Source: Candidatus Latescibacterota bacterium
GTDB lineage: Bacteria; Latescibacterota; UBA2968; GCA-2709665
Direction of reading: 5' to 3'
Assembly (NCBI GenBank): GCA_965222075.1
Contig: OZ244937.1
Coordinates: forward strand, 2,016,001-2,080,000
DNA: 64,000 nt
Position numbers and translations under genes: made by a program. Below are positions 1-64,000 of this stretch, piece after piece (position 1 is the stretch's first letter; the number at the start of each line of letters is the position of its first letter). The notes under the pieces are model-generated. The model was given only the letters and a program-made list of their open reading frames with translations, was not told the DNA's origin and searched no databases.

Positions 1-1
1 C

Positions 2-322
2 GCCTACGAACTGGCCACCGCTGCCGAACACGGCATCGAAGTCGTATTTGTCGTCATCAACGACGGCAGCCTCAGCGCCATCCGCGGCGCCCAGGCAGTA
101 GCTTTCGAGGGCCGCGTCATCGACACCGACATGCAAACGCCCCACATAGCCGACATGGCCCGTGCCCTGGGTGCCCGGGGGATCCGGGTGGAAGATCCAG
201 ACCGGTTCCCGGCAATCTTCGCAGATGTGATGGGCCTGGAAGGCCCCACCGTCATTGAAGTCATGATGCAGGACCGGCGGGACGACATCATCCGCCAGGT
301 GCCATGGCTCTACCCGGATTGA
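2..322 (+). CDS. Thiamine pyrophosphate-binding enzyme, C-terminal part (partial at window edge)
   Basis: Open frame from position 2 reads ELATAAEHGIEVVFVVINDGSLSAIR...DMARALGARG...GPTVIEV, typical of the TPP-enzyme C-terminal domain. Confidence 0.8.
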   Translation, partial: AYELATAAEHGIEVVFVVINDGSLSAIRGAQAVAFEGRVIDTDMQTPHIADMARALGARGIRVEDPDRFPAIFADVMGLEGPTVIEVMMQDRRDDIIRQVPWLYPD

Positions 323-330
323 CGGCAGGA

Positions 331-369
331 CCTACCCCCCGACCCCCTTTCCCAAAGGGAAGGGGGAGT
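331..369. repeat. Intergenic REP-like hairpin
   Basis: CCCCCTTTCCC-AAA-GGGAAGGGGG inverted repeat just after the stop codon. Confidence 0.55.
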
Positions 370-428
370 AACTATCTATTCAATGACGTGGTAAACCCAG
401 TCACCGCCAAACCCTATGGAGACACCCT

Positions 429-1205
429 ATGGACCTGCATCTCAAAGACAAAATCGCCCTCGTCACCGGCGGCAGCCGGGGCATTGGCCGGGCCACTGCG
501 CTCGAATTCGCATCGGAAGGATGCAAGATCGGCATCTGCGCCCGGGGGCAGGAAGGCCTGGACAGGGCGCTTGAGGAGATCCGCGCCCGGGGCGTTGAGG
601 CCTTCGGTACGGCCGCAGACGTGGCCCGGAGAGACGAGGCCGACCGCTTTGTCAACGAAGCGGTCGAAGCGCTGGGCGGCATCGACATCCTGGTCAACAA
701 CGTGGGCGGTTCGTCCGGAAGGGTATTCGAGGAATCCTCTGACGACGACTGGGAGAGGACCTTCGACCTCAACCTCTTTCACGCCGTGCGGTCCACCCGG
801 GCGGCCCTCCCCCACTTCCGGAAGCGGGGCGGGGGCAACGTCGTCACCATCGCCTCCATCTCCGGCTGGAAGCCGGCGCCTGTGGGCGCCCAGTACGGCT
901 GCACCAAGGCCGCCGAGATCTTCCTCGCTGGCGCACTCGCCTGGGAACTGGCCTCCGACAACGTCCGGGTCAACACCGTCTCCCCCGGTTCGCTCTACTT
1001 CCCGGGTGGAGGCTGGGAGCGGTTCAAGAATGAAACCCCCGAAAAATTTGAAACCTTCGAAAGCCGGGAGTTCCCGTCCAGGCGTCTCGGCACCGACCAG
1101 GAGGTTGCGGATGTCGTCGTCTTTCTCTCCTCGGAGCGGGCGAACTGGATCAACGGGGCCAACATCCCTGTAGACGGCGCGCAGGGCCGCCCCACGGCGT
1201 TTTAG
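429..1205 (+). CDS. SDR family oxidoreductase
   Basis: TGGSRGIG Rossmann motif, LVNNVG, YGCTK catalytic YxxxK, VRVNTVSPG. Confidence 0.93.
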   Translation: MDLHLKDKIALVTGGSRGIGRATALEFASEGCKIGICARGQEGLDRALEEIRARGVEAFGTAADVARRDEADRFVNEAVEALGGIDILVNNVGGSSGRVFEESSDDDWERTFDLNLFHAVRSTRAALPHFRKRGGGNVVTIASISGWKPAPVGAQYGCTKAAEIFLAGALAWELASDNVRVNTVSPGSLYFPGGGWERFKNETPEKFETFESREFPSRRLGTDQEVADVVVFLSSERANWINGANIPVDGAQGRPTAF

Positions 1206-2008
1206 ATAGTCAGGAACCCCGTCAGAATTCCCTTCACATACCCCAGCGTAAAGGCGATATCCCGGTCCACCTCTGCGGGTTCTTTCCCGCCCACGCACTC
1301 CACGTAAAGCGGCCCGTCGAACCCGCCGCCGACCAGTCCGGACAGCACCGTGTAGAAATCGACCAACCCGTCTCCCGGCGTTACCATCACATCCGCCTTG
1401 CCGTCTACCACCACGCAGTCCTTGATAATCCCTGTGGAAACCGCCGGCGCCACCTCCGCCACATCGGCCTCGGGCCGCCGCTCTCCCAGCGTATAATAGA
1501 TGATATTTCCCGGGTCGAAACAGATCGCAAACGCCGGGTGGTTCACCTTTTCGTTGGCCGCAATCAGGTCTCCGGCCGTCAGGCTGATCCCTCCATGCGG
1601 CTTCATCGTCAGGTGTACCCCCGCCTGTTCTGCGTGGGGCGCGGCCCTCCGCATAAGCTCGAAATAATCCTCGTAATGCGCCTCCTTGTTCGTCCCGCAG
1701 TCAAGCAGCCAGGTCGTGCCCAGCGCAGCGGTATTGTCGATCAGCCGCTTGTAGTCCTCCACCGCCGCGTCCAGCCCCAGGTCGAGTTTTGTTCCCCCGA
1801 TCAGCATCGAAGGCGCCACGCCCGCATCGGCCGCTGCCTTCCGCACCGCGACCACCTCCTCCGGCGTGCTCTCCGGCCGCACCGGCACCTGTCCCTCGTT
1901 GGCAAACACCGCCACATCGGTATATCCCGCGGCGGCGATCCGTTCGTAGGCCTCTGCATAGGGGAGGCCGGCGTAAGGCCGGGTCGTACATCCGATTGTC
2001 AGTTCCAT
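1202..2008 (-). CDS. Sugar phosphate isomerase/epimerase (xylose-isomerase-like TIM barrel)
   Basis: Start at MELTIGCTTRPY with GGAG upstream; FDPGN, PGDGLVDF and YVEC motifs. Confidence 0.75.
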   Translation of the reverse strand: MELTIGCTTRPYAGLPYAEAYERIAAAGYTDVAVFANEGQVPVRPESTPEEVVAVRKAAADAGVAPSMLIGGTKLDLGLDAAVEDYKRLIDNTAALGTTWLLDCGTNKEAHYEDYFELMRRAAPHAEQAGVHLTMKPHGGISLTAGDLIAANEKVNHPAFAICFDPGNIIYYTLGERRPEADVAEVAPAVSTGIIKDCVVVDGKADVMVTPGDGLVDFYTVLSGLVGGGFDGPLYVECVGGKEPAEVDRDIAFTLGYVKGILTGFLTI

Positions 2009-2039
2009 CGTACACTCTCCTTTTGAGATTTTCCCTTCG

Positions 2040-2858
2040 TTACCCCTCTTCCGAAGGCGTGTGAATATCCTTTCCGCAGTGCGGGCAGAGCACTTGCCCT
2101 TCCTTTCTCCTTTCAATCTCCTCTGCAAAGCCGGACCCGAGGATGCCGGCCGGCAGGGCAAACATGCCGATTCCCAGAAGGGCGATAATCGCGCCCAAAA
2201 CCTTTCCCAGTGGCGTAATAGGATAGACATCCCCGTAGCCCACCGTCGTGAGGGTCACAATACCCCACCACATCGCCGCAGGGATGCTTGGGAACACCTC
2301 GCGCTGCACCTCGTGCTCTGCAAAATACATCAGACTCGAAGCGATCACCAGCATAATCAGCAGCACAAACATCGTCACATAAAGCTCGTCCCTCTTATCC
2401 TTGAGCACATTCCCCAGTGTCTGCATCGACTCCGAATACCGCCCCAGTTTAAACAGCCGAAGCAGCCGCATCAACCGCATGGCGCGGAGCACCCGTAAAT
2501 CCACCGAAATAACCATCGGCAGGTAAAAAGGCAGGACTGCGATCAAATCCACAAGCGCCATGGGGGTAAACACATATTTAATCTGCCCTGTAACAGGACG
2601 GCTGAACCTTGGATCGGCGGTAGAGGTCCACAGGCGCAGCAGGTATTCAACCGTAAACACGGAAACGGAAAAGGCCTCGGAAACCTCGAAAAAATAGGCA
2701 TACCTCGCGGCAAGGCTCGGCACCGTCTCCAGGACAACCATCACCACGTTCAGGACAATCAAAACCATAATAAAAGAATCGACCAACCTGCTGGTGCGGT
2801 CGCCGGCCGATGCCTTCTCTAAGATTTCGTAGGTACGGATCTTCTGTCGATACAGCAT
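2040..2858 (-). CDS. Voltage-gated potassium channel (ion transporter)
   Basis: S4-like LRVLRAMRLMRLLRLFKL, pore signature TTVGYGD, C-terminal CPHCGK; start placed at MLYRQ. Confidence 0.92.
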   Translation of the reverse strand: MLYRQKIRTYEILEKASAGDRTSRLVDSFIMVLIVLNVVMVVLETVPSLAARYAYFFEVSEAFSVSVFTVEYLLRLWTSTADPRFSRPVTGQIKYVFTPMALVDLIAVLPFYLPMVISVDLRVLRAMRLMRLLRLFKLGRYSESMQTLGNVLKDKRDELYVTMFVLLIMLVIASSLMYFAEHEVQREVFPSIPAAMWWGIVTLTTVGYGDVYPITPLGKVLGAIIALLGIGMFALPAGILGSGFAEEIERRKEGQVLCPHCGKDIHTPSEEG

Positions 2859-2964
2859 GCGTGGATCATCCCTTCGTTTCACAGGTTTTGGCGTCTGGGT
2901 TGACAGCATTTTTTCGTGAACACTTGACAACCGCTCACCCACACCCTATACTTTCTCCCTCACC

Positions 2965-4998
2965 GTGGAAAAATCGACACAAAGAGAAGGGCTGTCAACC
3001 TTGTCTGAAGCAACCCCAAATCCGCCTCCCCGGGCCAAAAGGCGCACGCTCCTGCGCGTGCTCCTCGCCCTCCTTCTGTCGGCCGCCGTCACCATCCCGC
3101 TGCCCCGCAACCGGGACGGCGTCATCCGCCAGCAGGTCATCCACAACGTTCCCAAACTGGCCGCAGACCTGGGCGACGGCCCCTGGGTGCTCTCAGAGAC
3201 GGACGACCCGGCCTGCCGGGCGGGGTTTTCCGAAGCCCAGGTGCGGCGAACCACGCCCACCGGCAACAGTCTTCCCATCACGTATACCTGCCGGAAAGAC
3301 GCGGACCGGATCCTCCTCCGCGCAACAGTCGGCACCGGAACCGGAAAACGGACCCGTAGCGCCGCCCTCAGGGAAATCAACGGCTGGAGCCTCTTTCCCC
3401 CCCTCGCGGCCATCCTGGTCGCCGTGCTGAGCAGGCGGCTCATCCTGGGCCTTTCCTTAGCCATCCTGGCGGGCGGCCTGCTTTCCACCCCCAGCGCCCT
3501 GCCTGTCCACCAGGTGGTCTGGGAAGCCTTCAGACGCGCCGCTGTGGACTACGTGTGGACCCCGTTGGAGGGTTCCTTCCAGCTCTACATCCTCGCCTTC
3601 ACCGCAGCCCTCATCGGCATGGTGCGGGTCACCTCCCTCACAGGCGGCAACCTGGGCATCGCCAGCCTGTTGGCCTCCCGGGCCGAAGGCGCCAGGTCGA
3701 CCCGCGTCGCCGCCTTCCTCATGGGCCTGGCCATCTTCTTCGACGACTATGCCAACACCATCGTTGTGGGCACCACCATGCGCCCCATCGCCGACCGGTT
3801 CCGGGTCTCGCGTGAAAAGCTGGCCTACCTCGTCGACTCCACCGCCGCTCCCATCGCCGGCGTGGCCCTCATCAGCACCTGGATCGGCTACGAAGTCGGC
3901 CTCTTCGACGACCTGATGCGCGGCCTCCACACCGGCATCTCGGGCTACCAGCTCTTCTTCAGCGCCCTCCCCGTCCGCTTCTACTGCCTCTTCACACTGG
4001 TCTTTGTGGCCGCCTCTGCCTGGTTCCAGCGGGACTACGGCCCCATGCTCCGTGCCGAGCGCCGCGCACAGGCCACCGGCCAGGTTCTCCGCTCAGGCGC
4101 GGCCCCCATGGCGGGGCGCAGGTTTGAAGAGATCGGTCCGGCGGAGGGTGTTGTGCCGGCGTGGTGGACCGCAGCCCTTCCCGTTATCACGGTGATCGCA
4201 GCGGTTATCTCAGGAATGGCGATCCACACACTGGACCATCCGGCCGTCAGTGAAATCCGCCTCCGGGAATCGATCTTCAGCACCGCCTACTGGACCGCCT
4301 GCTTCTCTCACGCCGGCAGCAACGAGGTCGCCAGGGTCCTCTTCCTCTCCTCCGTGCTCGGCTCAGCCCTGGCCATCCTCATCGCCCTCACACGCCGCAA
4401 CCGGCACACGGGCGCGCCTGCCATCCGGCCCCTGGAAGCCCTCAGCACCTATGTGCGGGGCATCATCGGCGTGTACTACGCCATCGCCATCCTCATCCTC
4501 GCCTGGGCGATCAAAGAGGTCTGTACGGACGCCGGCACCTCGGTCTACCTCACGGTCGCCCTCTCTCCCCTGGTCTCGCCCGGCCTGCTGCCCATCCTCA
4601 TCTTCGGTCTTGCCTCTTTGGTCGCCTTCTCCATCGGCACCTCCTGGGCCACCATGGGCATCCTGATTCCCACCGTTGTCCCGTTAGCCCATGCGATGGG
4701 CGGCATGCCCCTCACCGTTCTGGCAGCCGCAGCCGTACTCGACGGCGCCATCTTCGGCGACCACTGCTCCCCCATCAGCGACACCACCGTCATGTCCAGC
4801 ATTGCCTCCTCCTGCGACCACATCGACCACGTCAAGACCCAGCTTCCCTATGCGCTCACCACCATGGGCGTTGCAGCCACAATCGGCTACCTCGGAACGT
4901 CTCTGCTCTACCCCTGGTGGATCGGCCTGGGCCTGGGCCTGGCCGCGGTCCTGGGCATCCTCTTCACCCTGGGAAAAAACCCCGACCTGGCGGCCTGA
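2965..4998 (+). CDS. Na+/H+ antiporter NhaC family protein
   Basis: IFFDDYAN, SREKLAYLVDSTAAP, GTSWATM and GAIFGDHCSPISDTT motifs. Confidence 0.9.
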   Translation: MEKSTQREGLSTLSEATPNPPPRAKRRTLLRVLLALLLSAAVTIPLPRNRDGVIRQQVIHNVPKLAADLGDGPWVLSETDDPACRAGFSEAQVRRTTPTGNSLPITYTCRKDADRILLRATVGTGTGKRTRSAALREINGWSLFPPLAAILVAVLSRRLILGLSLAILAGGLLSTPSALPVHQVVWEAFRRAAVDYVWTPLEGSFQLYILAFTAALIGMVRVTSLTGGNLGIASLLASRAEGARSTRVAAFLMGLAIFFDDYANTIVVGTTMRPIADRFRVSREKLAYLVDSTAAPIAGVALISTWIGYEVGLFDDLMRGLHTGISGYQLFFSALPVRFYCLFTLVFVAASAWFQRDYGPMLRAERRAQATGQVLRSGAAPMAGRRFEEIGPAEGVVPAWWTAALPVITVIAAVISGMAIHTLDHPAVSEIRLRESIFSTAYWTACFSHAGSNEVARVLFLSSVLGSALAILIALTRRNRHTGAPAIRPLEALSTYVRGIIGVYYAIAILILAWAIKEVCTDAGTSVYLTVALSPLVSPGLLPILIFGLASLVAFSIGTSWATMGILIPTVVPLAHAMGGMPLTVLAAAAVLDGAIFGDHCSPISDTTVMSSIASSCDHIDHVKTQLPYALTTMGVAATIGYLGTSLLYPWWIGLGLGLAAVLGILFTLGKNPDLAA

Positions 4999-5042
4999 CA
5001 CCCTGCCCCTTTTTTAACGCGTTCGAAGATTGCCGTCTTTTA

Positions 5043-5080
5043 AAAAAACCGGCGACAGCCTGAGCGGCTGTCGCCGGTTT
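5043..5080. terminator. Terminator hairpin between convergent genes
   Basis: AAACCGGCGACAGCC-TGAGC-GGCTGTCGCCGGTTT perfect 15-bp stem; the flanking A-run reads as a U-tract on the minus strand. Confidence 0.8.
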
Positions 5081-5862
5081 CAGGCGATCTCCGAGATAAC
5101 GCTTACAATCTCCCGGCTGCGTTTCAGGGCCTCAAGGGGGTCTGGCAGCCCGGCACTCAGTTCGAGGCTGACGGCCCCGTTGTAGCCGATATCAGCCAGG
5201 GCGGCGAATGTGCGGTGCAAAACCTTCTCGGTCAGCATGCCGTCCATCAGCGACAGGTGCTGGTCGTTTCGGCCGTCGTTGTCATCCAGATGAACGTAGC
5301 CCAGGCGCGATCCGGCCTGCGCAATCGTATCGGCGGGGTCTTCCCCGGACATCTGCGCGTGGCCGATATCGAAAAGGAGGTACAGGTTGGGATGGCCGAT
5401 CTCCCTCAGAAAATCGAGCGTCGCCGAGGCCGTGGGCAGGGCACGGTTGGGAAAGTGCTCGACACAGAGCTTGAGCCCCAGAGCCGACGCCCGATCCCCA
5501 GCAGCGGCAAGCGACCGGGCGTAGCGGGAAAGGGCCTCCCGGCTCCCGTCCACCCCGGGCACCACGTAGGCCGCCGCAGCGTCCAGGTCCGCGCCGTAGG
5601 CCAGGACCTTCTCGGTGTGCGCCAGGGCATCAGAGACCGCATCCGTATCCGGGCTGTCCAGCGCAGCCCCTTCCGGAACGCCGACCGATGCGGCCACGCA
5701 GGAGACGCTCAGGCCGCGTGCATGGATCCCGGCGCGTGCGTCCTGGGAGGAAAATGCGTAGGGACGAACATCAATCCACCGGAAGCCCGCATCAGCGATC
5801 CGGTCTAAAACCTCATCCTCCGGACCGGAGAGGGCCCAGATACAGCAGGAAAGTTTACGCAT
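5080..5862 (-). CDS. Sugar phosphate isomerase/epimerase family protein
   Basis: CVEHF, LFDIGH, YVHLDDNDG and SLEL metal-binding pattern of AP-endonuclease-2 TIM barrels. Confidence 0.85.
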   Translation of the reverse strand: MRKLSCCIWALSGPEDEVLDRIADAGFRWIDVRPYAFSSQDARAGIHARGLSVSCVAASVGVPEGAALDSPDTDAVSDALAHTEKVLAYGADLDAAAAYVVPGVDGSREALSRYARSLAAAGDRASALGLKLCVEHFPNRALPTASATLDFLREIGHPNLYLLFDIGHAQMSGEDPADTIAQAGSRLGYVHLDDNDGRNDQHLSLMDGMLTEKVLHRTFAALADIGYNGAVSLELSAGLPDPLEALKRSREIVSVISEIA

Positions 5863-6718
5863 CTTCCCCCAGCAGCTTCAACGCGTTCTGATAGGTAATC
5901 TTGTCAAACGCCTCCCTGGGCAGATCGAGGCCCTGTATGAAGTCCATCAGCCGCGTATCGAAGTAGTCCCGCCCGAAAATCAGCTTATCCTGAAACGCGA
6001 TCAAAAAGCCCTTGCCGAACGCCGGGTCCCGACTGATTGCCCCCAGCGCCGACCCGGCGGAGAGATCGGCGAACAGATTGTCATATTGCCGCAGCATCTC
6101 CGGAACCCTGCCCCCCGGCAGCACCGGCCCGGTGGGATAGGACTCTTTGTCGAACTTATCATCCGCCGAAATATGCGCCCAGAACCCCGGCGCGTGTCCG
6201 ATAAACGCCGTCTCCGGGCAGGCCGTGATCGCCCGCTCAAACGCCTCGATACTCCCTCCGTACCAGTAGTTGGGACGCGGATAGTCGCCTCCTCCGTGGT
6301 CGAGCGGATAGTCCAGGTGAATCGTAATCGGCAGCCCCATCTCCCCGCAGGCGTGGTAGAGCCGGATCGCATCCGGATCGTCGAACAGCACCCGCACCTT
6401 CATCTCGCTGGCCACCCGGACCCCGTGAATCTCCACCGCCGCCTTCAGCCGATCAATCGCATCGGGCCGCTTGGGATGCGGAAAATACCCCAGTACGAAC
6501 CGGTCGGGCGCTTCCCGGCCCACCCGTAGCACATCCTCCAGGGGAATGCCCAGCCCCCCCGGCGGCAGCACCTTGTGGTAAGAGGGGCTGTACTCGTCTT
6601 CCGGCACCTCCCAGGTAAACAGCCACATCTGGTCGATCCCCTGCTCGTCCATATTCTTCAAAATCTTCGCAGCATCGTGCCCGTGCCAGTTCGGATGGTT
6701 GTGCGCGTCAATCAGCAT
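5855..6718 (-). CDS. Amidohydrolase family protein
   Basis: MLIDAHNH (HxH), IGHAPGFW, ADLSAGS and FGRD motifs. Confidence 0.88.
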   Translation of the reverse strand: MLIDAHNHPNWHGHDAAKILKNMDEQGIDQMWLFTWEVPEDEYSPSYHKVLPPGGLGIPLEDVLRVGREAPDRFVLGYFPHPKRPDAIDRLKAAVEIHGVRVASEMKVRVLFDDPDAIRLYHACGEMGLPITIHLDYPLDHGGGDYPRPNYWYGGSIEAFERAITACPETAFIGHAPGFWAHISADDKFDKESYPTGPVLPGGRVPEMLRQYDNLFADLSAGSALGAISRDPAFGKGFLIAFQDKLIFGRDYFDTRLMDFIQGLDLPREAFDKITYQNALKLLGEDA

Positions 6719-6908
6719 AGCCCTCTCCACTATTTGATATAAGACATACCGCCGCATCATCCGGGGTGCGTATGATAACACCGGGCAGCGCGGCCTACCA
6801 GCGCGACATTGACCGGCACTGGCGGTTGTAACACGATAATGAGTCCGATGCTTGAGACACACCGAACTCATTATTTCACGCCAATTCGAGAACCTGCGCC
6901 AATTTCTC

Positions 6909-8759
6909 TTAGCGCGCGCCTTGCGGCAGCGTGTCCTTGCTTGCGGCATAGGCTTTCAGAATCTGTTCGATCTCCTGCTGGAACTTCTCCAAAGGCTCGC
7001 GCACCTGGTGCCGGAACTCCTCTCTCATCGCGTGATAATACTCCTGCGCCGCCTTCAGGATCACCCCGGCGTTGTGCTGCAGCGTGGTGTGATCGTCCTG
7101 GAAATGCTCAAACCGGTCGTGGACCGCGTGCATCAACTGGCTCGCGTAGGCGCCCACGTTTCGCTGAAAGGCCTCTTTGTACCCCTCGCAGAACCGCTCC
7201 AGGTGTTCCACAGCCTCTGAGAAGAAGGTTGTCATCTCGTCTACCTGCAGCGCCTGCTGGGTGGTGAGAATCAGGTGGTGGCCCTGCACCGCAAGGCGCA
7301 CCGCATTGGGCATGTTACCGGGGTGTCGAACCAGGGTGCGGGAAAGAAATTTCCAGTACTCCCACCTGTAACTTCCGGCAACCCCCTGCCGCCAGAGCGA
7401 CCGGAAAAAGGCCTTGACCTCCACCACTCCAATCGGCATCTTGCCGAGCGGCCGGCGCGGTTGGTGTTCAAACAGCGTCGAACACCGTTCAAAATAGGCA
7501 CCGGGGCTGTTGAGGGTCCCCACCGTTTTTCGATGCCGCTCGAAGAGTTCATCGGGATCGATGACCGGAACATAGCTCAACTCCCGGTTGAAAATCCCCG
7601 AATCGCCCGTGTACTTGACCCCCTCAACGAGGCGGCCAAGCCGGCTAAAGCGCTTGTAATCCGGCGTATCCCGAAGCACCCCCAGGATCCCCACCATGGC
7701 CACCGGAATACCCGCTTCCCGAATAAACGCAATCATCCGATCGGCGATATCGTCCGGGTCCGTATCCAGCCCCATAATAAACCCTGCCTGCACCTCGAAC
7801 CCGGCGCGCTGGAGAATCTTGACCTTATCCAGCAGGGGCGTTTTGCCCTGCAGGTTCTTCTGTGCCCCCATAAACCTCAAGCTCTCTTCAACCGGAGACT
7901 CGATGCCCGCGAACACCTTGTCGAACCCGGCCCAGTACATCGCTTCTAACAGCGCCGGATCGTCGCTTACCCGAATGCTCGCCTGAGTGTGGAACTGGAA
8001 GGGGTACTCCCGTACCTTCTGCCAGGGCACCACCTCTTCCTCTAAGGCCAGCCGGACCTCCTCCCGGTTGCCCACAAAATTGTCGTCCACAGCCATGACC
8101 GACCCACGCCAGCCGGCGTCGTACAGCGCATCCAGCTCTTGAATCATGCGGCTCTTACTCTTAAGCCGGGTGACCTTGCCGTAAAGCGACGGGATATTGC
8201 AGAAGGTGCAGCTCTCGGGGCACCCTCGCGTAATCTGGATCACCATGCTGCTGTAGTCGTTAAAATCGATCAGATCCCAGCGGGGCAGCGGTACTGCCGC
8301 CAGGTCCTGAAACTGGCCGCGGCGATCCACATAATCCCGCTCCACCAGGCCGGGGTCGGAAACCATCCTCTCCACGATATCCATAAACCCGTTCTCGGCC
8401 TCACCCAGATAGAATACCGCATTCCCTTCGATCTCCTCGTAGTACTGCGTGGGCAGGGGGCCGCCGTTCAGAACCGGTACGCCCTGGGCATTGCAGCGGG
8501 CAATCACCTCTTCTAAGGAGTGCCAGTGGATAATCATCGTAGACGTAATCACAATGTCTGCCCAGTCGAGATCTTCGTCCCGCAGAGGCGTCACATTGAT
8601 ATCCACCATCCGAAGGGCGTAGTCCTCGGGCATCATCCCGGCAATCGTCAGCAGCCCCAGAGGGGGAAAGGCCGACTTCTTATCGATCATCTTCAGAGCT
8701 TCATCAAAGCTCCAGAACGTAACCGGATTCTCCGGACAAACCAGCAGGGCATTCGGCAT
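6909..8759 (-). CDS. Cobalamin-binding radical SAM protein (DUF4070/HpnP-like) with C-terminal helical extension
   Basis: FPPLGLLTIA B12-binding N-terminus, RGCPESCTFC CxxxCxxC, VDDNF, GFIMGLDTD. Confidence 0.9.
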   Translation of the reverse strand: MPNALLVCPENPVTFWSFDEALKMIDKKSAFPPLGLLTIAGMMPEDYALRMVDINVTPLRDEDLDWADIVITSTMIIHWHSLEEVIARCNAQGVPVLNGGPLPTQYYEEIEGNAVFYLGEAENGFMDIVERMVSDPGLVERDYVDRRGQFQDLAAVPLPRWDLIDFNDYSSMVIQITRGCPESCTFCNIPSLYGKVTRLKSKSRMIQELDALYDAGWRGSVMAVDDNFVGNREEVRLALEEEVVPWQKVREYPFQFHTQASIRVSDDPALLEAMYWAGFDKVFAGIESPVEESLRFMGAQKNLQGKTPLLDKVKILQRAGFEVQAGFIMGLDTDPDDIADRMIAFIREAGIPVAMVGILGVLRDTPDYKRFSRLGRLVEGVKYTGDSGIFNRELSYVPVIDPDELFERHRKTVGTLNSPGAYFERCSTLFEHQPRRPLGKMPIGVVEVKAFFRSLWRQGVAGSYRWEYWKFLSRTLVRHPGNMPNAVRLAVQGHHLILTTQQALQVDEMTTFFSEAVEHLERFCEGYKEAFQRNVGAYASQLMHAVHDRFEHFQDDHTTLQHNAGVILKAAQEYYHAMREEFRHQVREPLEKFQQEIEQILKAYAASKDTLPQGAR

Positions 8760-8995
8760 GCTAAATCCTCTCTATGTTCGCAGGCGCATCTTCTGTTCTG
8801 GTAACGCTCATCACAGGCGGAAAAACGGCCCTGAGGGCCTGGACAATGCACGGTATCGGACATTCCCCACCCCTGATTCGAACGGCGTGCACTCCAGAGG
8901 GAGGACACCCTTCTGGACAGCACAGAATTAATATAATAAGATTCTTTCAATTCCGCTAAATAAAAAAACCCCGATCTCGAAAATTATATGCGTAA

Positions 8996-9075
8996 AACCT
9001 GATCCGGCGATGCGGTTACGGCCCTATGCCCCATCCGGTCTCCCCCCTTGCCGCCTTACAATATCCCTTCCATCG
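8996..9075 (+). repeat. Degenerate copy of the sulfatase 3' end (partner at about 13436-13590)
   Basis: ACCTGATCCGGCGATGCGG(T/G)TACGGCCCTATGCCCCATCCGGTCTCCCCC(C/T)TTGCCGC occurs at both sites; GCCTTACAAT follows it directly here and about 70 bp later at the partner site. Confidence 0.85.
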
Positions 9076-9384
9076 CCGCAGACCACATCCCGCATCGGAC
9101 CTCCAGCATTCGGTCCACGGGCGTCACCAGCGTAATCAAAAGCCGGAATGCCTCCAGGGCCGGTTCGCTGTTGTGCATGTGCCACATCCGGTGTGCGTAT
9201 GCCCCCGGTCCTGCCTGCGCGAAACACTGGTCACGACCGTACCGTCGGCGTGCAGGAGGTGGTAGGAAAGGTCCAGGTTCTTCCGCACCGGATCCAGCAG
9301 TTCCGGCCGGTCCAGGACCTGTCGGGACAGAATGGACTCCACCTGGGCATCCAGCAGCGGCAACAGAGCGTCATAGGTCAGCAT
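9055..9384 (-). pseudogene. Internally deleted remnant of a hypothetical protein gene
   Basis: [25 protein letters not shown]...[25 protein letters not shown] looks protein-like but is short and lies next to the duplicated junction. Confidence 0.45.
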
Positions 9385-9567
9385 GGAAAAAAATCCTTCT
9401 GAATTGCAAAGCTTTTTGCCACCAGGAGCCACATGCTTATCCAAAAAACATCCTTGACTTCGTTTGATCGTTTTCCCGATATTTCACACATCTGTCAGGA
9501 AGGCACGTTGTAGGGCCTCGCGGTCGATCCTTCACCGGGCGCGGGGCGGTCCCGGAGGAGATTTTTT

Positions 9568-10464
9568 ATGCGTCTTAGATCATTCACCGCATCCGCCATT
9601 GTTGGATTCCTGTCGCTCTGTCCCATCTCCGTCGCGTCGGCCCGGAGTGGGCCTGCAGAGCCGCCGCGCTCCGGGTGGTACATCGGCGCGACCATGGGAC
9701 TGAATCGGGCATCCGACATGGACCAGGAGGGCTGGAATCGGGACACGCACTGCTATCCGACGGATGCCTGTTTCGATTTGGACCCCATTCCCCAAATCTC
9801 CGGATACCGCTGGCGTTACAAGATCGAAGCCGCCGCCGGAAACGTGTTCGAAATCTCGGCCGGACGCATTTTTGATCGCAAACGCCTGGAGCTGTCGCTC
9901 GCGCAGAAAAAGAACGGCCTCAACCAGGTATTCCGCAGCGTCACCGATTACGACGGGATGCCCATGGAGGAGCGACGCGGCGGCACGGTCGAATCCAATG
10001 ACCGGTCTTCGATCGACGATCTCATCGTGCGAACACTCTCGTTCAACGCGTACTACGATTTTCCGGGCGCGTACCGCGGGATTTCTCCGTATCTCGGCGG
10101 AGGTTTGGGCGCCGCGTACGTCGAGATGTCGGGAGTACACTACTCCAACGACCATAAGGAAACGTCGAGCAATGCCCAGGTATACGACCCTCCGCTCTCC
10201 TTCTACAACAGCCGCCAGGATGGCGACCTCTCCGACGTGGTTTTGGCAGGGCACCTGCACGCCGGGGCCGACTACCGGGTACACGACAGGACATTGCTGG
10301 GATTGAAGTTGACGTACTCGATCACAAGAAGCATCAATGTCCGGGGGGGATATTCGATTCACCCGATGCACGATCGAGAACCCGACTTCCCCAACCACAA
10401 TACGTTCACCGGAGCGCGTCACTGGACGTTGACGCTTCATGTCAAACGCCTGTTCGGGAACTGA
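9568..10464 (+). CDS. Outer membrane beta-barrel protein (opacity/porin-like)
   Basis: Signal peptide, GWYIGATMG, FNAYYDF, SPYLGGGLGAAYV, terminal amphipathic beta-strand. Confidence 0.75.
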   Translation: MRLRSFTASAIVGFLSLCPISVASARSGPAEPPRSGWYIGATMGLNRASDMDQEGWNRDTHCYPTDACFDLDPIPQISGYRWRYKIEAAAGNVFEISAGRIFDRKRLELSLAQKKNGLNQVFRSVTDYDGMPMEERRGGTVESNDRSSIDDLIVRTLSFNAYYDFPGAYRGISPYLGGGLGAAYVEMSGVHYSNDHKETSSNAQVYDPPLSFYNSRQDGDLSDVVLAGHLHAGADYRVHDRTLLGLKLTYSITRSINVRGGYSIHPMHDREPDFPNHNTFTGARHWTLTLHVKRLFGN

Positions 10465-10584
10465 ACGGGGCCGTCTGGTCGCGTTGGGTGAAATGACGAG
10501 CGCCGGGCGCTGTTGAGCTCTCATCCTGGTTATTTTCCAAGCAGTTCATCGAGCTTGCACCGATCCTGATTGGGGAGGACGCAG

Positions 10585-11322
10585 ATGGAACTGACCGAGG
10601 AGGAAATCTGGTATTTCAAACACAACGGCTTCCGGCGCCTGCCGGAATGTCTGCCGGATGATCTGGTCAACAGGCTCAATGCCGTCACCGACGAACAGAT
10701 CGACCGGATGATCGAACCCGTCGTCTGGGAGAAGCGGGAAACGCGCACCCCCGACGATGTCCGGAGGCTCTCCAAGATCATCGCCCGTGCTCCCGTCTAT
10801 TTGGAAGCGGCCTCCCATCCGATCATCACAGAAGCCCTGAGAGGTGTTCTGGGCCCCAATATCGAGCTTTTGACCAACAAACACAACCACATTATGGTGC
10901 GTCCTCCCGGCTCCGATTCCGTCTACTGGCACAGCGGCGAGCAACCCTATGACCACACCCTGATCACCGCCCTGGTCTACTTGCAGGAATCCACCCTGAA
11001 GAACGGCTGCATCCGGATTGTGCCCGGCAGCCACCTGCGGCCCTTCAGGCGCGACCGGCGCCCCAAAGAGGCGTTTCGCGAAAGCGACCTCTACGGTCTG
11101 TCAGTCCCCATCCCCATGCCCCGGGGAGGCGTCCTCCTCTTCAACGATTGCTGCTTCCATGGATCGGATGTCAACATGAGCGATGCATCCAGGCGAAGCA
11201 TGACCCTGGCTTACCGCGCCCACGACGCCCATGACGTGATCAAAGAAGACCCGGAAAAAATCCTGGTCAGCGGGGAAAAGGTCTACACCGGCCACCCCCA
11301 TCCGTTTCCGGGCAGCAACTGA
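10585..11322 (+). CDS. Phytanoyl-CoA dioxygenase (PhyH) family protein
   Basis: FKHNGF, WHSGE, NGCIRIVPGSH, FHGS..N.S...RRS. Confidence 0.88.
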   Translation: MELTEEEIWYFKHNGFRRLPECLPDDLVNRLNAVTDEQIDRMIEPVVWEKRETRTPDDVRRLSKIIARAPVYLEAASHPIITEALRGVLGPNIELLTNKHNHIMVRPPGSDSVYWHSGEQPYDHTLITALVYLQESTLKNGCIRIVPGSHLRPFRRDRRPKEAFRESDLYGLSVPIPMPRGGVLLFNDCCFHGSDVNMSDASRRSMTLAYRAHDAHDVIKEDPEKILVSGEKVYTGHPHPFPGSN

Positions 11323-11346
11323 CCCGCGCCAACTGGAGAAAACCCT

Positions 11347-12054
11347 ATGTCACTCACACCCGAACAGGTACACCTGTTTCGCCACAACGGCTTCCTCAAA
11401 TTGAAAGACCGGCTTTCCGGGGAACAGGTGGAAAAACTCAAAAAGGCGGTCCGGAAGAACATCCGTGAAGAGGTGCAACCGGTCGTACGCAACCGGGACG
11501 GGCGGGTCGTGCGCATCTCGGACATCGTGGACAGAGACCCTGTCTTCCTCGAAACCGCTTCCAGCCCCCTGGTCCTGGATCCCCTGGAATCCCTTCTGGG
11601 CCCCAACATCGAACTCATCAAAAACCGGCACAACCACGCCACGCTCCGCCTGGCCTCGGAGAACCGGCCGGAGGGATTGCACCGGGATATCAGGCAGTGG
11701 TCCCGGACCATCTTCACGGTCATCTTCTACCTGCAGGAAACAACCGTGGAGAACGGATGCACCCTGGTCGTGCCCGGCTCCCACCATTTCCCGGCCGTCA
11801 ACGGCCGTCTCTACGACGAAGCATGGGCTCGGGATCTCCTCGGCCAGGCCCTGCCGGTGCCCATGCCCGAAGGCGGCATGCTCGTAACCGACAGCATGAT
11901 CATGCACGGCGTTGGGCAGAACAGAACGGACGGCACCCGGATGAGTATGACCGTGGGCTACCACAGCGTGGACGAACTCTCCGACGTTGAAAATCCCAAA
12001 CGGATTCTGGTGCGCGGGGAGCGGCCCTACGACGGCAACGACGCCCGGAATTAG
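11347..12054 (+). CDS. Phytanoyl-CoA dioxygenase (PhyH) family protein
   Basis: FRHNGF, LHRD (HxD), NGCTLVVPGSH, MHGVGQNRT..R. Confidence 0.9.
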   Translation: MSLTPEQVHLFRHNGFLKLKDRLSGEQVEKLKKAVRKNIREEVQPVVRNRDGRVVRISDIVDRDPVFLETASSPLVLDPLESLLGPNIELIKNRHNHATLRLASENRPEGLHRDIRQWSRTIFTVIFYLQETTVENGCTLVVPGSHHFPAVNGRLYDEAWARDLLGQALPVPMPEGGMLVTDSMIMHGVGQNRTDGTRMSMTVGYHSVDELSDVENPKRILVRGERPYDGNDARN

Positions 12055-12057
12055 GAG

Positions 12058-13548
12058 ATGACGATGGCAACGGACAACCCTCAGAACCCCAATATCGTAC
12101 TCATCATGTCCGACCAGCACAACGCATCGGTCATGGGCTGTGCCGGCAATCCGATTGTCCGGACGCCCAACCTGGACGCGCTGGCCGAGCAGGGCACCCG
12201 CTTTACCAACGCCTACTGCCCCTACCCCCTCTGCGCTCCCTCCAGGATGGGCTTTATGGCCGCCCACTACCCCAGCGACATCGGCGTTTTCGACAACGGC
12301 GGCATCCTCTCGTCCCACACGCCCACATTCGCCCACGGCCTGGGCGCAGCGGGTTACGAGGCCGTCCTCTGCGGCCGGATGCACTTTGGGGGGCCGGACC
12401 AGTTCCACGGCTTTGAAAAGCGCATCCACGCCGATTGCGGCGGCCGGACACTCTCCCCCGAAATCCTCGGCTCGGCATACAACCGGACCAACGGACAGAC
12501 GAAATATGCCGTTGAAGTCTCCGGATACGGGCAGACCGGCTACCAGCTCTTCGACGGGAGCGTCACGGACACCGCCTGCAACTACATCTCGCATTGGAAC
12601 GGGAAGGGTCGTCCCTGCTGCCTCGTGGTCGGCCTCATGCTGCCTCACAACCCCCTCATCTGTTCCAAAGCGCTGTTCGACCACTACGAACAGATTCCCT
12701 CTTCAGAACCCGTATCTCAGGACTATCTGGACACCCTCCACCCCGCAATGAGAAAATGGCGGGAGCGGCGGGGCGTGGACGACCTGACGCCCGAACAGAA
12801 CCGGCGCGGTCTGGCCGCCTACTACGGCCTCGTCACAGAGCTTGATAGCAACATCGGCAGGATCGCAGGTGCGGTCAGATCCTCTCCGGAAGCCGATCGC
12901 ACCGTCATCATCTACTGCTCCGACCACGGCGATATGGCCTGCGAACACGGCATGTGGTGGAAAAGCAGCTTCTACGACGGCTCCGCCCGCGTCCCCCTCA
13001 TCGTCTCCTGGCCGCAGCAATTGCTCCGGGGGGAAAAAAACCACGCCGTCATCAGCCTCATTGACGTGGGCCCCACCGTCCTGGACCTGGCCGACGCAGC
13101 GCCTCTACCCGATGTATCGGGAAGGAGCTTCGCCGGTTTTCTGAGTGGAGACGGAACAATCCCCGACTGGCCCAACGAAGTCTTCTCCGAGTACATCGGA
13201 CTCTTAGGCGACCAGCCCTCCTGCATGGTCCGCACCGGCCCCTGGAAGCTGAACTACTATCACGAATTCCAATCCTGCCAGCTCTTCAATATGGACGAGG
13301 ATGCGGACGAAATGCACGACCGGGCGGAAGATTCGGCCTGCCGGGAAATCGTAGAGGATTGTCTGGCCAGAATTCACCGACGGTGGTCCGCCGAGCGCAT
13401 CCTGAGAAACGCTGAAAAGCAAAACCGGGCAAAAGACCTGATCCGGCGATGCGGGTACGGCCCTATGCCCCATCCGGTCTCCCCCTTTGCCGCTCCGGAG
13501 GGCTGCAATCGGTTCGATTTTTCCCAGCTACCGGGAAATCGGCCCTGA
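12058..13548 (+). CDS. Sulfatase (choline-sulfatase-like)
   Basis: PNIVLIMSDQH, CAPSR formylglycine motif, GRMH, SDHGD, WWKSSFYDGSARVPLI. Confidence 0.93.
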   Translation: MTMATDNPQNPNIVLIMSDQHNASVMGCAGNPIVRTPNLDALAEQGTRFTNAYCPYPLCAPSRMGFMAAHYPSDIGVFDNGGILSSHTPTFAHGLGAAGYEAVLCGRMHFGGPDQFHGFEKRIHADCGGRTLSPEILGSAYNRTNGQTKYAVEVSGYGQTGYQLFDGSVTDTACNYISHWNGKGRPCCLVVGLMLPHNPLICSKALFDHYEQIPSSEPVSQDYLDTLHPAMRKWRERRGVDDLTPEQNRRGLAAYYGLVTELDSNIGRIAGAVRSSPEADRTVIIYCSDHGDMACEHGMWWKSSFYDGSARVPLIVSWPQQLLRGEKNHAVISLIDVGPTVLDLADAAPLPDVSGRSFAGFLSGDGTIPDWPNEVFSEYIGLLGDQPSCMVRTGPWKLNYYHEFQSCQLFNMDEDADEMHDRAEDSACREIVEDCLARIHRRWSAERILRNAEKQNRAKDLIRRCGYGPMPHPVSPFAAPEGCNRFDFSQLPGNRP

Positions 13549-13946
13549 CCTGTCCCCAATCTTCAGCCTTACAATCTCTACCCTCCTCCATTGACTACAT
13601 CAAATACCAACTTCGCATCCATATATTACTCTCCTCGGCTATCAGGTAGCTTCTGAGTAAGAGAAAAGCGCGCGCGCGGGCTATTCGTCCGAGCATGACT
13701 GGCCGCTCCCCAGGCCAGTTCACACCGTGCCGCGATGAAGAAGTCGGGAATGCGACCTGCGACCAGACCAGTCAGCAAACCATTGACTTTTTGCTGTGAT
13801 AGTATATCTTAGTTTACAAGAAGCCGCCCCCTCTCCAGATGAAAAGGGAGATAAACCAGTATTCAATCGCAGTCTATGAACTATAACCCTGTGTACTATC
13901 TGCCCCAATATAGTCACGGGGTTTTTTAATGAATACAGGGGGAACC

Positions 13947-15491
13947 ATGACCAGACGCAGACTGCCTATCGGTATTCAGACCTTCCGCGAGATCCGCGAT
14001 CAGCACTGCTACTATGTCGATAAAACCGCATACATCCGGCAACTATTGGATGGGAGCAAGCACTATTTCCTATCGCGCCCGCGTCGATTTGGCAAGAGCC
14101 TATTTCTGGACACCTTGAAAGAACTATTTGAAGGGAATGAGCCGCTATTTGAGGGATTGTACATCCATGACCACTGGGATTGGCAGGTGCGCCATCCCGT
14201 GCTGCGGCTCGACTTCAGCAGCGGCAACTATCAGGGTCCGGACGACTTGCGGAAGGAAGTGACGGCGCAATTGAATGCTTTTGAGGACGAAGCGGAGGTC
14301 ATCCCGCGCGACGACAGCGCGTCAGCCCGCTTGCGCCACTTGATGAAGGTGCTACACGAGCGCAGCGGTCAGCGCGTTGTGATACTGGTTGATGAATACG
14401 ACAAGCCCATCCTGGACGCGCTGGCGGTGCCTGAGGTCGCCCGGGCCAATCGCGACTTCTTGCGCGGCCTATATTCGACCGTAAAGTTTGCAGACGCGCA
14501 CATACGCTTCACGTTCATTACTGGCGTCAGCAAATTCTCTAAGGTGAGTATCTTCTCCGGTCTCAACAACCTCACCGACATCACCATTGACCCGCGCTAT
14601 TCCGCTATCTGCGGCTACACCGAAGCGGACCTCGACACCGTATTCGTGCCAGAACTGCCCGGCCTGGACCGAGACGAAATCCGCGACTGGTACAACGGCT
14701 ATAGCTGGCTGGGCGACGAAAAAGTGTACAACCCCTTCGACATCCTCCTTCTATTCGACAAGCGCACCTTCGGCACCTACTGGTTCGAGACCGGCACTCC
14801 CACCTTCCTCATCGAAACCCTCTTTCAACGCCACATCAGTTCTCTCGAACTGGATAACATGATCGGCAGCGACGAGTTGTTATCCACCTTCGATGTCGAT
14901 GACATGGCAACAGAGGCATTGCTATTCCAGACCGGCTACCTCACCATCACAGAGGAAGAAAACCTCGGCGGCGCGTCATTCTATCGCCTGAGCTACCCCA
15001 ATCGGGAAGTGCGCCAGAGCCTCAACGAGAGCCTGCTGCGCTACCTGGTAAAAGACGCCACACGCCAGATGGCGAACACCGTGCGTCTGTATAGGCTGCT
15101 GGAAGCCAACGACTTTGCCGGCCTGAAAACACTATTCCACGCCTTCTTTGCCAGCATCCCCTACGAATGGTACACCAACAACGACATCGCCAATTTTGAG
15201 GGCTACTACGCCAGCGTGTTCTATTCCTATTTCGCGGGACTGGGGTTTGACATCACCATAGAGGACAGCAGCAGCCATGGCCGTGTAGATATGGCCGTTC
15301 ACTTTAACGATAACATCTACCTGTTCGAGTTCAAAGTGGTGGAGATGGCGTCTGAAGGCGGGGCAATGGCGCAATTGCAGGCAAAGGGATACGCGGACAA
15401 ATATCGCGGTCTGGACCAGCCGATCCACCTGATCGCCGTAGAGTTTAGCAAAAACACTCGCAATATAACGGCCTTTGAGGTCGCACAATAG
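13947..15491 (+). CDS. AAA-ATPase-like protein with C-terminal PD-(D/E)XK nuclease domain
   Basis: LPIGIQTF, RPRRFGKS Walker A, LVDEYDKP, YWFETGTP, GRVD...FEFK. Confidence 0.93.
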   Translation: MTRRRLPIGIQTFREIRDQHCYYVDKTAYIRQLLDGSKHYFLSRPRRFGKSLFLDTLKELFEGNEPLFEGLYIHDHWDWQVRHPVLRLDFSSGNYQGPDDLRKEVTAQLNAFEDEAEVIPRDDSASARLRHLMKVLHERSGQRVVILVDEYDKPILDALAVPEVARANRDFLRGLYSTVKFADAHIRFTFITGVSKFSKVSIFSGLNNLTDITIDPRYSAICGYTEADLDTVFVPELPGLDRDEIRDWYNGYSWLGDEKVYNPFDILLLFDKRTFGTYWFETGTPTFLIETLFQRHISSLELDNMIGSDELLSTFDVDDMATEALLFQTGYLTITEEENLGGASFYRLSYPNREVRQSLNESLLRYLVKDATRQMANTVRLYRLLEANDFAGLKTLFHAFFASIPYEWYTNNDIANFEGYYASVFYSYFAGLGFDITIEDSSSHGRVDMAVHFNDNIYLFEFKVVEMASEGGAMAQLQAKGYADKYRGLDQPIHLIAVEFSKNTRNITAFEVAQ

Positions 15492-15499
15492 TAGAAACC

Positions 15500-15532
15500 A
15501 AAAAAGCGGTGATCTTAAGACCACTGCTTTTT
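15500..15532. terminator. Rho-independent terminator, probably bidirectional
   Basis: AAAAAGCGGTG-ATCTTAAGAC-CACTGCTTTTT. Confidence 0.7.
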
Positions 15533-15576
15533 GCTTTCCCTCTTCAATCCACTCAGGCTTAAAGGGTTGAAACAGA

Positions 15577-15768
15577 TCAGGGGAAATCAGACGCCTTCCA
15601 ACGCCCGCTACCGACGCGCCTGCGGACTGAGCGGCCCAGGTCGGTCCCATCGAAGAGCATCACCTGTGCCCCGGCAGCCGGGGGCGCCAGCCGCACCCGC
15701 CCCTCAACCAGCGGCTCGACGTTGGCGCCCACGCCCACCATCAGCCCCATGAGACAGCTGATTACCAA
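15577..15768 (-). pseudogene. N-terminal fragment of a secreted protein (carboxypeptidase-regulatory-like domain start)
   Basis: Signal-like start then VEGRVRL...AAGAQVMLFD, truncated after about 50 aa. Confidence 0.4.
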
Positions 15769-15981
15769 TCAAGTGTCGGCAACAAGCTGCTGAGCCTGTT
15801 GGTCGAGCCCCTTAATGGCGCCCTGAATTGCGGCGACTTCGCGCTCCTCGGAGTACGCCTCGCCGCACTGGTCACAGACCCAGGCAGGGACTGTATCGAA
15901 CACCAGGTGATAGCCGTTACGGTCAACATGGAAGGGCGCCTTCGAACGCTTCATCTGGCCATGGCAGTGGATGCAGTTCAT
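15769..15981 (-). CDS. YgiT-type zinc finger protein (MqsA-like antitoxin zinc ribbon)
   Basis: MNCIHCHG...VPAWVCDQCGE two CxxC motifs; overlaps the upstream stop codon (ATGA). Confidence 0.85.
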   Translation of the reverse strand: MNCIHCHGQMKRSKAPFHVDRNGYHLVFDTVPAWVCDQCGEAYSEEREVAAIQGAIKGLDQQAQQLVADT

Positions 15982-16108
15982 TGCGATCTCCTTGTTCGTA
16001 AGTCTTGCTTCCACTTATCCTCTGTGGGAAGGTACGCTGTGATTACTGCGAGCAAATCCTCCTCAGGTGCACAGACTACGTGGATATCTCGCTGATCAAC
16101 TCCTTGGC
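15978..16108 (-). pseudogene. DUF4258-family putative toxin, 5'-truncated
   Basis: RDIHVVCAPEEDLLAVITAYLPTEDKW is the typical DUF4258 C-terminus; the N-terminus is replaced by an IS fragment. Confidence 0.7.
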
Positions 16109-16246
16109 CATGCAGTAGGCAAAGGAGACTCAACCATGGCTCCTTGTGAAGATAACACAATTGAGACGTCCTCGCACGAGCTTTTCCCCCAAGACTATCT
16201 GCGTGAGCAAGCTGAAAAGACCCACGTGATCCGGAGAGAGCGGAAG
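16109..16246 (+). mobile_element. Left-end fragment of an IS4-family (ISH8-like) element
   Basis: Begins CATGCAGTAGGCAAAG, then AAGGAG RBS and ATG at 16136 encoding ...ELFPQDYLREQAEKTHVIRRERK, which resembles IS4 transposase N-termini; breaks off abruptly. Confidence 0.55.
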
Positions 16247-16624
16247 GCCGGAGAAAACGCCGGCCTTGAGCGTCAAGATGCCCTGGTATGGCAAACGTAG
16301 GACGTAAATCGCTGCCAGTTGGTCCGCGGTCACGTCGCCCGCATCAAACCCCTCGTAAACAACCTGAGTCGAATCGTATTCAAAGCGGATGGAAAGACTG
16401 CTCGCATCTTGAATATCACTGCCGAAAATCTGAATGGGAACAACTTGATCGGGAGACACATCAAGAGAGGATACGGCCTGGTCGCCTTCCGAACGATCCA
16501 GATCCAGCGCAAGGGAAAAGCTGCTGGTCTGTGTGGATAGCGACCACGGGTAAATCAAGAGTGCCAGGCTCAGCAGGCTGGCGATGCCGAGCGAGAAGGG
16601 CAAAATCCTAACAGGGAGTTTCAT
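16245..16624 (-). pseudogene. Third, truncated paralog of the giant cohesin-domain surface proteins
   Basis: MKLPVRILPFSLG...SFSLALDLD...EYDSTQVVYEGFDAGDV matches the N-termini at 25395 and 30969, then jumps to an LRR-entry fragment (LTLKAGVFSGL). Confidence 0.85.
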
Positions 16625-16674
16625 AGTGGTGGATGCCTCCTGAAAGGATGTCAGAATTAGCCTTGATTCGACAG

Positions 16675-16765
16675 GACGCCGGATGCGGGAAATCCGCACG
16701 TCCGATTTCAAGGGCGGAGACCGGTACCCGTCCTTGTAACGGAAAGGACACTTCGCCTCCACCGT
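16675..16765 (+). ncRNA. Group II intron domain V/VI remnant (no RT gene)
   Basis: GACGCCGGATGCGGGAAATCCGCACGTCCG forms the D5 stem with GAAA-containing loop and AC bulge; followed by a GGCGGAG...CTTCGCC stem. Confidence 0.55.
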
Positions 16766-19700
16766 CCGGACCGGAGGACGATTCGACACGCCCTGTGGCG
16801 ATTTTTGGCAGCGACTTCATACTGGTCATCGTTCGTTGAGCACCCGTATTTCCAGGATCGTCGATTCCAGGACGCTCGGGGAAGCGTCCGGTACTTCGAC
16901 CATTTCGGCTTCGACAGGATGACCCGCAACGCATTTGAATGGAACTTGCTGCACAGATGTCCTTGCCATTTTAGAAGAGGAAGGGGCGGGAAGCGTGTAC
17001 GGATCAGCCTGCGTGACGTCGACGACGTAGCCGATATCGGCCAGAGCCTGGACCGTGACCGCGCTGAGCGGAGCGGGCTCGTCTAAGAGAGAGGTCATGA
17101 GTTCGTCTCCGAGAACGGACTCGCGCCAGTGGTGGTCAACTGAACCAGAGGTAAGTCTCGTGACGCCGTTCTCCACCGGCGCCTTCGCACCCGCGTAGTC
17201 CGCGCCGCCTGCGTCGTCAAATGCCGCGATCGCCAGCGGACCGAGGAAATGAGTGTCGGGAATTTCGTCGCCGATCCTGTCGTATTTCCTCCGGCCCCGA
17301 AGGTAGTGTCGCCATCTGTGTGCAGTGGCTGTAAAACCCAGGGCGTGCGCCATCTCGTGCAAGATGACGGATTTCAGTCTTTCGTCCGACAAGGAACCAT
17401 AGAACGTCTCATCGAACTTCATCCACGAGACGGCCGGCAGGTGGGACTCGAAGCGAAGAATTTTTACGTTTGCAGCGGCTGTCCCAAGAGCCTGGGGACT
17501 CAGTTCCACCTCAATCCGCAGGTCGTCCACCACCTCGCCGTCGACCGTATAATCCGGCAGGCTGTTCCTGATGATGCTCTCCCAGCGCGCTTCCGCGGCG
17601 TCGAATACTGCCTTTTTGGCTGCCGTGGGCGTAAAGTTCTTGAAGACGAACTCGACGTCGAAGGCACTGGTCCCGCTTGTCGTGTATTCGACGGTCCTGG
17701 ACCAGGGACCGGGGCTGTAGTCTCGTTCGGTGCAAGGCTCTCCCCTGTACCTGTAATCCGCCTCATAGGTGGTGCCGGGCTCGACGCCCACTGACGTCAT
17801 GATCGAAATATCCGCGGCACTGGTTTCCGGGTTCGACTGTTCAATGCATCCTGTTATGTAATCACCCTTATATCCGACCCTGACCTTACCCAGCACCTCC
17901 AGGGGCGTCTGCTGTCGAACTCTGACGTCGTATGCGCGGGTTTCCCCGGCTTCGAAGCGATCGGTGAACCGGATGGTGAGGTCCTCGTTGTCGGCATCGA
18001 AAGCAGCAGTGGGATCCGGCAGCGTCGCCGCCTGAACCGTTACGTTAATGGTCTGCGCGGCGGTCTCGCCATAGTTGTCGCTCCCCGTGATTTCAACGGA
18101 CGTGTTGCCCACGGCCACCGGTCGGATCGTCAGATACCAGCCCGCCACCCGTGCGGTCGCGACAGCGTCATCGTTCGACGAGGCGGCGAACCATGCCATA
18201 TCTTGCCCATCCCGGAACCCGTACCACAACGGCACCATTTCCGCGGCGCCCTCGAACGTCAACGTCCTGTCGCCCAGGGGGGTGACGAAGGGCGGTCCGT
18301 TGTAAGTCGCTCCAAAGGCGGATTCCGACCATTCCCCCGTCCCTTCGGCATTGGCGCCCCGCACCTGCACCTCGTACCTGGTGTTGGTCTTCAGGTAATG
18401 AACGTCCGCCTTCTTCTGGTTGGCGGCAGTGCTGTAATAGCTGAGACGCCCGGTGGCGAAGGCGTCGCCGCTGTCGGCGATGCGATATTGCACTTCGTAG
18501 CGGCCAATGTCAGGCCCGTCGTTCTCCGGCACCGACCATTCCACCGACAACGCCCTGACAAATACCGACGCGGAGGCCGCCGGCATGTCGATTTTTCCGG
18601 GCGGCTCGAGCACGTTGGTCACGGTGACGACGATCGGCAGCGCCGTGGTCTTCACCCGGTCGCCGGCGCCGCTGGTCGCCGTTATCTCGACGATGTAATC
18701 GTTGTCGCCCGCTTCACTCGCCGGGACCGTGCTGGCAAGGTCTCCCGGACGGTCGAAGTCGGGAGCGGTCCTGAAGGCCAATGTATTCCCGCTCGTGATC
18801 TCGAACTGATCCTGATCGGCTCCGCCGGTAATTTCATAACCGGTAATACTGTCTTCCGCGTCGGCATCGTCGGCAACGACGTCGCCGGCCATCGTTTCGT
18901 TTTCCTCCACCTCGAAACGCCCGTCGACAGTGAAGACCGGAGGCTGGTTGTCGCTGGTCGTACCGCTGACCGGATCGGACCACCCGCCCTCCCCATCGGC
19001 GTTCCTCGCCCGCACCTGCAACTCGTATTCGGTGTTCGCGGTCAGGTTCCCGACCGTCGCCCTCGTGTCCGTCCCATCGTAATTCACAACGGTGAAGGTA
19101 CCGGCGCCTGTGCGGTATTGAACGTCATAACCGGCGATGGCCGGTCGCCCCGTGTTGTCCGGCGCAGTCCAACTCAGGGTCAGGCTCGTCAACGTCGATG
19201 CCTCCACCCTCGGCGTCCCCGGCATACCTGGCGGTTCATCTGCATCGATCAACTCGATGGTCGCATCGACGGTGGCGCTGCCTCCCTGTGGATCCACCAC
19301 CTTCACCGTCACCGAATAGCTGTTCTTTGTCTCGTAGTCGTAGGTTACGCCCTCTTTGGTCTGAAGCTGACCGTGGCGGCCGCCTTGCACCGTGACGATA
19401 TCGAAACTCCCGGCATCCGTGCCTTCGAGGCTGAAGGCCATCCCGGACCAGATATAGTCGTCCGTTACGTGCAACGGCTCGCCGACGTCCTGGCCGGCCC
19501 CGGTGTTCTCGGCAAAACTGCGAATCGGCGATGCCTCGTCGAACGTCGGCGGTTTGTTGGGTTGGACCGATCCGAAGCCCGAGTCCGACCATTCGCCGGG
19601 TCCGTCATCGTTGATCGCCCGCACCTGTACCTCGACGGCGGTGCCCGGGGGCATGTTTTGGATGTTTTGGACCGTTGTTGCCGTGCCCGTGGTGACGGAA

Positions 19701-22579
19701 GTGTGAACGTAGGACGGCTTGCCGTCCAGGCGGGATCGCAGGTCGTAGCCCGTGATGGGCGTGCCGCCGCTATTCTCCGGCGCCGTCCAACGGATGACCA
19801 GGTAGGCGGGCCGTGGGGACGTCAGGGTCGGTGGATCCGGTTTCCCCGGCGGTTCGCTCTCGTTGGTGACGGTGACAGTGATCGTCTGCTCGGCGGTCAG
19901 CGCGCGGCCTCCCTCGCCGCCGATTACCGTGACCACGACGATGTATGTGTTGTTCCTTCCGTCGTCCGTGGGATTCTCGAAGTTGGTGGCATCCTTGAAG
20001 GTCAGCACGCCCCCGCTATTGATCTCAAGCAGGTCACGGTCAGCACCGCCGGTGACCTCGTAGCCGGTGATGCCGTCGTTCCTGTCGACGTCGGTGGCGG
20101 TCACCCGGCCGACGGACTGCTCGTTTTCATCGACCTTAAAGGCATCGTCGCTGGTGAAATGAGGCGGCTCGTTCACGTCGGTAACGGTAACGGTGATCGT
20201 CTGTGCTGCGGTCAGGGCCCGGCCTCCCGCGCCGCCGGTGGCCGTGACCGCGACGCTGTACTGGTTGTTCCTTCCGGAGTCCTTGGGATCCTCGAAGTCG
20301 GGGGCATCTTTGAAGGTCAACGCGCCTCCGCTGTCGATCTCGAACAGGTTCTGGTCCGACCCGCCGGTGATGGTGTAATTCGTGATATCGTCGGCACTAT
20401 CCTCATCACGGACGACCACTGCGCCAACTGTCGTGCCATTTTCTACCGTCTCGAAGGTCGCGTCGCTGGTGAACGAGGGCGGCTCGTTGACGTCGTTCAG
20501 GTTGATCAACACGCGGATGGTGCGCTCACCGCTGTGCCCGTCGGTTGCTTTGATACGCAGAACGTAGCGGGACTTCGCCTCGTAGTTGTAGGTCTGATCC
20601 GATTTGGTCCGAACTTGACCGCTGCGCGTGTCGATGGTGAAGGCATCTGCGTCTGTGCCTTCCAGGCTGTAGGTCAGCGTCGTGTTCTCGGGATCGGTTG
20701 CGCTTACCGGATCGCCGATGTTCTGCGCGCCCGTGGTGTTCTCGTCGAGGCTGCGCGTGGCGCTCGACCCGTCGGTGAAGACCGGCAGCTCATTGGCGCT
20801 GGTGCTTCCCGTGCCCGACGGCGACCAGTCGCTCGCGCCCTCGGCGTTGCGCGCGCGCACCTGCGCCTCATAGCTCGTTCCCGGGGTCAGGTTGGTGATG
20901 GTCGCGGTCAGGTTCACGCTGTTGTGTGTATAGGAGGTAAAGCCGCCGCTGTCCCCTTCGCGGTATTGGATGTCGTAGTCGTTGATGTCGGGGCCGGTGT
21001 TGGCCGGCTCGGTCCAGGTCACCGTCAGGCTGGTGGAAGAGGCCGCTGAGACGCTGGGTGCTGCCGGGGTCTCGGGCGGTTCCTGTTGGTCTATCAGATT
21101 GATGGTCACCTCGATGGTGTTGCTACCGCCCTGATCGTCTTCTACGCGAACCGTTACCTCGTAGCTGTTCTTCTCTTCGTAGTCGTAGGTTTCGCTCGCT
21201 CTGGTTTGTAGCTGGTTGCCGTCGAGAGCGAAGGACGCCCGGTCCGTGCCTTCGAGACGGTAGGTCAGTGTCCCTCCGTCGCCGTCGGTGGCGGTTACCG
21301 GATTGCCGACGTCCTGCGTGCCCGTCGTGTTCTCCGCCAACCTGCGGGTGGTGCTCGATCCTTCGGTGAAGGTGGGGGCCTGGTTGGCGACGGTTCTCAC
21401 ATCTGCTGATTGGGACCACTGGCTCTCGCCTTCGGGACTACGTGCTAACACCTGCACCTGGTAGAGCGTGTTGGCTTTCAAGCCGGTGATGGTCGTGCTC
21501 CTGCCGGGGCCATTGTGTTGCCAGTCGGTGAACGTGCCGCCGGTTTCCCTGTACTGAATGTCGTAGTCGTTGATGGCAGGACCGGTGTTGATGGGAGCTG
21601 TCCAGCGTATGGATAGGCTACTCAGCGTCGAGGCAGTGACTGCCGGCTTGTCGGGTCTTTCTGGTCGTTCGTTATCGTCATCGGTCACTTCTATCGTCAC
21701 TGTGATGGTCGCCCGCCCGCTATGCTCGTCCTGTGCCTCTACCCTGACCGTATAGCGATCCTTCGTTTCGTAGTCGTAGGTGACGCTCGTCCCGGTCTGC
21801 AGTTGACCGGTGTTCGGGTCGATGGCAAAACTCTCCGTATCCCCGCTGGCGAGGCGGTAACTCACCGTGCTACCCTCGGGATCGGTCGCTCTTACCGGAT
21901 CGCCGACGTCCTGGACGCCTGTCGTGTTCTCGACCAGGCTGCGCGTGGGCGCGGACTCGTCGAATGCCGGCGGCTGGTTGGCACTGGTCGTGCCATAGCC
22001 CGAGGGAGACCATGCACCCGTGCCTTCGTCATTGGTCGCCCGCACCTGCACCTCGTAGCGCGTGTTCACCTTCAGGTCCGCAATCGTCGTGGTCGTGCCC
22101 GTGTTGTGTTGCCAGGGGAGGAAGCTGCCACTACCTGTCCGATATTGCACGTCGTAGTCGTCGATATCAGGACCGGTGTTGACAGGAGCCGTCCACGTCA
22201 CCGTCAGGCTGGTGGATGAGGCCGGCTGCACCTGCGGCCTGTCCGGCGCCTCGGGCGGTTCGTCCACGTCGGCCACATGGATCGTCACGGCAATGGTGGC
22301 ATTGCCGCCGTGACCGTCGTCTGCGGTTATTGTCACCGAATAGCGATTCTTTGTCGCTTCGTGGTCGTAGGTGACGCCCGATAGGGTGCGCAACTGACCG
22401 TTACCTGCGTTGATAGCGAATGAACCGGCATCGTCCCCGCTGAGGCGATAGGTCAGGCTGTGACGGTCGGCATCGGTGGCGCGGACCGGATGCTGGATGT
22501 TTTGACCTGCCGCCGTGTTCTCGGCTACGGTGCGGTTGGTGCCTGGACCGTCGTCGAAGGTCGGAGCATTATTCTGACC

Positions 22580-22648
22580 CGGCGGAGGAGGTGGAGGCGG
22601 TGGAGGCGGTGGCGGCGGCGGAGGTGGAGGCGGTGGTGGAGGCGGTGG
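22580..22648 (-). repeat. Polyproline linker (23 consecutive Pro codons)
   Basis: Run of 23 mixed CCN codons. Confidence 0.95.
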
Positions 22649-24178
22649 TGATGTCACGACGACCCTGAAGGTGGTTTCCACACGGTTGCCCTGCGCATCA
22701 ATCGCGGTGAGGGTGATGGTCGCACGACCTGGCCTGTTAGAGGTGATCCTCACCACCGAACCTGAAACACTCACCGCTGCCACATTGGGTTTGGACGAGG
22801 ACACCTCATATTTCAAGGTGGCCTCAGAACGGAAGAGGCCAGACACATCCACAGCCTCCTCACTCCCTTCCGGATTTAGTGTCTGCGTGTCTATTGAACC
22901 AACGACCTCTATGGGCTTCACGAACAGGCGCAGCGGACCGCCCACACCCGTCCGGATACCCTGATAGCCTTCCGGCGCCTCAGACACAGACTCCAGGCTT
23001 ACACAGTCACATTGTCCCCACGCTGCGTCACGGTGATGGGCGTGCTCCTGGTGCTGCCCGCTTCTATGGTGGCCTCGCTGTGCGACAGGCGCCCACCCGT
23101 GACGGACAGACGCACACCCATCTTGAACGGCGCACCCTCGGGAAGGGTGACCCTCACCCTCGCCGGACCGGGTGCAAACACATCCGGCGTATCTGTCCGT
23201 TTCAGTGCCAGCATAAGCGGGAAGGGCGCGCCCGGGTTGTGGTCCAACCACAGCCGTTGCAAACCGGACAATTCGGAGAACACACCCGAAGGCAGCGTGT
23301 GCAACTTGTTCACATAAAGCAACAGGATCTGCAGGTCGGACAGGTCGGAGAACACGCCTCCGGGCAACACGGTCAAAGCATTGCCCCCCAGGTCCAGCCG
23401 TTGCAGGTTGGACAATTTGGAGAACACGCCTCCGGGCAGGCTGCTCAGAGCATTGGCGCCAAGCTGGAGGTCCTGTAAGCTGTCCAGACCGGAGAAGATA
23501 GCTTTGGGCAATGCGGTCAGACTGTTGCTGCCCAAACGCAGGACGCTCAGGTTGGACAGACCGGCAAAATCACCCGCCTTCAAAGCCGTGATCTCCTGCT
23601 TTCTCAAATACAGGGTATCCCTGATCGTGCTCAAGTGCGCCTCTGTGACCAGCGCGCAGTCGGTGATCTCCGGAATCAGGGATAAGAGCACGTCGCGCAC
23701 CTGTGGGGTGCGCCCGCAGATCCCCGGCGCGGTCAGCAGCACGGTTACGGCAATCTCCTGCGTGGCACTCCAGCGGTCATCACTAACTGTGACGGTGATG
23801 GCTGCACGCCCCACAGCCACAGGGCGGATGGTCACGATGGAATCAGACACACTCACCGTCGCAACCGCGTCATCGGACGATGCTGCCGTGTAGGTCAGCG
23901 CCTGACGGCCCGGATGGGTGAACGCGCTTGCCGCATTCACGCGAACGTCGCCATCGCCCAGGATCAGGGTCTGCGCAGGAATAACGCCCACAGGCACCGG
24001 CCCTCCCACAGGTGTGCCGGAAACAGGGGCTGACCATGCACTGGCCCCCTCCTCGTTGAGCGTGCGCACACGCACCTGATACACCTGGTCGTTGGTCAGC
24101 CCCGTCAGCGTGATACTCGTATCGGCGCCACTGCTCAGGGTCTGCCCACTCCCCCATTCACCGCTATCCACAGTCCGG

Positions 24179-24265
24179 CCTGTCTGCGTGCCACGCACAG
24201 GCAGGCCTGCCTGCCCGCCTGCGCGCTGCGCGCGGGCAGGCGCCGAGTCCTGCGCGGCAGGCAGG
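24179..24265. mobile_element. Cluster of three mini-palindromic insertions (27 bp, plus 33 bp with a 27 bp element nested inside), 87 bp in frame
   Basis: Removing 24179-24265 gives YEVARRTVDSGEW, exactly collinear with paralog YEVTHLPGDSGEW. Confidence 0.85.
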
Positions 24266-25424
24266 CGCGCCACCTCATACCCGCTCACCGGGGGCTTGCC
24301 CACTTCGTCGGGCGCCGCATCCCAACGCACTGTCAATGCGGTGTCGCGCGGCGCGACCACCACACCCGGGGGCGGCGCAGCAGGCGGCTCGTCCACGTCG
24401 GTGACGGTGATGCCGACGACGACGCTGGCGCGGCCCCCCTCGCCGTCGCTGACGCGTGCGATCACTGAGTAGCTGCTTTGCGCCTCAAAATCATACGTCC
24501 CCTGTGTCCGTATCTGCCCCGTGCCCGCGTCAATGGCAAAACTGTCCGCATCCGCGCCACGCAGACGGTACGCGAGGGTATTGCCATCCGCATCGGTGCC
24601 GGAGACGGGGGTGCCGATATTTTGTCCCGCCGGAGTGTTCTCAGCGATGGAACGCGTCACCAGCGTCGAGGTGAACACCGGCACGCGGTTCACCGTATTG
24701 CCAAAGCTTCGGGCAAAGATCTCAAAGTCGTCAAACCCGACCCTGCCATCGCTGTTCAGGTCGTACTTTCCCCCATACTGCTCATCACCCTCCTGATACC
24801 CGAACGCGCCGGCAAACAGCACAAAGTCCGCAAAATCCACCAGCCCGCTCCCGTCGAAGTCCGGAGAAGGGGGCGCGGCGACCTGTAAGGCAACGCTGAG
24901 GGATAGCGTCACCGCCCCGGTTTGTTCACCCCGGCCCAGTTCAGCGCCCATCAGCCGAATCTCCGTCTCCAAAAACACATCCGTGGTGCGAAATCGCACC
25001 GTGCCGATCAGACCTGTATTCACCGTAGACCCACTCAGGGACGCGATACCGATCCGAACAGAAATCGAGTCCTGCTCTACAAGGACCTGTGCATCGGGCA
25101 GCACGTCGCCCGCATCAAACCCCTCGTACACAACCTGAGTCGAATCGTATTCAATGCGCGCGGAAAGACTGCTCGCACCTTGAATATCACTGCCAAAAAT
25201 CTGAATGGAAACCACCTGGTCGGGAGACACGTCGAGCGAGGAAACGCCCTGGTCGCCAGCGGCATCGTCAAGGTCCAGCGCGAGCGAAAAGCCGGACGGC
25301 TGCGTCGACGGCGACCACGGGGAAATGAACAGCAAAAGGCTCAGTAAACTGATGGCGCCGAGTGCGAGGGGAAAAATTCCAGAGTGGATTTTCATCTGTC
25401 AATACCTGGTTCAGCCTTTATAGC

Positions 25425-25453
25425 GTAGCGGGCGACCGGCCGGTCGCCCCTAC
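25425..25453. repeat. GTAG-type REP palindrome
   Basis: GTAGCGGGCGACCGGCCGGTCGCCCCTAC. Confidence 0.7.
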
Positions 25454-25512
25454 ACGGAGACGTCCGCTTCGCGGCGTGCCCTTCGCAGCGCCGGTCTCTC
25501 TCACAGCCGGAA

Positions 25513-28500
25513 TCACTCATCGACCTGGGTGCCGAAAACCCAGGGACGCGCCTGCTTGATCGCCAGGACGTCGTCGCTGGTGATCTTGAACTCGATCTCC
25601 ATGGCGAACGGTTCATCGGCTGCGGGGTCGTACAGCTCCTCGAACTCCTCGTGGATCACCTCGAGACGTTCTCTCAACTGGCGCATTTGGTCACGGCTCA
25701 TGAGGAGTTGCCCGGGCGGCACCTGGTTGGAGGTCCCAAGGATGATGTAGGGAGGTAGGAAAGGCGGGTTCAACAGGACTTCCTCCGGCACCGAGTGCGC
25801 GTCGGGATTGGTGACCAGATCCTCGCCGACCTGCGTGTTGACGTAGTAGCGCCCGTCACCGCCGTAGATGGGGTCGAAGCTGACGGCCACGCCGTTGGCC
25901 AGTTCGTCCCTGTAGCTGGGATGCACCAGGATGCCCATCGCCGCCGCCATGTGATCGATGCGATGGAAGTCGCGTTCGACGAAGGCGCGGAAGTTCCACA
26001 GGCTGGCGTACACTTCCTTGAGGGACTTGGCGAGATCCTTCTCGTCCTCGCTCGGCTTCTGGCTCTTGGAATCATACAGCCCCGCGCCGTTGAAGCCCGG
26101 CAGGTCCTCGTTGTTGGTGCTGGACCGGTAGCGGCGGTTGATCCCTGCGGAGAAAGACTCATTCATTGTCTCGATTGCCGAGATGATCCAATCCGGCGTC
26201 TCCGCGTCTTCGATGGCCTTGCGCAGCTTCTTGAGTGAGTCCGCCTGGGCTTCGAAGTCCGTCTGGAAAGCTTCGTCGGCCAGCATGGTTTCAATGCGGG
26301 TGTAGAACCCGTTGTGCTTCATGAACTCGTCGTAGAAGTAGAACGGGATCGCGAAGCCGTCGGGCACCGTCCCCTCCGGAAACCCCAGCGTCCCCAGCAC
26401 CGCCACGTTGGCCGCCTTGACGCCGAACGCGTCCCAGTCATCGAAGCCGATCTCACTGAGCGGCGTGATCTCCGTGACCTCGAGGTCCCGTTGCGGCGTC
26501 TGCGTTGTGGCGGGTCGGGACGATTCGTAGTGGGCATCGACCTCCGCGCGGGTGGCTGCCCGGATCGAGTATCCGTCCCCGGTCACCGTGTAGTGGACGT
26601 GGCTGCCGATGAGAGCATCGATGTCGTTCTTGTCGAGGGCGCCGCGGATGAAGGCGTTGGGAATGCCGTCCTGCACGGCGCGCAGGTTGACATGCGAGAG
26701 CGCCGTCTGGGGCACGGTGGAGATGATGCCGGCGACGCGGGGCAGCTCGTTGGGCAGCGCCTCGTAGATCACGATGTCGCGCGGGTGAGGCCGCTCGTCC
26801 GGGTCCATGACCCGCAGCAGGCCGTACCCCTCCCCCGGGTTCAACGCCAGAAAACTGGTTTCGTCGAGGAACTCATCGTCGAACACGAGGTTGATTCGGG
26901 ACTCCCTGTACAATGGCAAGTCGGATTGGGAATGCACAAGAGCGTCGTTCGATATGTAGAACGCCAGGTCGTCCTCAAGCAGCGGCATGCTGGCGGCAAG
27001 CAGCGTATGGGCGCGCGCCACGACGCTGAAGGAGTACGGATGCTGGCGATAGCTCCACCAGTAGCAGTAGACTCCCGGACTGCCATCGGGGGCAACGAGA
27101 TTCCCACGACGCATGAGACTGCCTTCGATCATCCCCTCCTGTCCCAGCTCGATGCCGATGGCCTCCAGGAACTCTTCATGAATCAAGGTGGTTCTGGTGT
27201 TCATGAAGTAGAGACGCGGGCTGTCGGTGTGCATGCCGAGCAGAACGAACTTGAGGTAGTACCCGCTAAAGGAGATCGCCTTGAATGTTTCCAGATCGGG
27301 AATGGCCAGTGCGCCGGTGGTGAATTCCACGGCCGCGGCAGGGTTGACCGGGTTCATGTCCACCGTGTCGAGTTCGGTGAGGTCGTCAATGCAGTCGCCG
27401 TCGACGTCGGCCGGGTCGGTGACGAGGTACTTCTCCACCCGGTAGCGCTCCCTGGGCAGGGCCGCCACGTTCTCGGCCAGCGTGGTCGTGCCCGCTTCGC
27501 CGCGCTTGACCAGGACCGGCGTCTCTACCGTCGCGCCATCCACGTCGTGCCGGACGTAGAGCACGAAGTACCAGTCGGTCGTGGACGCGACCACGATGGG
27601 CACCGCCGTCACTTCCACTTCCACCGGCGTCGGGGCGTCGGCGCCTTCTGTACAGATCCCCCCCACGCCCGAGGACGACCACTCGCCCGTGCCTTCGTCG
27701 TTGGTTGCCCGCACCTGCACCTCGTAACGGGTGTTGACCTCCAGGTTTGTGATGGTTGTCGTCGTGCCGGCGTCGTGCGGCCAGGGGAGGAAGCTGCCGC
27801 TGCCCGCACGATATTGCACGTCGTAGTCCTCGATGTCAGGACCCGTGTTTGTCGGTTCGGTCCAGGTTACGGTCAGGCTGGTGGACGAAGCTGCCTCGAC
27901 CCTCGGGGCAGACGGCCTCCCGGGCGGTTCCTCGACGTCGGCCACGTGGATGGTGACGTCAATCGTGGCCGTGCCGCCGTTGCGGTCGTCGGCTTCCACC
28001 ATCACCAAATAACTATTCTTTGTCGCTTCGTAGTCATAGGTGACGCCCGATCGGGTGCGAAGCTGACCGTTGCCTGCGTTGATGGCGAATGAATCGGCAT
28101 CGGCCCCGTTCAATCGGTAGGTCAGCCGGTGTCCGTCCTCATCGGTGGCGCGGACCGGATGCTGGATGTTCTGGTTCGCCTCGGTGTTCTCGGCCACGGT
28201 GCGGGTGGCGCTCGGGCCCTCGTCGAAGGTCGGGGCCTGATTGGGACCCGGCGGTGGAGGCGGCGGACGTGGAGGCGGCGGAGGCGGCGGAGGCGGCGGG
28301 GGCGGCGGCGGGGGTGATGTCACGACGACCCTGAAGGTAGTTTCTACACGGTTGCCCTGCGCATCAATCGCGGTGATGGTGATGGTCGCACGACCCGGCC
28401 TGTTGGAGGTAATCCTCACCACCGAACCCGAAATGCTCACCGATGCCACATTGGGTTTTGACGACGACACCTCATACGTCAAGGTGGCTTCAGCACGGAA

Positions 28501-30969
28501 GAGGCCCGACACATCCACCGTCTCCTCACTCCCTCCCGGGTCCAGCGTCTGCGTGTCAACAGAACCGACCACCTCTATGGGCTTCACGAACAGACGCAGC
28601 GGATCGCCCACACCCGTCCGGATACCCTGATAGCCTTCCGGCGCCTCAGACACGGACGCCAGGCTTACCACGGTCGCGTTGTCCCCACGCTGCGTCACGG
28701 TGATGGGCGTGCTCCTGGTGCTGCCCGTTTCTATGGTGGCCTCGCTGTGCGACAGGCTACCGCCCGTGACGGACAGACGCACACTCATGTTGAACGGCGC
28801 ACCTTCGGAGAGGGTGACCCTCACCCTCCCCGGACCGGGTGCAAACACATCCGGCGTATCTGTCCGTTTCAGTGCCAGCATAAGCGGGAAGGGCGCCCCC
28901 GGGTTGCGGTCCAACCACAGCGATTGCAAGCTGGATAGCCCGGCGAATATACCCTCGGGCAGCGTGTGCAACTTATTCACATAAAGCAACAGGGTCTGAA
29001 GGTCGGACAGGTCGGAGAATACACCTTCGGGCAACACGGTCAAAGCATTGCCCCCCAGGTCCAGCCGTTGCAGGCTGGACAATTTGGAGAACACGCCGTC
29101 GGACAGGCTGCTCAGGGCATTGGCGCCAAGCTGGAGGTCTTGCAAGCTGTCCAGACCGGAGAAAATACCCTCGGGCAATGCGGTCAGACTGTTGCTGCCC
29201 AAACGCAGGACGCTCAGCCTGGACAGGCCGGCAAAATCACCCGCCTTCAAAGCCGTGATCTCCTGCCTCCTCAAATACAGGGTATCCGTAATCGCGCTCA
29301 GGTGCGCCTCTGTGACCAGCGCGCAGTCCGTGACCTCCGGAATCAGGGATAGGAGCGCATCGCGCACCTGTGGGGTGCGCCCGCAAATCCCCGGCGCGGT
29401 CAGCAGCACGGTTACGGCAATCTCCTGCGTCGCACTCCAGCGGCCGTCGTTGGCTGTGACGGTGATGGCTGCACGCCCCACAGCCACAGGGCGGATGGTC
29501 ACGATGGAATCCGACACACTCACCGTCGCAACCGCGTCATCGGACGATGCCGCGCCATACGTCAGCGTCCCCTCACCCGGATGGGTGAACGCGCTTGCCG
29601 CATTCACGCGAACGTCGCCATCGCCCAGGATCAGGGTCTGCGCAGGAATGACGCCCACGGGCACCGGCCCTCCCACAGGTGTGCCGGAAACAGAGGCTGA
29701 CCATGCACTGGTCCCCTCCTCGTTGAGTGTACGCACACGCACCTGATACACCTGGTCGTTGGTCAGCCCTGTAAGCGTGATACTCGTATCGGTGCGACTG
29801 CTCAGGGTCTGCCCGCCCTCCCATTCACCGCTGTCTCCAGGCAGGTGCGTCACCTCATACCCGCTCACCGGGGGCTTGCCCACTTCGTCGGACGCCGCAT
29901 CCCAGCGCACCGTCAATGCGCTGTCACCAGGCGTGACCACCACACCCGGGGGCGGCGCAGCAGGCGGCTCGTCCACATCGGTGACGGTGATGCCCACCAC
30001 AAGACTGGCACGGCCCCCCTCACCGTCACTGACGCGCACGATCACCGAGTAGCTGCTTTGCGCCTCAAAATCATACGCCCCCTGTGTCCGTATCTGCCCC
30101 GTGCCCGCGTCAATGGCAAAACTGTCCGCATCCGCGCCACGCAGACGGTACGCGAGGGTATTGCCATCCGCATCGGTGCCGGAGACGGGGGTGCCGATAT
30201 TTTGTCCCGCCGGAGTGTTCTCAGCGATGGAACGCGTCACCAGCGTCGAGGTGAACACCGGCACGCGGTTCACCGTATTGCCAAAGCTTCGGGCAAAGAT
30301 CTCAAAGTCGTCAAACCCGACCCCCCCATCGCTGTCCAGGTCGTACTTTCCCCCATACTTCTCATCACCCTCCCGATACCCGAACGCGCCTGCAAACAGC
30401 ACAAAGTCCGCAAAATCCACCAGCCCGCTCCCGTCGAAGTCCGGAGAAGGGGGCGCGGCGACCTGTAAGGCAACGCTGAGGGATAGCGTCACCGCCCCGG
30501 TTTGTTCACCCCGGCCCAGTTCAGCGCCCATCAGCCGAATCTCCGTCTCCAAAAACACATCCGTGGTGCGAAATCGCACCGTGCCGATCAGACCTGTATT
30601 CACCGTAGACCCACTCAGGGACGCGATGCCGACCCGAACAGTAGTCGAGTCCTGCTCTACAAGGACCTGCGCATCGGGCAACACATCGCCCGCATCAAAC
30701 CCCCCGTAAACAACCTGAGTCGAATCGTATTCAATGCGCGCGGAAAGACTGCTCGCACCTTGAATATCACTGCCAAAAATCTGAATGGAAACCACCTGGT
30801 CGGGAGACACGTCGAGAGAAGATACGCCCTGGTCGCCAGCGGCATCGTCCAGATCCAGCGCAAGCGAAAAACTGCTGGTCTGTGTGGATAGCGACCACGG
30901 GGAAATCAGGAGCGCCAGGCTCAGCACACTGACGATGACAAGCGCGAAGGGAAATACATAAGGTTTCAC
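25513..30969 (-). CDS. Giant secreted protein: cohesin, dockerin/EF-hand, cadherin, FN3, Ig-like, LRR, polyPro, cadherin, FN3, C-terminal PEP/pyruvate-binding (PPDK_N-like ATP-grasp) domain
   Basis: Signal peptide; DFDGSGLVDFADF...DLDSDGGVGFDDF; LxxLxLxxN repeats; GVKAAN, VPDGFAIP, RSSTNNED..GFNGAGLYDS, MEIEF, QARP. Start placed at GTG 30969 by analogy with paralogs. Confidence 0.9.
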   Translation of the reverse strand: MKPYVFPFALVIVSVLSLALLISPWSLSTQTSSFSLALDLDDAAGDQGVSSLDVSPDQVVSIQIFGSDIQGASSLSARIEYDSTQVVYGGFDAGDVLPDAQVLVEQDSTTVRVGIASLSGSTVNTGLIGTVRFRTTDVFLETEIRLMGAELGRGEQTGAVTLSLSVALQVAAPPSPDFDGSGLVDFADFVLFAGAFGYREGDEKYGGKYDLDSDGGVGFDDFEIFARSFGNTVNRVPVFTSTLVTRSIAENTPAGQNIGTPVSGTDADGNTLAYRLRGADADSFAIDAGTGQIRTQGAYDFEAQSSYSVIVRVSDGEGGRASLVVGITVTDVDEPPAAPPPGVVVTPGDSALTVRWDAASDEVGKPPVSGYEVTHLPGDSGEWEGGQTLSSRTDTSITLTGLTNDQVYQVRVRTLNEEGTSAWSASVSGTPVGGPVPVGVIPAQTLILGDGDVRVNAASAFTHPGEGTLTYGAASSDDAVATVSVSDSIVTIRPVAVGRAAITVTANDGRWSATQEIAVTVLLTAPGICGRTPQVRDALLSLIPEVTDCALVTEAHLSAITDTLYLRRQEITALKAGDFAGLSRLSVLRLGSNSLTALPEGIFSGLDSLQDLQLGANALSSLSDGVFSKLSSLQRLDLGGNALTVLPEGVFSDLSDLQTLLLYVNKLHTLPEGIFAGLSSLQSLWLDRNPGAPFPLMLALKRTDTPDVFAPGPGRVRVTLSEGAPFNMSVRLSVTGGSLSHSEATIETGSTRSTPITVTQRGDNATVVSLASVSEAPEGYQGIRTGVGDPLRLFVKPIEVVGSVDTQTLDPGGSEETVDVSGLFRAEATLTYEVSSSKPNVASVSISGSVVRITSNRPGRATITITAIDAQGNRVETTFRVVVTSPPPPPPPPPPPPPPPRPPPPPPGPNQAPTFDEGPSATRTVAENTEANQNIQHPVRATDEDGHRLTYRLNGADADSFAINAGNGQLRTRSGVTYDYEATKNSYLVMVEADDRNGGTATIDVTIHVADVEEPPGRPSAPRVEAASSTSLTVTWTEPTNTGPDIEDYDVQYRAGSGSFLPWPHDAGTTTTITNLEVNTRYEVQVRATNDEGTGEWSSSGVGGICTEGADAPTPVEVEVTAVPIVVASTTDWYFVLYVRHDVDGATVETPVLVKRGEAGTTTLAENVAALPRERYRVEKYLVTDPADVDGDCIDDLTELDTVDMNPVNPAAAVEFTTGALAIPDLETFKAISFSGYYLKFVLLGMHTDSPRLYFMNTRTTLIHEEFLEAIGIELGQEGMIEGSLMRRGNLVAPDGSPGVYCYWWSYRQHPYSFSVVARAHTLLAASMPLLEDDLAFYISNDALVHSQSDLPLYRESRINLVFDDEFLDETSFLALNPGEGYGLLRVMDPDERPHPRDIVIYEALPNELPRVAGIISTVPQTALSHVNLRAVQDGIPNAFIRGALDKNDIDALIGSHVHYTVTGDGYSIRAATRAEVDAHYESSRPATTQTPQRDLEVTEITPLSEIGFDDWDAFGVKAANVAVLGTLGFPEGTVPDGFAIPFYFYDEFMKHNGFYTRIETMLADEAFQTDFEAQADSLKKLRKAIEDAETPDWIISAIETMNESFSAGINRRYRSSTNNEDLPGFNGAGLYDSKSQKPSEDEKDLAKSLKEVYASLWNFRAFVERDFHRIDHMAAAMGILVHPSYRDELANGVAVSFDPIYGGDGRYYVNTQVGEDLVTNPDAHSVPEEVLLNPPFLPPYIILGTSNQVPPGQLLMSRDQMRQLRERLEVIHEEFEELYDPAADEPFAMEIEFKITSDDVLAIKQARPWVFGTQVDE
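28249..28314 (-). repeat. Polyproline linker (P15-R-P6)
   Basis: Run of CCN codons with one CGT. Confidence 0.95.
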
Positions 30970-31037
30970 GCGATCCAACCTGCCTGTGCGTGTTCGCTGT
31001 GTTGTGTCTCGTTAGAAACGGAAATATCTATATACAG

Positions 31038-31052
31038 GCAAAATACGTGCCA
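31038..31052 (-). promoter_or_regulatory. Sigma54 (-24/-12) promoter of the giant surface-protein genes
   Basis: Minus strand TGGCACGTATTTTGC matches TGGCACG-N4-TTGC exactly, about 70 bp upstream of the start codon. Confidence 0.8.
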
Positions 31053-31236
31053 GATCTCAAAAATATGCCTAACCCATTGCTGTTGAACGAGTTAGGCAGA
31101 ATATATGAGCAGCGGAGAATTTTGGGAAATTGTCGCAAAATGCAACGCCCAAACCCCTCCGAAGAACAAGCCCATGTCTTTATAACTGACTGTTTATTAA
31201 TGTATTTATAGGAAAGTTGTAAGGCGGGAACGAAAG

Positions 31237-31276
31237 AATGTTGCAACTTGCAATGGGTGTTGCAACTTGCAACATT
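31237..31276. promoter_or_regulatory. Repeated TTGCAA(C) palindromic array, putative activator-binding site
   Basis: AATGTTGCAACTTGCAATGGGTGTTGCAACTTGCAACATT: direct repeat plus 10-bp terminal inverted repeat. Confidence 0.5.
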
Positions 31277-31373
31277 AAAGGTGGGTGGTACCGGGGAACC
31301 GTCGCTGAGGAGGGAGTCGTCGAGGCGTATCAGGTAAAAAGAGAGGTTTCACACGGCCCAACCTGCCTGTGCG

Positions 31374-31433
31374 CCTGCCTGCGCCTGCCTGCGCCGGATG
31401 CTCGGCAGGCAGGCCGTTGGCACGGCAGACAGG
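31374..31433. mobile_element. Nested mini-palindromic elements (30 bp inside 30 bp)
   Basis: CCTGCCTGCG[CCTGCCTGCGCCGGATGCTCGGCAGGCAGG]CCGTTGGCACGGCAGACAGG. Confidence 0.8.
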
Positions 31434-31595
31434 TCGGGACAGTGGATGGGTTGGCGAACCCGGGTGGAAGGCGATTTGTTTGAGGAGTTAGAGGCGGGTG
31501 GTTGCGTTTACAACAGGTACTGACGTGGTGTAAGCCTGGCCTGATGTTTACCGCCAGGCCCGCGAGGAATATACCGCTCGCAGTGCGGCCGGCTT

Positions 31596-32828
31596 TCAAG
31601 CAGACGCTACGGGTGAACTGCGGGGCCGTGCCAGCACGGCGAAGGCGACCACGACCGGGAGCAGCACGATCGCGGCCGCCACGAATCCGGCGCGCAATGA
31701 CAATCCGAGCGCGATTGCGCCCAGGAGGGGTCCGCCGATCACCTGGCCGACGGCATCCATCTGCCCCCCGAAGGACAGGACCGTAGCCCGAACGCGCGAG
31801 GGCACAAAGCGGTTCTGCCAGGCGCTCAGCAGCGGGCCACTGGCGCGCCGTAACGGCCCTCGAGCCCAGAACATCGCCATGGCGAATGGAAACCCCGTCG
31901 CCAGGCCAAAGGCCACCAGGCTGCCGACATAGAGGCCCTGCAGGACCACCAGCACGCCGGCCACGGCCCGGTCGCTGGATGTATTCACGGTCCGCCTGAC
32001 GACTTCCAGCAAGCCGAACCCCAGTCCCATCGATACGTAGCTGCTAAGGCCAAACCACGCCACGTAGTCCAGAGGTCCGAGCCGTGGCATTGTGATCGTC
32101 TCCAGCAGGAACGGCGTGGTCAGTCGATCCGGAACTTCGCTCGACGCGCCAAACAGGAACGGTGTCATCACGATGAGGATCAGGACGCGTCGCCGGCGGA
32201 TCACGTGCAGGGCCTGAAGCAATGTGCGCCCCATCGTCCTGAAGGTCTCGCGCTCGTGGGCAGGCAGTGGCCGAAAGCCGTGCTCCGTCATTGCAAGCGC
32301 CGAGAACAGGGCCAGGCCGAGGTACATGAAGCCCCCAACGACGAATGGCAGGCTGCGATCCATACTCGCCAGCGCGACGGATAGCGCCGCCCCCGCCAGC
32401 CCACCGACGAGACCGGCCTGTGAGCCCCGCAGCAGCGCACGTGGCAGACGCTGGACGCCGATTTCATCGGCCAACCACGCGGTTCGAGCCCCGCTGCCGA
32501 ACGTCACCCCGAGTCCCCCCACGACCTGGGCGGCGAGCAGTACGCCAAAAAGCGGGATGGACCCCGCGAGGAGGAAACCGGCGCCTGTAAGCGCCAGTCC
32601 GATAACCACCGAGAGACGGCGGCTGTAGACGTCGGCGACGACGCCAGTGGGAAGCTCAAAGACAAAGACGGTTGCTTCCAGGACGGTTCCGACCAACACA
32701 AGCTGGAGCGCATTGAGGCCGACGGTCTCGACCTGATAGACGAGGCTCGTTGTGATGACCGTCGCGACGGCGAGCCCCTCGACGGCCGACATGCCGACCG
32801 AAAGTGGGTAGGCGGGCAGCCGCTTCAT
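31596..32828 (-). CDS. MFS transporter (TetA(P)-like)
   Basis: LQLVLVGTVLE, FELPTGVVADVYSRR, RVRATVLS. Confidence 0.88.
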   Translation of the reverse strand: MKRLPAYPLSVGMSAVEGLAVATVITTSLVYQVETVGLNALQLVLVGTVLEATVFVFELPTGVVADVYSRRLSVVIGLALTGAGFLLAGSIPLFGVLLAAQVVGGLGVTFGSGARTAWLADEIGVQRLPRALLRGSQAGLVGGLAGAALSVALASMDRSLPFVVGGFMYLGLALFSALAMTEHGFRPLPAHERETFRTMGRTLLQALHVIRRRRVLILIVMTPFLFGASSEVPDRLTTPFLLETITMPRLGPLDYVAWFGLSSYVSMGLGFGLLEVVRRTVNTSSDRAVAGVLVVLQGLYVGSLVAFGLATGFPFAMAMFWARGPLRRASGPLLSAWQNRFVPSRVRATVLSFGGQMDAVGQVIGGPLLGAIALGLSLRAGFVAAAIVLLPVVVAFAVLARPRSSPVASA

Positions 32829-33778
32829 TCGAACAACCCTCGAACCCGATGAATTGCCTCCTCCGACAGCGGCTTTCCGGACGCCTTCACATTCTCCACC
32901 ACCTGCGCAGGTGTCTTGGCCCCCGGGATCACCGTTGACACCGCGGGCTGCGCCAGCACGAACCTCAGCGCCGCCTCGGCCAGCGAGTCCGCCTCTTCCA
33001 GGAGAAAATCGAGCTGCGCGACCATCTCGGCCGTCTGCTTCACCTTTTCCGGTGGAAACCGCAGGCTCCGCAGGTCGCTTTGGGGGAACACCGTCTCTGC
33101 GTTGTACTTCCCCGTCAGCCAGCCCGAAGCCAGCGGCACCCGGACGATGATCCCCACCCCCTTCTCCAGGGCGGACGGAAAAAGCATATCCCCCTCCTTC
33201 TGCTGCAGGATATTGTAGACCAGCTGAATCGATGTCGCTCCTCCCTCCATCGCCCGCATCCCCTCCTCCACCACCCGATCCGACGACTCCACCGCGTTGA
33301 TCGATACCCCCCAGGTGCGGATCTTCCCCGAAGCCTTCAACGCTTCCATCAACCCGAACAACTCGTCCGTCATCAGCTCCAGGGGGGGGCCGTGAAGCTG
33401 GTAGAGATCCACATAATCCCGCTCCAGGCGGGTCAGACTCGCGTCCAGCGCCCCCCGGATGTACGGCTCTGAAAAATCCTGTCCCGGAGCGGCCAGGCTG
33501 TTCCCGACCTTGGTATTGATCACCGCCGCCGCCTTGTGCTCGTACAGCCCCATTCCCACCAGCACCTCGCTCTTCCCCCGCCCGTACGCATCAGCCGTAT
33601 CGTAAAACGTCACACCCAGATCCCACGCCCGCCGCACCGTCTCAACCGACGCCATAATATCCGCGCCTGACCAGCCGGTCGGGCTCCCTCCCCGAAACGA
33701 CGCCCCACCAATGGGCCAGCATCCCAGCCCAATCTCCGAGACCTCGATCCCCGTTCTCCCAAGTGTCCGATACTCCAT
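32825..33778 (-). CDS. Aldo/keto reductase
   Basis: MEYRTLGRTGIEVSEIGLG, YDTADAYG, DLYQLH, VSTVIPGAKT. Confidence 0.93.
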   Translation of the reverse strand: MEYRTLGRTGIEVSEIGLGCWPIGGASFRGGSPTGWSGADIMASVETVRRAWDLGVTFYDTADAYGRGKSEVLVGMGLYEHKAAAVINTKVGNSLAAPGQDFSEPYIRGALDASLTRLERDYVDLYQLHGPPLELMTDELFGLMEALKASGKIRTWGVSINAVESSDRVVEEGMRAMEGGATSIQLVYNILQQKEGDMLFPSALEKGVGIIVRVPLASGWLTGKYNAETVFPQSDLRSLRFPPEKVKQTAEMVAQLDFLLEEADSLAEAALRFVLAQPAVSTVIPGAKTPAQVVENVKASGKPLSEEAIHRVRGLFE

Positions 33779-33795
33779 TCCGGATCTCCTTTCCT

Positions 33796-34575
33796 TTATA
33801 TCCCGACGAATTCTTCTCCTTCGGGATACAGGTGCCGCATTCTTGGAATGTACTTCTTCAACCACCGATCATTCGTTTCGTCGCCCCCCGGAATATTTGT
33901 ACACATCCACATAGGAGGATCGATATTTTCTTCGGCGCAAAGTTCCACAACCCGGATCACCAGCAGCTGTACGATCAAACAGGACGTCATGGTCGACGCG
34001 ACCCCCACCGGCTGTGAAACCCCCGGCACTGCAACAACCTGTTCGTCTGCGGACGTATGCGTGTCAATAACAATATCCACCACCTCCCCAAGATTCTTCC
34101 GGCTGGGGTGCCTCGCCACGAAATCCTCAGGGGTATGCTCACTGAAGGCCTTGCTGGTGATGCCGATCACCACTGCCGCCCGCTTTTTGGCCGCTAAGGC
34201 CATATCGATGGTTGCCGCGTTCATCCCGTAATAATTGCACACAATCACCACATCCTCCGGCCGCACATCGTGATAGGCCATCGTTGCGCCCCCCATCCCC
34301 GCCACCCGTTCCAGGCAGGGCTTCCCGTCGAACAACCCCAGCCCCGGTCCGAACACAATACTCGCATTCGCCAGACCGCCCGCCCGGTAGAACATCTCCA
34401 TCGCGGGAATCTGGGAATGTCCTCCCGCCCCGGCAACGTGGATGATCGCATCCCGCCTGATGGCCTCAACCAGCGCCTGAGCAGCCTCTTCTATCTGGCC
34501 GGAACTCTCCCGCACGATTTTTTCCAACAGATCGTTCACATGGTCCAGAAATTCCCGACAACCCTTGCTGGGCAT
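33796..34575 (-). CDS. SIS-domain sugar isomerase family protein
   Basis: GAGGHS, EMFYRAGGL, GITS, RHPS motifs. Confidence 0.85.
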   Translation of the reverse strand: MPSKGCREFLDHVNDLLEKIVRESSGQIEEAAQALVEAIRRDAIIHVAGAGGHSQIPAMEMFYRAGGLANASIVFGPGLGLFDGKPCLERVAGMGGATMAYHDVRPEDVVIVCNYYGMNAATIDMALAAKKRAAVVIGITSKAFSEHTPEDFVARHPSRKNLGEVVDIVIDTHTSADEQVVAVPGVSQPVGVASTMTSCLIVQLLVIRVVELCAEENIDPPMWMCTNIPGGDETNDRWLKKYIPRMRHLYPEGEEFVGI

Positions 34576-34623
34576 CGTTGCCCTCCATAACGTTTAGTGG
34601 TTTGAAAAACCCACGCCAAAAAA

Positions 34624-35877
34624 TCACGAAGCAGATCCCGCCGCCGGGACCCCGTCCGCCAATGCCGCCTCTTCCGCCTCTTTCTCTTTGCTCAACAGGC
34701 CTTCCGGGTCCACCCACTGGCTCACCACCAGGGAAATCAGCGCCAGTGCGGACCCGCTGAAAAAGATCACCTGGTACCCGAAGTAGTGCCACGCCAGCCC
34801 GCCGATCAGGGGCGCGGCCACGGCCGCGAAGTGGTTCATCGTCACCCCCATCGAAAGCGTCGGCTTCAGGTCTTCCTCCGGCGCAATCTTGTGGAGGTAG
34901 GTCGTCAGAGCGATGTCTCCAACGAAAACCAGATTGTCGACGCAGTAGAGCACGTAGAGCGTGGGCCGGTGCAGGACCACCGCGTACCCGAAAAACACGA
35001 ACATCAGACCCAGGTAGCTCGCACTCAGCATCGGCCGCTCCCCGTACCGGTCCACCAGCCGTCCCATCAGCGGCGCAATCGCCGCAACCAGCATCTGGTT
35101 GACCAGCATCAGGACCATCGTCGTTCCAACCGGCATCCCGTGCACCTTCACCAGCGCAAAGATCGCAAATGTAAGAAACATCTGCCTCCGGCAGCCCTGG
35201 AGAAAATGGATCGCATAGTAAAGCCCGTAGCGCCGCTTGAACACAAACCCCTTCCCCCGGACCCGGGATTGCTTTCGGGATGCAAACATCACCGCCACGC
35301 CGCCCAGGATGGGTGCGATTCCGGCCACCACAAAAAGCCCCTCATAGCGGAGCAGGTGAAAGCTTAGAATACAGATCCCGATCGTCAGCAACCACGCCGC
35401 ACTCTGCACGCTTCGGAGCTGCCCCAGCCACCTCCCTTTTTTTCCCTCCGGGGAATACGCCAGCCCCATTGCCTGCTCTAAGGGGATCCAACAGTGGAAC
35501 CCGATGCTCCAGAACACCGAATAAAGCGCCAGGGCAAACACCGTTGTCACCCCGGCATACGCTGCAATCCCCAGCCCCATCACAACCAGGGACACCCCGG
35601 CCACCAGGGGAGGCGCCAGCCGGATCATCACCGCAATAAACAGGGCGTTCAAAAACCCCGGCACCTCCCGCAGCGCCTCCACGTACCCCAGCTCGTGGGG
35701 CTCGATTCCCAGCCGCTCCACGATAAAATTGTTAAACAGCGTCAGCTGAACCCCAAAAAAGACCCCCACGGAAAAGACCGCGCAGGCCAGCAGCCTGAAG
35801 TCCCGGTTCCACTCCGCAAATGGATTCTTGAAACGGTTCAACGTCGGCCTCCACCTCAGTTCCCTAAAGGCTCCCAC
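34624..35877 (-). CDS. MFS transporter
   Basis: About 12 hydrophobic segments, REVPGFL, GRLVDRYGER; start position uncertain. Confidence 0.88.
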   Translation of the reverse strand: MGAFRELRWRPTLNRFKNPFAEWNRDFRLLACAVFSVGVFFGVQLTLFNNFIVERLGIEPHELGYVEALREVPGFLNALFIAVMIRLAPPLVAGVSLVVMGLGIAAYAGVTTVFALALYSVFWSIGFHCWIPLEQAMGLAYSPEGKKGRWLGQLRSVQSAAWLLTIGICILSFHLLRYEGLFVVAGIAPILGGVAVMFASRKQSRVRGKGFVFKRRYGLYYAIHFLQGCRRQMFLTFAIFALVKVHGMPVGTTMVLMLVNQMLVAAIAPLMGRLVDRYGERPMLSASYLGLMFVFFGYAVVLHRPTLYVLYCVDNLVFVGDIALTTYLHKIAPEEDLKPTLSMGVTMNHFAAVAAPLIGGLAWHYFGYQVIFFSGSALALISLVVSQWVDPEGLLSKEKEAEEAALADGVPAAGSAS

Positions 35878-36797
35878 ACCTCTCCAAATACCGACCGCAG
35901 CCTGGCCATATCCTCCTCCGGAAGCGGCGGCCCCAGGATCGCCTCGACGTTATCCTCTAAGTGTTTGATATTCGCCGTCCCCGTCAGAACCGTTGACATC
36001 GCCGGGTGGGCCGCCACGTACTTGTACCCGGCCGCCGGAAGCGACGTCACGTGGTCCTTGATCAGCCAGCCAAGCGGGTCGTCGTCCGGCAGCGCATCAG
36101 GCGCAATCAACCCTTGCGCCACCGCATCGGCGATCCGCTCTTTCAGCACCTCCGACCGACTCAAGGCCCGGCGTACCGCCACCATGCAAATCACCCCCAC
36201 GTTCCTCTCCCGGCACATCGGCAGCACCATGTGCTCCGGCGTCGGGCTCAACAGGCTGTAGCCCACCATCGCCGTATCGAACAGGTCGTCCTTCAGCGCC
36301 ATCGGAAACATCTCGTGACGCGGGTCCTGAGAATAGGTCTCCGAGACCCCCAGGAACCGGAACTTTCCCTGATCCTGAAGCCGCTTCATCACCGGCACAA
36401 AGATCTCAATCGTCCGCTGGTAGTCCTCCGGCTTGACCCCGTGGAACTGCATCACATCGATCGTCTCCACTCGCAACCGCTTCAGGCTCCGCTCGACCGA
36501 TTCCACGGCCTCCTCCGGCGTTGCCGTCCACGCGTCCCGCGCCGCCTGGAACTTCGTGGCCACGATGTAGTCCTCCCTCGGCACGCCCTCAAGCGCCCGG
36601 CCCAGGATCACCTCGCTCTCCTTGTATCCGGCCGCCGTATCGAAAAAATTGATCCCCAGGTCCAGCGCCCGGTGCACCAGCCGGGTCACGTCCGGTTCCG
36701 GCACCCCCGTACTCTGCCCAAAATTGCTCGGCCCCCCCGTCCCGATGCCCATCACCGACACGCGAAGCCCGGTCCTGCCAAGCGTACGGTATTCCAT
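35856..36797 (-). CDS. Aldo/keto reductase
   Basis: MEYRTLGRTGLRVS, FFDTAAGY, VATKF, DVMQFH. Confidence 0.92.
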   Translation of the reverse strand: MEYRTLGRTGLRVSVMGIGTGGPSNFGQSTGVPEPDVTRLVHRALDLGINFFDTAAGYKESEVILGRALEGVPREDYIVATKFQAARDAWTATPEEAVESVERSLKRLRVETIDVMQFHGVKPEDYQRTIEIFVPVMKRLQDQGKFRFLGVSETYSQDPRHEMFPMALKDDLFDTAMVGYSLLSPTPEHMVLPMCRERNVGVICMVAVRRALSRSEVLKERIADAVAQGLIAPDALPDDDPLGWLIKDHVTSLPAAGYKYVAAHPAMSTVLTGTANIKHLEDNVEAILGPPLPEEDMARLRSVFGEVWEPLGN

Positions 36798-37100
36798 TGA
36801 TGATCTCCCTGATCAGCTATCATAAGGATTCCTGTTCTCAACCGATTGGATCTAAGCAGCTTCTAATATACGTCATCCTGCAACCGGGTGCCACCCTTTT
36901 GCCGGTGTGGGCCTCTCTCCCCGATGAAAAGGCGAGAATTTTCTACTTGCATAATTCGGTCTATTGACATACTCATGGGCATTCATAATTGTTCACGGTG
37001 CATCCCCACGCACGTTCAACCCTGGAACGTCTCTACGTTCTATCGTTCTATCGTCGCTAATACGAAGATTTGAGGATCCACCCTTTACCAAGGAGCCATT

Positions 37101-40100
37101 GTGAACCTCGTCACATCCCAAGAGATTCAACTCGCACGCCACCACGTAGCAAATGACGCTTCTGCCCGCAGGATCGCAGACAGCATCTTCGCAAGTGCCG
37201 CCCCCTGGCTCGACCGGGACGACAGCGCCATCCGCGACCTCATGCCCGGGGCCGACGTCCCCCGCACCTGGACCGTCAACTACATCACCGGCTGTCCGGT
37301 CCACGGCAGCGGGCCGGAGGGATACAGGGACTATGCGCAGGGTGGGTGGCATCATGACCCCTTCAATACAAAGTGGAAAGTCACCTGCGCCGTCGGAGGC
37401 GAGACCTACCCCAGCAACGACTTCGAAGCCTTCTATCAGACCCGGGACCGCAGCCTCCTCACCGGTCCCTACCCCGACGACGGATCCGGATGGCGGGCGC
37501 CCGGCGCTCTGTACAAACACTGGTTCGTCGCTTACTGTTGCGGCAGCATCTGGTCTACGGTCACGTCCGGCCTGACCTCCCTTTACCAGGCCTACCTCCT
37601 CAGCGGCGACGCTCGATACGCCCACAAGGCTCTCGTCATCCTGGACCGGCTCGCGGAGGTCTACCCCGACATGGACTACAGCACCCAGTCCATGTACGCC
37701 CTTGAATTCTCCCCAGGGTACGACGGCAAGATCTCCGACCTCATCTCCGAAACCGGCATCGTGCGGACCCTCTGCAAAGCCTTAGATGCGGTCCGGGACG
37801 CACTTCCGGACGACCCGACGTTCGGACAAACCGCAGACGCCACCCTCTCCAAGCTTGAACGCGGCATCCTCGGCGCCAGCCTGGAGGGCGTCTACGGGGG
37901 GAAGGTGCGCAGCAACTACGGCGGGCACCAGGAATCCCTCCTGATTGCAGCGCTGGCTCTGGGAGACCCGAAAGAGATTGACCGGGCAGTGGACTGGACG
38001 CTCAACAACACCGGCGAGGCCACAAGGCATAAAGAGATGCTCACCAGCTTCGACGACTACATCTTCCGCGACAGGGCCGCCCACGCCGAAGGAATCAATT
38101 TCGCCTTAGACAGCCTCATCTTCAGAGAAGGCATCGGCTGGGAGTCCTCGCCCGGCTACAACAGCGGGTGGGTCACCCACCTTACCACCATCGCCGCCCT
38201 CCTGGAGCCGCTGGGCGTCCGGCTCTGGGACCGCCCGAAGTTTCGCCGCATGTACCGCTGGCCCACCGAAATGACCTGCATAGACCGCTTCACCCCCGCC
38301 ATTGCCGACGCCGGAAGCGCCCTCGGCGGCCGGGTCCAGTTCTCCGCCGACGCCCTCCGCACCGCGTATGCCGCCACGGGGGACCCCTTTATCGGCGAAC
38401 TTCTAAGGCGGAACAAAACGCGATTCGACAGCTTCGAATCCCTCTTTGACGACCCCCTCACGCCTTCTCCCGACAAAGGTGGCGCAGCAGAACTCAAACG
38501 CCTCACCGTCCCCAGCCATCTCATGGGAGGCTACGGCCTGGCCCTGCTGAGATCCGGACGCGGGAAGGAACGTACCGCAGTCTCCCTCTACTACGGCCGG
38601 GCCGCTACTGAACACGCCCACTTCGACCGGCTCAACCTGGAACTCTTCGGGTACGGACGGAAGCTGGTCCCCGACCTCGGCTATCCCGAACACGCCGCCG
38701 AAGGGGAGGGCCCCGCCGTGTGGACCAAGAACACGGCTTCTCACGCCACCGTCGTGGTGGACGAGCGCCGCCAGGACACCCAGGCCCCCGGCCGGCTCTC
38801 TCTGTTCACGTCAACAGACGGCCTGAACCTGGTCGAAGTCGACGCCCCCGACACCTACCACCACACCTCGGAATACCGCCGTACCGTCGCCCTCATCGAC
38901 ATCGCGCCCGACGCCCGCTACGTCCTGGACCTCTTCCGGATCGCCGGCGGAGATCAACACGACTACAGCATCCACGGCTTCGAGGGCGGCTTCTGCGCCG
39001 AGGGCATTGCCCTCTCCGATCCCCAGGCGGAAGGCACCCTGGCGGGAGAAGACATTCCCCCTGGCGCCATTTATGACGACGACGGGCTGGCCGACCCGCT
39101 CAAAAAAGGCCGCTCCTACTACACCTATCGCGGCAGCGGCTACTCCTGCCTCTACGACATCCGGAGGGGCCGTCCGGAAGCCCCCTGGTCTGCGGCCTGG
39201 ACCGACCTGCCTGCGCAGTGCCATGCTGCAGGCAGGCGCATCCACCGTCGGACTCCGGACCACCTTTCTCCCCTCAGAAGAAGCCATCGTCGCCCACGGG
39301 GATCCCCCCCGCAAACGGGGCGACAACCCCAGGCAGTTGACCTACATCCTGCTCCGCAACTCGGGAGACGGCATCGCAAGCCAATTTGCTGCCGTGCTGG
39401 AACCCTTTGCTGGCGCGCCTAAAATCCACATTGCCGAACAGATCGAACGCACCGACCGCTCGGTCGCCCTCAAAATCCGCCATCAGCACGGCGAAGACAC
39501 CCTCTCCCATACCGTGAGCCCAACCGGAACCACCTTCAGCCTGGTCCGCCGCGACCCGGACGGCAAGCTCATCCGGCTCGACCAGGTCGGTCCCGGATCT
39601 GTCCGGGCAGACGGACACACGCTCACCATTGAAAAAAGCATCTCCGGGAGCATTGTCTCCGTCGATCCCCACACCTCCACCATCCACATCGAACGCGACG
39701 CGAACAGCCAGCCCCTCAGGCGCGCCCTCATCGGTGAAACCATCCACATCCACAACGGCCGCCGCACCACCGCCTACACCATCTCTTCCGTGGAAGGGAG
39801 AGGCAGGGGCTACCGCATCGGCCTGAACAACGAATCCTTCCGCATCGGCAGGTTCCTCACCACCGGCATCAACGCCGACGGATCGGGCCTATCCACCAAA
39901 ACCTGCCTCTACCTGGCCTCACAGGGCTACTACCGGGGCGCTCGCCTGGTGGATGAAACGCATGCGGTGTGGCTGCCTGTAGAAGACGTGAAGCTCTCGC
40001 CGCACCGTCCCAAATCTCGCCGGGACGGGTCAATTGCTCTGGTGGACAATCACGATCTGCACGCGCACTTCACACCCGGACAGATCGCCTATCTCTACGA

Positions 40101-40209
40101 CTTCGGGCCGGGCGACGCCGTCTCCATCACGCCGCGTGCGACGGCACTCCGCCGGACGGACGGCAGCTTCCGGACAAAAGGAAATTGTCGCGCGGTTCTG
40201 TCAGGGTAG
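37101..40209 (+). pseudogene. Heparinase II/III-like protein, frameshifted by a 31-bp palindromic insertion at 39206-39236
   Basis: WESSPGY, HAHFDRL, DLGYP, SHATVVVD; ORFs 37101-39422 and 39007-40209 join into one frame when the insertion is removed. Confidence 0.85.
39206..39236. mobile_element. 31-bp mini-palindromic insertion
   Basis: CCTGCCTGC-GCAGTGCCATGCT-GCAGGCAGG; clean removal restores WTDASTVGLRTTFLP (paralog WTDAELNIGLRTTFLP). Confidence 0.9.
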
Positions 40210-40214
40210 GGCAC

Positions 40215-40415
40215 GGAGGGTATTCGGTGCGGGGGGAAGGGGCTTTTCCGCGCAGATCCCCCCAGCACCTGCGCCCAAAAACGCCCCAAAGGTCCGCAGG
40301 GCAGAAACGCCTGCTTCCACCCCAAGGGCAGTTCGCGGAAAAGCAGCCCCGCGGCGTTTGAGCGGCGCCCTTCTTTTTCGGCCTTTTTCTTGGGCGAACA
40401 AGAAAAAGGCCAAAA
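40215..40415. repeat. Structured intergenic element (MITE/REP-like) ending in a strong hairpin
   Basis: GCTTTTCCGCG...CGCGGAAAAGC long-range inverted repeat and GGCCTTTTTCTTG-GGCGAA-CAAGAAAAAGGCC hairpin. Confidence 0.5.
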
Positions 40416-40462
40416 GCAAAAGAAAGGTTACTTTCCAAGCAACTTCTTACCAGGGAGCCATT

Positions 40463-43400
40463 GTGAACCTCTTCACACCCGAACAGGTCCGCCTCGCCCG
40501 ACAACACGTGGCAGACGATCCCGTTGCACGCAAGACCGCAGACGCCATCTTCAAATCCGCTGCTCCCTGGCTCGAACGGGAGAGTGACGCCATTCGGCAT
40601 TTGATGCCCGACGCTTTCATCCCCCGCACCCGGCACATCACGCCCGGCACCTTCACCGTCAACTATGCCACCGGCTGTCCGGTCCACGACAGGCCGCCGG
40701 AAGACTTTGAGGGCTACTCGCAGTGGGAGTGGATCTACGACCCCTTCAAAGACCGCTGGCGCATCACCTGTCCGGTTGGAGGCGAGACCTACCCCAGCAA
40801 TGACTTCGAAGCCTTTTATCAAACCCGGGACCGCAGCCTGCTCACCGGTCCCTATCCCGACGATGGGTACGGCTGGCGCCCGGATGGGTCTCCCTACCGT
40901 TTCTGGTTCATCGGTTACTGCGGAGACGCGATGTGGCGCACGGTGATGGGCGGCCTCACCGCCCTCTCCCGGGCCTACCTCCTGGGCGGCGACGCCCGGT
41001 ACGCGCACAAGGCCCTGGTTATCCTGGACCGGCTCGCCGAAGTCTATCCCGACATGGACCATTCCAAACAGTCCATGTACGCAGTTGACCTCTCTCCCGG
41101 CTACGACGGAAAGATGTTCAACCTCATTGCCGAGACCGGCACCGTTCGCCAGCTCTGCGAAGCCCTGGACGCCGTCCGGGACGCCATCCCGTCAGATCCG
41201 GTATACGGACCGACCGCAGGCGCCACCCTCTCCAAGCTCGAACGGGGCATCATCGGCGCCAGCATCGAAGGCGTGTACACGGGCCAGGTGCGGGGCAACT
41301 ATGGCATGCACCAGGAGGCCCTGCTCTTCGCCGCCATCGCCTCGGGGGATCAGGTGGAAATCCACAAAGCGGTTGAGTGGGTGCTCAACAACACCGGCGA
41401 GGCCACAAGGCACAAAGAGATGCTCACCAGCTTCGACGACTACATCTTCCGCGACAGGGCCGCCCACGCCGAGGGGCTCAACTTCGCCCTGGACAACCTC
41501 CACTTTCGGGAAGGCATCGGCTGGGAGTCCTCGCCTTCCTACAATGGCTCCTGGATCGGCCACCTCACCGTCGTCGCCGCCCTGCTGGACCGCCTGGGCG
41601 TGCGGGTCTGGGACCGTCCCGGGTTCCGCCGCATGTACCGCTGGCCGGTCGAAATGACCTGCTTAGACCGGTTCACCCCCGCCATCGGCGACTCCGGCGG
41701 CATCGGTTCCGGCCTGGCACAGCCGGGCGCGGCCGTTCTCCGCACCGCGTACGCCGCCACGGGCGACCCCCTCATCGGGGAACTCCTGCGAAAGCACAAC
41801 TTCACCTTCAACAGCTTCGATTCGCTCTTTGAAGAGCCCGCAACGCCTCCCTCAGACAAAGGTGGCGCCGCCGAGATCAAACGCCTCACCGCCTCCAGTC
41901 ACCTCCTGGGAGGCTACGGCCTGGCCCTGCTGAGATCCGGACGCGGAAAGGAGCGCACCGCCGTCTCCCTCTACTATGGTCGGGCCGCCACCGAGCACGC
42001 CCATTTCGACAGGCTCACCTTAGAACTCTTCGGCTACAGCAGAAAACTCATCCCCGACTTAGGCTACGGCGACCATGCCTCCGAAGGGGATCCTCCCGCC
42101 GTCTGGACCAAAAACACGGCCTCCCACGCCACCGTCGTCGTGGACGAACGTCGGCAGGACACCCAGGCCCCCGGCCGGCTCTCTCTGTTCACGTCAACAG
42201 ACGGCCTGAACCTGGTCGAGGTCAACGCCCCCGACACCTACCACCACACCTCGGAATACCGCCGTACCGTCGCCCTCATCGACATCGCGCCCGATGCCCG
42301 CTACGTCCTGGACCTCTTCCGGGTCGCCGGCGGAGACCAACACGACTACAGCCTCCACGGCTTCGACGGCGACTTCAGCACCAGCGGCATTGCCCTCTCG
42401 CCGCAGGCAGCAGGCACCCTTGCCGGGGAGGACGTCCCCTTTGGCGACATCTACGACGACGAGGCCCTCAAAGACCCGGTTCGGAAGGGACGCACCTACT
42501 ACACCTATCGCGGCAGCGGCTACTCCTACCTCTATAACGTCCAAAGAGGCCATCCCGACGGCGTCTGGTCGGCGGCCTGGACCGACGCCGAATTGAACAT
42601 TGGTCTGCGGACTACCTTCCTGCCCTCGGACGGCGCCGTGGTCGCTCAGGGCAAAGCCTCCCGCAGAGCGGGCAATCCCGACGCACTGACCTACATCCTT
42701 CTCCGCAACTCGGGAGACGGCATCGCAAGCCAATTTGCTGCCGTGCTGGAACCCTTTGCTGGCGCGCCTAAAGTCCACATTGCCGAACAGGTCGAACGCA
42801 CCGACTGCTCGACCGCCCTCAAGATCCGCCATCAGCACGGCGAAGACACCCTCTCCCATACCGTGAGCCCAACCGGAACCACCTTCAGCCTGGTCCGCCG
42901 CGACCCGGACGGCAAGCTCATCCGGCTCGACCAGGTCGGACCCGGATCTGTCCGGGCAGACGGACACACGCTCACCATTGAAAAAAGCATCTCCGGGAGC
43001 ATTGTCTCCGTCGATCCCCACACCTCCACCATCCACATCGAACGCGACGCGAACAGCCAGCCCCTCAGACGCGCCCTCATCGGTGAAACCATCCACATCC
43101 ACAACGGCCGCCGCACCACCCCCTACACCATCTCCTCCATAGAAGGCAGGCCTGCCTGCAGCGCGGTGCGCCGCGCAGGCAGGGGCTCCCGCATCGGCCT
43201 GAACAACGAATCCTTCCGCATCGGCAGGTTCCTCACCACCGGCATCAACGCCGACGGATCGGGCCTGTCCACCAAAACCTGCCTCTACCTGGCCTCACAG
43301 GGCTACTACCGGGGCGCTCGCCTGGTGGATGAAACGCATGCGGTGTGGCTGCCTGTAGAAGACGTGAAGCTCTCGCCGCACCGTCCCAAATCTCGCCGGG

Positions 43401-43585
43401 ACGGGTCAATCGCTCTGGTGGGCAATCACGATCTGCACGCGCACTTCACACCCGGACAGATCGCCTATCTCTACGACTTCGGGCCGGGCGATGCCGTCTC
43501 CATCACGCCGCGTGCGACGGCACTCCGCCGGACGGACGGGACCTTCCGGATAAAAGGAAATTGTCGCGCGGTTCTCTCAGCGTAG
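40463..43585 (+). CDS. Heparinase II/III-like protein (intact paralog)
   Basis: Same GGAGCCATT-GTG start context as 37101; WESSPSY, HAHFDRL, SHATVVVD. Confidence 0.85.
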   Translation: MNLFTPEQVRLARQHVADDPVARKTADAIFKSAAPWLERESDAIRHLMPDAFIPRTRHITPGTFTVNYATGCPVHDRPPEDFEGYSQWEWIYDPFKDRWRITCPVGGETYPSNDFEAFYQTRDRSLLTGPYPDDGYGWRPDGSPYRFWFIGYCGDAMWRTVMGGLTALSRAYLLGGDARYAHKALVILDRLAEVYPDMDHSKQSMYAVDLSPGYDGKMFNLIAETGTVRQLCEALDAVRDAIPSDPVYGPTAGATLSKLERGIIGASIEGVYTGQVRGNYGMHQEALLFAAIASGDQVEIHKAVEWVLNNTGEATRHKEMLTSFDDYIFRDRAAHAEGLNFALDNLHFREGIGWESSPSYNGSWIGHLTVVAALLDRLGVRVWDRPGFRRMYRWPVEMTCLDRFTPAIGDSGGIGSGLAQPGAAVLRTAYAATGDPLIGELLRKHNFTFNSFDSLFEEPATPPSDKGGAAEIKRLTASSHLLGGYGLALLRSGRGKERTAVSLYYGRAATEHAHFDRLTLELFGYSRKLIPDLGYGDHASEGDPPAVWTKNTASHATVVVDERRQDTQAPGRLSLFTSTDGLNLVEVNAPDTYHHTSEYRRTVALIDIAPDARYVLDLFRVAGGDQHDYSLHGFDGDFSTSGIALSPQAAGTLAGEDVPFGDIYDDEALKDPVRKGRTYYTYRGSGYSYLYNVQRGHPDGVWSAAWTDAELNIGLRTTFLPSDGAVVAQGKASRRAGNPDALTYILLRNSGDGIASQFAAVLEPFAGAPKVHIAEQVERTDCSTALKIRHQHGEDTLSHTVSPTGTTFSLVRRDPDGKLIRLDQVGPGSVRADGHTLTIEKSISGSIVSVDPHTSTIHIERDANSQPLRRALIGETIHIHNGRRTTPYTISSIEGRPACSAVRRAGRGSRIGLNNESFRIGRFLTTGINADGSGLSTKTCLYLASQGYYRGARLVDETHAVWLPVEDVKLSPHRPKSRRDGSIALVGNHDLHAHFTPGQIAYLYDFGPGDAVSITPRATALRRTDGTFRIKGNCRAVLSA
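43151..43183. mobile_element. 33-bp mini-palindromic insertion, in frame
   Basis: CCTGCCTGC-AGCGCGGTGCGCCGC-GCAGGCAGG adds PACSAVRRA(GR), absent from the paralog (VEGRGRGYRIG). Confidence 0.85.
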
Positions 43586-43654
43586 GGGACAGATGCCTGC
43601 CCCCGCCTTGTGAACCTGCTTGCAATCGATGCGTCTCCGCGCTGAATTTCTCCT

Positions 43655-43715
43655 TGACAAGAATTAAAACAATCGTATATTTTAAACTATCGTTTTAATC
43701 AAACGTTTAATTAAT
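43655..43715 (+). promoter_or_regulatory. Sigma70-type promoter with overlapping TetR operator-like palindromes
   Basis: TTGACA at 43655, TATATT about 16 bp later; AAACTATCGTTT and AAACGTTT palindromes. Confidence 0.6.
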
Positions 43716-43739
43716 CTCCCAAAGAAAGAGGGCTTCTTC

Positions 43740-44393
43740 ATGAATCGCGCCGATACCCGCGAGCGGCTCTTAGACGCCGCCGAACGCCTCTTTGCCCACC
43801 ACGGCATCGGGGCCACCTCGTTGCGGGGCATCACCGCCGAGGCCGGGACCAACCTGGCCTCCATCCACTACCACTTCGGCTCCAAGGAAGCCCTCATTCA
43901 CGCGGTCTTCGCCCGGAGGCTGGAGCCCTTGAATCGGGAGCGGCTCCGGCTCTTAGACGCCGCTGAGGCCACCGCCGACGATGCGCCCCCGCCACTGGAG
44001 TCGCTCATCGAGGCCTTTGTGGTCCCGACCCTGCGCTTGAGGCAGGACCCGGCCCACGACGGCCAGAACTTCATGTGCCTCGTCGGGCGGATCTACTTCG
44101 AACCCAGCGAATTGACGCACACCATCCTGGAACAGTTCGACGAAGTGTTTCGCCGGTTCACCGCCGCCTTACACCGCGCCCTGCCCCACCTGCCAAGGCC
44201 CGAACTCCTCTGGAAATTCTTCTTTACAATCGGCTGCATGGTCTTCCCCTTAGTCGGCACAGAGATCATCAGCCACAAAACGGGCGGCCTCTGCAATCCT
44301 GATGATGTGGAAGGGACCATCCGCCGCCTCGTCTCCTTCATTTCTGCCGGCATGCTGGCCCCGGTTCCGGATCAGATTGGAGAAACGCCATGA
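43740..44393 (+). CDS. TetR/AcrR family regulator (PsrA-like)
   Basis: TRERLLDAAERLFA..G...TSLRGITAEAGTNLASIHYHFGSKE helix-turn-helix. Confidence 0.93.
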   Translation: MNRADTRERLLDAAERLFAHHGIGATSLRGITAEAGTNLASIHYHFGSKEALIHAVFARRLEPLNRERLRLLDAAEATADDAPPPLESLIEAFVVPTLRLRQDPAHDGQNFMCLVGRIYFEPSELTHTILEQFDEVFRRFTAALHRALPHLPRPELLWKFFFTIGCMVFPLVGTEIISHKTGGLCNPDDVEGTIRRLVSFISAGMLAPVPDQIGETP

Positions 44394-45844
44394 AACCGCA
44401 ATACCTCCTTCTGGTACTCCCGCTCTTAATCACCGCCTGTGCTTCTGCGCCCGGAATGAAGCACCCTGCCCTCAGAGGCGCCACACCCGAAGAATGGACC
44501 GCAGGCGCCACCACACAAGCCCCCGGCGACACCCTCTGGTGGACCCGCTTCGGCGATGCCCGCCTGGACTCCCTCGTCAGGGAAGCCCTCACCCACAACT
44601 TCAACCTCCAGGCCACGGCCGCAAGGCTCCGGGCCGCCGCCGCACAGGCCAAAATCGCAGGCGCGCCGCTCTATCCCCAGATCGGCGCCGGCTTCGGTGC
44701 CTCCCGCCGCAAGCAGAGCTTCATCGGCCTGCCCATCCCCGGCTCCGGAGGGGTGTTATCCTCCACCACCAACAGCTTTGGCGTCTCCGTTGACCTCTCC
44801 TGGGAGGGCGACCTGTGGGGTCGTCTGGGGGCAGGCAAGGCCGCTGCCACAGCCGATTATCAGGCTGCCCAGGCCGACCTTCGAGGCGCCCGTCTCTCGC
44901 TTTCCGCGCAGACGGCCAAGGCCTGGTTTGCGGCCATCGAAGCGCGCCGGCAGGTGGCGTTGGCGCAGGCGAGCGTGGAGAACTATCAAACCAGCTTAGA
45001 GCAGGTGCGCACCCGCTACGAGCGGGGTCTGCGGCCCTCCTTAGACCTTCGGCTGACCGCCTCCAACCTGGCGATTGCGAAAGACCTGTTGGAGCAGCGC
45101 AAGCAGCGGTATGACAGCGTCCTTCGGCAGCTTGAGCTGCTGCTGGGGCGCTATCCGGGGGCGGTGCTCACCCCGGGCGTGTCCCTTCCCTTTGTGCCTG
45201 AGGAGGTCCCTGCCGGCCTGCCGGCAGACCTGGTGGGTCGGCGTCCCGACCTGGTGGGGGCCGAGCGTCGGCTCGCAGCGTCTTACGCACGGGTCAAGCA
45301 AGCTCGCCGGGCGCTCTACCCCAGAATCAGCCTCACCGCGTCTGGGGGCACGGCCAGCAAGGACCTCAACGACCTGCTCAAGGGAGACTTCAGCGTGTGG
45401 AACATCGTGGGCAACATCGTCCAGCCGCTCTTCCAGGGAGGTCGTCTGCGAGGGGGCATCAACCTTGCCAGATCGCAGTCTGATCAGGCCCTGGCGCTGT
45501 ATGCGCAAAGCGTGCTGGCTGCGTTTGCCGACGTGGAAAGCGCGCTTTCCGCCGAGCAGTTCTTGGCGCACCGTCAGGAGGCGCTGAAAGAGGCCACAGA
45601 ACAGGCCCTGGCTGCGCGCCGCCTTGCAGAGGAGCGTTATGCAAGTGGTCTGACGGATCTGATCACCATGCTGGACTCGCAGCGTCGCGCCTATGATGCG
45701 GAGAGCCGGTTGCTGAGCGTGCGCCGTCTGCGGCTGGACGCTCGCATTGACCTTCATCTGGCGCTGGGAGGCGGGTTCTCGAACCGGACAGAAATCCTTT
45801 CTGCTGCCCACCGTTCATCCAACCAGGGAGTAGAAGTGCAATGA
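44390..45844 (+). CDS. Efflux outer membrane lipoprotein (NodT/OprM family)
   Basis: Lipobox ITAC, WEGDLWG, RRPDL..AE, YPRISL, LALGGG. Confidence 0.93.
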   Translation: MKPQYLLLVLPLLITACASAPGMKHPALRGATPEEWTAGATTQAPGDTLWWTRFGDARLDSLVREALTHNFNLQATAARLRAAAAQAKIAGAPLYPQIGAGFGASRRKQSFIGLPIPGSGGVLSSTTNSFGVSVDLSWEGDLWGRLGAGKAAATADYQAAQADLRGARLSLSAQTAKAWFAAIEARRQVALAQASVENYQTSLEQVRTRYERGLRPSLDLRLTASNLAIAKDLLEQRKQRYDSVLRQLELLLGRYPGAVLTPGVSLPFVPEEVPAGLPADLVGRRPDLVGAERRLAASYARVKQARRALYPRISLTASGGTASKDLNDLLKGDFSVWNIVGNIVQPLFQGGRLRGGINLARSQSDQALALYAQSVLAAFADVESALSAEQFLAHRQEALKEATEQALAARRLAEERYASGLTDLITMLDSQRRAYDAESRLLSVRRLRLDARIDLHLALGGGFSNRTEILSAAHRSSNQGVEVQ

Positions 45845-47037
45845 GACGAAACCCTAAAGTCCTCTTCCCCATCGCAGTTCTTGCCGTCGGCATCCTGGGG
45901 ACCGTCGCACTCATCAAATCCCGTCCCCAGATCCAGATCCAGCCGCCGGAGGTTCCCCCTCCCCTGGTCCGGGTGATGCACGTCAAACCCCAGAGCCTGC
46001 AGCTGAAAATCCACGCCCAGGGCAACGTCACGCCCCGAACCGAAAGCACCCTCATCTCCCAGGTGCCCGGGCAGGTCGTCGCCGTCTCCCCCGCCTTCGC
46101 CAGCGGCGGATTCTTTGAAGCCGGCGACCTCCTGGCCAGCATCGACCCGCGCGACTACGAACTCGCGCTTGCCCGCGCCAGGTCCCAGGTCGCCCAGGCC
46201 GAAGTCCGCGTTGCCCGCGAAGGTGAAGAGGCCGTCGTCGCCCGGCAGGAGTGGGAACGGATCGGACAGGGCGAACCCACCGACCTGGTCCTGCGCAAAC
46301 CCCAGCTTGCCGAAGCAAAAGCTGCGCTGGAAGCGGCGCAGGCGAGTATGGAACAGGCCAGGCTCAACCTGGAGCGCACACAAATCCGCGCCCCCTATGC
46401 CGGGAGGGTGCGCTCCAAAACCGTGGATGTGGGGCAGTTCGTCAACCCGGGCGTTCCTCTTGCCAGGATCTACTCGGTCGATTACGCCGAAGTCCGGCTA
46501 TCCGTCCCCGACGACCAGCTGGCCTACCTCGACTATTCCCTGAACTTCCGGAACGAAACACAAGCAGGGCCTGAAACCATCCTTCGCACCACATTCGCCG
46601 GCAGGCGATATGCCTGGCCCGGCCGTATTGTGCGGGTAGAGGGTGAGATTGACCCCCGCACCCGCATGGTCACCCTCGTCGCCCGGGTCAAAAACCCCTA
46701 TGCGCGGGGAGGTGACCCGGACCGTCTCCCTCTGGCCGTGGGCCTTTTTGTGGAAGCCGAAATTCTCGGTCGCCAGGTGGAAAACATCGTGGTTCTGCCC
46801 CGTTCCGCGATAAGAGGGCGCAACCGGGTGCTGGTGGTCGATAATGAAAACCGCCTCCGCTTCCGAACCGTGCACATCCTCCGCGCCAATGCCGGAGAGG
46901 TGGTCGTCCGCTCCGGGTTGGACCAGGGCGAACGGGTCTGCACCTCCCCCCTTGATGCCATAGTAGACGGCATGCGGGTCCGCATCCTCACCGACAACGA
47001 TGATGTTGCGTCTGCGGGGCAAGGGGGTGCGGGATGA
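45841..47037 (+). CDS. RND efflux periplasmic adaptor subunit
   Basis: N-terminal anchor, coiled coil, ARLNLERTQIRAPYAG, EIDPRTR. Confidence 0.93.
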   Translation: MRRNPKVLFPIAVLAVGILGTVALIKSRPQIQIQPPEVPPPLVRVMHVKPQSLQLKIHAQGNVTPRTESTLISQVPGQVVAVSPAFASGGFFEAGDLLASIDPRDYELALARARSQVAQAEVRVAREGEEAVVARQEWERIGQGEPTDLVLRKPQLAEAKAALEAAQASMEQARLNLERTQIRAPYAGRVRSKTVDVGQFVNPGVPLARIYSVDYAEVRLSVPDDQLAYLDYSLNFRNETQAGPETILRTTFAGRRYAWPGRIVRVEGEIDPRTRMVTLVARVKNPYARGGDPDRLPLAVGLFVEAEILGRQVENIVVLPRSAIRGRNRVLVVDNENRLRFRTVHILRANAGEVVVRSGLDQGERVCTSPLDAIVDGMRVRILTDNDDVASAGQGGAG

Positions 47038-50000
47038 ACCGCGCCATTGCCTGGTTCGCCGAAAACAGTGTTGCCGCCAACCTGCTCATGGCCCTTATCC
47101 TGGGCGGCGGCCTGCTGACGGTCTCCAGCCTCACCATGGAAGTTTTTCCCGAGTTTTCTTCAGATGTGATCTCGGTCTCAATGATCTATCGCGGAGCCGC
47201 ACCCGAAGAGGTCGAGGAGGCCGTCTGCGTGCGCATCGAAGAAGCCATCCAGGGCCTGGAAGGCATCAAGCGCGTCAACTCCACGGCCTCCGAAAACGTG
47301 GGCACCGTCATGATTGAGATCGTCCCCGGCACGGATGCTCGAAAGCTCTTGGATGACGTCAAATCGAATATCAATGCGATCGAAACCTTTCCGGACGAAA
47401 CCGAAGAGCCCGTCATCAAGGAGATGGTCCGCCGCCGCCAGGTGATCAACCTGGCCGTCTCCGGAAACGCCGATGAAACGACCCTCAAATACCTGGGCGA
47501 ACAGGTCCGCGACGAAATCACCGCCCTGCCCGGTGTCACTCAGGTCGAGCTGAGCAATGCGCGCCCCTACGAAATCTCCATCGAAGTCTCCGAAGACGCC
47601 CTGAGGCGGTACGCGCTCACAATGGACGAAGTCGCCCGCGCTGTGCGTCGGTCCTCCCTGGACCTGCCCGGTGGCTCCATCAGGACAGACGGCGGAGAAA
47701 TCCTCCTGCGCACCAAGGGACAGGCCTACCGTGGCCCCGATTTTGAAAGCCTCGTCCTGCGCACCCGCCCCGACGGCACCACCCTCACCCTGGGCGATGT
47801 CACAACCGTGATGGACGGCTTTGCGGAAACCGACCAGTTTGCCCGGTTCAACGGCAAACCCACCGTCATTGTGCAGGTCTTCCGGGTGGGCAACCAGAAT
47901 GCCCTGGAAATCACGGAAAAGGTCAAAACCTACATCGCCGAGGCCCGCACCCGCATGCCCGAAGGCATTTCCCTCACCGTCTGGGCGGACTACTCGCGGG
48001 TGCTCGAAGGCCGCCTGGACCTGATGCTGCGCAACGGCCGCCTCGGTTTTATCCTGGTCTTCGTGATCCTGGCCCTCTTCCTCAGACTCCGCCTCGCCTT
48101 CTGGGTTGCTCTGGGCATTCCGATCTCTTTCTTCGGTGCCATCTGGTTGATGCCCGGCATGGGCGCCTCGATCAACGTCATCTCCCTCTTCGCCTTTATC
48201 GTCGTCCTGGGCATCGTGGTGGACGACGCCATTATCGTGGGCGAAAACGTCTACAGCCACTTCCAGCGGGGCAGCAGAGGCCTGCAGGCCGCTATCGAAG
48301 GGGCCCGGGAGGTCTCCGTACCGGTCACCTTCGCCGTCCTCACCTCCATCGCGGCTTTCTCTCCCCTCCTGATGGTCCCCGGGAACATGGGAAAAATCAT
48401 GAAGCTCATCCCCCAGATCGTCATCGCCACCCTCATCTTCTCCCTCATCGAGTCGCTGTTTATCCTCCCGGCCCATCTTGCCCATTCCAGGATGAACCAC
48501 GACGGCCCGTCAAAAAGGGGTGCCTGGTGGCAGCGCTTCCAGGACCGGTTTGCCTCCGGGCTGCGTCGGTTCATCGACGCATATTACCGTCCTGTGCTCG
48601 AATTCGCCCTGCGCTGGCGCTATCTCACCCTTTCCGTGGGAATCACCACGCTCTTCCTCACGGTGGGCCTGGTTTGGGGCGGCTGGATCCGGCTCGTCTT
48701 CTTTCCCGGTATCGACGCGGACAACGTCGTCGCCCTGCTGACCATGCCCCAGGGCACGCCGGTTGAAGTCACCGCCAGAACCGTCCGCCACCTGGAACGA
48801 ACAGCGATAGCGCTCCGGGAGAAACTCGAAGCAGAGAAAGACCGGAAGCTCTTCCAGCACATCCTGGCCTCCGTGGGCGAACAGCCCTTTCGGGCCGCCC
48901 AGAGACCGGGCCAGGGCCCAGGCGTCTCGGTTTCGGCCTCTCACCTGGGGGAAGTCAACATCGAGCTGGTCCCCTCCGAACGCCGGAACCTGGGCAGCGC
49001 CGAAATTGCCAAACACTGGCGTAAAATGACCGGGCCCATCCCCGACGTGGTGGAACTCACCTTCTCATCTTCCCTCTTCTCCGCGGGTGACGCCATCAAT
49101 GTCCAGCTCACCGGTCCCGATTACGTGGAACTGCGCCGGGCCGCGGAAAAACTCAAAGCGAAACTGAGCGAATACCCCGGCGTCACCGACATCGCCGACT
49201 CTTTCCGCCCTGGCAAGCAGGAAGTCAAACTCTCCCTCACCAAAGAGGCCAAAACCCTCGGCCTCACCCTGTTCGACCTGGCCCGGCAGGTCCGGCAGGC
49301 CTTCTATGGCGAAGAGGCCCAGCGCATCCAGCGCGGCCGGGCCGACATCCGGGTCATGGTCCGCTACCCCCCCGATGAACGGCGTTCGCTGGGCAACTTG
49401 GAAGACATGCGCATCCGCACGCCCGACGGCGGCGAAGTCCCCTTCTCCATAGCGGCCGAATCCGAACTCGGCCGCGGGTATGCCGCCATCCAGCGGACCG
49501 ACCGCCAGCGCATCGTCAACGTCACCGCCGACGTGGACCAGACCCGGGCCAATGCCAACGAAATCCTGGCCGATCTCACCGCCCGGGTCCTGCCCGAAAT
49601 GCTTGCCGACCACCCTCGCGTCCGCTACACCCTGGAAGGCGAACAGCGCGAACAGCGCGAAGCCCTGGGTGGACTCCAGAGCAGCTTCGGCATCGCGATC
49701 CTGATGATCTACATCCTGCTTGCCATCCCCTTCAAATCCTACCTCCAGCCTGTCATCATCATGGCCGCCATTCCCTTCGGCGTGGTCGGCGCCATCTGGG
49801 GGCACATCATCATGGGCATAGACCTCAGCATGCTCTCCCTCTTCGGCGTGGTCGCCTTAAGCGGCGTGGTCATCAATGACAGCCTGGTCATGGTCTCCTT
49901 CATCAACCAGGCCCGAACGCAGAAACTCAGCCTGGAAGGTGCCATACGGGAAGCGGGCGTCGCGCGCTTCCGCCCCATCCTGCTCACCTCCCTCACCACA

Positions 50001-50222
50001 TTTGCGGGCCTCTCGCCCCTCCTCTTGGAAAAAAGCCTCCAGGCCCAGCTCCTCATTCCCATGGCCGTCTCGCTGGGCTACGGCATCATCTTCGGCACCT
50101 TCATCACCCTGATGCTGGTCCCCGTCAGCTACGCCATCTTAGAGGACCTCAAAGCCCTGGGCGCGGGCCTCTTCAAACGACAGCGCGAGGATGCCGGACA
50201 GGATTTGGAGCAGGCGGCATAA
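47034..50222 (+). CDS. RND efflux permease subunit
   Basis: GIVVDDAIIVGEN, RFRPILLTSLTT, 1062 aa. Confidence 0.95.
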   Translation: MNRAIAWFAENSVAANLLMALILGGGLLTVSSLTMEVFPEFSSDVISVSMIYRGAAPEEVEEAVCVRIEEAIQGLEGIKRVNSTASENVGTVMIEIVPGTDARKLLDDVKSNINAIETFPDETEEPVIKEMVRRRQVINLAVSGNADETTLKYLGEQVRDEITALPGVTQVELSNARPYEISIEVSEDALRRYALTMDEVARAVRRSSLDLPGGSIRTDGGEILLRTKGQAYRGPDFESLVLRTRPDGTTLTLGDVTTVMDGFAETDQFARFNGKPTVIVQVFRVGNQNALEITEKVKTYIAEARTRMPEGISLTVWADYSRVLEGRLDLMLRNGRLGFILVFVILALFLRLRLAFWVALGIPISFFGAIWLMPGMGASINVISLFAFIVVLGIVVDDAIIVGENVYSHFQRGSRGLQAAIEGAREVSVPVTFAVLTSIAAFSPLLMVPGNMGKIMKLIPQIVIATLIFSLIESLFILPAHLAHSRMNHDGPSKRGAWWQRFQDRFASGLRRFIDAYYRPVLEFALRWRYLTLSVGITTLFLTVGLVWGGWIRLVFFPGIDADNVVALLTMPQGTPVEVTARTVRHLERTAIALREKLEAEKDRKLFQHILASVGEQPFRAAQRPGQGPGVSVSASHLGEVNIELVPSERRNLGSAEIAKHWRKMTGPIPDVVELTFSSSLFSAGDAINVQLTGPDYVELRRAAEKLKAKLSEYPGVTDIADSFRPGKQEVKLSLTKEAKTLGLTLFDLARQVRQAFYGEEAQRIQRGRADIRVMVRYPPDERRSLGNLEDMRIRTPDGGEVPFSIAAESELGRGYAAIQRTDRQRIVNVTADVDQTRANANEILADLTARVLPEMLADHPRVRYTLEGEQREQREALGGLQSSFGIAILMIYILLAIPFKSYLQPVIIMAAIPFGVVGAIWGHIIMGIDLSMLSLFGVVALSGVVINDSLVMVSFINQARTQKLSLEGAIREAGVARFRPILLTSLTTFAGLSPLLLEKSLQAQLLIPMAVSLGYGIIFGTFITLMLVPVSYAILEDLKALGAGLFKRQREDAGQDLEQAA

Positions 50223-50369
50223 CCGCCACCCCTCCATGCTTGCCACCGGAGCGGGGCGGTGATGGATGAATTTAACACCTTGCTGATATGCCCAACTTTA
50301 TTTATCTTTATCTTGAATAAGTATAGAGTTCACACGCGATGGCAGTACTGGCAAGGAGGCATCACCCCG

Positions 50370-51419
50370 ATGGCTATAGAAGCAGCAACGCTCCAGGAAA
50401 CCTTCGAAGAGATGGAGCGGAAACTCCACAGGATCGTCCCTGGTATAGAACTCCGTTACAAGGCGGAACTCGTCTACGAAATCAACCGCCTCAAAAAGGA
50501 GCGCGGGGCGATCATCCTGGGGCACAACTACATGGAACCGGCGCTCTTTCACACTGTTCCCGACGTGGTCGGCGACTCTTTGGAACTCAGCCGGAAGGCC
50601 GCGGAAACCGACTGCGATCCCATCGTCTTCTGCGGCGTCCGGTTCATGGCCGAAACGGCCAAAATCCTGAACCCGGACAAAACCGTTCTGCTGCCGGCCA
50701 AAGTGGCGGGCTGTTCTTTAGCCGCAAGCATCACCGCAGAAGACGTCCGCACCCTGCGAAAACGGTATCCCGGCGTCCCCGTCGTCACCTACATCAACAC
50801 CTATGCGGACGTCAAAGCCGAATGCGACATCTGCTGCACCTCCAGCAACGCGGCAAAAGTCGTGGCATCCTTAAATGGCGACGCGGTCATTTTCCTGCCC
50901 GATGAATACTTAGCGGCGAACGTCGCTCAAGAAACGGGCAAGCGGATCATCTTCCCCACCAAAGTCGGTCTGGACCAGCCTCAGAAGGGGCTGGAGTACG
51001 AAATGATCGGTTGGCACGGCAGGTGCGAAGTCCACGACAAATTCACCGTGGAAGACGTTGAAAACGTCCGCGCGCAGTTCCCCGGCGTGCTCGTGCTTGC
51101 CCATCCGGAGTGCAGCCCGGAAGTCGTCGCGGCCGCCAATTTCTCCAGCAGCACCTCAAAAATGACCCGATACGTCCGGGAGACCGACGCGCCCAGCTAC
51201 CTGCTCCTGACCGAGTGCAGCATGGGCGACAACATCATGGCCGAAAATCCCGAAAAGGAGATGGTCCGGCTCTGCAGCATCCGCTGCCCTCACATGAACG
51301 AAATCACCCTCGAAGACACCTTAAACGCCTTACAAAACGACGAACAGGTCATCGATATACCCGAAGAGATTCGCATTCGGGCCAAACGCGCCGTGGACCG
51401 GATGCTGGAAATCGGGTAA
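50370..51419 (+). CDS. nadA: Quinolinate synthase
   Basis: ILGHNY, GDSLELS, FCGVRFMAETAKILNP, GCSLA, CTSSNA, HPEC, CPHMN; start MAIEA after AAGGAGG. Confidence 0.96.
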   Translation: MAIEAATLQETFEEMERKLHRIVPGIELRYKAELVYEINRLKKERGAIILGHNYMEPALFHTVPDVVGDSLELSRKAAETDCDPIVFCGVRFMAETAKILNPDKTVLLPAKVAGCSLAASITAEDVRTLRKRYPGVPVVTYINTYADVKAECDICCTSSNAAKVVASLNGDAVIFLPDEYLAANVAQETGKRIIFPTKVGLDQPQKGLEYEMIGWHGRCEVHDKFTVEDVENVRAQFPGVLVLAHPECSPEVVAAANFSSSTSKMTRYVRETDAPSYLLLTECSMGDNIMAENPEKEMVRLCSIRCPHMNEITLEDTLNALQNDEQVIDIPEEIRIRAKRAVDRMLEIG

Positions 51420-51441
51420 AACGATGGGCAATAAACAAACG

Positions 51442-51472
51442 CAGGGGCGGGTTTTTAATCCGCCCCTGTTTT
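51442..51472 (+). terminator. Terminator or REP-like hairpin after nadA
   Basis: CAGGGGCGGGTT-TTT-AATCCGCCCCTG-TTTT. Confidence 0.65.
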
Positions 51473-51489
51473 CATAGGGAATCCAACAC

Positions 51490-52722
51490 ATGGCCCTGGA
51501 CATCTGGATGTTTATGGGAAAAATCGACGCTTTCGAAAACGAAGGCGCAGACGCCATCCTGGATCGCCTGCAGGGAGTCGGCATCAACACCCTCGTCCTG
51601 GGCGACCTCATCTTCGACGCGCAGCCGGCCTATCCGTTCACACCAAAACTTTATACCGACTGTGAAACCTCGCCCCCGGAAATGCCTCCGGAGAACGCTC
51701 CCCGGTTCGAGATCCTCAGGGAAGCCGTCCGGAAAGCAAAGGAACGGGGATTTGGAATCTACCTGCACGACTGGGGGCAGGGCGCGCCGGGGTGCATCAA
51801 CAACCCGGAAAAACTCCGCTACGGGCCGTCCAGAACCCGGGACGTGGTCCGGAGCCTGCCCCAGGTCGACGGCTTTATTTTAGACGGACCCGAATGGGGC
51901 TATGAAATCGCCCCGGAGCATCGCAGCGACCTGTTCCGGTGCGACTGCGACTGCTGCCGGGACAGGGCAGCCGCCTGGGGCTACGACTTCGACGCCCTCT
52001 TAGGCGCCCGTGACCGGTTGAAATCCCGCTTGCAGAACCTGGACCACCTGCCCAAAGGTCGACGGGAGCGGGGACTAATGGACGGGCTTGACCTCCTGAT
52101 CGGCGACCCGAACCTCTTCGACTGGTTCCGGTTTAAAACCGACTCGGTTGAGCGCTACGTCCGAACATTCGCCGAAACCGCCCGGCAACTGGACCCGCCC
52201 AGAGCCATGGCCTGCGGCCCCAGATTGCCGGCCTTTGCCCCCTTTACAGGTTACAACTTCCGGCGGCTGTCTGAAATCGTCGACTTCCAGTGCCCCAAGC
52301 TCTACTTCTGGCAGCACGGCATCGACGGCCTGAAAGGCACGCTCTACCGCTACGCCGAAACCCTCTGCGCCTGGAACCCGGGCCTCACCGAGCCCGAGGC
52401 CTTAGACCGCGTGCGGGAACTGTTCGCCCTGTGGGTGCCGGGCACATCCGGACTGGACGGCCTGAACGATCCCCTGCCGCCCGAATTTTTCCAGACCGTG
52501 GTCACGGCCGAAATCGCGAAAATTCGGGAACGCATCGGAGACATCGCCCGCATCCGCCCCTGGATGGGCCTGCACCACGGCGGAGTGAGAATGGACAGCG
52601 ACGAATTGGAACAACTGCTAAGCGTGATCGCAGCGGGCGGACTGGTCACCTTCATCTACTGGCACTACAGCGACATGACCGGGGCCGATTGGGAGGTGGT
52701 CAAAAGCATCACCGGGCAGTAG
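51490..52722 (+). CDS. Hypothetical protein, probable TIM barrel with a Cys cluster
   Basis: 410-aa ORF with host-like codon use; VDGFILDGPEWGYEI, CDCDCC. Confidence 0.7.
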   Translation: MALDIWMFMGKIDAFENEGADAILDRLQGVGINTLVLGDLIFDAQPAYPFTPKLYTDCETSPPEMPPENAPRFEILREAVRKAKERGFGIYLHDWGQGAPGCINNPEKLRYGPSRTRDVVRSLPQVDGFILDGPEWGYEIAPEHRSDLFRCDCDCCRDRAAAWGYDFDALLGARDRLKSRLQNLDHLPKGRRERGLMDGLDLLIGDPNLFDWFRFKTDSVERYVRTFAETARQLDPPRAMACGPRLPAFAPFTGYNFRRLSEIVDFQCPKLYFWQHGIDGLKGTLYRYAETLCAWNPGLTEPEALDRVRELFALWVPGTSGLDGLNDPLPPEFFQTVVTAEIAKIRERIGDIARIRPWMGLHHGGVRMDSDELEQLLSVIAAGGLVTFIYWHYSDMTGADWEVVKSITGQ

Positions 52723-52756
52723 CGCCCGGTGATGGAAAATGCAAAGGCCGAAAGAC

Positions 52757-52800
52757 GACGGACGACGGAAGTAGCGATATGCTTTCATCCGTGGTCCGTC
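52757..52800. repeat. Heptamer-based inverted repeat between convergent genes
   Basis: GACGGACGACGGA...TCCGTGGTCCGTC. Confidence 0.5.
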
Positions 52801-52807
52801 ATTTTCC

Positions 52808-54160
52808 TCACCCCACCTTGCTCTCCCCGGTCTCCCCGTCGAACACCTCCGTCTGGAACACCCGGTTCTGAAACCGCACGTACTCCGCCATCGCCATCGC
52901 AGGCTGGTAGTCCTTCAAAACCGCCTTCGCTTTTTCAGCCTTTCCGTAAAGCAGGTCCACCGCCGCCAGCGCTAAGGACTTGGCCGGCGAGACATACCCC
53001 ATCTCCTTATCCGAAATATGCCACTCGGCGCTGTGCCCAGGTCCGCTTGCTCCCGCCATATAGGGATGGATCGCAGGCATGAGATGCGACAGATCGCCCA
53101 TGTCGGTCGACCCCGTCCGGTGCCCGACCTCGCAATATTCGTCCACCCCGAACAACAACTCCGAATTTGTCTTGAAAACCTCCTGCAGCCCCGGATCGTT
53201 CCTCATTGGCATATACCCCGGAAGCGTCTCGATCTCCACCTTTGCCCCCAACGCCATCGCCCCTGCCCGAAGCGCCCGGTCCACCTTTTGATTGGCTTCT
53301 AAGATCGCCTCATTCGTCTTTCCCCGCACATAGGTCTCCATCCGCACCTCGGCCGGGACCACATTCACAATATCCCCGCCTTTGGTAATAATCGGGTGCA
53401 CCCGAATCGTATCTCGATCCCGAAACGTCTCTCGCTGAGCGTGAATAGCCGCTATGGCCACATGCGCCGCATTCAGCGCGTTAATCCCTTCATGCGGAGC
53501 GCCTCCGGCGTGGGCCGCCCGTCCCAGGAACCGGATCATCTTCACCACACACCCGTTGCAGGAAGGCGCCACCGCAACCTTCCTCATCTCCGGATCGCTG
53601 TGCGTATGAATCATCAACGCCATGTCGATATCGTCGAAACATCCCAGCCGGACCAGCTCGGACTTCCCTCCCAGAAAGCCCAGCCTCTCCTCCTTCACCA
53701 GCCCCAGCCGGTACTCCACCTCCACGTACTCCTCTGCCGGCACCGCAAAAAAGACCACCGTTCCGGCCAGCGCTTCGGCCGCCCGGCCGTCCACCATCCC
53801 CATCATCGCCCCCATCAGCCCTGCAATCTGCGCGTTGTGACCACACGCATGGGCCGCCCCCGTGTCGGCATCCGCCATTGGATGGTCCGACACAACCAGA
53901 GAATCCAGTTCCCCGATCAACGCCACCGTGGGCCCGGGCGCCTTCCCCTTCAGCACCCCCTTTACCCCCGTAATGGCAAGCCCCACCTCGTGGAAAATCC
54001 CGAACTCCTCCATCGTATTGGACACCAGCTTAGCCGTCTCAAACTCCTTGAATCCCGTCTCCGGGTGCGCCATAATATGATCGCCGATCCGTTCGATCTG
54101 CGCCTTCCGCCGATCGATCGCCTCACAGATTTTCTGTTTCAATTCCTTCTTCGTAGCCAT
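52808..54160 (-). CDS. M20 family amidohydrolase
   Basis: HPETGFKE, GELD, HACGHN, PAEE, GSTDMGD. Confidence 0.92.
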   Translation of the reverse strand: MATKKELKQKICEAIDRRKAQIERIGDHIMAHPETGFKEFETAKLVSNTMEEFGIFHEVGLAITGVKGVLKGKAPGPTVALIGELDSLVVSDHPMADADTGAAHACGHNAQIAGLMGAMMGMVDGRAAEALAGTVVFFAVPAEEYVEVEYRLGLVKEERLGFLGGKSELVRLGCFDDIDMALMIHTHSDPEMRKVAVAPSCNGCVVKMIRFLGRAAHAGGAPHEGINALNAAHVAIAAIHAQRETFRDRDTIRVHPIITKGGDIVNVVPAEVRMETYVRGKTNEAILEANQKVDRALRAGAMALGAKVEIETLPGYMPMRNDPGLQEVFKTNSELLFGVDEYCEVGHRTGSTDMGDLSHLMPAIHPYMAGASGPGHSAEWHISDKEMGYVSPAKSLALAAVDLLYGKAEKAKAVLKDYQPAMAMAEYVRFQNRVFQTEVFDGETGESKVG

Positions 54161-54170
54161 AAACCTCCCC

Positions 54171-55220
54171 TTACCTGATCTTCAGCAACAGCACGAGCAA
54201 AATCGGCGTTCCCACCGCCTGCAGCAGCATAAACCGCACCAGCACCTGAGTATTGGACCACCCGTCTCTCTGTCGGAAATGGTCGTGCAGCGGATAGCGC
54301 ACCGTCTTGAAAACCCCGATCTTGAAAAACCGGAGCAGCGCCACTTTCAACAGCCCCGTGGCTCCGTTCACCAGCACCACCCCCGCGACGACAAAAATCA
54401 GAAACGGGTTGCCACAGGCCAGCACGAGCATCCCCAACAGCAGCCCCACAGCACGAGACCCCGCATCCCCCATCATAACCGCACTTGGAAGGGCATTGTG
54501 CCACAGATACCCGGCCAGACACCCCACCATCAAAAACGCCAGCATGGCCCAGCCAGCGCCGTAGTCGTAGTACGGCACCAGCAAATAGTCGGCAATCACA
54601 CTGTGGCCTACAATCCCGTACAAAAATCCTCCCAGATAGAGGAAGGCCAGCGCACAGAGGCTTCCCGACAGCCCGTCCACTCCATCGGTGCAGTTCGTTG
54701 CATTAATCGCCAGCCAGATCAGCACGGCGCCGATTGGAACGAACACCGGTGGTGAAACAGCAATGGGAGTCTTGATGAGCGGCAGCCACAGCTCGAACGT
54801 ATCGAGTTGGCAGATCACCATCGCCGCCAGCAGGGAAATCCCCAGATCGATGGCTGCCATCCGGTACTCTCCCCACCCCTTCTCGCTTCTGTCGTCCATA
54901 AACCCCACGAGCATCGCCACCAAAATACACCCCAGCGCCTGCAAAAACCGCATCTCCAGCGGAAGAATGAGCAGACAGACCACCAGGTAGACCGGGATAA
55001 AAACAACCCCCGCGCCTGACGGCTTCCCCTGGCTCTGCTCCCCCTCAACCGCGTGGGCCCGCCCCCGGTCCATGGGAAGGCGCATCCAGAGCCGGGGCAG
55101 GAGCAGCCAGGTAAAAATCGTGGCCAGCGCCGTCCCCAGCCCCGCCAAAAAGAGATAGGAGGTCAGCAGCCGAAACGGCCCGTAGACCTCGGATAATTGA
55201 TGCCCCAGCCAGTAAAGCAC
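54171..55220 (-). CDS. mraY: Phospho-N-acetylmuramoyl-pentapeptide transferase (MraY family), outside a dcw cluster
   Basis: MLYWL start, GFMDD, NATNCTDGVDGL, MGDAGS, PLHDHF. Confidence 0.8.
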   Translation of the reverse strand: MLYWLGHQLSEVYGPFRLLTSYLFLAGLGTALATIFTWLLLPRLWMRLPMDRGRAHAVEGEQSQGKPSGAGVVFIPVYLVVCLLILPLEMRFLQALGCILVAMLVGFMDDRSEKGWGEYRMAAIDLGISLLAAMVICQLDTFELWLPLIKTPIAVSPPVFVPIGAVLIWLAINATNCTDGVDGLSGSLCALAFLYLGGFLYGIVGHSVIADYLLVPYYDYGAGWAMLAFLMVGCLAGYLWHNALPSAVMMGDAGSRAVGLLLGMLVLACGNPFLIFVVAGVVLVNGATGLLKVALLRFFKIGVFKTVRYPLHDHFRQRDGWSNTQVLVRFMLLQAVGTPILLVLLLKIR

Positions 55221-55370
55221 AACCTCCGTCCTTTCATTATTTTAAGGATAATGCGCCACAATCCTGCGCCCTTTCAAGAAATGTAATACCATCCCCCAAA
55301 AAGGGCAAGGAGAAACAGCGGCCTCGGAGGAGCACGGTGCCTCTTAGAATACGACATCCGGACAAAAGAC

Positions 55371-55399
55371 TTGACAATCCCCGGCTGACACCTTATTTT
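55371..55399 (+). promoter_or_regulatory. Sigma70-type promoter of the thrS-metG operon
   Basis: TTGACA-17 bp-TATTTT. Confidence 0.55.
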
Positions 55400-55433
55400 T
55401 TCCATGTCACGAACCGAAACTCCGGAGAATGCC

Positions 55434-55598
55434 ATGACGTCTGCTTTGTTTCAACAAAGCCCCCCCATCTTCAACCGGAGCGCCAAAGCCGCTCTAACAG
55501 GGGAGACGTCTACCCGGTCCACCGGCCATATGCATCACCATATAACCTTAACCACGTCGCATACCAGCCCCTCGGCGGTGGACCCCTCGGAGACCTGA
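55434..55598 (+). CDS. Thr-rich leader peptide (attenuator)
   Basis: GGAG RBS; 54 aa with 10 Thr, including ITLTTSHT; directly followed by a terminator and thrS. Confidence 0.65.
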   Translation: MTSALFQQSPPIFNRSAKAALTGETSTRSTGHMHHHITLTTSHTSPSAVDPSET

Positions 55599-55632
55599 TC
55601 CAACAAAAATCATAAACTTCCCACCTTTCTGA

Positions 55633-55663
55633 GCCCACTGCCAACCCGGCAGCGGGTTTTTTT
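55633..55663 (+). terminator. Attenuator terminator upstream of thrS
   Basis: GCCCACTGCC-AACCC-GGCAGCGGGT followed by a T-run; 5' arm can alternatively pair with GGCGGTGG at 55574-55581. Confidence 0.8.
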
Positions 55664-55849
55664 ATTTCGCCCTTTTCACAAGGAGAGCTTCAACAATGAA
55701 ATCTTTAAGAAAGACCAGCGAATTTACGCGCTTTGTCATCGTCGATACAGGTGGCAACGCATTCGACGTAACACCGGAGAACTTTGCACAATGCCCGATC
55801 TTTTTAAAATCCGAATCCGTGTATAACCTGTTGCGACAATTCGTCTCCA

Positions 55850-56452
55850 GTGAATCTCCCCGCCCAAAGGGCGGGGCTTCTAACTGCTAAAACCAAACAG
55901 ATCAAGCTGTTGAGGACCTTTCTTCTCTTGCCGATGATATCGGATATATTTCTTGATCACCTCAGAGGTCACTTTGTCGCCCACACTACGAGCAAAATAA
56001 CCATCTTCCCAGAACTCGCCACCCCATAGCTCTTTCTTGACTTCTGGGTGGTCTGGAAAAATCCGACTTGCAGAAATGCTCTTCAAAATACCAACTACCT
56101 TTGCTATCGAATAGCGGGGGGGAAACGACAAGAAAATGTGAACATGATCTTCTGCAATTTCCATCTCTTCAATCTCAAAATCGAAATCCTCAGCAATCTG
56201 ATAAAATAGCTCTCGAACATGGTCCCGAATATCGCCTCTCAGAATCCACTTCCGATATTTCGGTGCCCACACCAAGTGATACTGAGTATCGTAGACCGCA
56301 TGACTGGTTCGTCGGAGTCCCATCGTATGCCTCCTGAGTCGATATCTGCCTCAGTGGTCTGCATACGATAAGACAACATCTTAGCTTGCCTTCGGCAAGC
56401 AGAACTTTTCCTCCCCTTCCAAAGGAAGGGGTATCCAAGTTCAAAACCTTTC
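55850..56452 (-). mobile_element. IS200/IS605-family element (TnpA only), 603 bp
   Basis: Subterminal hairpins at both ends; inserted 3' of TCAT, ends in TCAC, no target duplication. Confidence 0.9.
55880..56323 (-). CDS. tnpA: Y1 HUH transposase
   Basis: YHLVWAPKYR, DHVHIF (HUH), FWEDGYF, KKYI catalytic Tyr. Confidence 0.95.
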   Translation of the reverse strand: MGLRRTSHAVYDTQYHLVWAPKYRKWILRGDIRDHVRELFYQIAEDFDFEIEEMEIAEDHVHIFLSFPPRYSIAKVVGILKSISASRIFPDHPEVKKELWGGEFWEDGYFARSVGDKVTSEVIKKYIRYHRQEKKGPQQLDLFGFSS

Positions 56453-56786
56453 ATGAACTGGCGCAGGGCGTGGGATCGGAAACGCCCCCCAAGCACATCG
56501 ATTACATGCGCCAGCACGAACTGGTGGACTACTGCGAAGTCTCCGAAAAAGGACACTACAAATGGTATCCCAACGGCGTAATGGTTCAAAAACTCATTCT
56601 GGATTATGCGTCTCGGCTGGCCCACGCGTGGGGCGCTGTTGAAATGAAAAATCCCATCGTCATCCGAGGAGACCACAACGTCGTGGGCGAATTGATGGGA
56701 GAATTTCACGAACGGGACTACCAGGTCGACGGCGGCAGGGGCGTCTGCTACCTCCGGTATGCGTCGGACCCCCTCGCCTTTCCCTT

Positions 56787-58346
56787 GGGTGTAGCCTCGT
56801 TTTTACGCTGCGATTCTGTGAATTGTTATAGGTGTGGTTTGCTGCAGGTACCAGTTCCAGAAAGCATCCCATCGTTTCGATTGAACGAGGACTCGTAGGT
56901 TGAGGATCCGCTGGCCGCCTTCTCGAGTCCAGCGCATGCCGCTTCTTTTAAGCCGGTGGCCAACGATGGTCTTGGCAGCGGCCTCCACAGGGCCACTGGC
57001 AATGATCAACCCCAAGGCGTGATAGCGAGCGTATTCCATTTTGTCCCGGTTGTTGCGGAAGTAGCCCAGTTCGACGCTCGCTTGGCGATAGCGTTTTGAT
57101 CCGCTTGGCAGTTTGCGGCGGTGGTAGGATAGGGAGCGGATCAGGCCCTTTATGGCATTGGGTTCATGGCGCAATTTGTGCCGCCAAGATCGGTACCAGC
57201 GATCTGCTTTCGCCGAGGCCTTGCCGAAAAGATGCTCGGCGGCCTTGGACAGGTGGTGCGCTGCGTGATAGAAGTCCAGAATGCGGGTGAACCCGTCGAA
57301 CACACTTTGCTGGTCTACAGTATGCCAGATCGCTCGTTTGCCGTCGGCCAACACGACCCGGTGGTCATAGCTTCCCTGCTGCAAGGCCTTTGCCGTCTGG
57401 TCCACCAAGCCGTTGACCAGGGTCTCCATCTTCGTCTCGGGCATACGCGCGGCATAGCGCACGTCAACGCGTTGGGGCTCTTCCGTCTCCGGATGCAGCG
57501 GCGTCAGGTAGGTGGCGACCATGCCCACACCCGCCTCCTTCCAGGCCGTGGGCGCGCTGTTGGTGTCCCTATCCATCGGTCGTTGGGGTGGACGCCCGCG
57601 CTTGGGCGCTGGTTCCCGCAAGGGCACGGTGACCCCGTCCCAACTCACCACCAGGGTGTCGGCTTGGGCATTTAGGGGCGCCGCCTCTTGCAAGGCCAAC
57701 TCGAGCTGTTGGGTACCGTCCTCGGCACACTGCCCGACGGTGGTCAACAGGTGCTGAATCGCGGTGCGGGAAGGCGGCTCGGGCAGCACTTCAGCCAAGC
57801 TGTCCTCCACTTCGGCCGGGACCAGGCGGGCACTTAGAAACGCCGTCACGCGCTCCAGCGCCGGTACCATGAAACGATTCACCATGCCGCAGCGCTCATC
57901 CAAAGGCACCCGGCTTGCCCCGCCCCGGTCGTGCTGATACAGCCGTCGTGGCATCACAACCTTGCCCCACAGGGTCATCCACTCCTTGTTGACCACTTGC
58001 TTGAATCGGTATACCCGATCCTCACTTACCACCGTCTCGTCCGCGATCTCACAGGCCTGCGCCAGGTGTTGGAACCCAGCCCGACCGATGTCGTCCAAAG
58101 AGGCTCGAAGCTCGTCCATCACCTCGCCGAATGCCTCTGGTCCTGATTGCTCCGACTGCAGGTGTTGCTCCCACTGGAGGACATTTTCTTGCAATTTCGC
58201 TATACAAGCACTCAGATTCTGTGTATCTTCCATCTGGGACCCCCTTCCGGGTTTTGGGCTTAAGTGTATACACCCAAAAATACATTCGTACCCGGATTTG
58301 GGGGCCCTCTTTTTGAAAAAAGCTGCGTAAATCAAAACCTACACCC
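56787..58346 (-). mobile_element. ISKra4/ISLre2-like (Mutator-like) IS, 1560 bp, with 8-bp target duplication TTTCCCTT
   Basis: Imperfect terminal inverted repeats GGGTGTAG...TTTACGC.GC; duplication at 56779-56786 and 58347-58354. Confidence 0.9.
56803..58233 (-). CDS. ISKra4-family DDE transposase
   Basis: SWDG, LADG..IW, LDFYHA, SGPVEAAAK..RLKRSGMRW. Confidence 0.9.
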   Translation of the reverse strand: MEDTQNLSACIAKLQENVLQWEQHLQSEQSGPEAFGEVMDELRASLDDIGRAGFQHLAQACEIADETVVSEDRVYRFKQVVNKEWMTLWGKVVMPRRLYQHDRGGASRVPLDERCGMVNRFMVPALERVTAFLSARLVPAEVEDSLAEVLPEPPSRTAIQHLLTTVGQCAEDGTQQLELALQEAAPLNAQADTLVVSWDGVTVPLREPAPKRGRPPQRPMDRDTNSAPTAWKEAGVGMVATYLTPLHPETEEPQRVDVRYAARMPETKMETLVNGLVDQTAKALQQGSYDHRVVLADGKRAIWHTVDQQSVFDGFTRILDFYHAAHHLSKAAEHLFGKASAKADRWYRSWRHKLRHEPNAIKGLIRSLSYHRRKLPSGSKRYRQASVELGYFRNNRDKMEYARYHALGLIIASGPVEAAAKTIVGHRLKRSGMRWTREGGQRILNLRVLVQSKRWDAFWNWYLQQTTPITIHRIAA

Positions 58347-59370
58347 TTTCCCTTTATGCAGAACGTCCGCTTCAGCCACAGGCAATCGCCCCTGAAAGTG
58401 TACGAGGAAGCCACCTGTTTCCGCAACGAACAGGAAGGAGAGGTGAGCGGCCTCAAGCGGGTGCGAAACTTCATGATAACGGATATGCACGCCGCCTGCG
58501 CCACCCAGGCCGAAGCGCGCGGTGAGTTTGAAATCCTGTGCCTCAAATTCGCCGACCTCATGAACGACATCATTGCAAAAGGGCGCTGGGTTCTCGGCTG
58601 GGAAGGCACCGTGGATTTCTTCGAAGCCAACAGAGCGTGGCTGATCGACATCGGAAAAAAGATGAACGTGCCGGCATTTTTCAAGCTCATGCCGCACATG
58701 AGCCACTACTATGCCATCAAAAACGAATATCAATTCATCACCGAAGACCGGTCCAATATCCAGATCAGCACGGTACAGTGGGACGTAAAGGACGGCGAGC
58801 GATTCAATATCGGCTTTACCGACGGACAGGGCCGCAAGCACCCCTGTCCCGTGATCGTCCACGCGTCCAGTTTTGGAAGCATCGAAAGAACGCTCTGCGC
58901 AATTCTGGAAAATATCGCGGTTGATGTATCCAGAGGCGTTCCACCCCTGTTCCCCCTCTGGCTGGCGCCCACACAGGTGAGAGTCATCCCCGTTGCCGAC
59001 GAACACCTGCCCTTTGCCACGGACATCTGCGACACCCTATCCTCCCGAAACATCCGGGTAGACGTAGACGACCGGGGGGATACCGTGGGCAAAAAGATCC
59101 GGAATGGAGAGAAGGCGTGGATCCCCTACCTGCTGGTCGTCGGGAAAAAAGAACAAACCTCGGGCCGACTGAACATAAGATCGCGCGAGAACAGAGCGCA
59201 GATAGAGATGGGAATTGACGATTTCATACAGATGGTCTGTCAAAAGACCGGGGGAATGCCTTTCCGCCCTCTGCCTGTGCCCCAACGAATAAGCCGGCGA
59301 CCGCTATTTTACGGTTGAGCGAAAAAATGGACGGGCGAATAGCTCACACCTCGCCAAAAAACCATCGCCA

Positions 59371-59430
59371 TAAGGGACAGGCCCCTGTGCCTTGCCCGGA
59401 TTCAGGCACCCACAGGCAGGCGCCCCTGCA
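59371..59430. repeat. Degenerate GTAG-type REP doublet
   Basis: AGGGACAGGCCCCTGTGCCTTGCCC...GGCACCCACAGGCAGGCGCCCCTGC. Confidence 0.45.
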
Positions 59431-59447
59431 AACCGGATGAGGGCCAC

Positions 59448-59572
59448 ATGACCAAATACACCCTGCTATTCTCCCACAGCGTCGGCGGCATCGGCGCCAT
59501 GCGCACGTCCTCTTCTATGCGAAATCACACCGTTTTTACCATCTCTAATACGCAAATAGAAAGGACATGCCA
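59448..59572 (+). promoter_or_regulatory. Putative Met-codon leader and anti-SD hairpin controlling metG
   Basis: Leader ORF from ATG 59448 with Met codons at 59499 and 59517; GCACGTCCTCTTCTATGCG (59503-59521) can pair with CGCAAATAGAAAGGACATGC (59551-59570), covering the metG RBS. Confidence 0.55.
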
Positions 59573-61005
59573 TGAACACCTCCTATGTGTCTACCTCCAT
59601 CCCTTACGTCAACGCCCGCCCCCACATCGGTTTTGCGCTGGAACTCGTGCAGGCCGACGCGGTTGCCCGCTGGTGCCGGCTTCGGGGCGACAACACCTTC
59701 TTCTTGAGCGGAACCGACGAGAACGCGCTCAAAAACGTGCAGGCCGCTGCCCGGGAAGGGCTCACCCCCCGCCGGCTCTGCGACCGGAACGCCGTCGTCT
59801 TCCAGGATCTGATCAAGGGCCTCAACATCTCCACGGACGGCTTCATCCGCTCCTCCGGCGAGGCCCACTTCCGGGGCGCCTCCCGATTCTGGACGGCCTG
59901 CCGGAAGGCGGACATCTTACGCAAGCGCTACCGGGGCCTCTACTGCGTGGGCTGTGAGGACTTCTACCTGGAACGGGACCTGGCGGACGGACGGTGTCCG
60001 GTCCACGGAATCGAACCCGAGACCGTGGAAGAAGAGAACTATTTCTTCCGTCTCTCCGCCTATCAGAAGCCGCTGGAGGGCCTGATCGAATCCGGAAAAC
60101 TCCGCATCCTCCCCGAAACCCGGCGAAACGAAGCCCTCGGATTCATCCGGCAGGGCCTGCAAGACTTCAGCATTTCCCGCATCCGGGAGCGCTCGGGCGG
60201 CTGGGGAGTGCCGGTGCCGGGAGACCCCTCGCAGGTCCTCTACGTCTGGTTCGACGCCCTCACCAACTACCTCACCGGCCTGGGCTACGGATCGGACGGA
60301 GAGCATTTCGAACGCTACTGGCTCAGCAGTCCCAACAAGGTCCATGTGATCGGCAAAGACATCCTCAAATTCCACGCCGTGTACTGGCCGGCCCTGCTGC
60401 TCTCCGCAGGCCTTCCCCTGCCCCGGACCATCTTCGTCCACGGCCACCTGACCGTGGAGGGCCGGAAAATCGGCAAATCGCTCGGCAACGCCGTCAACCC
60501 CTTCCCACTGATCGAGCGATACGGCGCAGACGCTCTCCGGTACTACCTGCTCCGCGCGGTTCCCTCCGGAGCGGACGGGGACGTCTCCGAAGCCCGGCTC
60601 CGGGAAGTCTACACCGCGGACTTGGCCAACGGACTCGGCAACCTGGTGCGGCGGCTCGAAACCCTCTGCGAACGCGCGGATTACGGCGTCCGGGACCCAT
60701 ATCCGCCTGCGCTCCCCGAAGGAGTTGTCGAAGCCGCAGGCAACTTCCAGTTCCACAAGGCCCTCCGGATCCTCTGGGATCGCGTCCGGGACCTCAACCG
60801 GGAAATCGAGTCAACCCGCCCCTGGGACCTCCTGAATCAGGGAGACACGAAACTTCTGAACCGCCACCTCTCGACCTGGATAGCGAACATCCGCGCCATC
60901 GCCCACGGCCTGACGCCCTTTCTCCCGGAAACCGCGCAGAAGATTCAAACGCAATTTTCGCAGGATCGAATCACACGGAGCGACCCCCTGTTTCCACGAT
61001 TGTGA
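59572..61005 (+). CDS. metG: Methionine--tRNA ligase, minimal form without the C-terminal tRNA-binding domain
   Basis: PYVNARPHIGF, GTDEN, YCVGCE..CPVH, YVWFDAL.NY, GKDILKFHAVYWP, KIGKS. Confidence 0.93.
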   Translation: MNTSYVSTSIPYVNARPHIGFALELVQADAVARWCRLRGDNTFFLSGTDENALKNVQAAAREGLTPRRLCDRNAVVFQDLIKGLNISTDGFIRSSGEAHFRGASRFWTACRKADILRKRYRGLYCVGCEDFYLERDLADGRCPVHGIEPETVEEENYFFRLSAYQKPLEGLIESGKLRILPETRRNEALGFIRQGLQDFSISRIRERSGGWGVPVPGDPSQVLYVWFDALTNYLTGLGYGSDGEHFERYWLSSPNKVHVIGKDILKFHAVYWPALLLSAGLPLPRTIFVHGHLTVEGRKIGKSLGNAVNPFPLIERYGADALRYYLLRAVPSGADGDVSEARLREVYTADLANGLGNLVRRLETLCERADYGVRDPYPPALPEGVVEAAGNFQFHKALRILWDRVRDLNREIESTRPWDLLNQGDTKLLNRHLSTWIANIRAIAHGLTPFLPETAQKIQTQFSQDRITRSDPLFPRL

Positions 61006-61144
61006 ATCCCGGTGCCGGAGGGTCATCGCGGGGCTTGAAATCTCTATTGCTCCTTTCCGTCTCTCACCATATATTATCCCATCTTCTCAGACCTGATCTC
61101 TCCTCTGAATACCACACGTCCGTTTCCCAAAGGAGGGCCCTGGC

Positions 61145-62113
61145 GTGGCATACGATCTCCAGATCTTTTCCGGCAACGTCAACACGCTTCTCGCAGATGA
61201 AATCTGTTCTATCCTTGAAATCCAGCGGGGCGCTGCTCAGGTCGGCCGGTTTCCCGGCGGAGAGACAAGCGTACAAATCTGTGAAAATGTCCGCGGGAAA
61301 GACGTTTATATCATCCAGTCCGTCTGCGCCACCGAAGGACTTTCGCCCAACGATGCCCTGATGGAACTCCTCATCCTGATCGACGCTGCCCGGCGGGCCT
61401 CGGCGCGGCGTATTACAGCCGTCCTCCCCTACTACGGCTATGCCCGGCAGGACCGAAAAGACCGTCCCAGGGTGCCCATCACGGCCAAACTGATCGGCAA
61501 CCTGATCGTCACCGCGGGCGCCAGACGCGTTCTTTCTCTGGACCTCCACTCCAACCAGATCCAGGGCTTCTTCGACATCCCGATGGACCACCTCTATTCC
61601 GTCAACATCTTTGGAAAATACCTCCTCGAGAAAAAGCTGGAAAACCTGGTGGCGGTAACACCGGACGTTGGCAACATCAAAATGACCCGGGCCTATGCCG
61701 AACTCCTGGAGGCACCCCTCGCCATCATCGACAAAAGGCGCGTCAGCGATCAGGAAACCGAGGTCATGACCATCATCGGAGACGTGGAAGGGAAGAACGC
61801 GGTCATCATCGACGACCTGATCTCCACGGGCGGATCACTCGTCGAAGCGGCTTCGGCCCTGGAACAAAAAGGCGCCCTCGACATCTGCGCGGCCATCGTC
61901 CATCCCGTGCTGGCCGGCCCGGCGGTCGAGCGCGTGGAAAGCTCCTGCCTCGCCGAACTCGTCGTTTCCAACTCCATCCCCGTGCCGGAAAAGGTCCAGA
62001 ACGGCAAAATTAAAGTCCTCTCGGTGGCCCCCATCCTGGCAGAGGCCATCCGCCGCATCCACAACGATGAGTCGGTCAGCACCCTCTTTGCCGATGCCCA
62101 CGTGGAGGGATAG
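61145..62113 (+). CDS. prs: Ribose-phosphate pyrophosphokinase
   Basis: PYYGYARQDRK, DLHSNQIQGFFDIP, IIDDLISTGGS, LAEAIRRIH. Confidence 0.97.
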   Translation: MAYDLQIFSGNVNTLLADEICSILEIQRGAAQVGRFPGGETSVQICENVRGKDVYIIQSVCATEGLSPNDALMELLILIDAARRASARRITAVLPYYGYARQDRKDRPRVPITAKLIGNLIVTAGARRVLSLDLHSNQIQGFFDIPMDHLYSVNIFGKYLLEKKLENLVAVTPDVGNIKMTRAYAELLEAPLAIIDKRRVSDQETEVMTIIGDVEGKNAVIIDDLISTGGSLVEAASALEQKGALDICAAIVHPVLAGPAVERVESSCLAELVVSNSIPVPEKVQNGKIKVLSVAPILAEAIRRIHNDESVSTLFADAHVEG

Positions 62114-62182
62114 GGCGACAGAAGCGTCCCCAGGCATCGAGATTTTGCCATAGCTGTCGCCAAAATACGAAAGGGTTCACCT

Positions 62183-62968
62183 GTGGTCAATGAAGCGCAG
62201 TGGCAGCAGTTCCAGGAAGAAGGCTACCTTCATCTGGGAAAGGTCAGGGAGGATGGGGAGCTGGAGGCGATGCAGCAACGCATGGACGACATTATGCTGG
62301 GGAAAGCCCCTCTCGACTACGATCGCATGCTCATGCAGCTGGACTACAAATCCGAAACCGACACCAGCCCGGGGCCTCAGACGAAGGGTCACAAAGGGGC
62401 TACCCTGAACTATCGCAAAATCCAGGACCTGGAGTTCGATCCCCTCTTCCTCACGTACATGCAAACCCCTCTCTTCCGGGACATCTGCGCAAAAGCCTAC
62501 GGTCCCGATACGCCGGTCGCCTGCTTTCGGGCCATGTTTATGAACAAACCTGCTCGAAAAGGCAACCATCTGCCATGGCATCAGGACCGGTGGACCGACC
62601 TGGACCGCGACCCCCTGATCACTATCTGGACGGCCCTTGATCCGGCGACCGTTGCCAACGGCTGCGTCAAAATTATCCCCCAATCTCACCGGTGGGGTCT
62701 CATCAATCCGGAAAGCCCATCCGGGTTTCTCAGCCAGGAACAGATCAACGATCTTGCAGCCAGGTCGGAGCCTGCCTACGTAGAGCTGCAGGCGGGCGAA
62801 GTCGCCCTGCTGCACAACTGGCTGCTCCACAGCTCCGAGGTAAATCAGACCGACATCCCCCGGCGTGCGTTCAGTATTTGCTATATGGACGCCGCTACGG
62901 AATCCAGAAGCGGGAAGACCTTTTCCGTTATTTTTGGGGAAGGCGCTCTGGGTCCGGTGGGGGTTTAA
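62183..62968 (+). CDS. Phytanoyl-CoA dioxygenase (PhyH) family protein
   Basis: FQEEGY, PWHQD, WTALD.AT..NGC, LHSSEVN...RRA. Confidence 0.92.
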   Translation: MVNEAQWQQFQEEGYLHLGKVREDGELEAMQQRMDDIMLGKAPLDYDRMLMQLDYKSETDTSPGPQTKGHKGATLNYRKIQDLEFDPLFLTYMQTPLFRDICAKAYGPDTPVACFRAMFMNKPARKGNHLPWHQDRWTDLDRDPLITIWTALDPATVANGCVKIIPQSHRWGLINPESPSGFLSQEQINDLAARSEPAYVELQAGEVALLHNWLLHSSEVNQTDIPRRAFSICYMDAATESRSGKTFSVIFGEGALGPVGV

Positions 62969-63020
62969 ATCGCCCCGCCACCCCCCGTTGTCGCCGAGTC
63001 ACTCCAGTGGCGCTTCCTCT

Positions 63021-64000
63021 TCACCACTGCCGCGAATCCGGCACCGCCATCCACGCCCCGCCTTCTAAAATCGACTTCTGACTGATCAACCCCGGAAGGG
63101 TCATATCCATCGCCTCGTGGATGCCGATCGGACAGGGCGTCCCGTCCACAATACTCCCCACAAAATCGAGTACCTCAAAGTAGTCCCCTCCGCCGTGCCC
63201 GGCCCTCTTCGCCTCCTCTGGTGGACTGCGCCACATCTCGGGCATATACTCCTCTTCCAGGTCCGCCAGGTCCACCCAGGCGTTCTTATCCTCGTGCAGA
63301 TCGGCCAGCCAGATCCTGTGGTGCTCTCCCCGGCTTCGCGCCGACTCGTAACACCCCCTGGTTCCCTGGAGTGAATAATTCGTCATCGCGTGCGGCCGCT
63401 CCGACAGCATATCCACCCGGATCTTGATCAGCCCCCCCGCCGCCGTCTTGGCCAGCATCACACAGGTGTCCTGGTTCTCGTAAAACGCTTCCCTGGGGTC
63501 CACATAGTGGTGCCCGCTCCCCTCGCAGCAGATACGCACCACCCGGTTGTCTCCCATCCACTGCAGAATCGGTCCCAGGCTGTGCGTCCCATACGTAATC
63601 CCGTCGATTCCCGTCTGCCACGTTCGACGCCACTTTGTCATCTCGTTCAACCCCTTCAACTCGTGGATATACTCCCCCTCCGCATAGTAAACCACCCCGA
63701 ACAGCCCCTGCCGGACCAGTTCCTTTACCAGCACATTCGGCTTCATATAGGTAAAATTTTCCGCCATCATATACACCGCCTTCGACCGCTTCACTGCCGC
63801 CACCAGTGCCCGGCACTCCGCCACAGACACCGCCGCCGTTACCTCGCTCAGCACGTGGATATTTTGATCCAGGGCCAGAATCGCCTGCGGCGCGTGAAAG
63901 TGCATCGGCGTCCCGATGACCACCGCATCCACCTCCGATTGCGCCAGCATCTCCCCATAATCCGTGTACCTCTCCACCGCCCCCAGCTTCTCCGCAGCCT
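63021..64000 (-). CDS. Gfo/Idh/MocA family oxidoreductase (5' end beyond the window)
   Basis: VDAVVIGTPMHFH, HVLSEV, MMAEN, YAEGEYIH, GHGGGD. Confidence 0.9.
   Translation of the reverse strand, partial: AAEKLGAVERYTDYGEMLAQSEVDAVVIGTPMHFHAPQAILALDQNIHVLSEVTAAVSVAECRALVAAVKRSKAVYMMAENFTYMKPNVLVKELVRQGLFGVVYYAEGEYIHELKGLNEMTKWRRTWQTGIDGITYGTHSLGPILQWMGDNRVVRICCEGSGHHYVDPREAFYENQDTCVMLAKTAAGGLIKIRVDMLSERPHAMTNYSLQGTRGCYESARSRGEHHRIWLADLHEDKNAWVDLADLEEEYMPEMWRSPPEEAKRAGHGGGDYFEVLDFVGSIVDGTPCPIGIHEAMDMTLPGLISQKSILEGGAWMAVPDSRQW

Follow-up and report, generated by a model that had tools for sequence, protein, structure and literature searches.

The 64,000-nt window, that is, the whole stretch of DNA analysed here, carries seven units of a short palindromic repeat. 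All were found where an initial annotation of the sequence had placed them, and re-measurement returned the same lengths (27, 33 (outer), 27, 30 (outer), 30, 31 and 33 nt). The units, their host genes and the orphan halves found with them are as follows.

22999..25395, minus strand: host gene (LRR, fn3, cadherin) bearing an in-frame insert of 87 nt, or 29 residues
24179..24205, plus strand: 27-nt unit of the CCTGT-stem subfamily, in tandem with the next unit and within the fn3 domain of the LRR/fn3/cadherin gene; 4 identical copies in the genome
24206..24265, minus strand: 33-nt outer unit, interrupted by a nested unit and read by peeling that unit away; 2 copies in the genome
24214..24240, plus strand: 27-nt nested unit, CCCGC-stem variant; 5 copies in the genome
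30979..30990, plus strand: orphan left half of a unit, intergenic
31362..31373, plus strand: orphan left half adjoining the 31374 unit
31374..31433, minus strand: 30-nt outer unit interrupted by a nested unit, intergenic
31384..31413, minus strand: 30-nt nested unit; 6 copies in the genome
39206..39236, minus strand: 31-nt unit causing a frameshift in a heparinase II/III-like gene (37101-40209, plus strand)
43151..43183, plus strand: 33-nt unit of the commonest subfamily, in frame in a paralogous heparinase II/III-like gene (40463-43585, plus strand); 24 copies in the genome

The orphan left half at 31362..31373, which the initial annotation overlooked, is the remnant of a third layer at the 31374 site. 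A regular expression built on the unit ends matches the window at five non-overlapping places, compared with a mean of 0.01 (maximum 1) in 200 dinucleotide shuffles; an Rfam search of the window gave no match. The palindrome observation as a whole is confirmed, and the interpretation originally placed on it is partly supported.

Comparison of filled and empty sites reveals how the units sit in their targets. The cluster at 24179-24265 is base-exact against a paralog at 29845 (gap 0), so that removal is clean there, as had been proposed. The same had been said of the unit at 39206, where the net difference is 28 nt, not 31, against the paralog and 12 of 14 homologs from relatives (2 unaligned), and 3 target bases are missing alongside the insertion. 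The unit at 43151 had been described as a 33-nt copy with an ambiguous boundary; 14 of 14 homologs give a net 27 nt, not 33, corresponding to the loss of 6 target bases. A search for homologs found no homologous empty site for the 31374 unit. The 31-nt copy does disrupt its gene, in which the first stop falls at codon 773 with the unit and at codon 1025 without it; this gene is 79% identical to a 1041-codon paralog. In read contigs from four runs of four studies, which are broken at repeats and leave most joints uncovered, one joint spans 24169-24267, differs by 10 letters and could derive from a paralog.

The whole genome holds 251 units of 19-36 nt at about 247 sites. Exact 8-nt ends are paired at 33-nt spacing 79 times, and the same ends in reversed order form 13 pairs over all spacings to 120 nt. 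Of the genome sites that could be tested, 35 of 43 have a homologous empty site that is base-exact and free of duplication, as do 10 of 11 in phages. Flank duplication lies within chance (none at 150 of 195 sites, 1 nt at 28 of 195). These units are true insertions rather than chance palindromes, mostly base-exact and free of target duplication. The reading frame is kept at 58 of 60 in-gene sites, with a bias towards lengths of 3n and against stop codons, and peptide inserts also occur in phage capsid and Cas4-Cas1 genes; surviving in-gene units keep the reading frame, and the suggestion that the family is a source of in-frame peptide inserts stands. Within genes there is no bias in orientation relative to transcription (26 versus 28). 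Units often land in CRISPR repeats and in hairpin repeats of other kinds. The view that every core differs holds within the window and fails genome-wide, where five of the seven window units have identical twins and cores recur in up to 24 identical copies. Rather than being free, the cores group into subfamilies that recur, and their bulged stem is conserved.

Each unit is a single-strand hairpin. Its parts are a basal stem of 5 bp pairing CCTGY with RCAGG, a bulge of 2 nt and an inner stem-loop that varies; CAGG forms a 4-nt tag at one end. Positions 5 and -9 covary (CG 122, TA 95, TG 1; n=218), and two further basal-stem variants are altered on both sides (CTTGC, 18 matches; CCCGC, 7). On the tagged strand, the end-to-end fold is better than the tagged fold by 0.4-4 kcal/mol. 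Bulge side alone orients the units ambiguously, and another rule was used. The target is constrained on both flanks, with R at -1 in 171 and Y at +1 in 175 of 195 sites, and the insertion step is R^Y in 151 of 195 (G^C 59, A^T 52, G^T 23, A^C 17; C^T 4). Bases -1 and +1 are complementary at 103 of 180 sites, compared with 71 expected, within a loose wider context of C-N-B-R^Y-V-N-G. The target motif is split 47 to 80 between replication strands, a weak bias (p 0.05-0.06 after background). An internal tetramer acting as a target guide received no clear support (by subfamily, p 0.18 for T/C at +1 and p 0.03 for A/G at -1). The unit ends CAGG^ and ^CCTG are themselves ideal target half-sites, and units therefore land within and beside one another; the self-nesting described in the initial annotation is accounted for in this way.

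Across 41 related genomes copy number ranges from 0 to 214, and within one genus from 0 to 185. Many phyla, and one clade of temperate phages, contain near-identical units, and units move between lineages via temperate phages and other mobile DNA. A plasmid collection yielded no convincing copy. ORF clustering over 122 genome loci and 80 viral loci found no gene recurring beside units. The earlier proposal of an enzyme acting in trans is supported. Pfam searches of 58 genes near 20 unit-rich regions gave only transposase fragments and ordinary genes, with no candidate, and a scan for genes bracketed by orphan left and right halves, run without an IS database, brought none to the fore.

The initial annotation set the element far from known kinds. 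This is not supported: CGTC REPs are 20-40-nt tagged hairpins that enter genes and have no dedicated transposase, according to the available part of PMC3733652. The small dispersed repeats (SDRs) of cyanobacteria are a further example. By test, the family is not a GTAG/CGTC REP, an Ssn motif or a MITE. In the available portions of the literature on REP/REPIN elements with RAYTs (PMC3733652, PMC3333891, PMC8266576, PMC3116915), these resemble our units in having a bulged 20-40-nt stem-loop with a 4-nt tag beyond the stem, in reaching hundreds of copies with a patchy distribution, and in lying within genes in some cases. The family likewise consists of imperfect palindromes of this size class in high copy. 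Its tag, however, is CCTG/CAGG rather than GT[AG]G/CGTC (GTAG or CGTC adjoins 1 of 251 units; GTGG was not counted separately) and belongs to the inserted piece, whose two ends resemble the target. REPs are cleaved at C^T or guide-matched sites, and R^Y is the step here, as judged from insertion sites; the mobile piece of REPINs is an inverted doublet, whereas single units here leave gap-0 empty alleles; and none of the RAYT genes examined has the hairpin family at its flanks. No target-site duplication of the MITE type accompanies the units. IS200/IS605 peel-and-paste elements also recognise hairpins and make no target duplication; unlike them, the units lack an internal transposase and are constrained on both flanks rather than by a one-sided tetranucleotide 5' of the insertion. 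The window's IS200-type tnpA (55880-56323) has no unit nearby. The likeness to the cyanobacterial SDRs (Elhai et al. 2008) is by description only, and the hairpin family spans many non-cyanobacterial phyla and phages. Some SDRs reportedly insert in frame in genes, and we know of no enzyme for them. In the available text of PMC2884548, SDRs are dispersed units of about 20 nt that are thought mobile. Ssn nucleases with their NTS/SRM tie hundreds of short hairpin repeats to a single-strand enzyme (PMC11893778, in the part available). Their SRM pattern matches 0 of 251 units, the sole GIY-YIG match in genome G000 is a 629-residue frame, genome G002 has none, and a unit accompanies 1 of 30 GIY-YIG loci, about 1.1 kb from the match.

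We favour, at a probability of about 0.45, a model in which HUH chemistry supplied in trans moves the unit, a non-autonomous single-strand hairpin. An HUH enzyme (Y1, RAYT-like) would bind the extruded hairpin, cut both R^Y junctions and rejoin the strands through phosphotyrosine transfer. The intermediate could be a closed dumbbell with the 4-nt tag as its second loop, and the released unit would be pasted, single-stranded, into another R^Y site. We favour this model because the unit shares the tag, bulged stem, dinucleotide-level specificity and lack of duplication of TnpA-REP systems, as set out in the available sections of PMC3333891 and PMC8266576. Base-exact empty alleles, basal-stem covariation, RAYT co-occurrence and the weak replication-strand bias also count for it. 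Against it, described RAYTs cut C^T, CA or guide-matched sites, RAYTs are flanked by their own repeats, genome G024 lacks a RAYT of the candidate type, and the end-to-end fold is favoured; neither an excision product nor a circle junction was seen. The two-sided target and the -1/+1 complementarity are better explained by a symmetric cut than by a one-sided guide.

The strongest named candidate for the enzyme is the RxxLPH type of RAYT, which resembles subclass 2.7 in the available part of PMC6006769. RAYTs of this type occur in 12 of 13 genomes with at least 13 units and, by two counts, in 3 or 5 of 28 genomes with at most 5, a post hoc association among kindred genomes with a chosen threshold. 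G000 has an intact RAYT of this subgroup at C1:3242104-3242868, overlooked by Pfam and recovered by tblastn. G024, which is 97% complete and holds 75-104 units, has none of this type. The G000 RAYT has a GTAG repeat of its own at its flanks and the other clades have GTAG/GTGG repeats of theirs, not the hairpin family. The HUH/RAYT mover first proposed is still a guess: one RAYT subgroup co-occurs with the units, but in no RAYT examined does the hairpin family form the flanks. In one clade the flanking repeat follows another distribution than the units; in one clade its 3' arm matches, base for base, the 9-nt left end of the CCTGT subfamily. In the accessible part of PMC6006769, the right arm of subclass-2.7 repeats resembles the left end of the units, and the foot of class-3 repeats, CnGA, is like the flank most often found to the left of the units; the depicted Solibacter class-3 repeats are unrelated to the units. 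None of the entries in its Table S1 contains CAGGCAGG, CCTGTCTG or CAGACAGG, and a single entry contains CCTGCCTG, within a GTGG repeat. No class-3 TnpA-Y1 gene turned up in G000 by motif scan, and among relatives no Y1 locus holds more than one inserted unit.

A dedicated enzyme outside the HUH-Y1 class is a possible though less probable alternative. It would act as a dimer on the pseudo-palindromic site, cut R^Y bluntly and exchange with an excised CAGG^CCTG junction, a form of conservative recombination with relaxed specificity. The symmetric, complementary target, unit ends equal to target half-sites, the leaps in copy number within one genus, the lack of the candidate RAYT in G024 and the failure of six known families to separate high- from low-copy genomes agree with such an enzyme; the lack of a recurrent gene beside units speaks against it, as does the fact that a 27-bp double-stranded DNA circle is not feasible. 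It is unlikely that no dedicated enzyme is involved, with host replication and repair proteins freeing hairpin oligonucleotides and joining them into nicks, gaps and breaks, so that the family is simply sequence amplified by that route and tolerated in genes. Small target deletions next to some inserts, frequent landing in hairpin and CRISPR repeats, the 3n and stop-free bias and the absence of a linked gene suit this route, but ends are base-exact at most sites, the end sequence is strict across phyla, and close relatives with common core repair genes carry 0 versus 100-200 copies.

Spread through an RNA template by reverse transcriptase would fit the stable stem-loops, and group II introns also insert scarlessly. 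We consider it very improbable, as an RVT_1 match is absent from G000 (the only genome examined for it) and there is no transcription-orientation bias. GC-rich composition, and nothing else, speaks for an assembly artefact or chance palindromes, an explanation of negligible probability that is refuted by identical units in other genomes and phages, filled and empty alleles and the shuffle controls.

Several enzymes were rejected as movers in a survey of the 41 genomes. IS91-type Y2 is present in only 2 of 9 high-copy genomes; GIY-YIG is in 23 of 23 low-copy genomes and absent from G002; GxxExxY is in 9 of 9 high-copy but also 17 of 23 low-copy genomes. A four-helix bundle is absent from G000, G002 and G003, and G000 has no integron integrase at 1e-30, no IS110 and, as noted, no reverse transcriptase. 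For DUF559 and tyrosine recombinases, the listing covered G000 alone. A 149-residue gene with 90% DNA identity between G000 and G024 was also dropped: one of five other high-copy genomes carries it, and it has no Atlas hit.

The idea of a minimal non-autonomous insertion element without target duplication is supported. One could go further and propose, tentatively, that the units are complete mobile elements near the lower size limit of DNA transposition, moved into symmetric R^Y sites by an undescribed enzyme or pathway; this doubtful reading also holds that a single hairpin is joined scarlessly and that phages carried it over many phyla. If true, it would mean a new transposition mechanism and a steady supply of 7-29-residue protein inserts. 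As they stand, the inserts lengthen working proteins by short peptides. An enzyme that pastes a 20-30-base hairpin scarlessly at a dinucleotide-level target would be a candidate in-frame tagging tool. How orphan palindromic repeats with no linked transposase spread (CGTC REPs, SDRs, Rickettsia elements) is an old question that this family makes testable, through its exact ends, target rule, many filled and empty pairs, close relatives ranging from 0 to about 200 copies and unit-carrying phage clade. The 34 ORFs of that unit-rich clade include structural genes, a methylase, a Mom-like protein, a serine integrase and many unnamed ORFs.

All seven units ascribed to the window in the initial annotation (24179-24205; 24206-24265, with 24214-24240 nested; 31374-31433, with 31384-31413 nested; 39206-39236; 43151-43183) were recovered, and they belong to a family of palindromic hairpins that is real, mobile and widespread. 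The proposed pattern has 5 non-overlapping matches in the window versus 0.01 in shuffles, and 226 across the 5.36-Mb genome that holds it (G000). Peeling nested copies from G000 in three rounds (237, 21 and 1) gave 259 units at 235 sites; 8 units of at least 38 nt are compounds and were left out, leaving 251 of 19-36 nt. Their lengths peak at 33 nt (102), 27 (60), 30 (21), 25 (18) and 36 (14), and 199 of the 251 are multiples of three. Counting an initially missed stem variant raises the sites to 247. Unit and site totals are lower bounds because more variants sit among orphan halves. A match at window 62771-62796, which weakly resembles the unit ends around a core foreign to the family, is probably due to chance.

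Units usually insert without leaving a scar. At 35 of the 43 G000 sites with a homologous allele of at least 85% identity on both flanks, the empty allele is base-exact (28 distinct contexts); several of the remaining 8 are mis-peeled compounds, and some lack 2-7 target bases. Clean removal was borne out at 24179, where 24179-24265 is base-exact against the paralog at 29845. The same claim failed at 39206: paralogs and relatives' homologs show a net gain of 28 there (12 of 14 homolog alignments) and of 27 at 43151 (14 of 14), so 3 and 6 target bases, respectively, are missing. The 31-nt unit at 39206 does frameshift its gene, as proposed. Target duplication had been described as mostly absent, and duplication in G000 unit flanks is indeed not above chance.

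Insertion follows a target rule. Of the 195 G000 sites left after dereplication and orientation, 151 have an R^Y step at the insertion point (background 24%); A at -2 (6) and T at +2 (2) are nearly absent, and position -4 is enriched in C (96) and position +4 in G (109). Positions -1 and +1 are complementary in 103 of 180 sites, versus 71 expected. The stricter side varies between subfamilies, and the rule is looser in other genomes. Because the unit ends, CAGG^ and ^CCTG, themselves conform to it, every junction recreates a target. Copies do land in and beside each other, and we infer that this mimicry is enough to explain nesting and tandem arrangement, as at 24179-24265, with no further assumption.

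The reading frame is under selection. Our own gene calls on G000 gave 3856 genes and a coding share of 83%. Of the 60 sites within these genes 58 keep the frame, compared with 134 of the 187 others; per Mb, the density is 13.5 in genes and 203 elsewhere. Outside genes the share of 3n lengths is still far above one third, and a stop triplet occurs in 14 of 119 distinct cores versus 28 in shuffles. Survival in genes therefore seems to have shaped the family, and most in-gene insertions look to have been purged or to have turned genes into pseudogenes. Sites in or beside repeated DNA number 59 of 247 (11 expected). An uncharacterised modular intergenic repeat of 150-200 nt, with 51 matches in G000:C1 (e.g. 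281900-282100), repeatedly carries units at fixed positions. In a CRISPR array of 50 repeats (L358:2817-2980; G000:C1 about 2492800-2492980), the two repeats at one end share a 27-nt unit, identical in sequence and position, and the next repeats displayed are empty; the adjoining Cas4-Cas1 gene has an in-frame 30-nt unit.

Copy number ranges from 0 to 214 among 41 relatives and from 0 to 185 inside one genus. A scan of 185,579 genomes gave at least 122 stretches with units, a few of which may be chance matches. The 80 matches listed include Planctomycetota, Thermodesulfobacteriota, Bacteroidota, Verrucomicrobiota, Lentisphaeria, Nitrospinota, Acidobacteriota, Latescibacterota, Patescibacteria and others, frequently with 27-mers identical to those of G000. 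As general background, CCTG-ended 20-21-mers of similar kind are common in candidate-phyla genomes. Phages carry units as well: a viral scan gave 119 stretches, 80 of which were examined and hold 76 units, 65 with a length divisible by three. With a capsid query taken from a unit-bearing phage, units are present in 11 of the 13 nearest phage loci (three of them the same phage), versus 1 of 67 more distant ones; head genes of the query phage have no match in G000. One clade of temperate phages (L408-L420), which has a serine integrase, a Mom-like gene and a ParB-methylase, carries as many as 5 units within 20 kb, several of them inside structural genes. A comparable homolog exists for 11 sites of this clade, and 10 of these insertions, those of 21-nt units in the capsid gene among them, are exact to the base.

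Oriented units (218 of 251 orientable) read CCTG-Y-CTG, a variable stem-loop, then C-R-CAGG-CAGG. Contrary to the initial annotation, not every core differs; the cores group into subfamilies that recur, with 114 distinct sequences among 237. The commonest is present 24 times, in part at a single site of a roughly 50-copy host repeat. Unit position 5 covaries with position -9, and two more variants change both sides of this basal stem, which points to a basal stem of 5 bp, a bulge (CT) and a CAGG tag that stays unpaired. We regard this tagged fold as likely rather than proven, because the three variant events behind it can each be read on the other strand and computed energies prefer, or rate as equal, a fold pairing both outermost ends. 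In its way of working the family resembles REP-type hairpins, but defining features exclude it from the REPs tagged GTAG or CGTC, from REPINs and MITEs, and from Ssn motifs. We place it among tagged hairpins, where its unit size and the symmetry of its target are unusual and no enzyme is linked to it. Our literature search, which left most subscription papers and the SDR paper outside and is not proof of absence, found no description of the family and no paper on bacterial palindromes with both end motifs; nothing in Table S1 of PMC6006769 matches it.

Our leading reading, at a probability of roughly 45%, is that the single-strand hairpin would be recognised by an HUH-type enzyme that would cut and rejoin the unit in trans. 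Movement by a symmetric recombinase, unrecognised so far, is a possible but doubtful alternative, and capture by host repair is unlikely. Spread by reverse transcription is highly improbable, as G000 has no reverse transcriptase match. IS91-type Y2, GIY-YIG, GxxExxY, four-helix bundle, integron integrase and IS110 genes were tried as candidates, and none separates high- from low-copy genomes.

For HUH-type enzymes, Pfam Y1 counts correlate weakly with copy number (rho 0.33). G000 has an intact RAYT (TnpA-REP, an HUH Y1 enzyme) that Pfam missed:

L500:2605-3369 (G000:C1:3242104-3242868), RAYT gene with an internal insertion, found by tblastn

It has the HUH and Tyr motifs and scores 55.6 on the NCBI RAYT model (cut-off 80). 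On its flanks lie GTAG repeats of its own, together with a duplicated downstream segment; copies 70-82% identical occur in four relatives (G009, G012, G017, G019). A test for co-occurrence with RAYT genes had been suggested, and one RAYT subgroup does co-occur. Relatives of this RAYT occur in 12 of 13 genomes with at least 13 units versus 3 of 28 with at most 5 (5 of 28 using another query), and within the family in 12 of 12 high-copy versus 2-4 of 10 low-copy genomes, an association that is post hoc, among kin, and pools four RAYT clades. The flanking repeat of one clade has a 9-nt arm in common with the unit's left end. Against a RAYT link, each clade examined has its own repeat, and one relative, G024, lacks such a gene although it carries 75-104 units.

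Other genes were seen along the way. A second RAYT-like gene (L501; G000:C1 about 1857800-1859450) has tandem partial copies and GTAGGGGC-type repeats within its coding region. In G002 and G020 (L017, L018), a RAYT domain lies in frame within a long gene that, judging by its motifs, may be a DNA methylase of a defence island. The window has an intact IS200-type tnpA with a terminal hairpin (55880-56323, minus strand) and no unit nearby. G000 and G024 come from different families and yet share, at 90% DNA identity, a 149-residue gene of unknown family (L535:2961-3410; L294:57-358), a case of recent horizontal transfer. Tandem paralogs in the window encode large fn3/cadherin/LRR proteins (16826-30978) and heparinase II/III-like proteins (37101-43585); identity between the two heparinase genes is 96-99% close to the 3' end and about 78% upstream, which suggests gene conversion.
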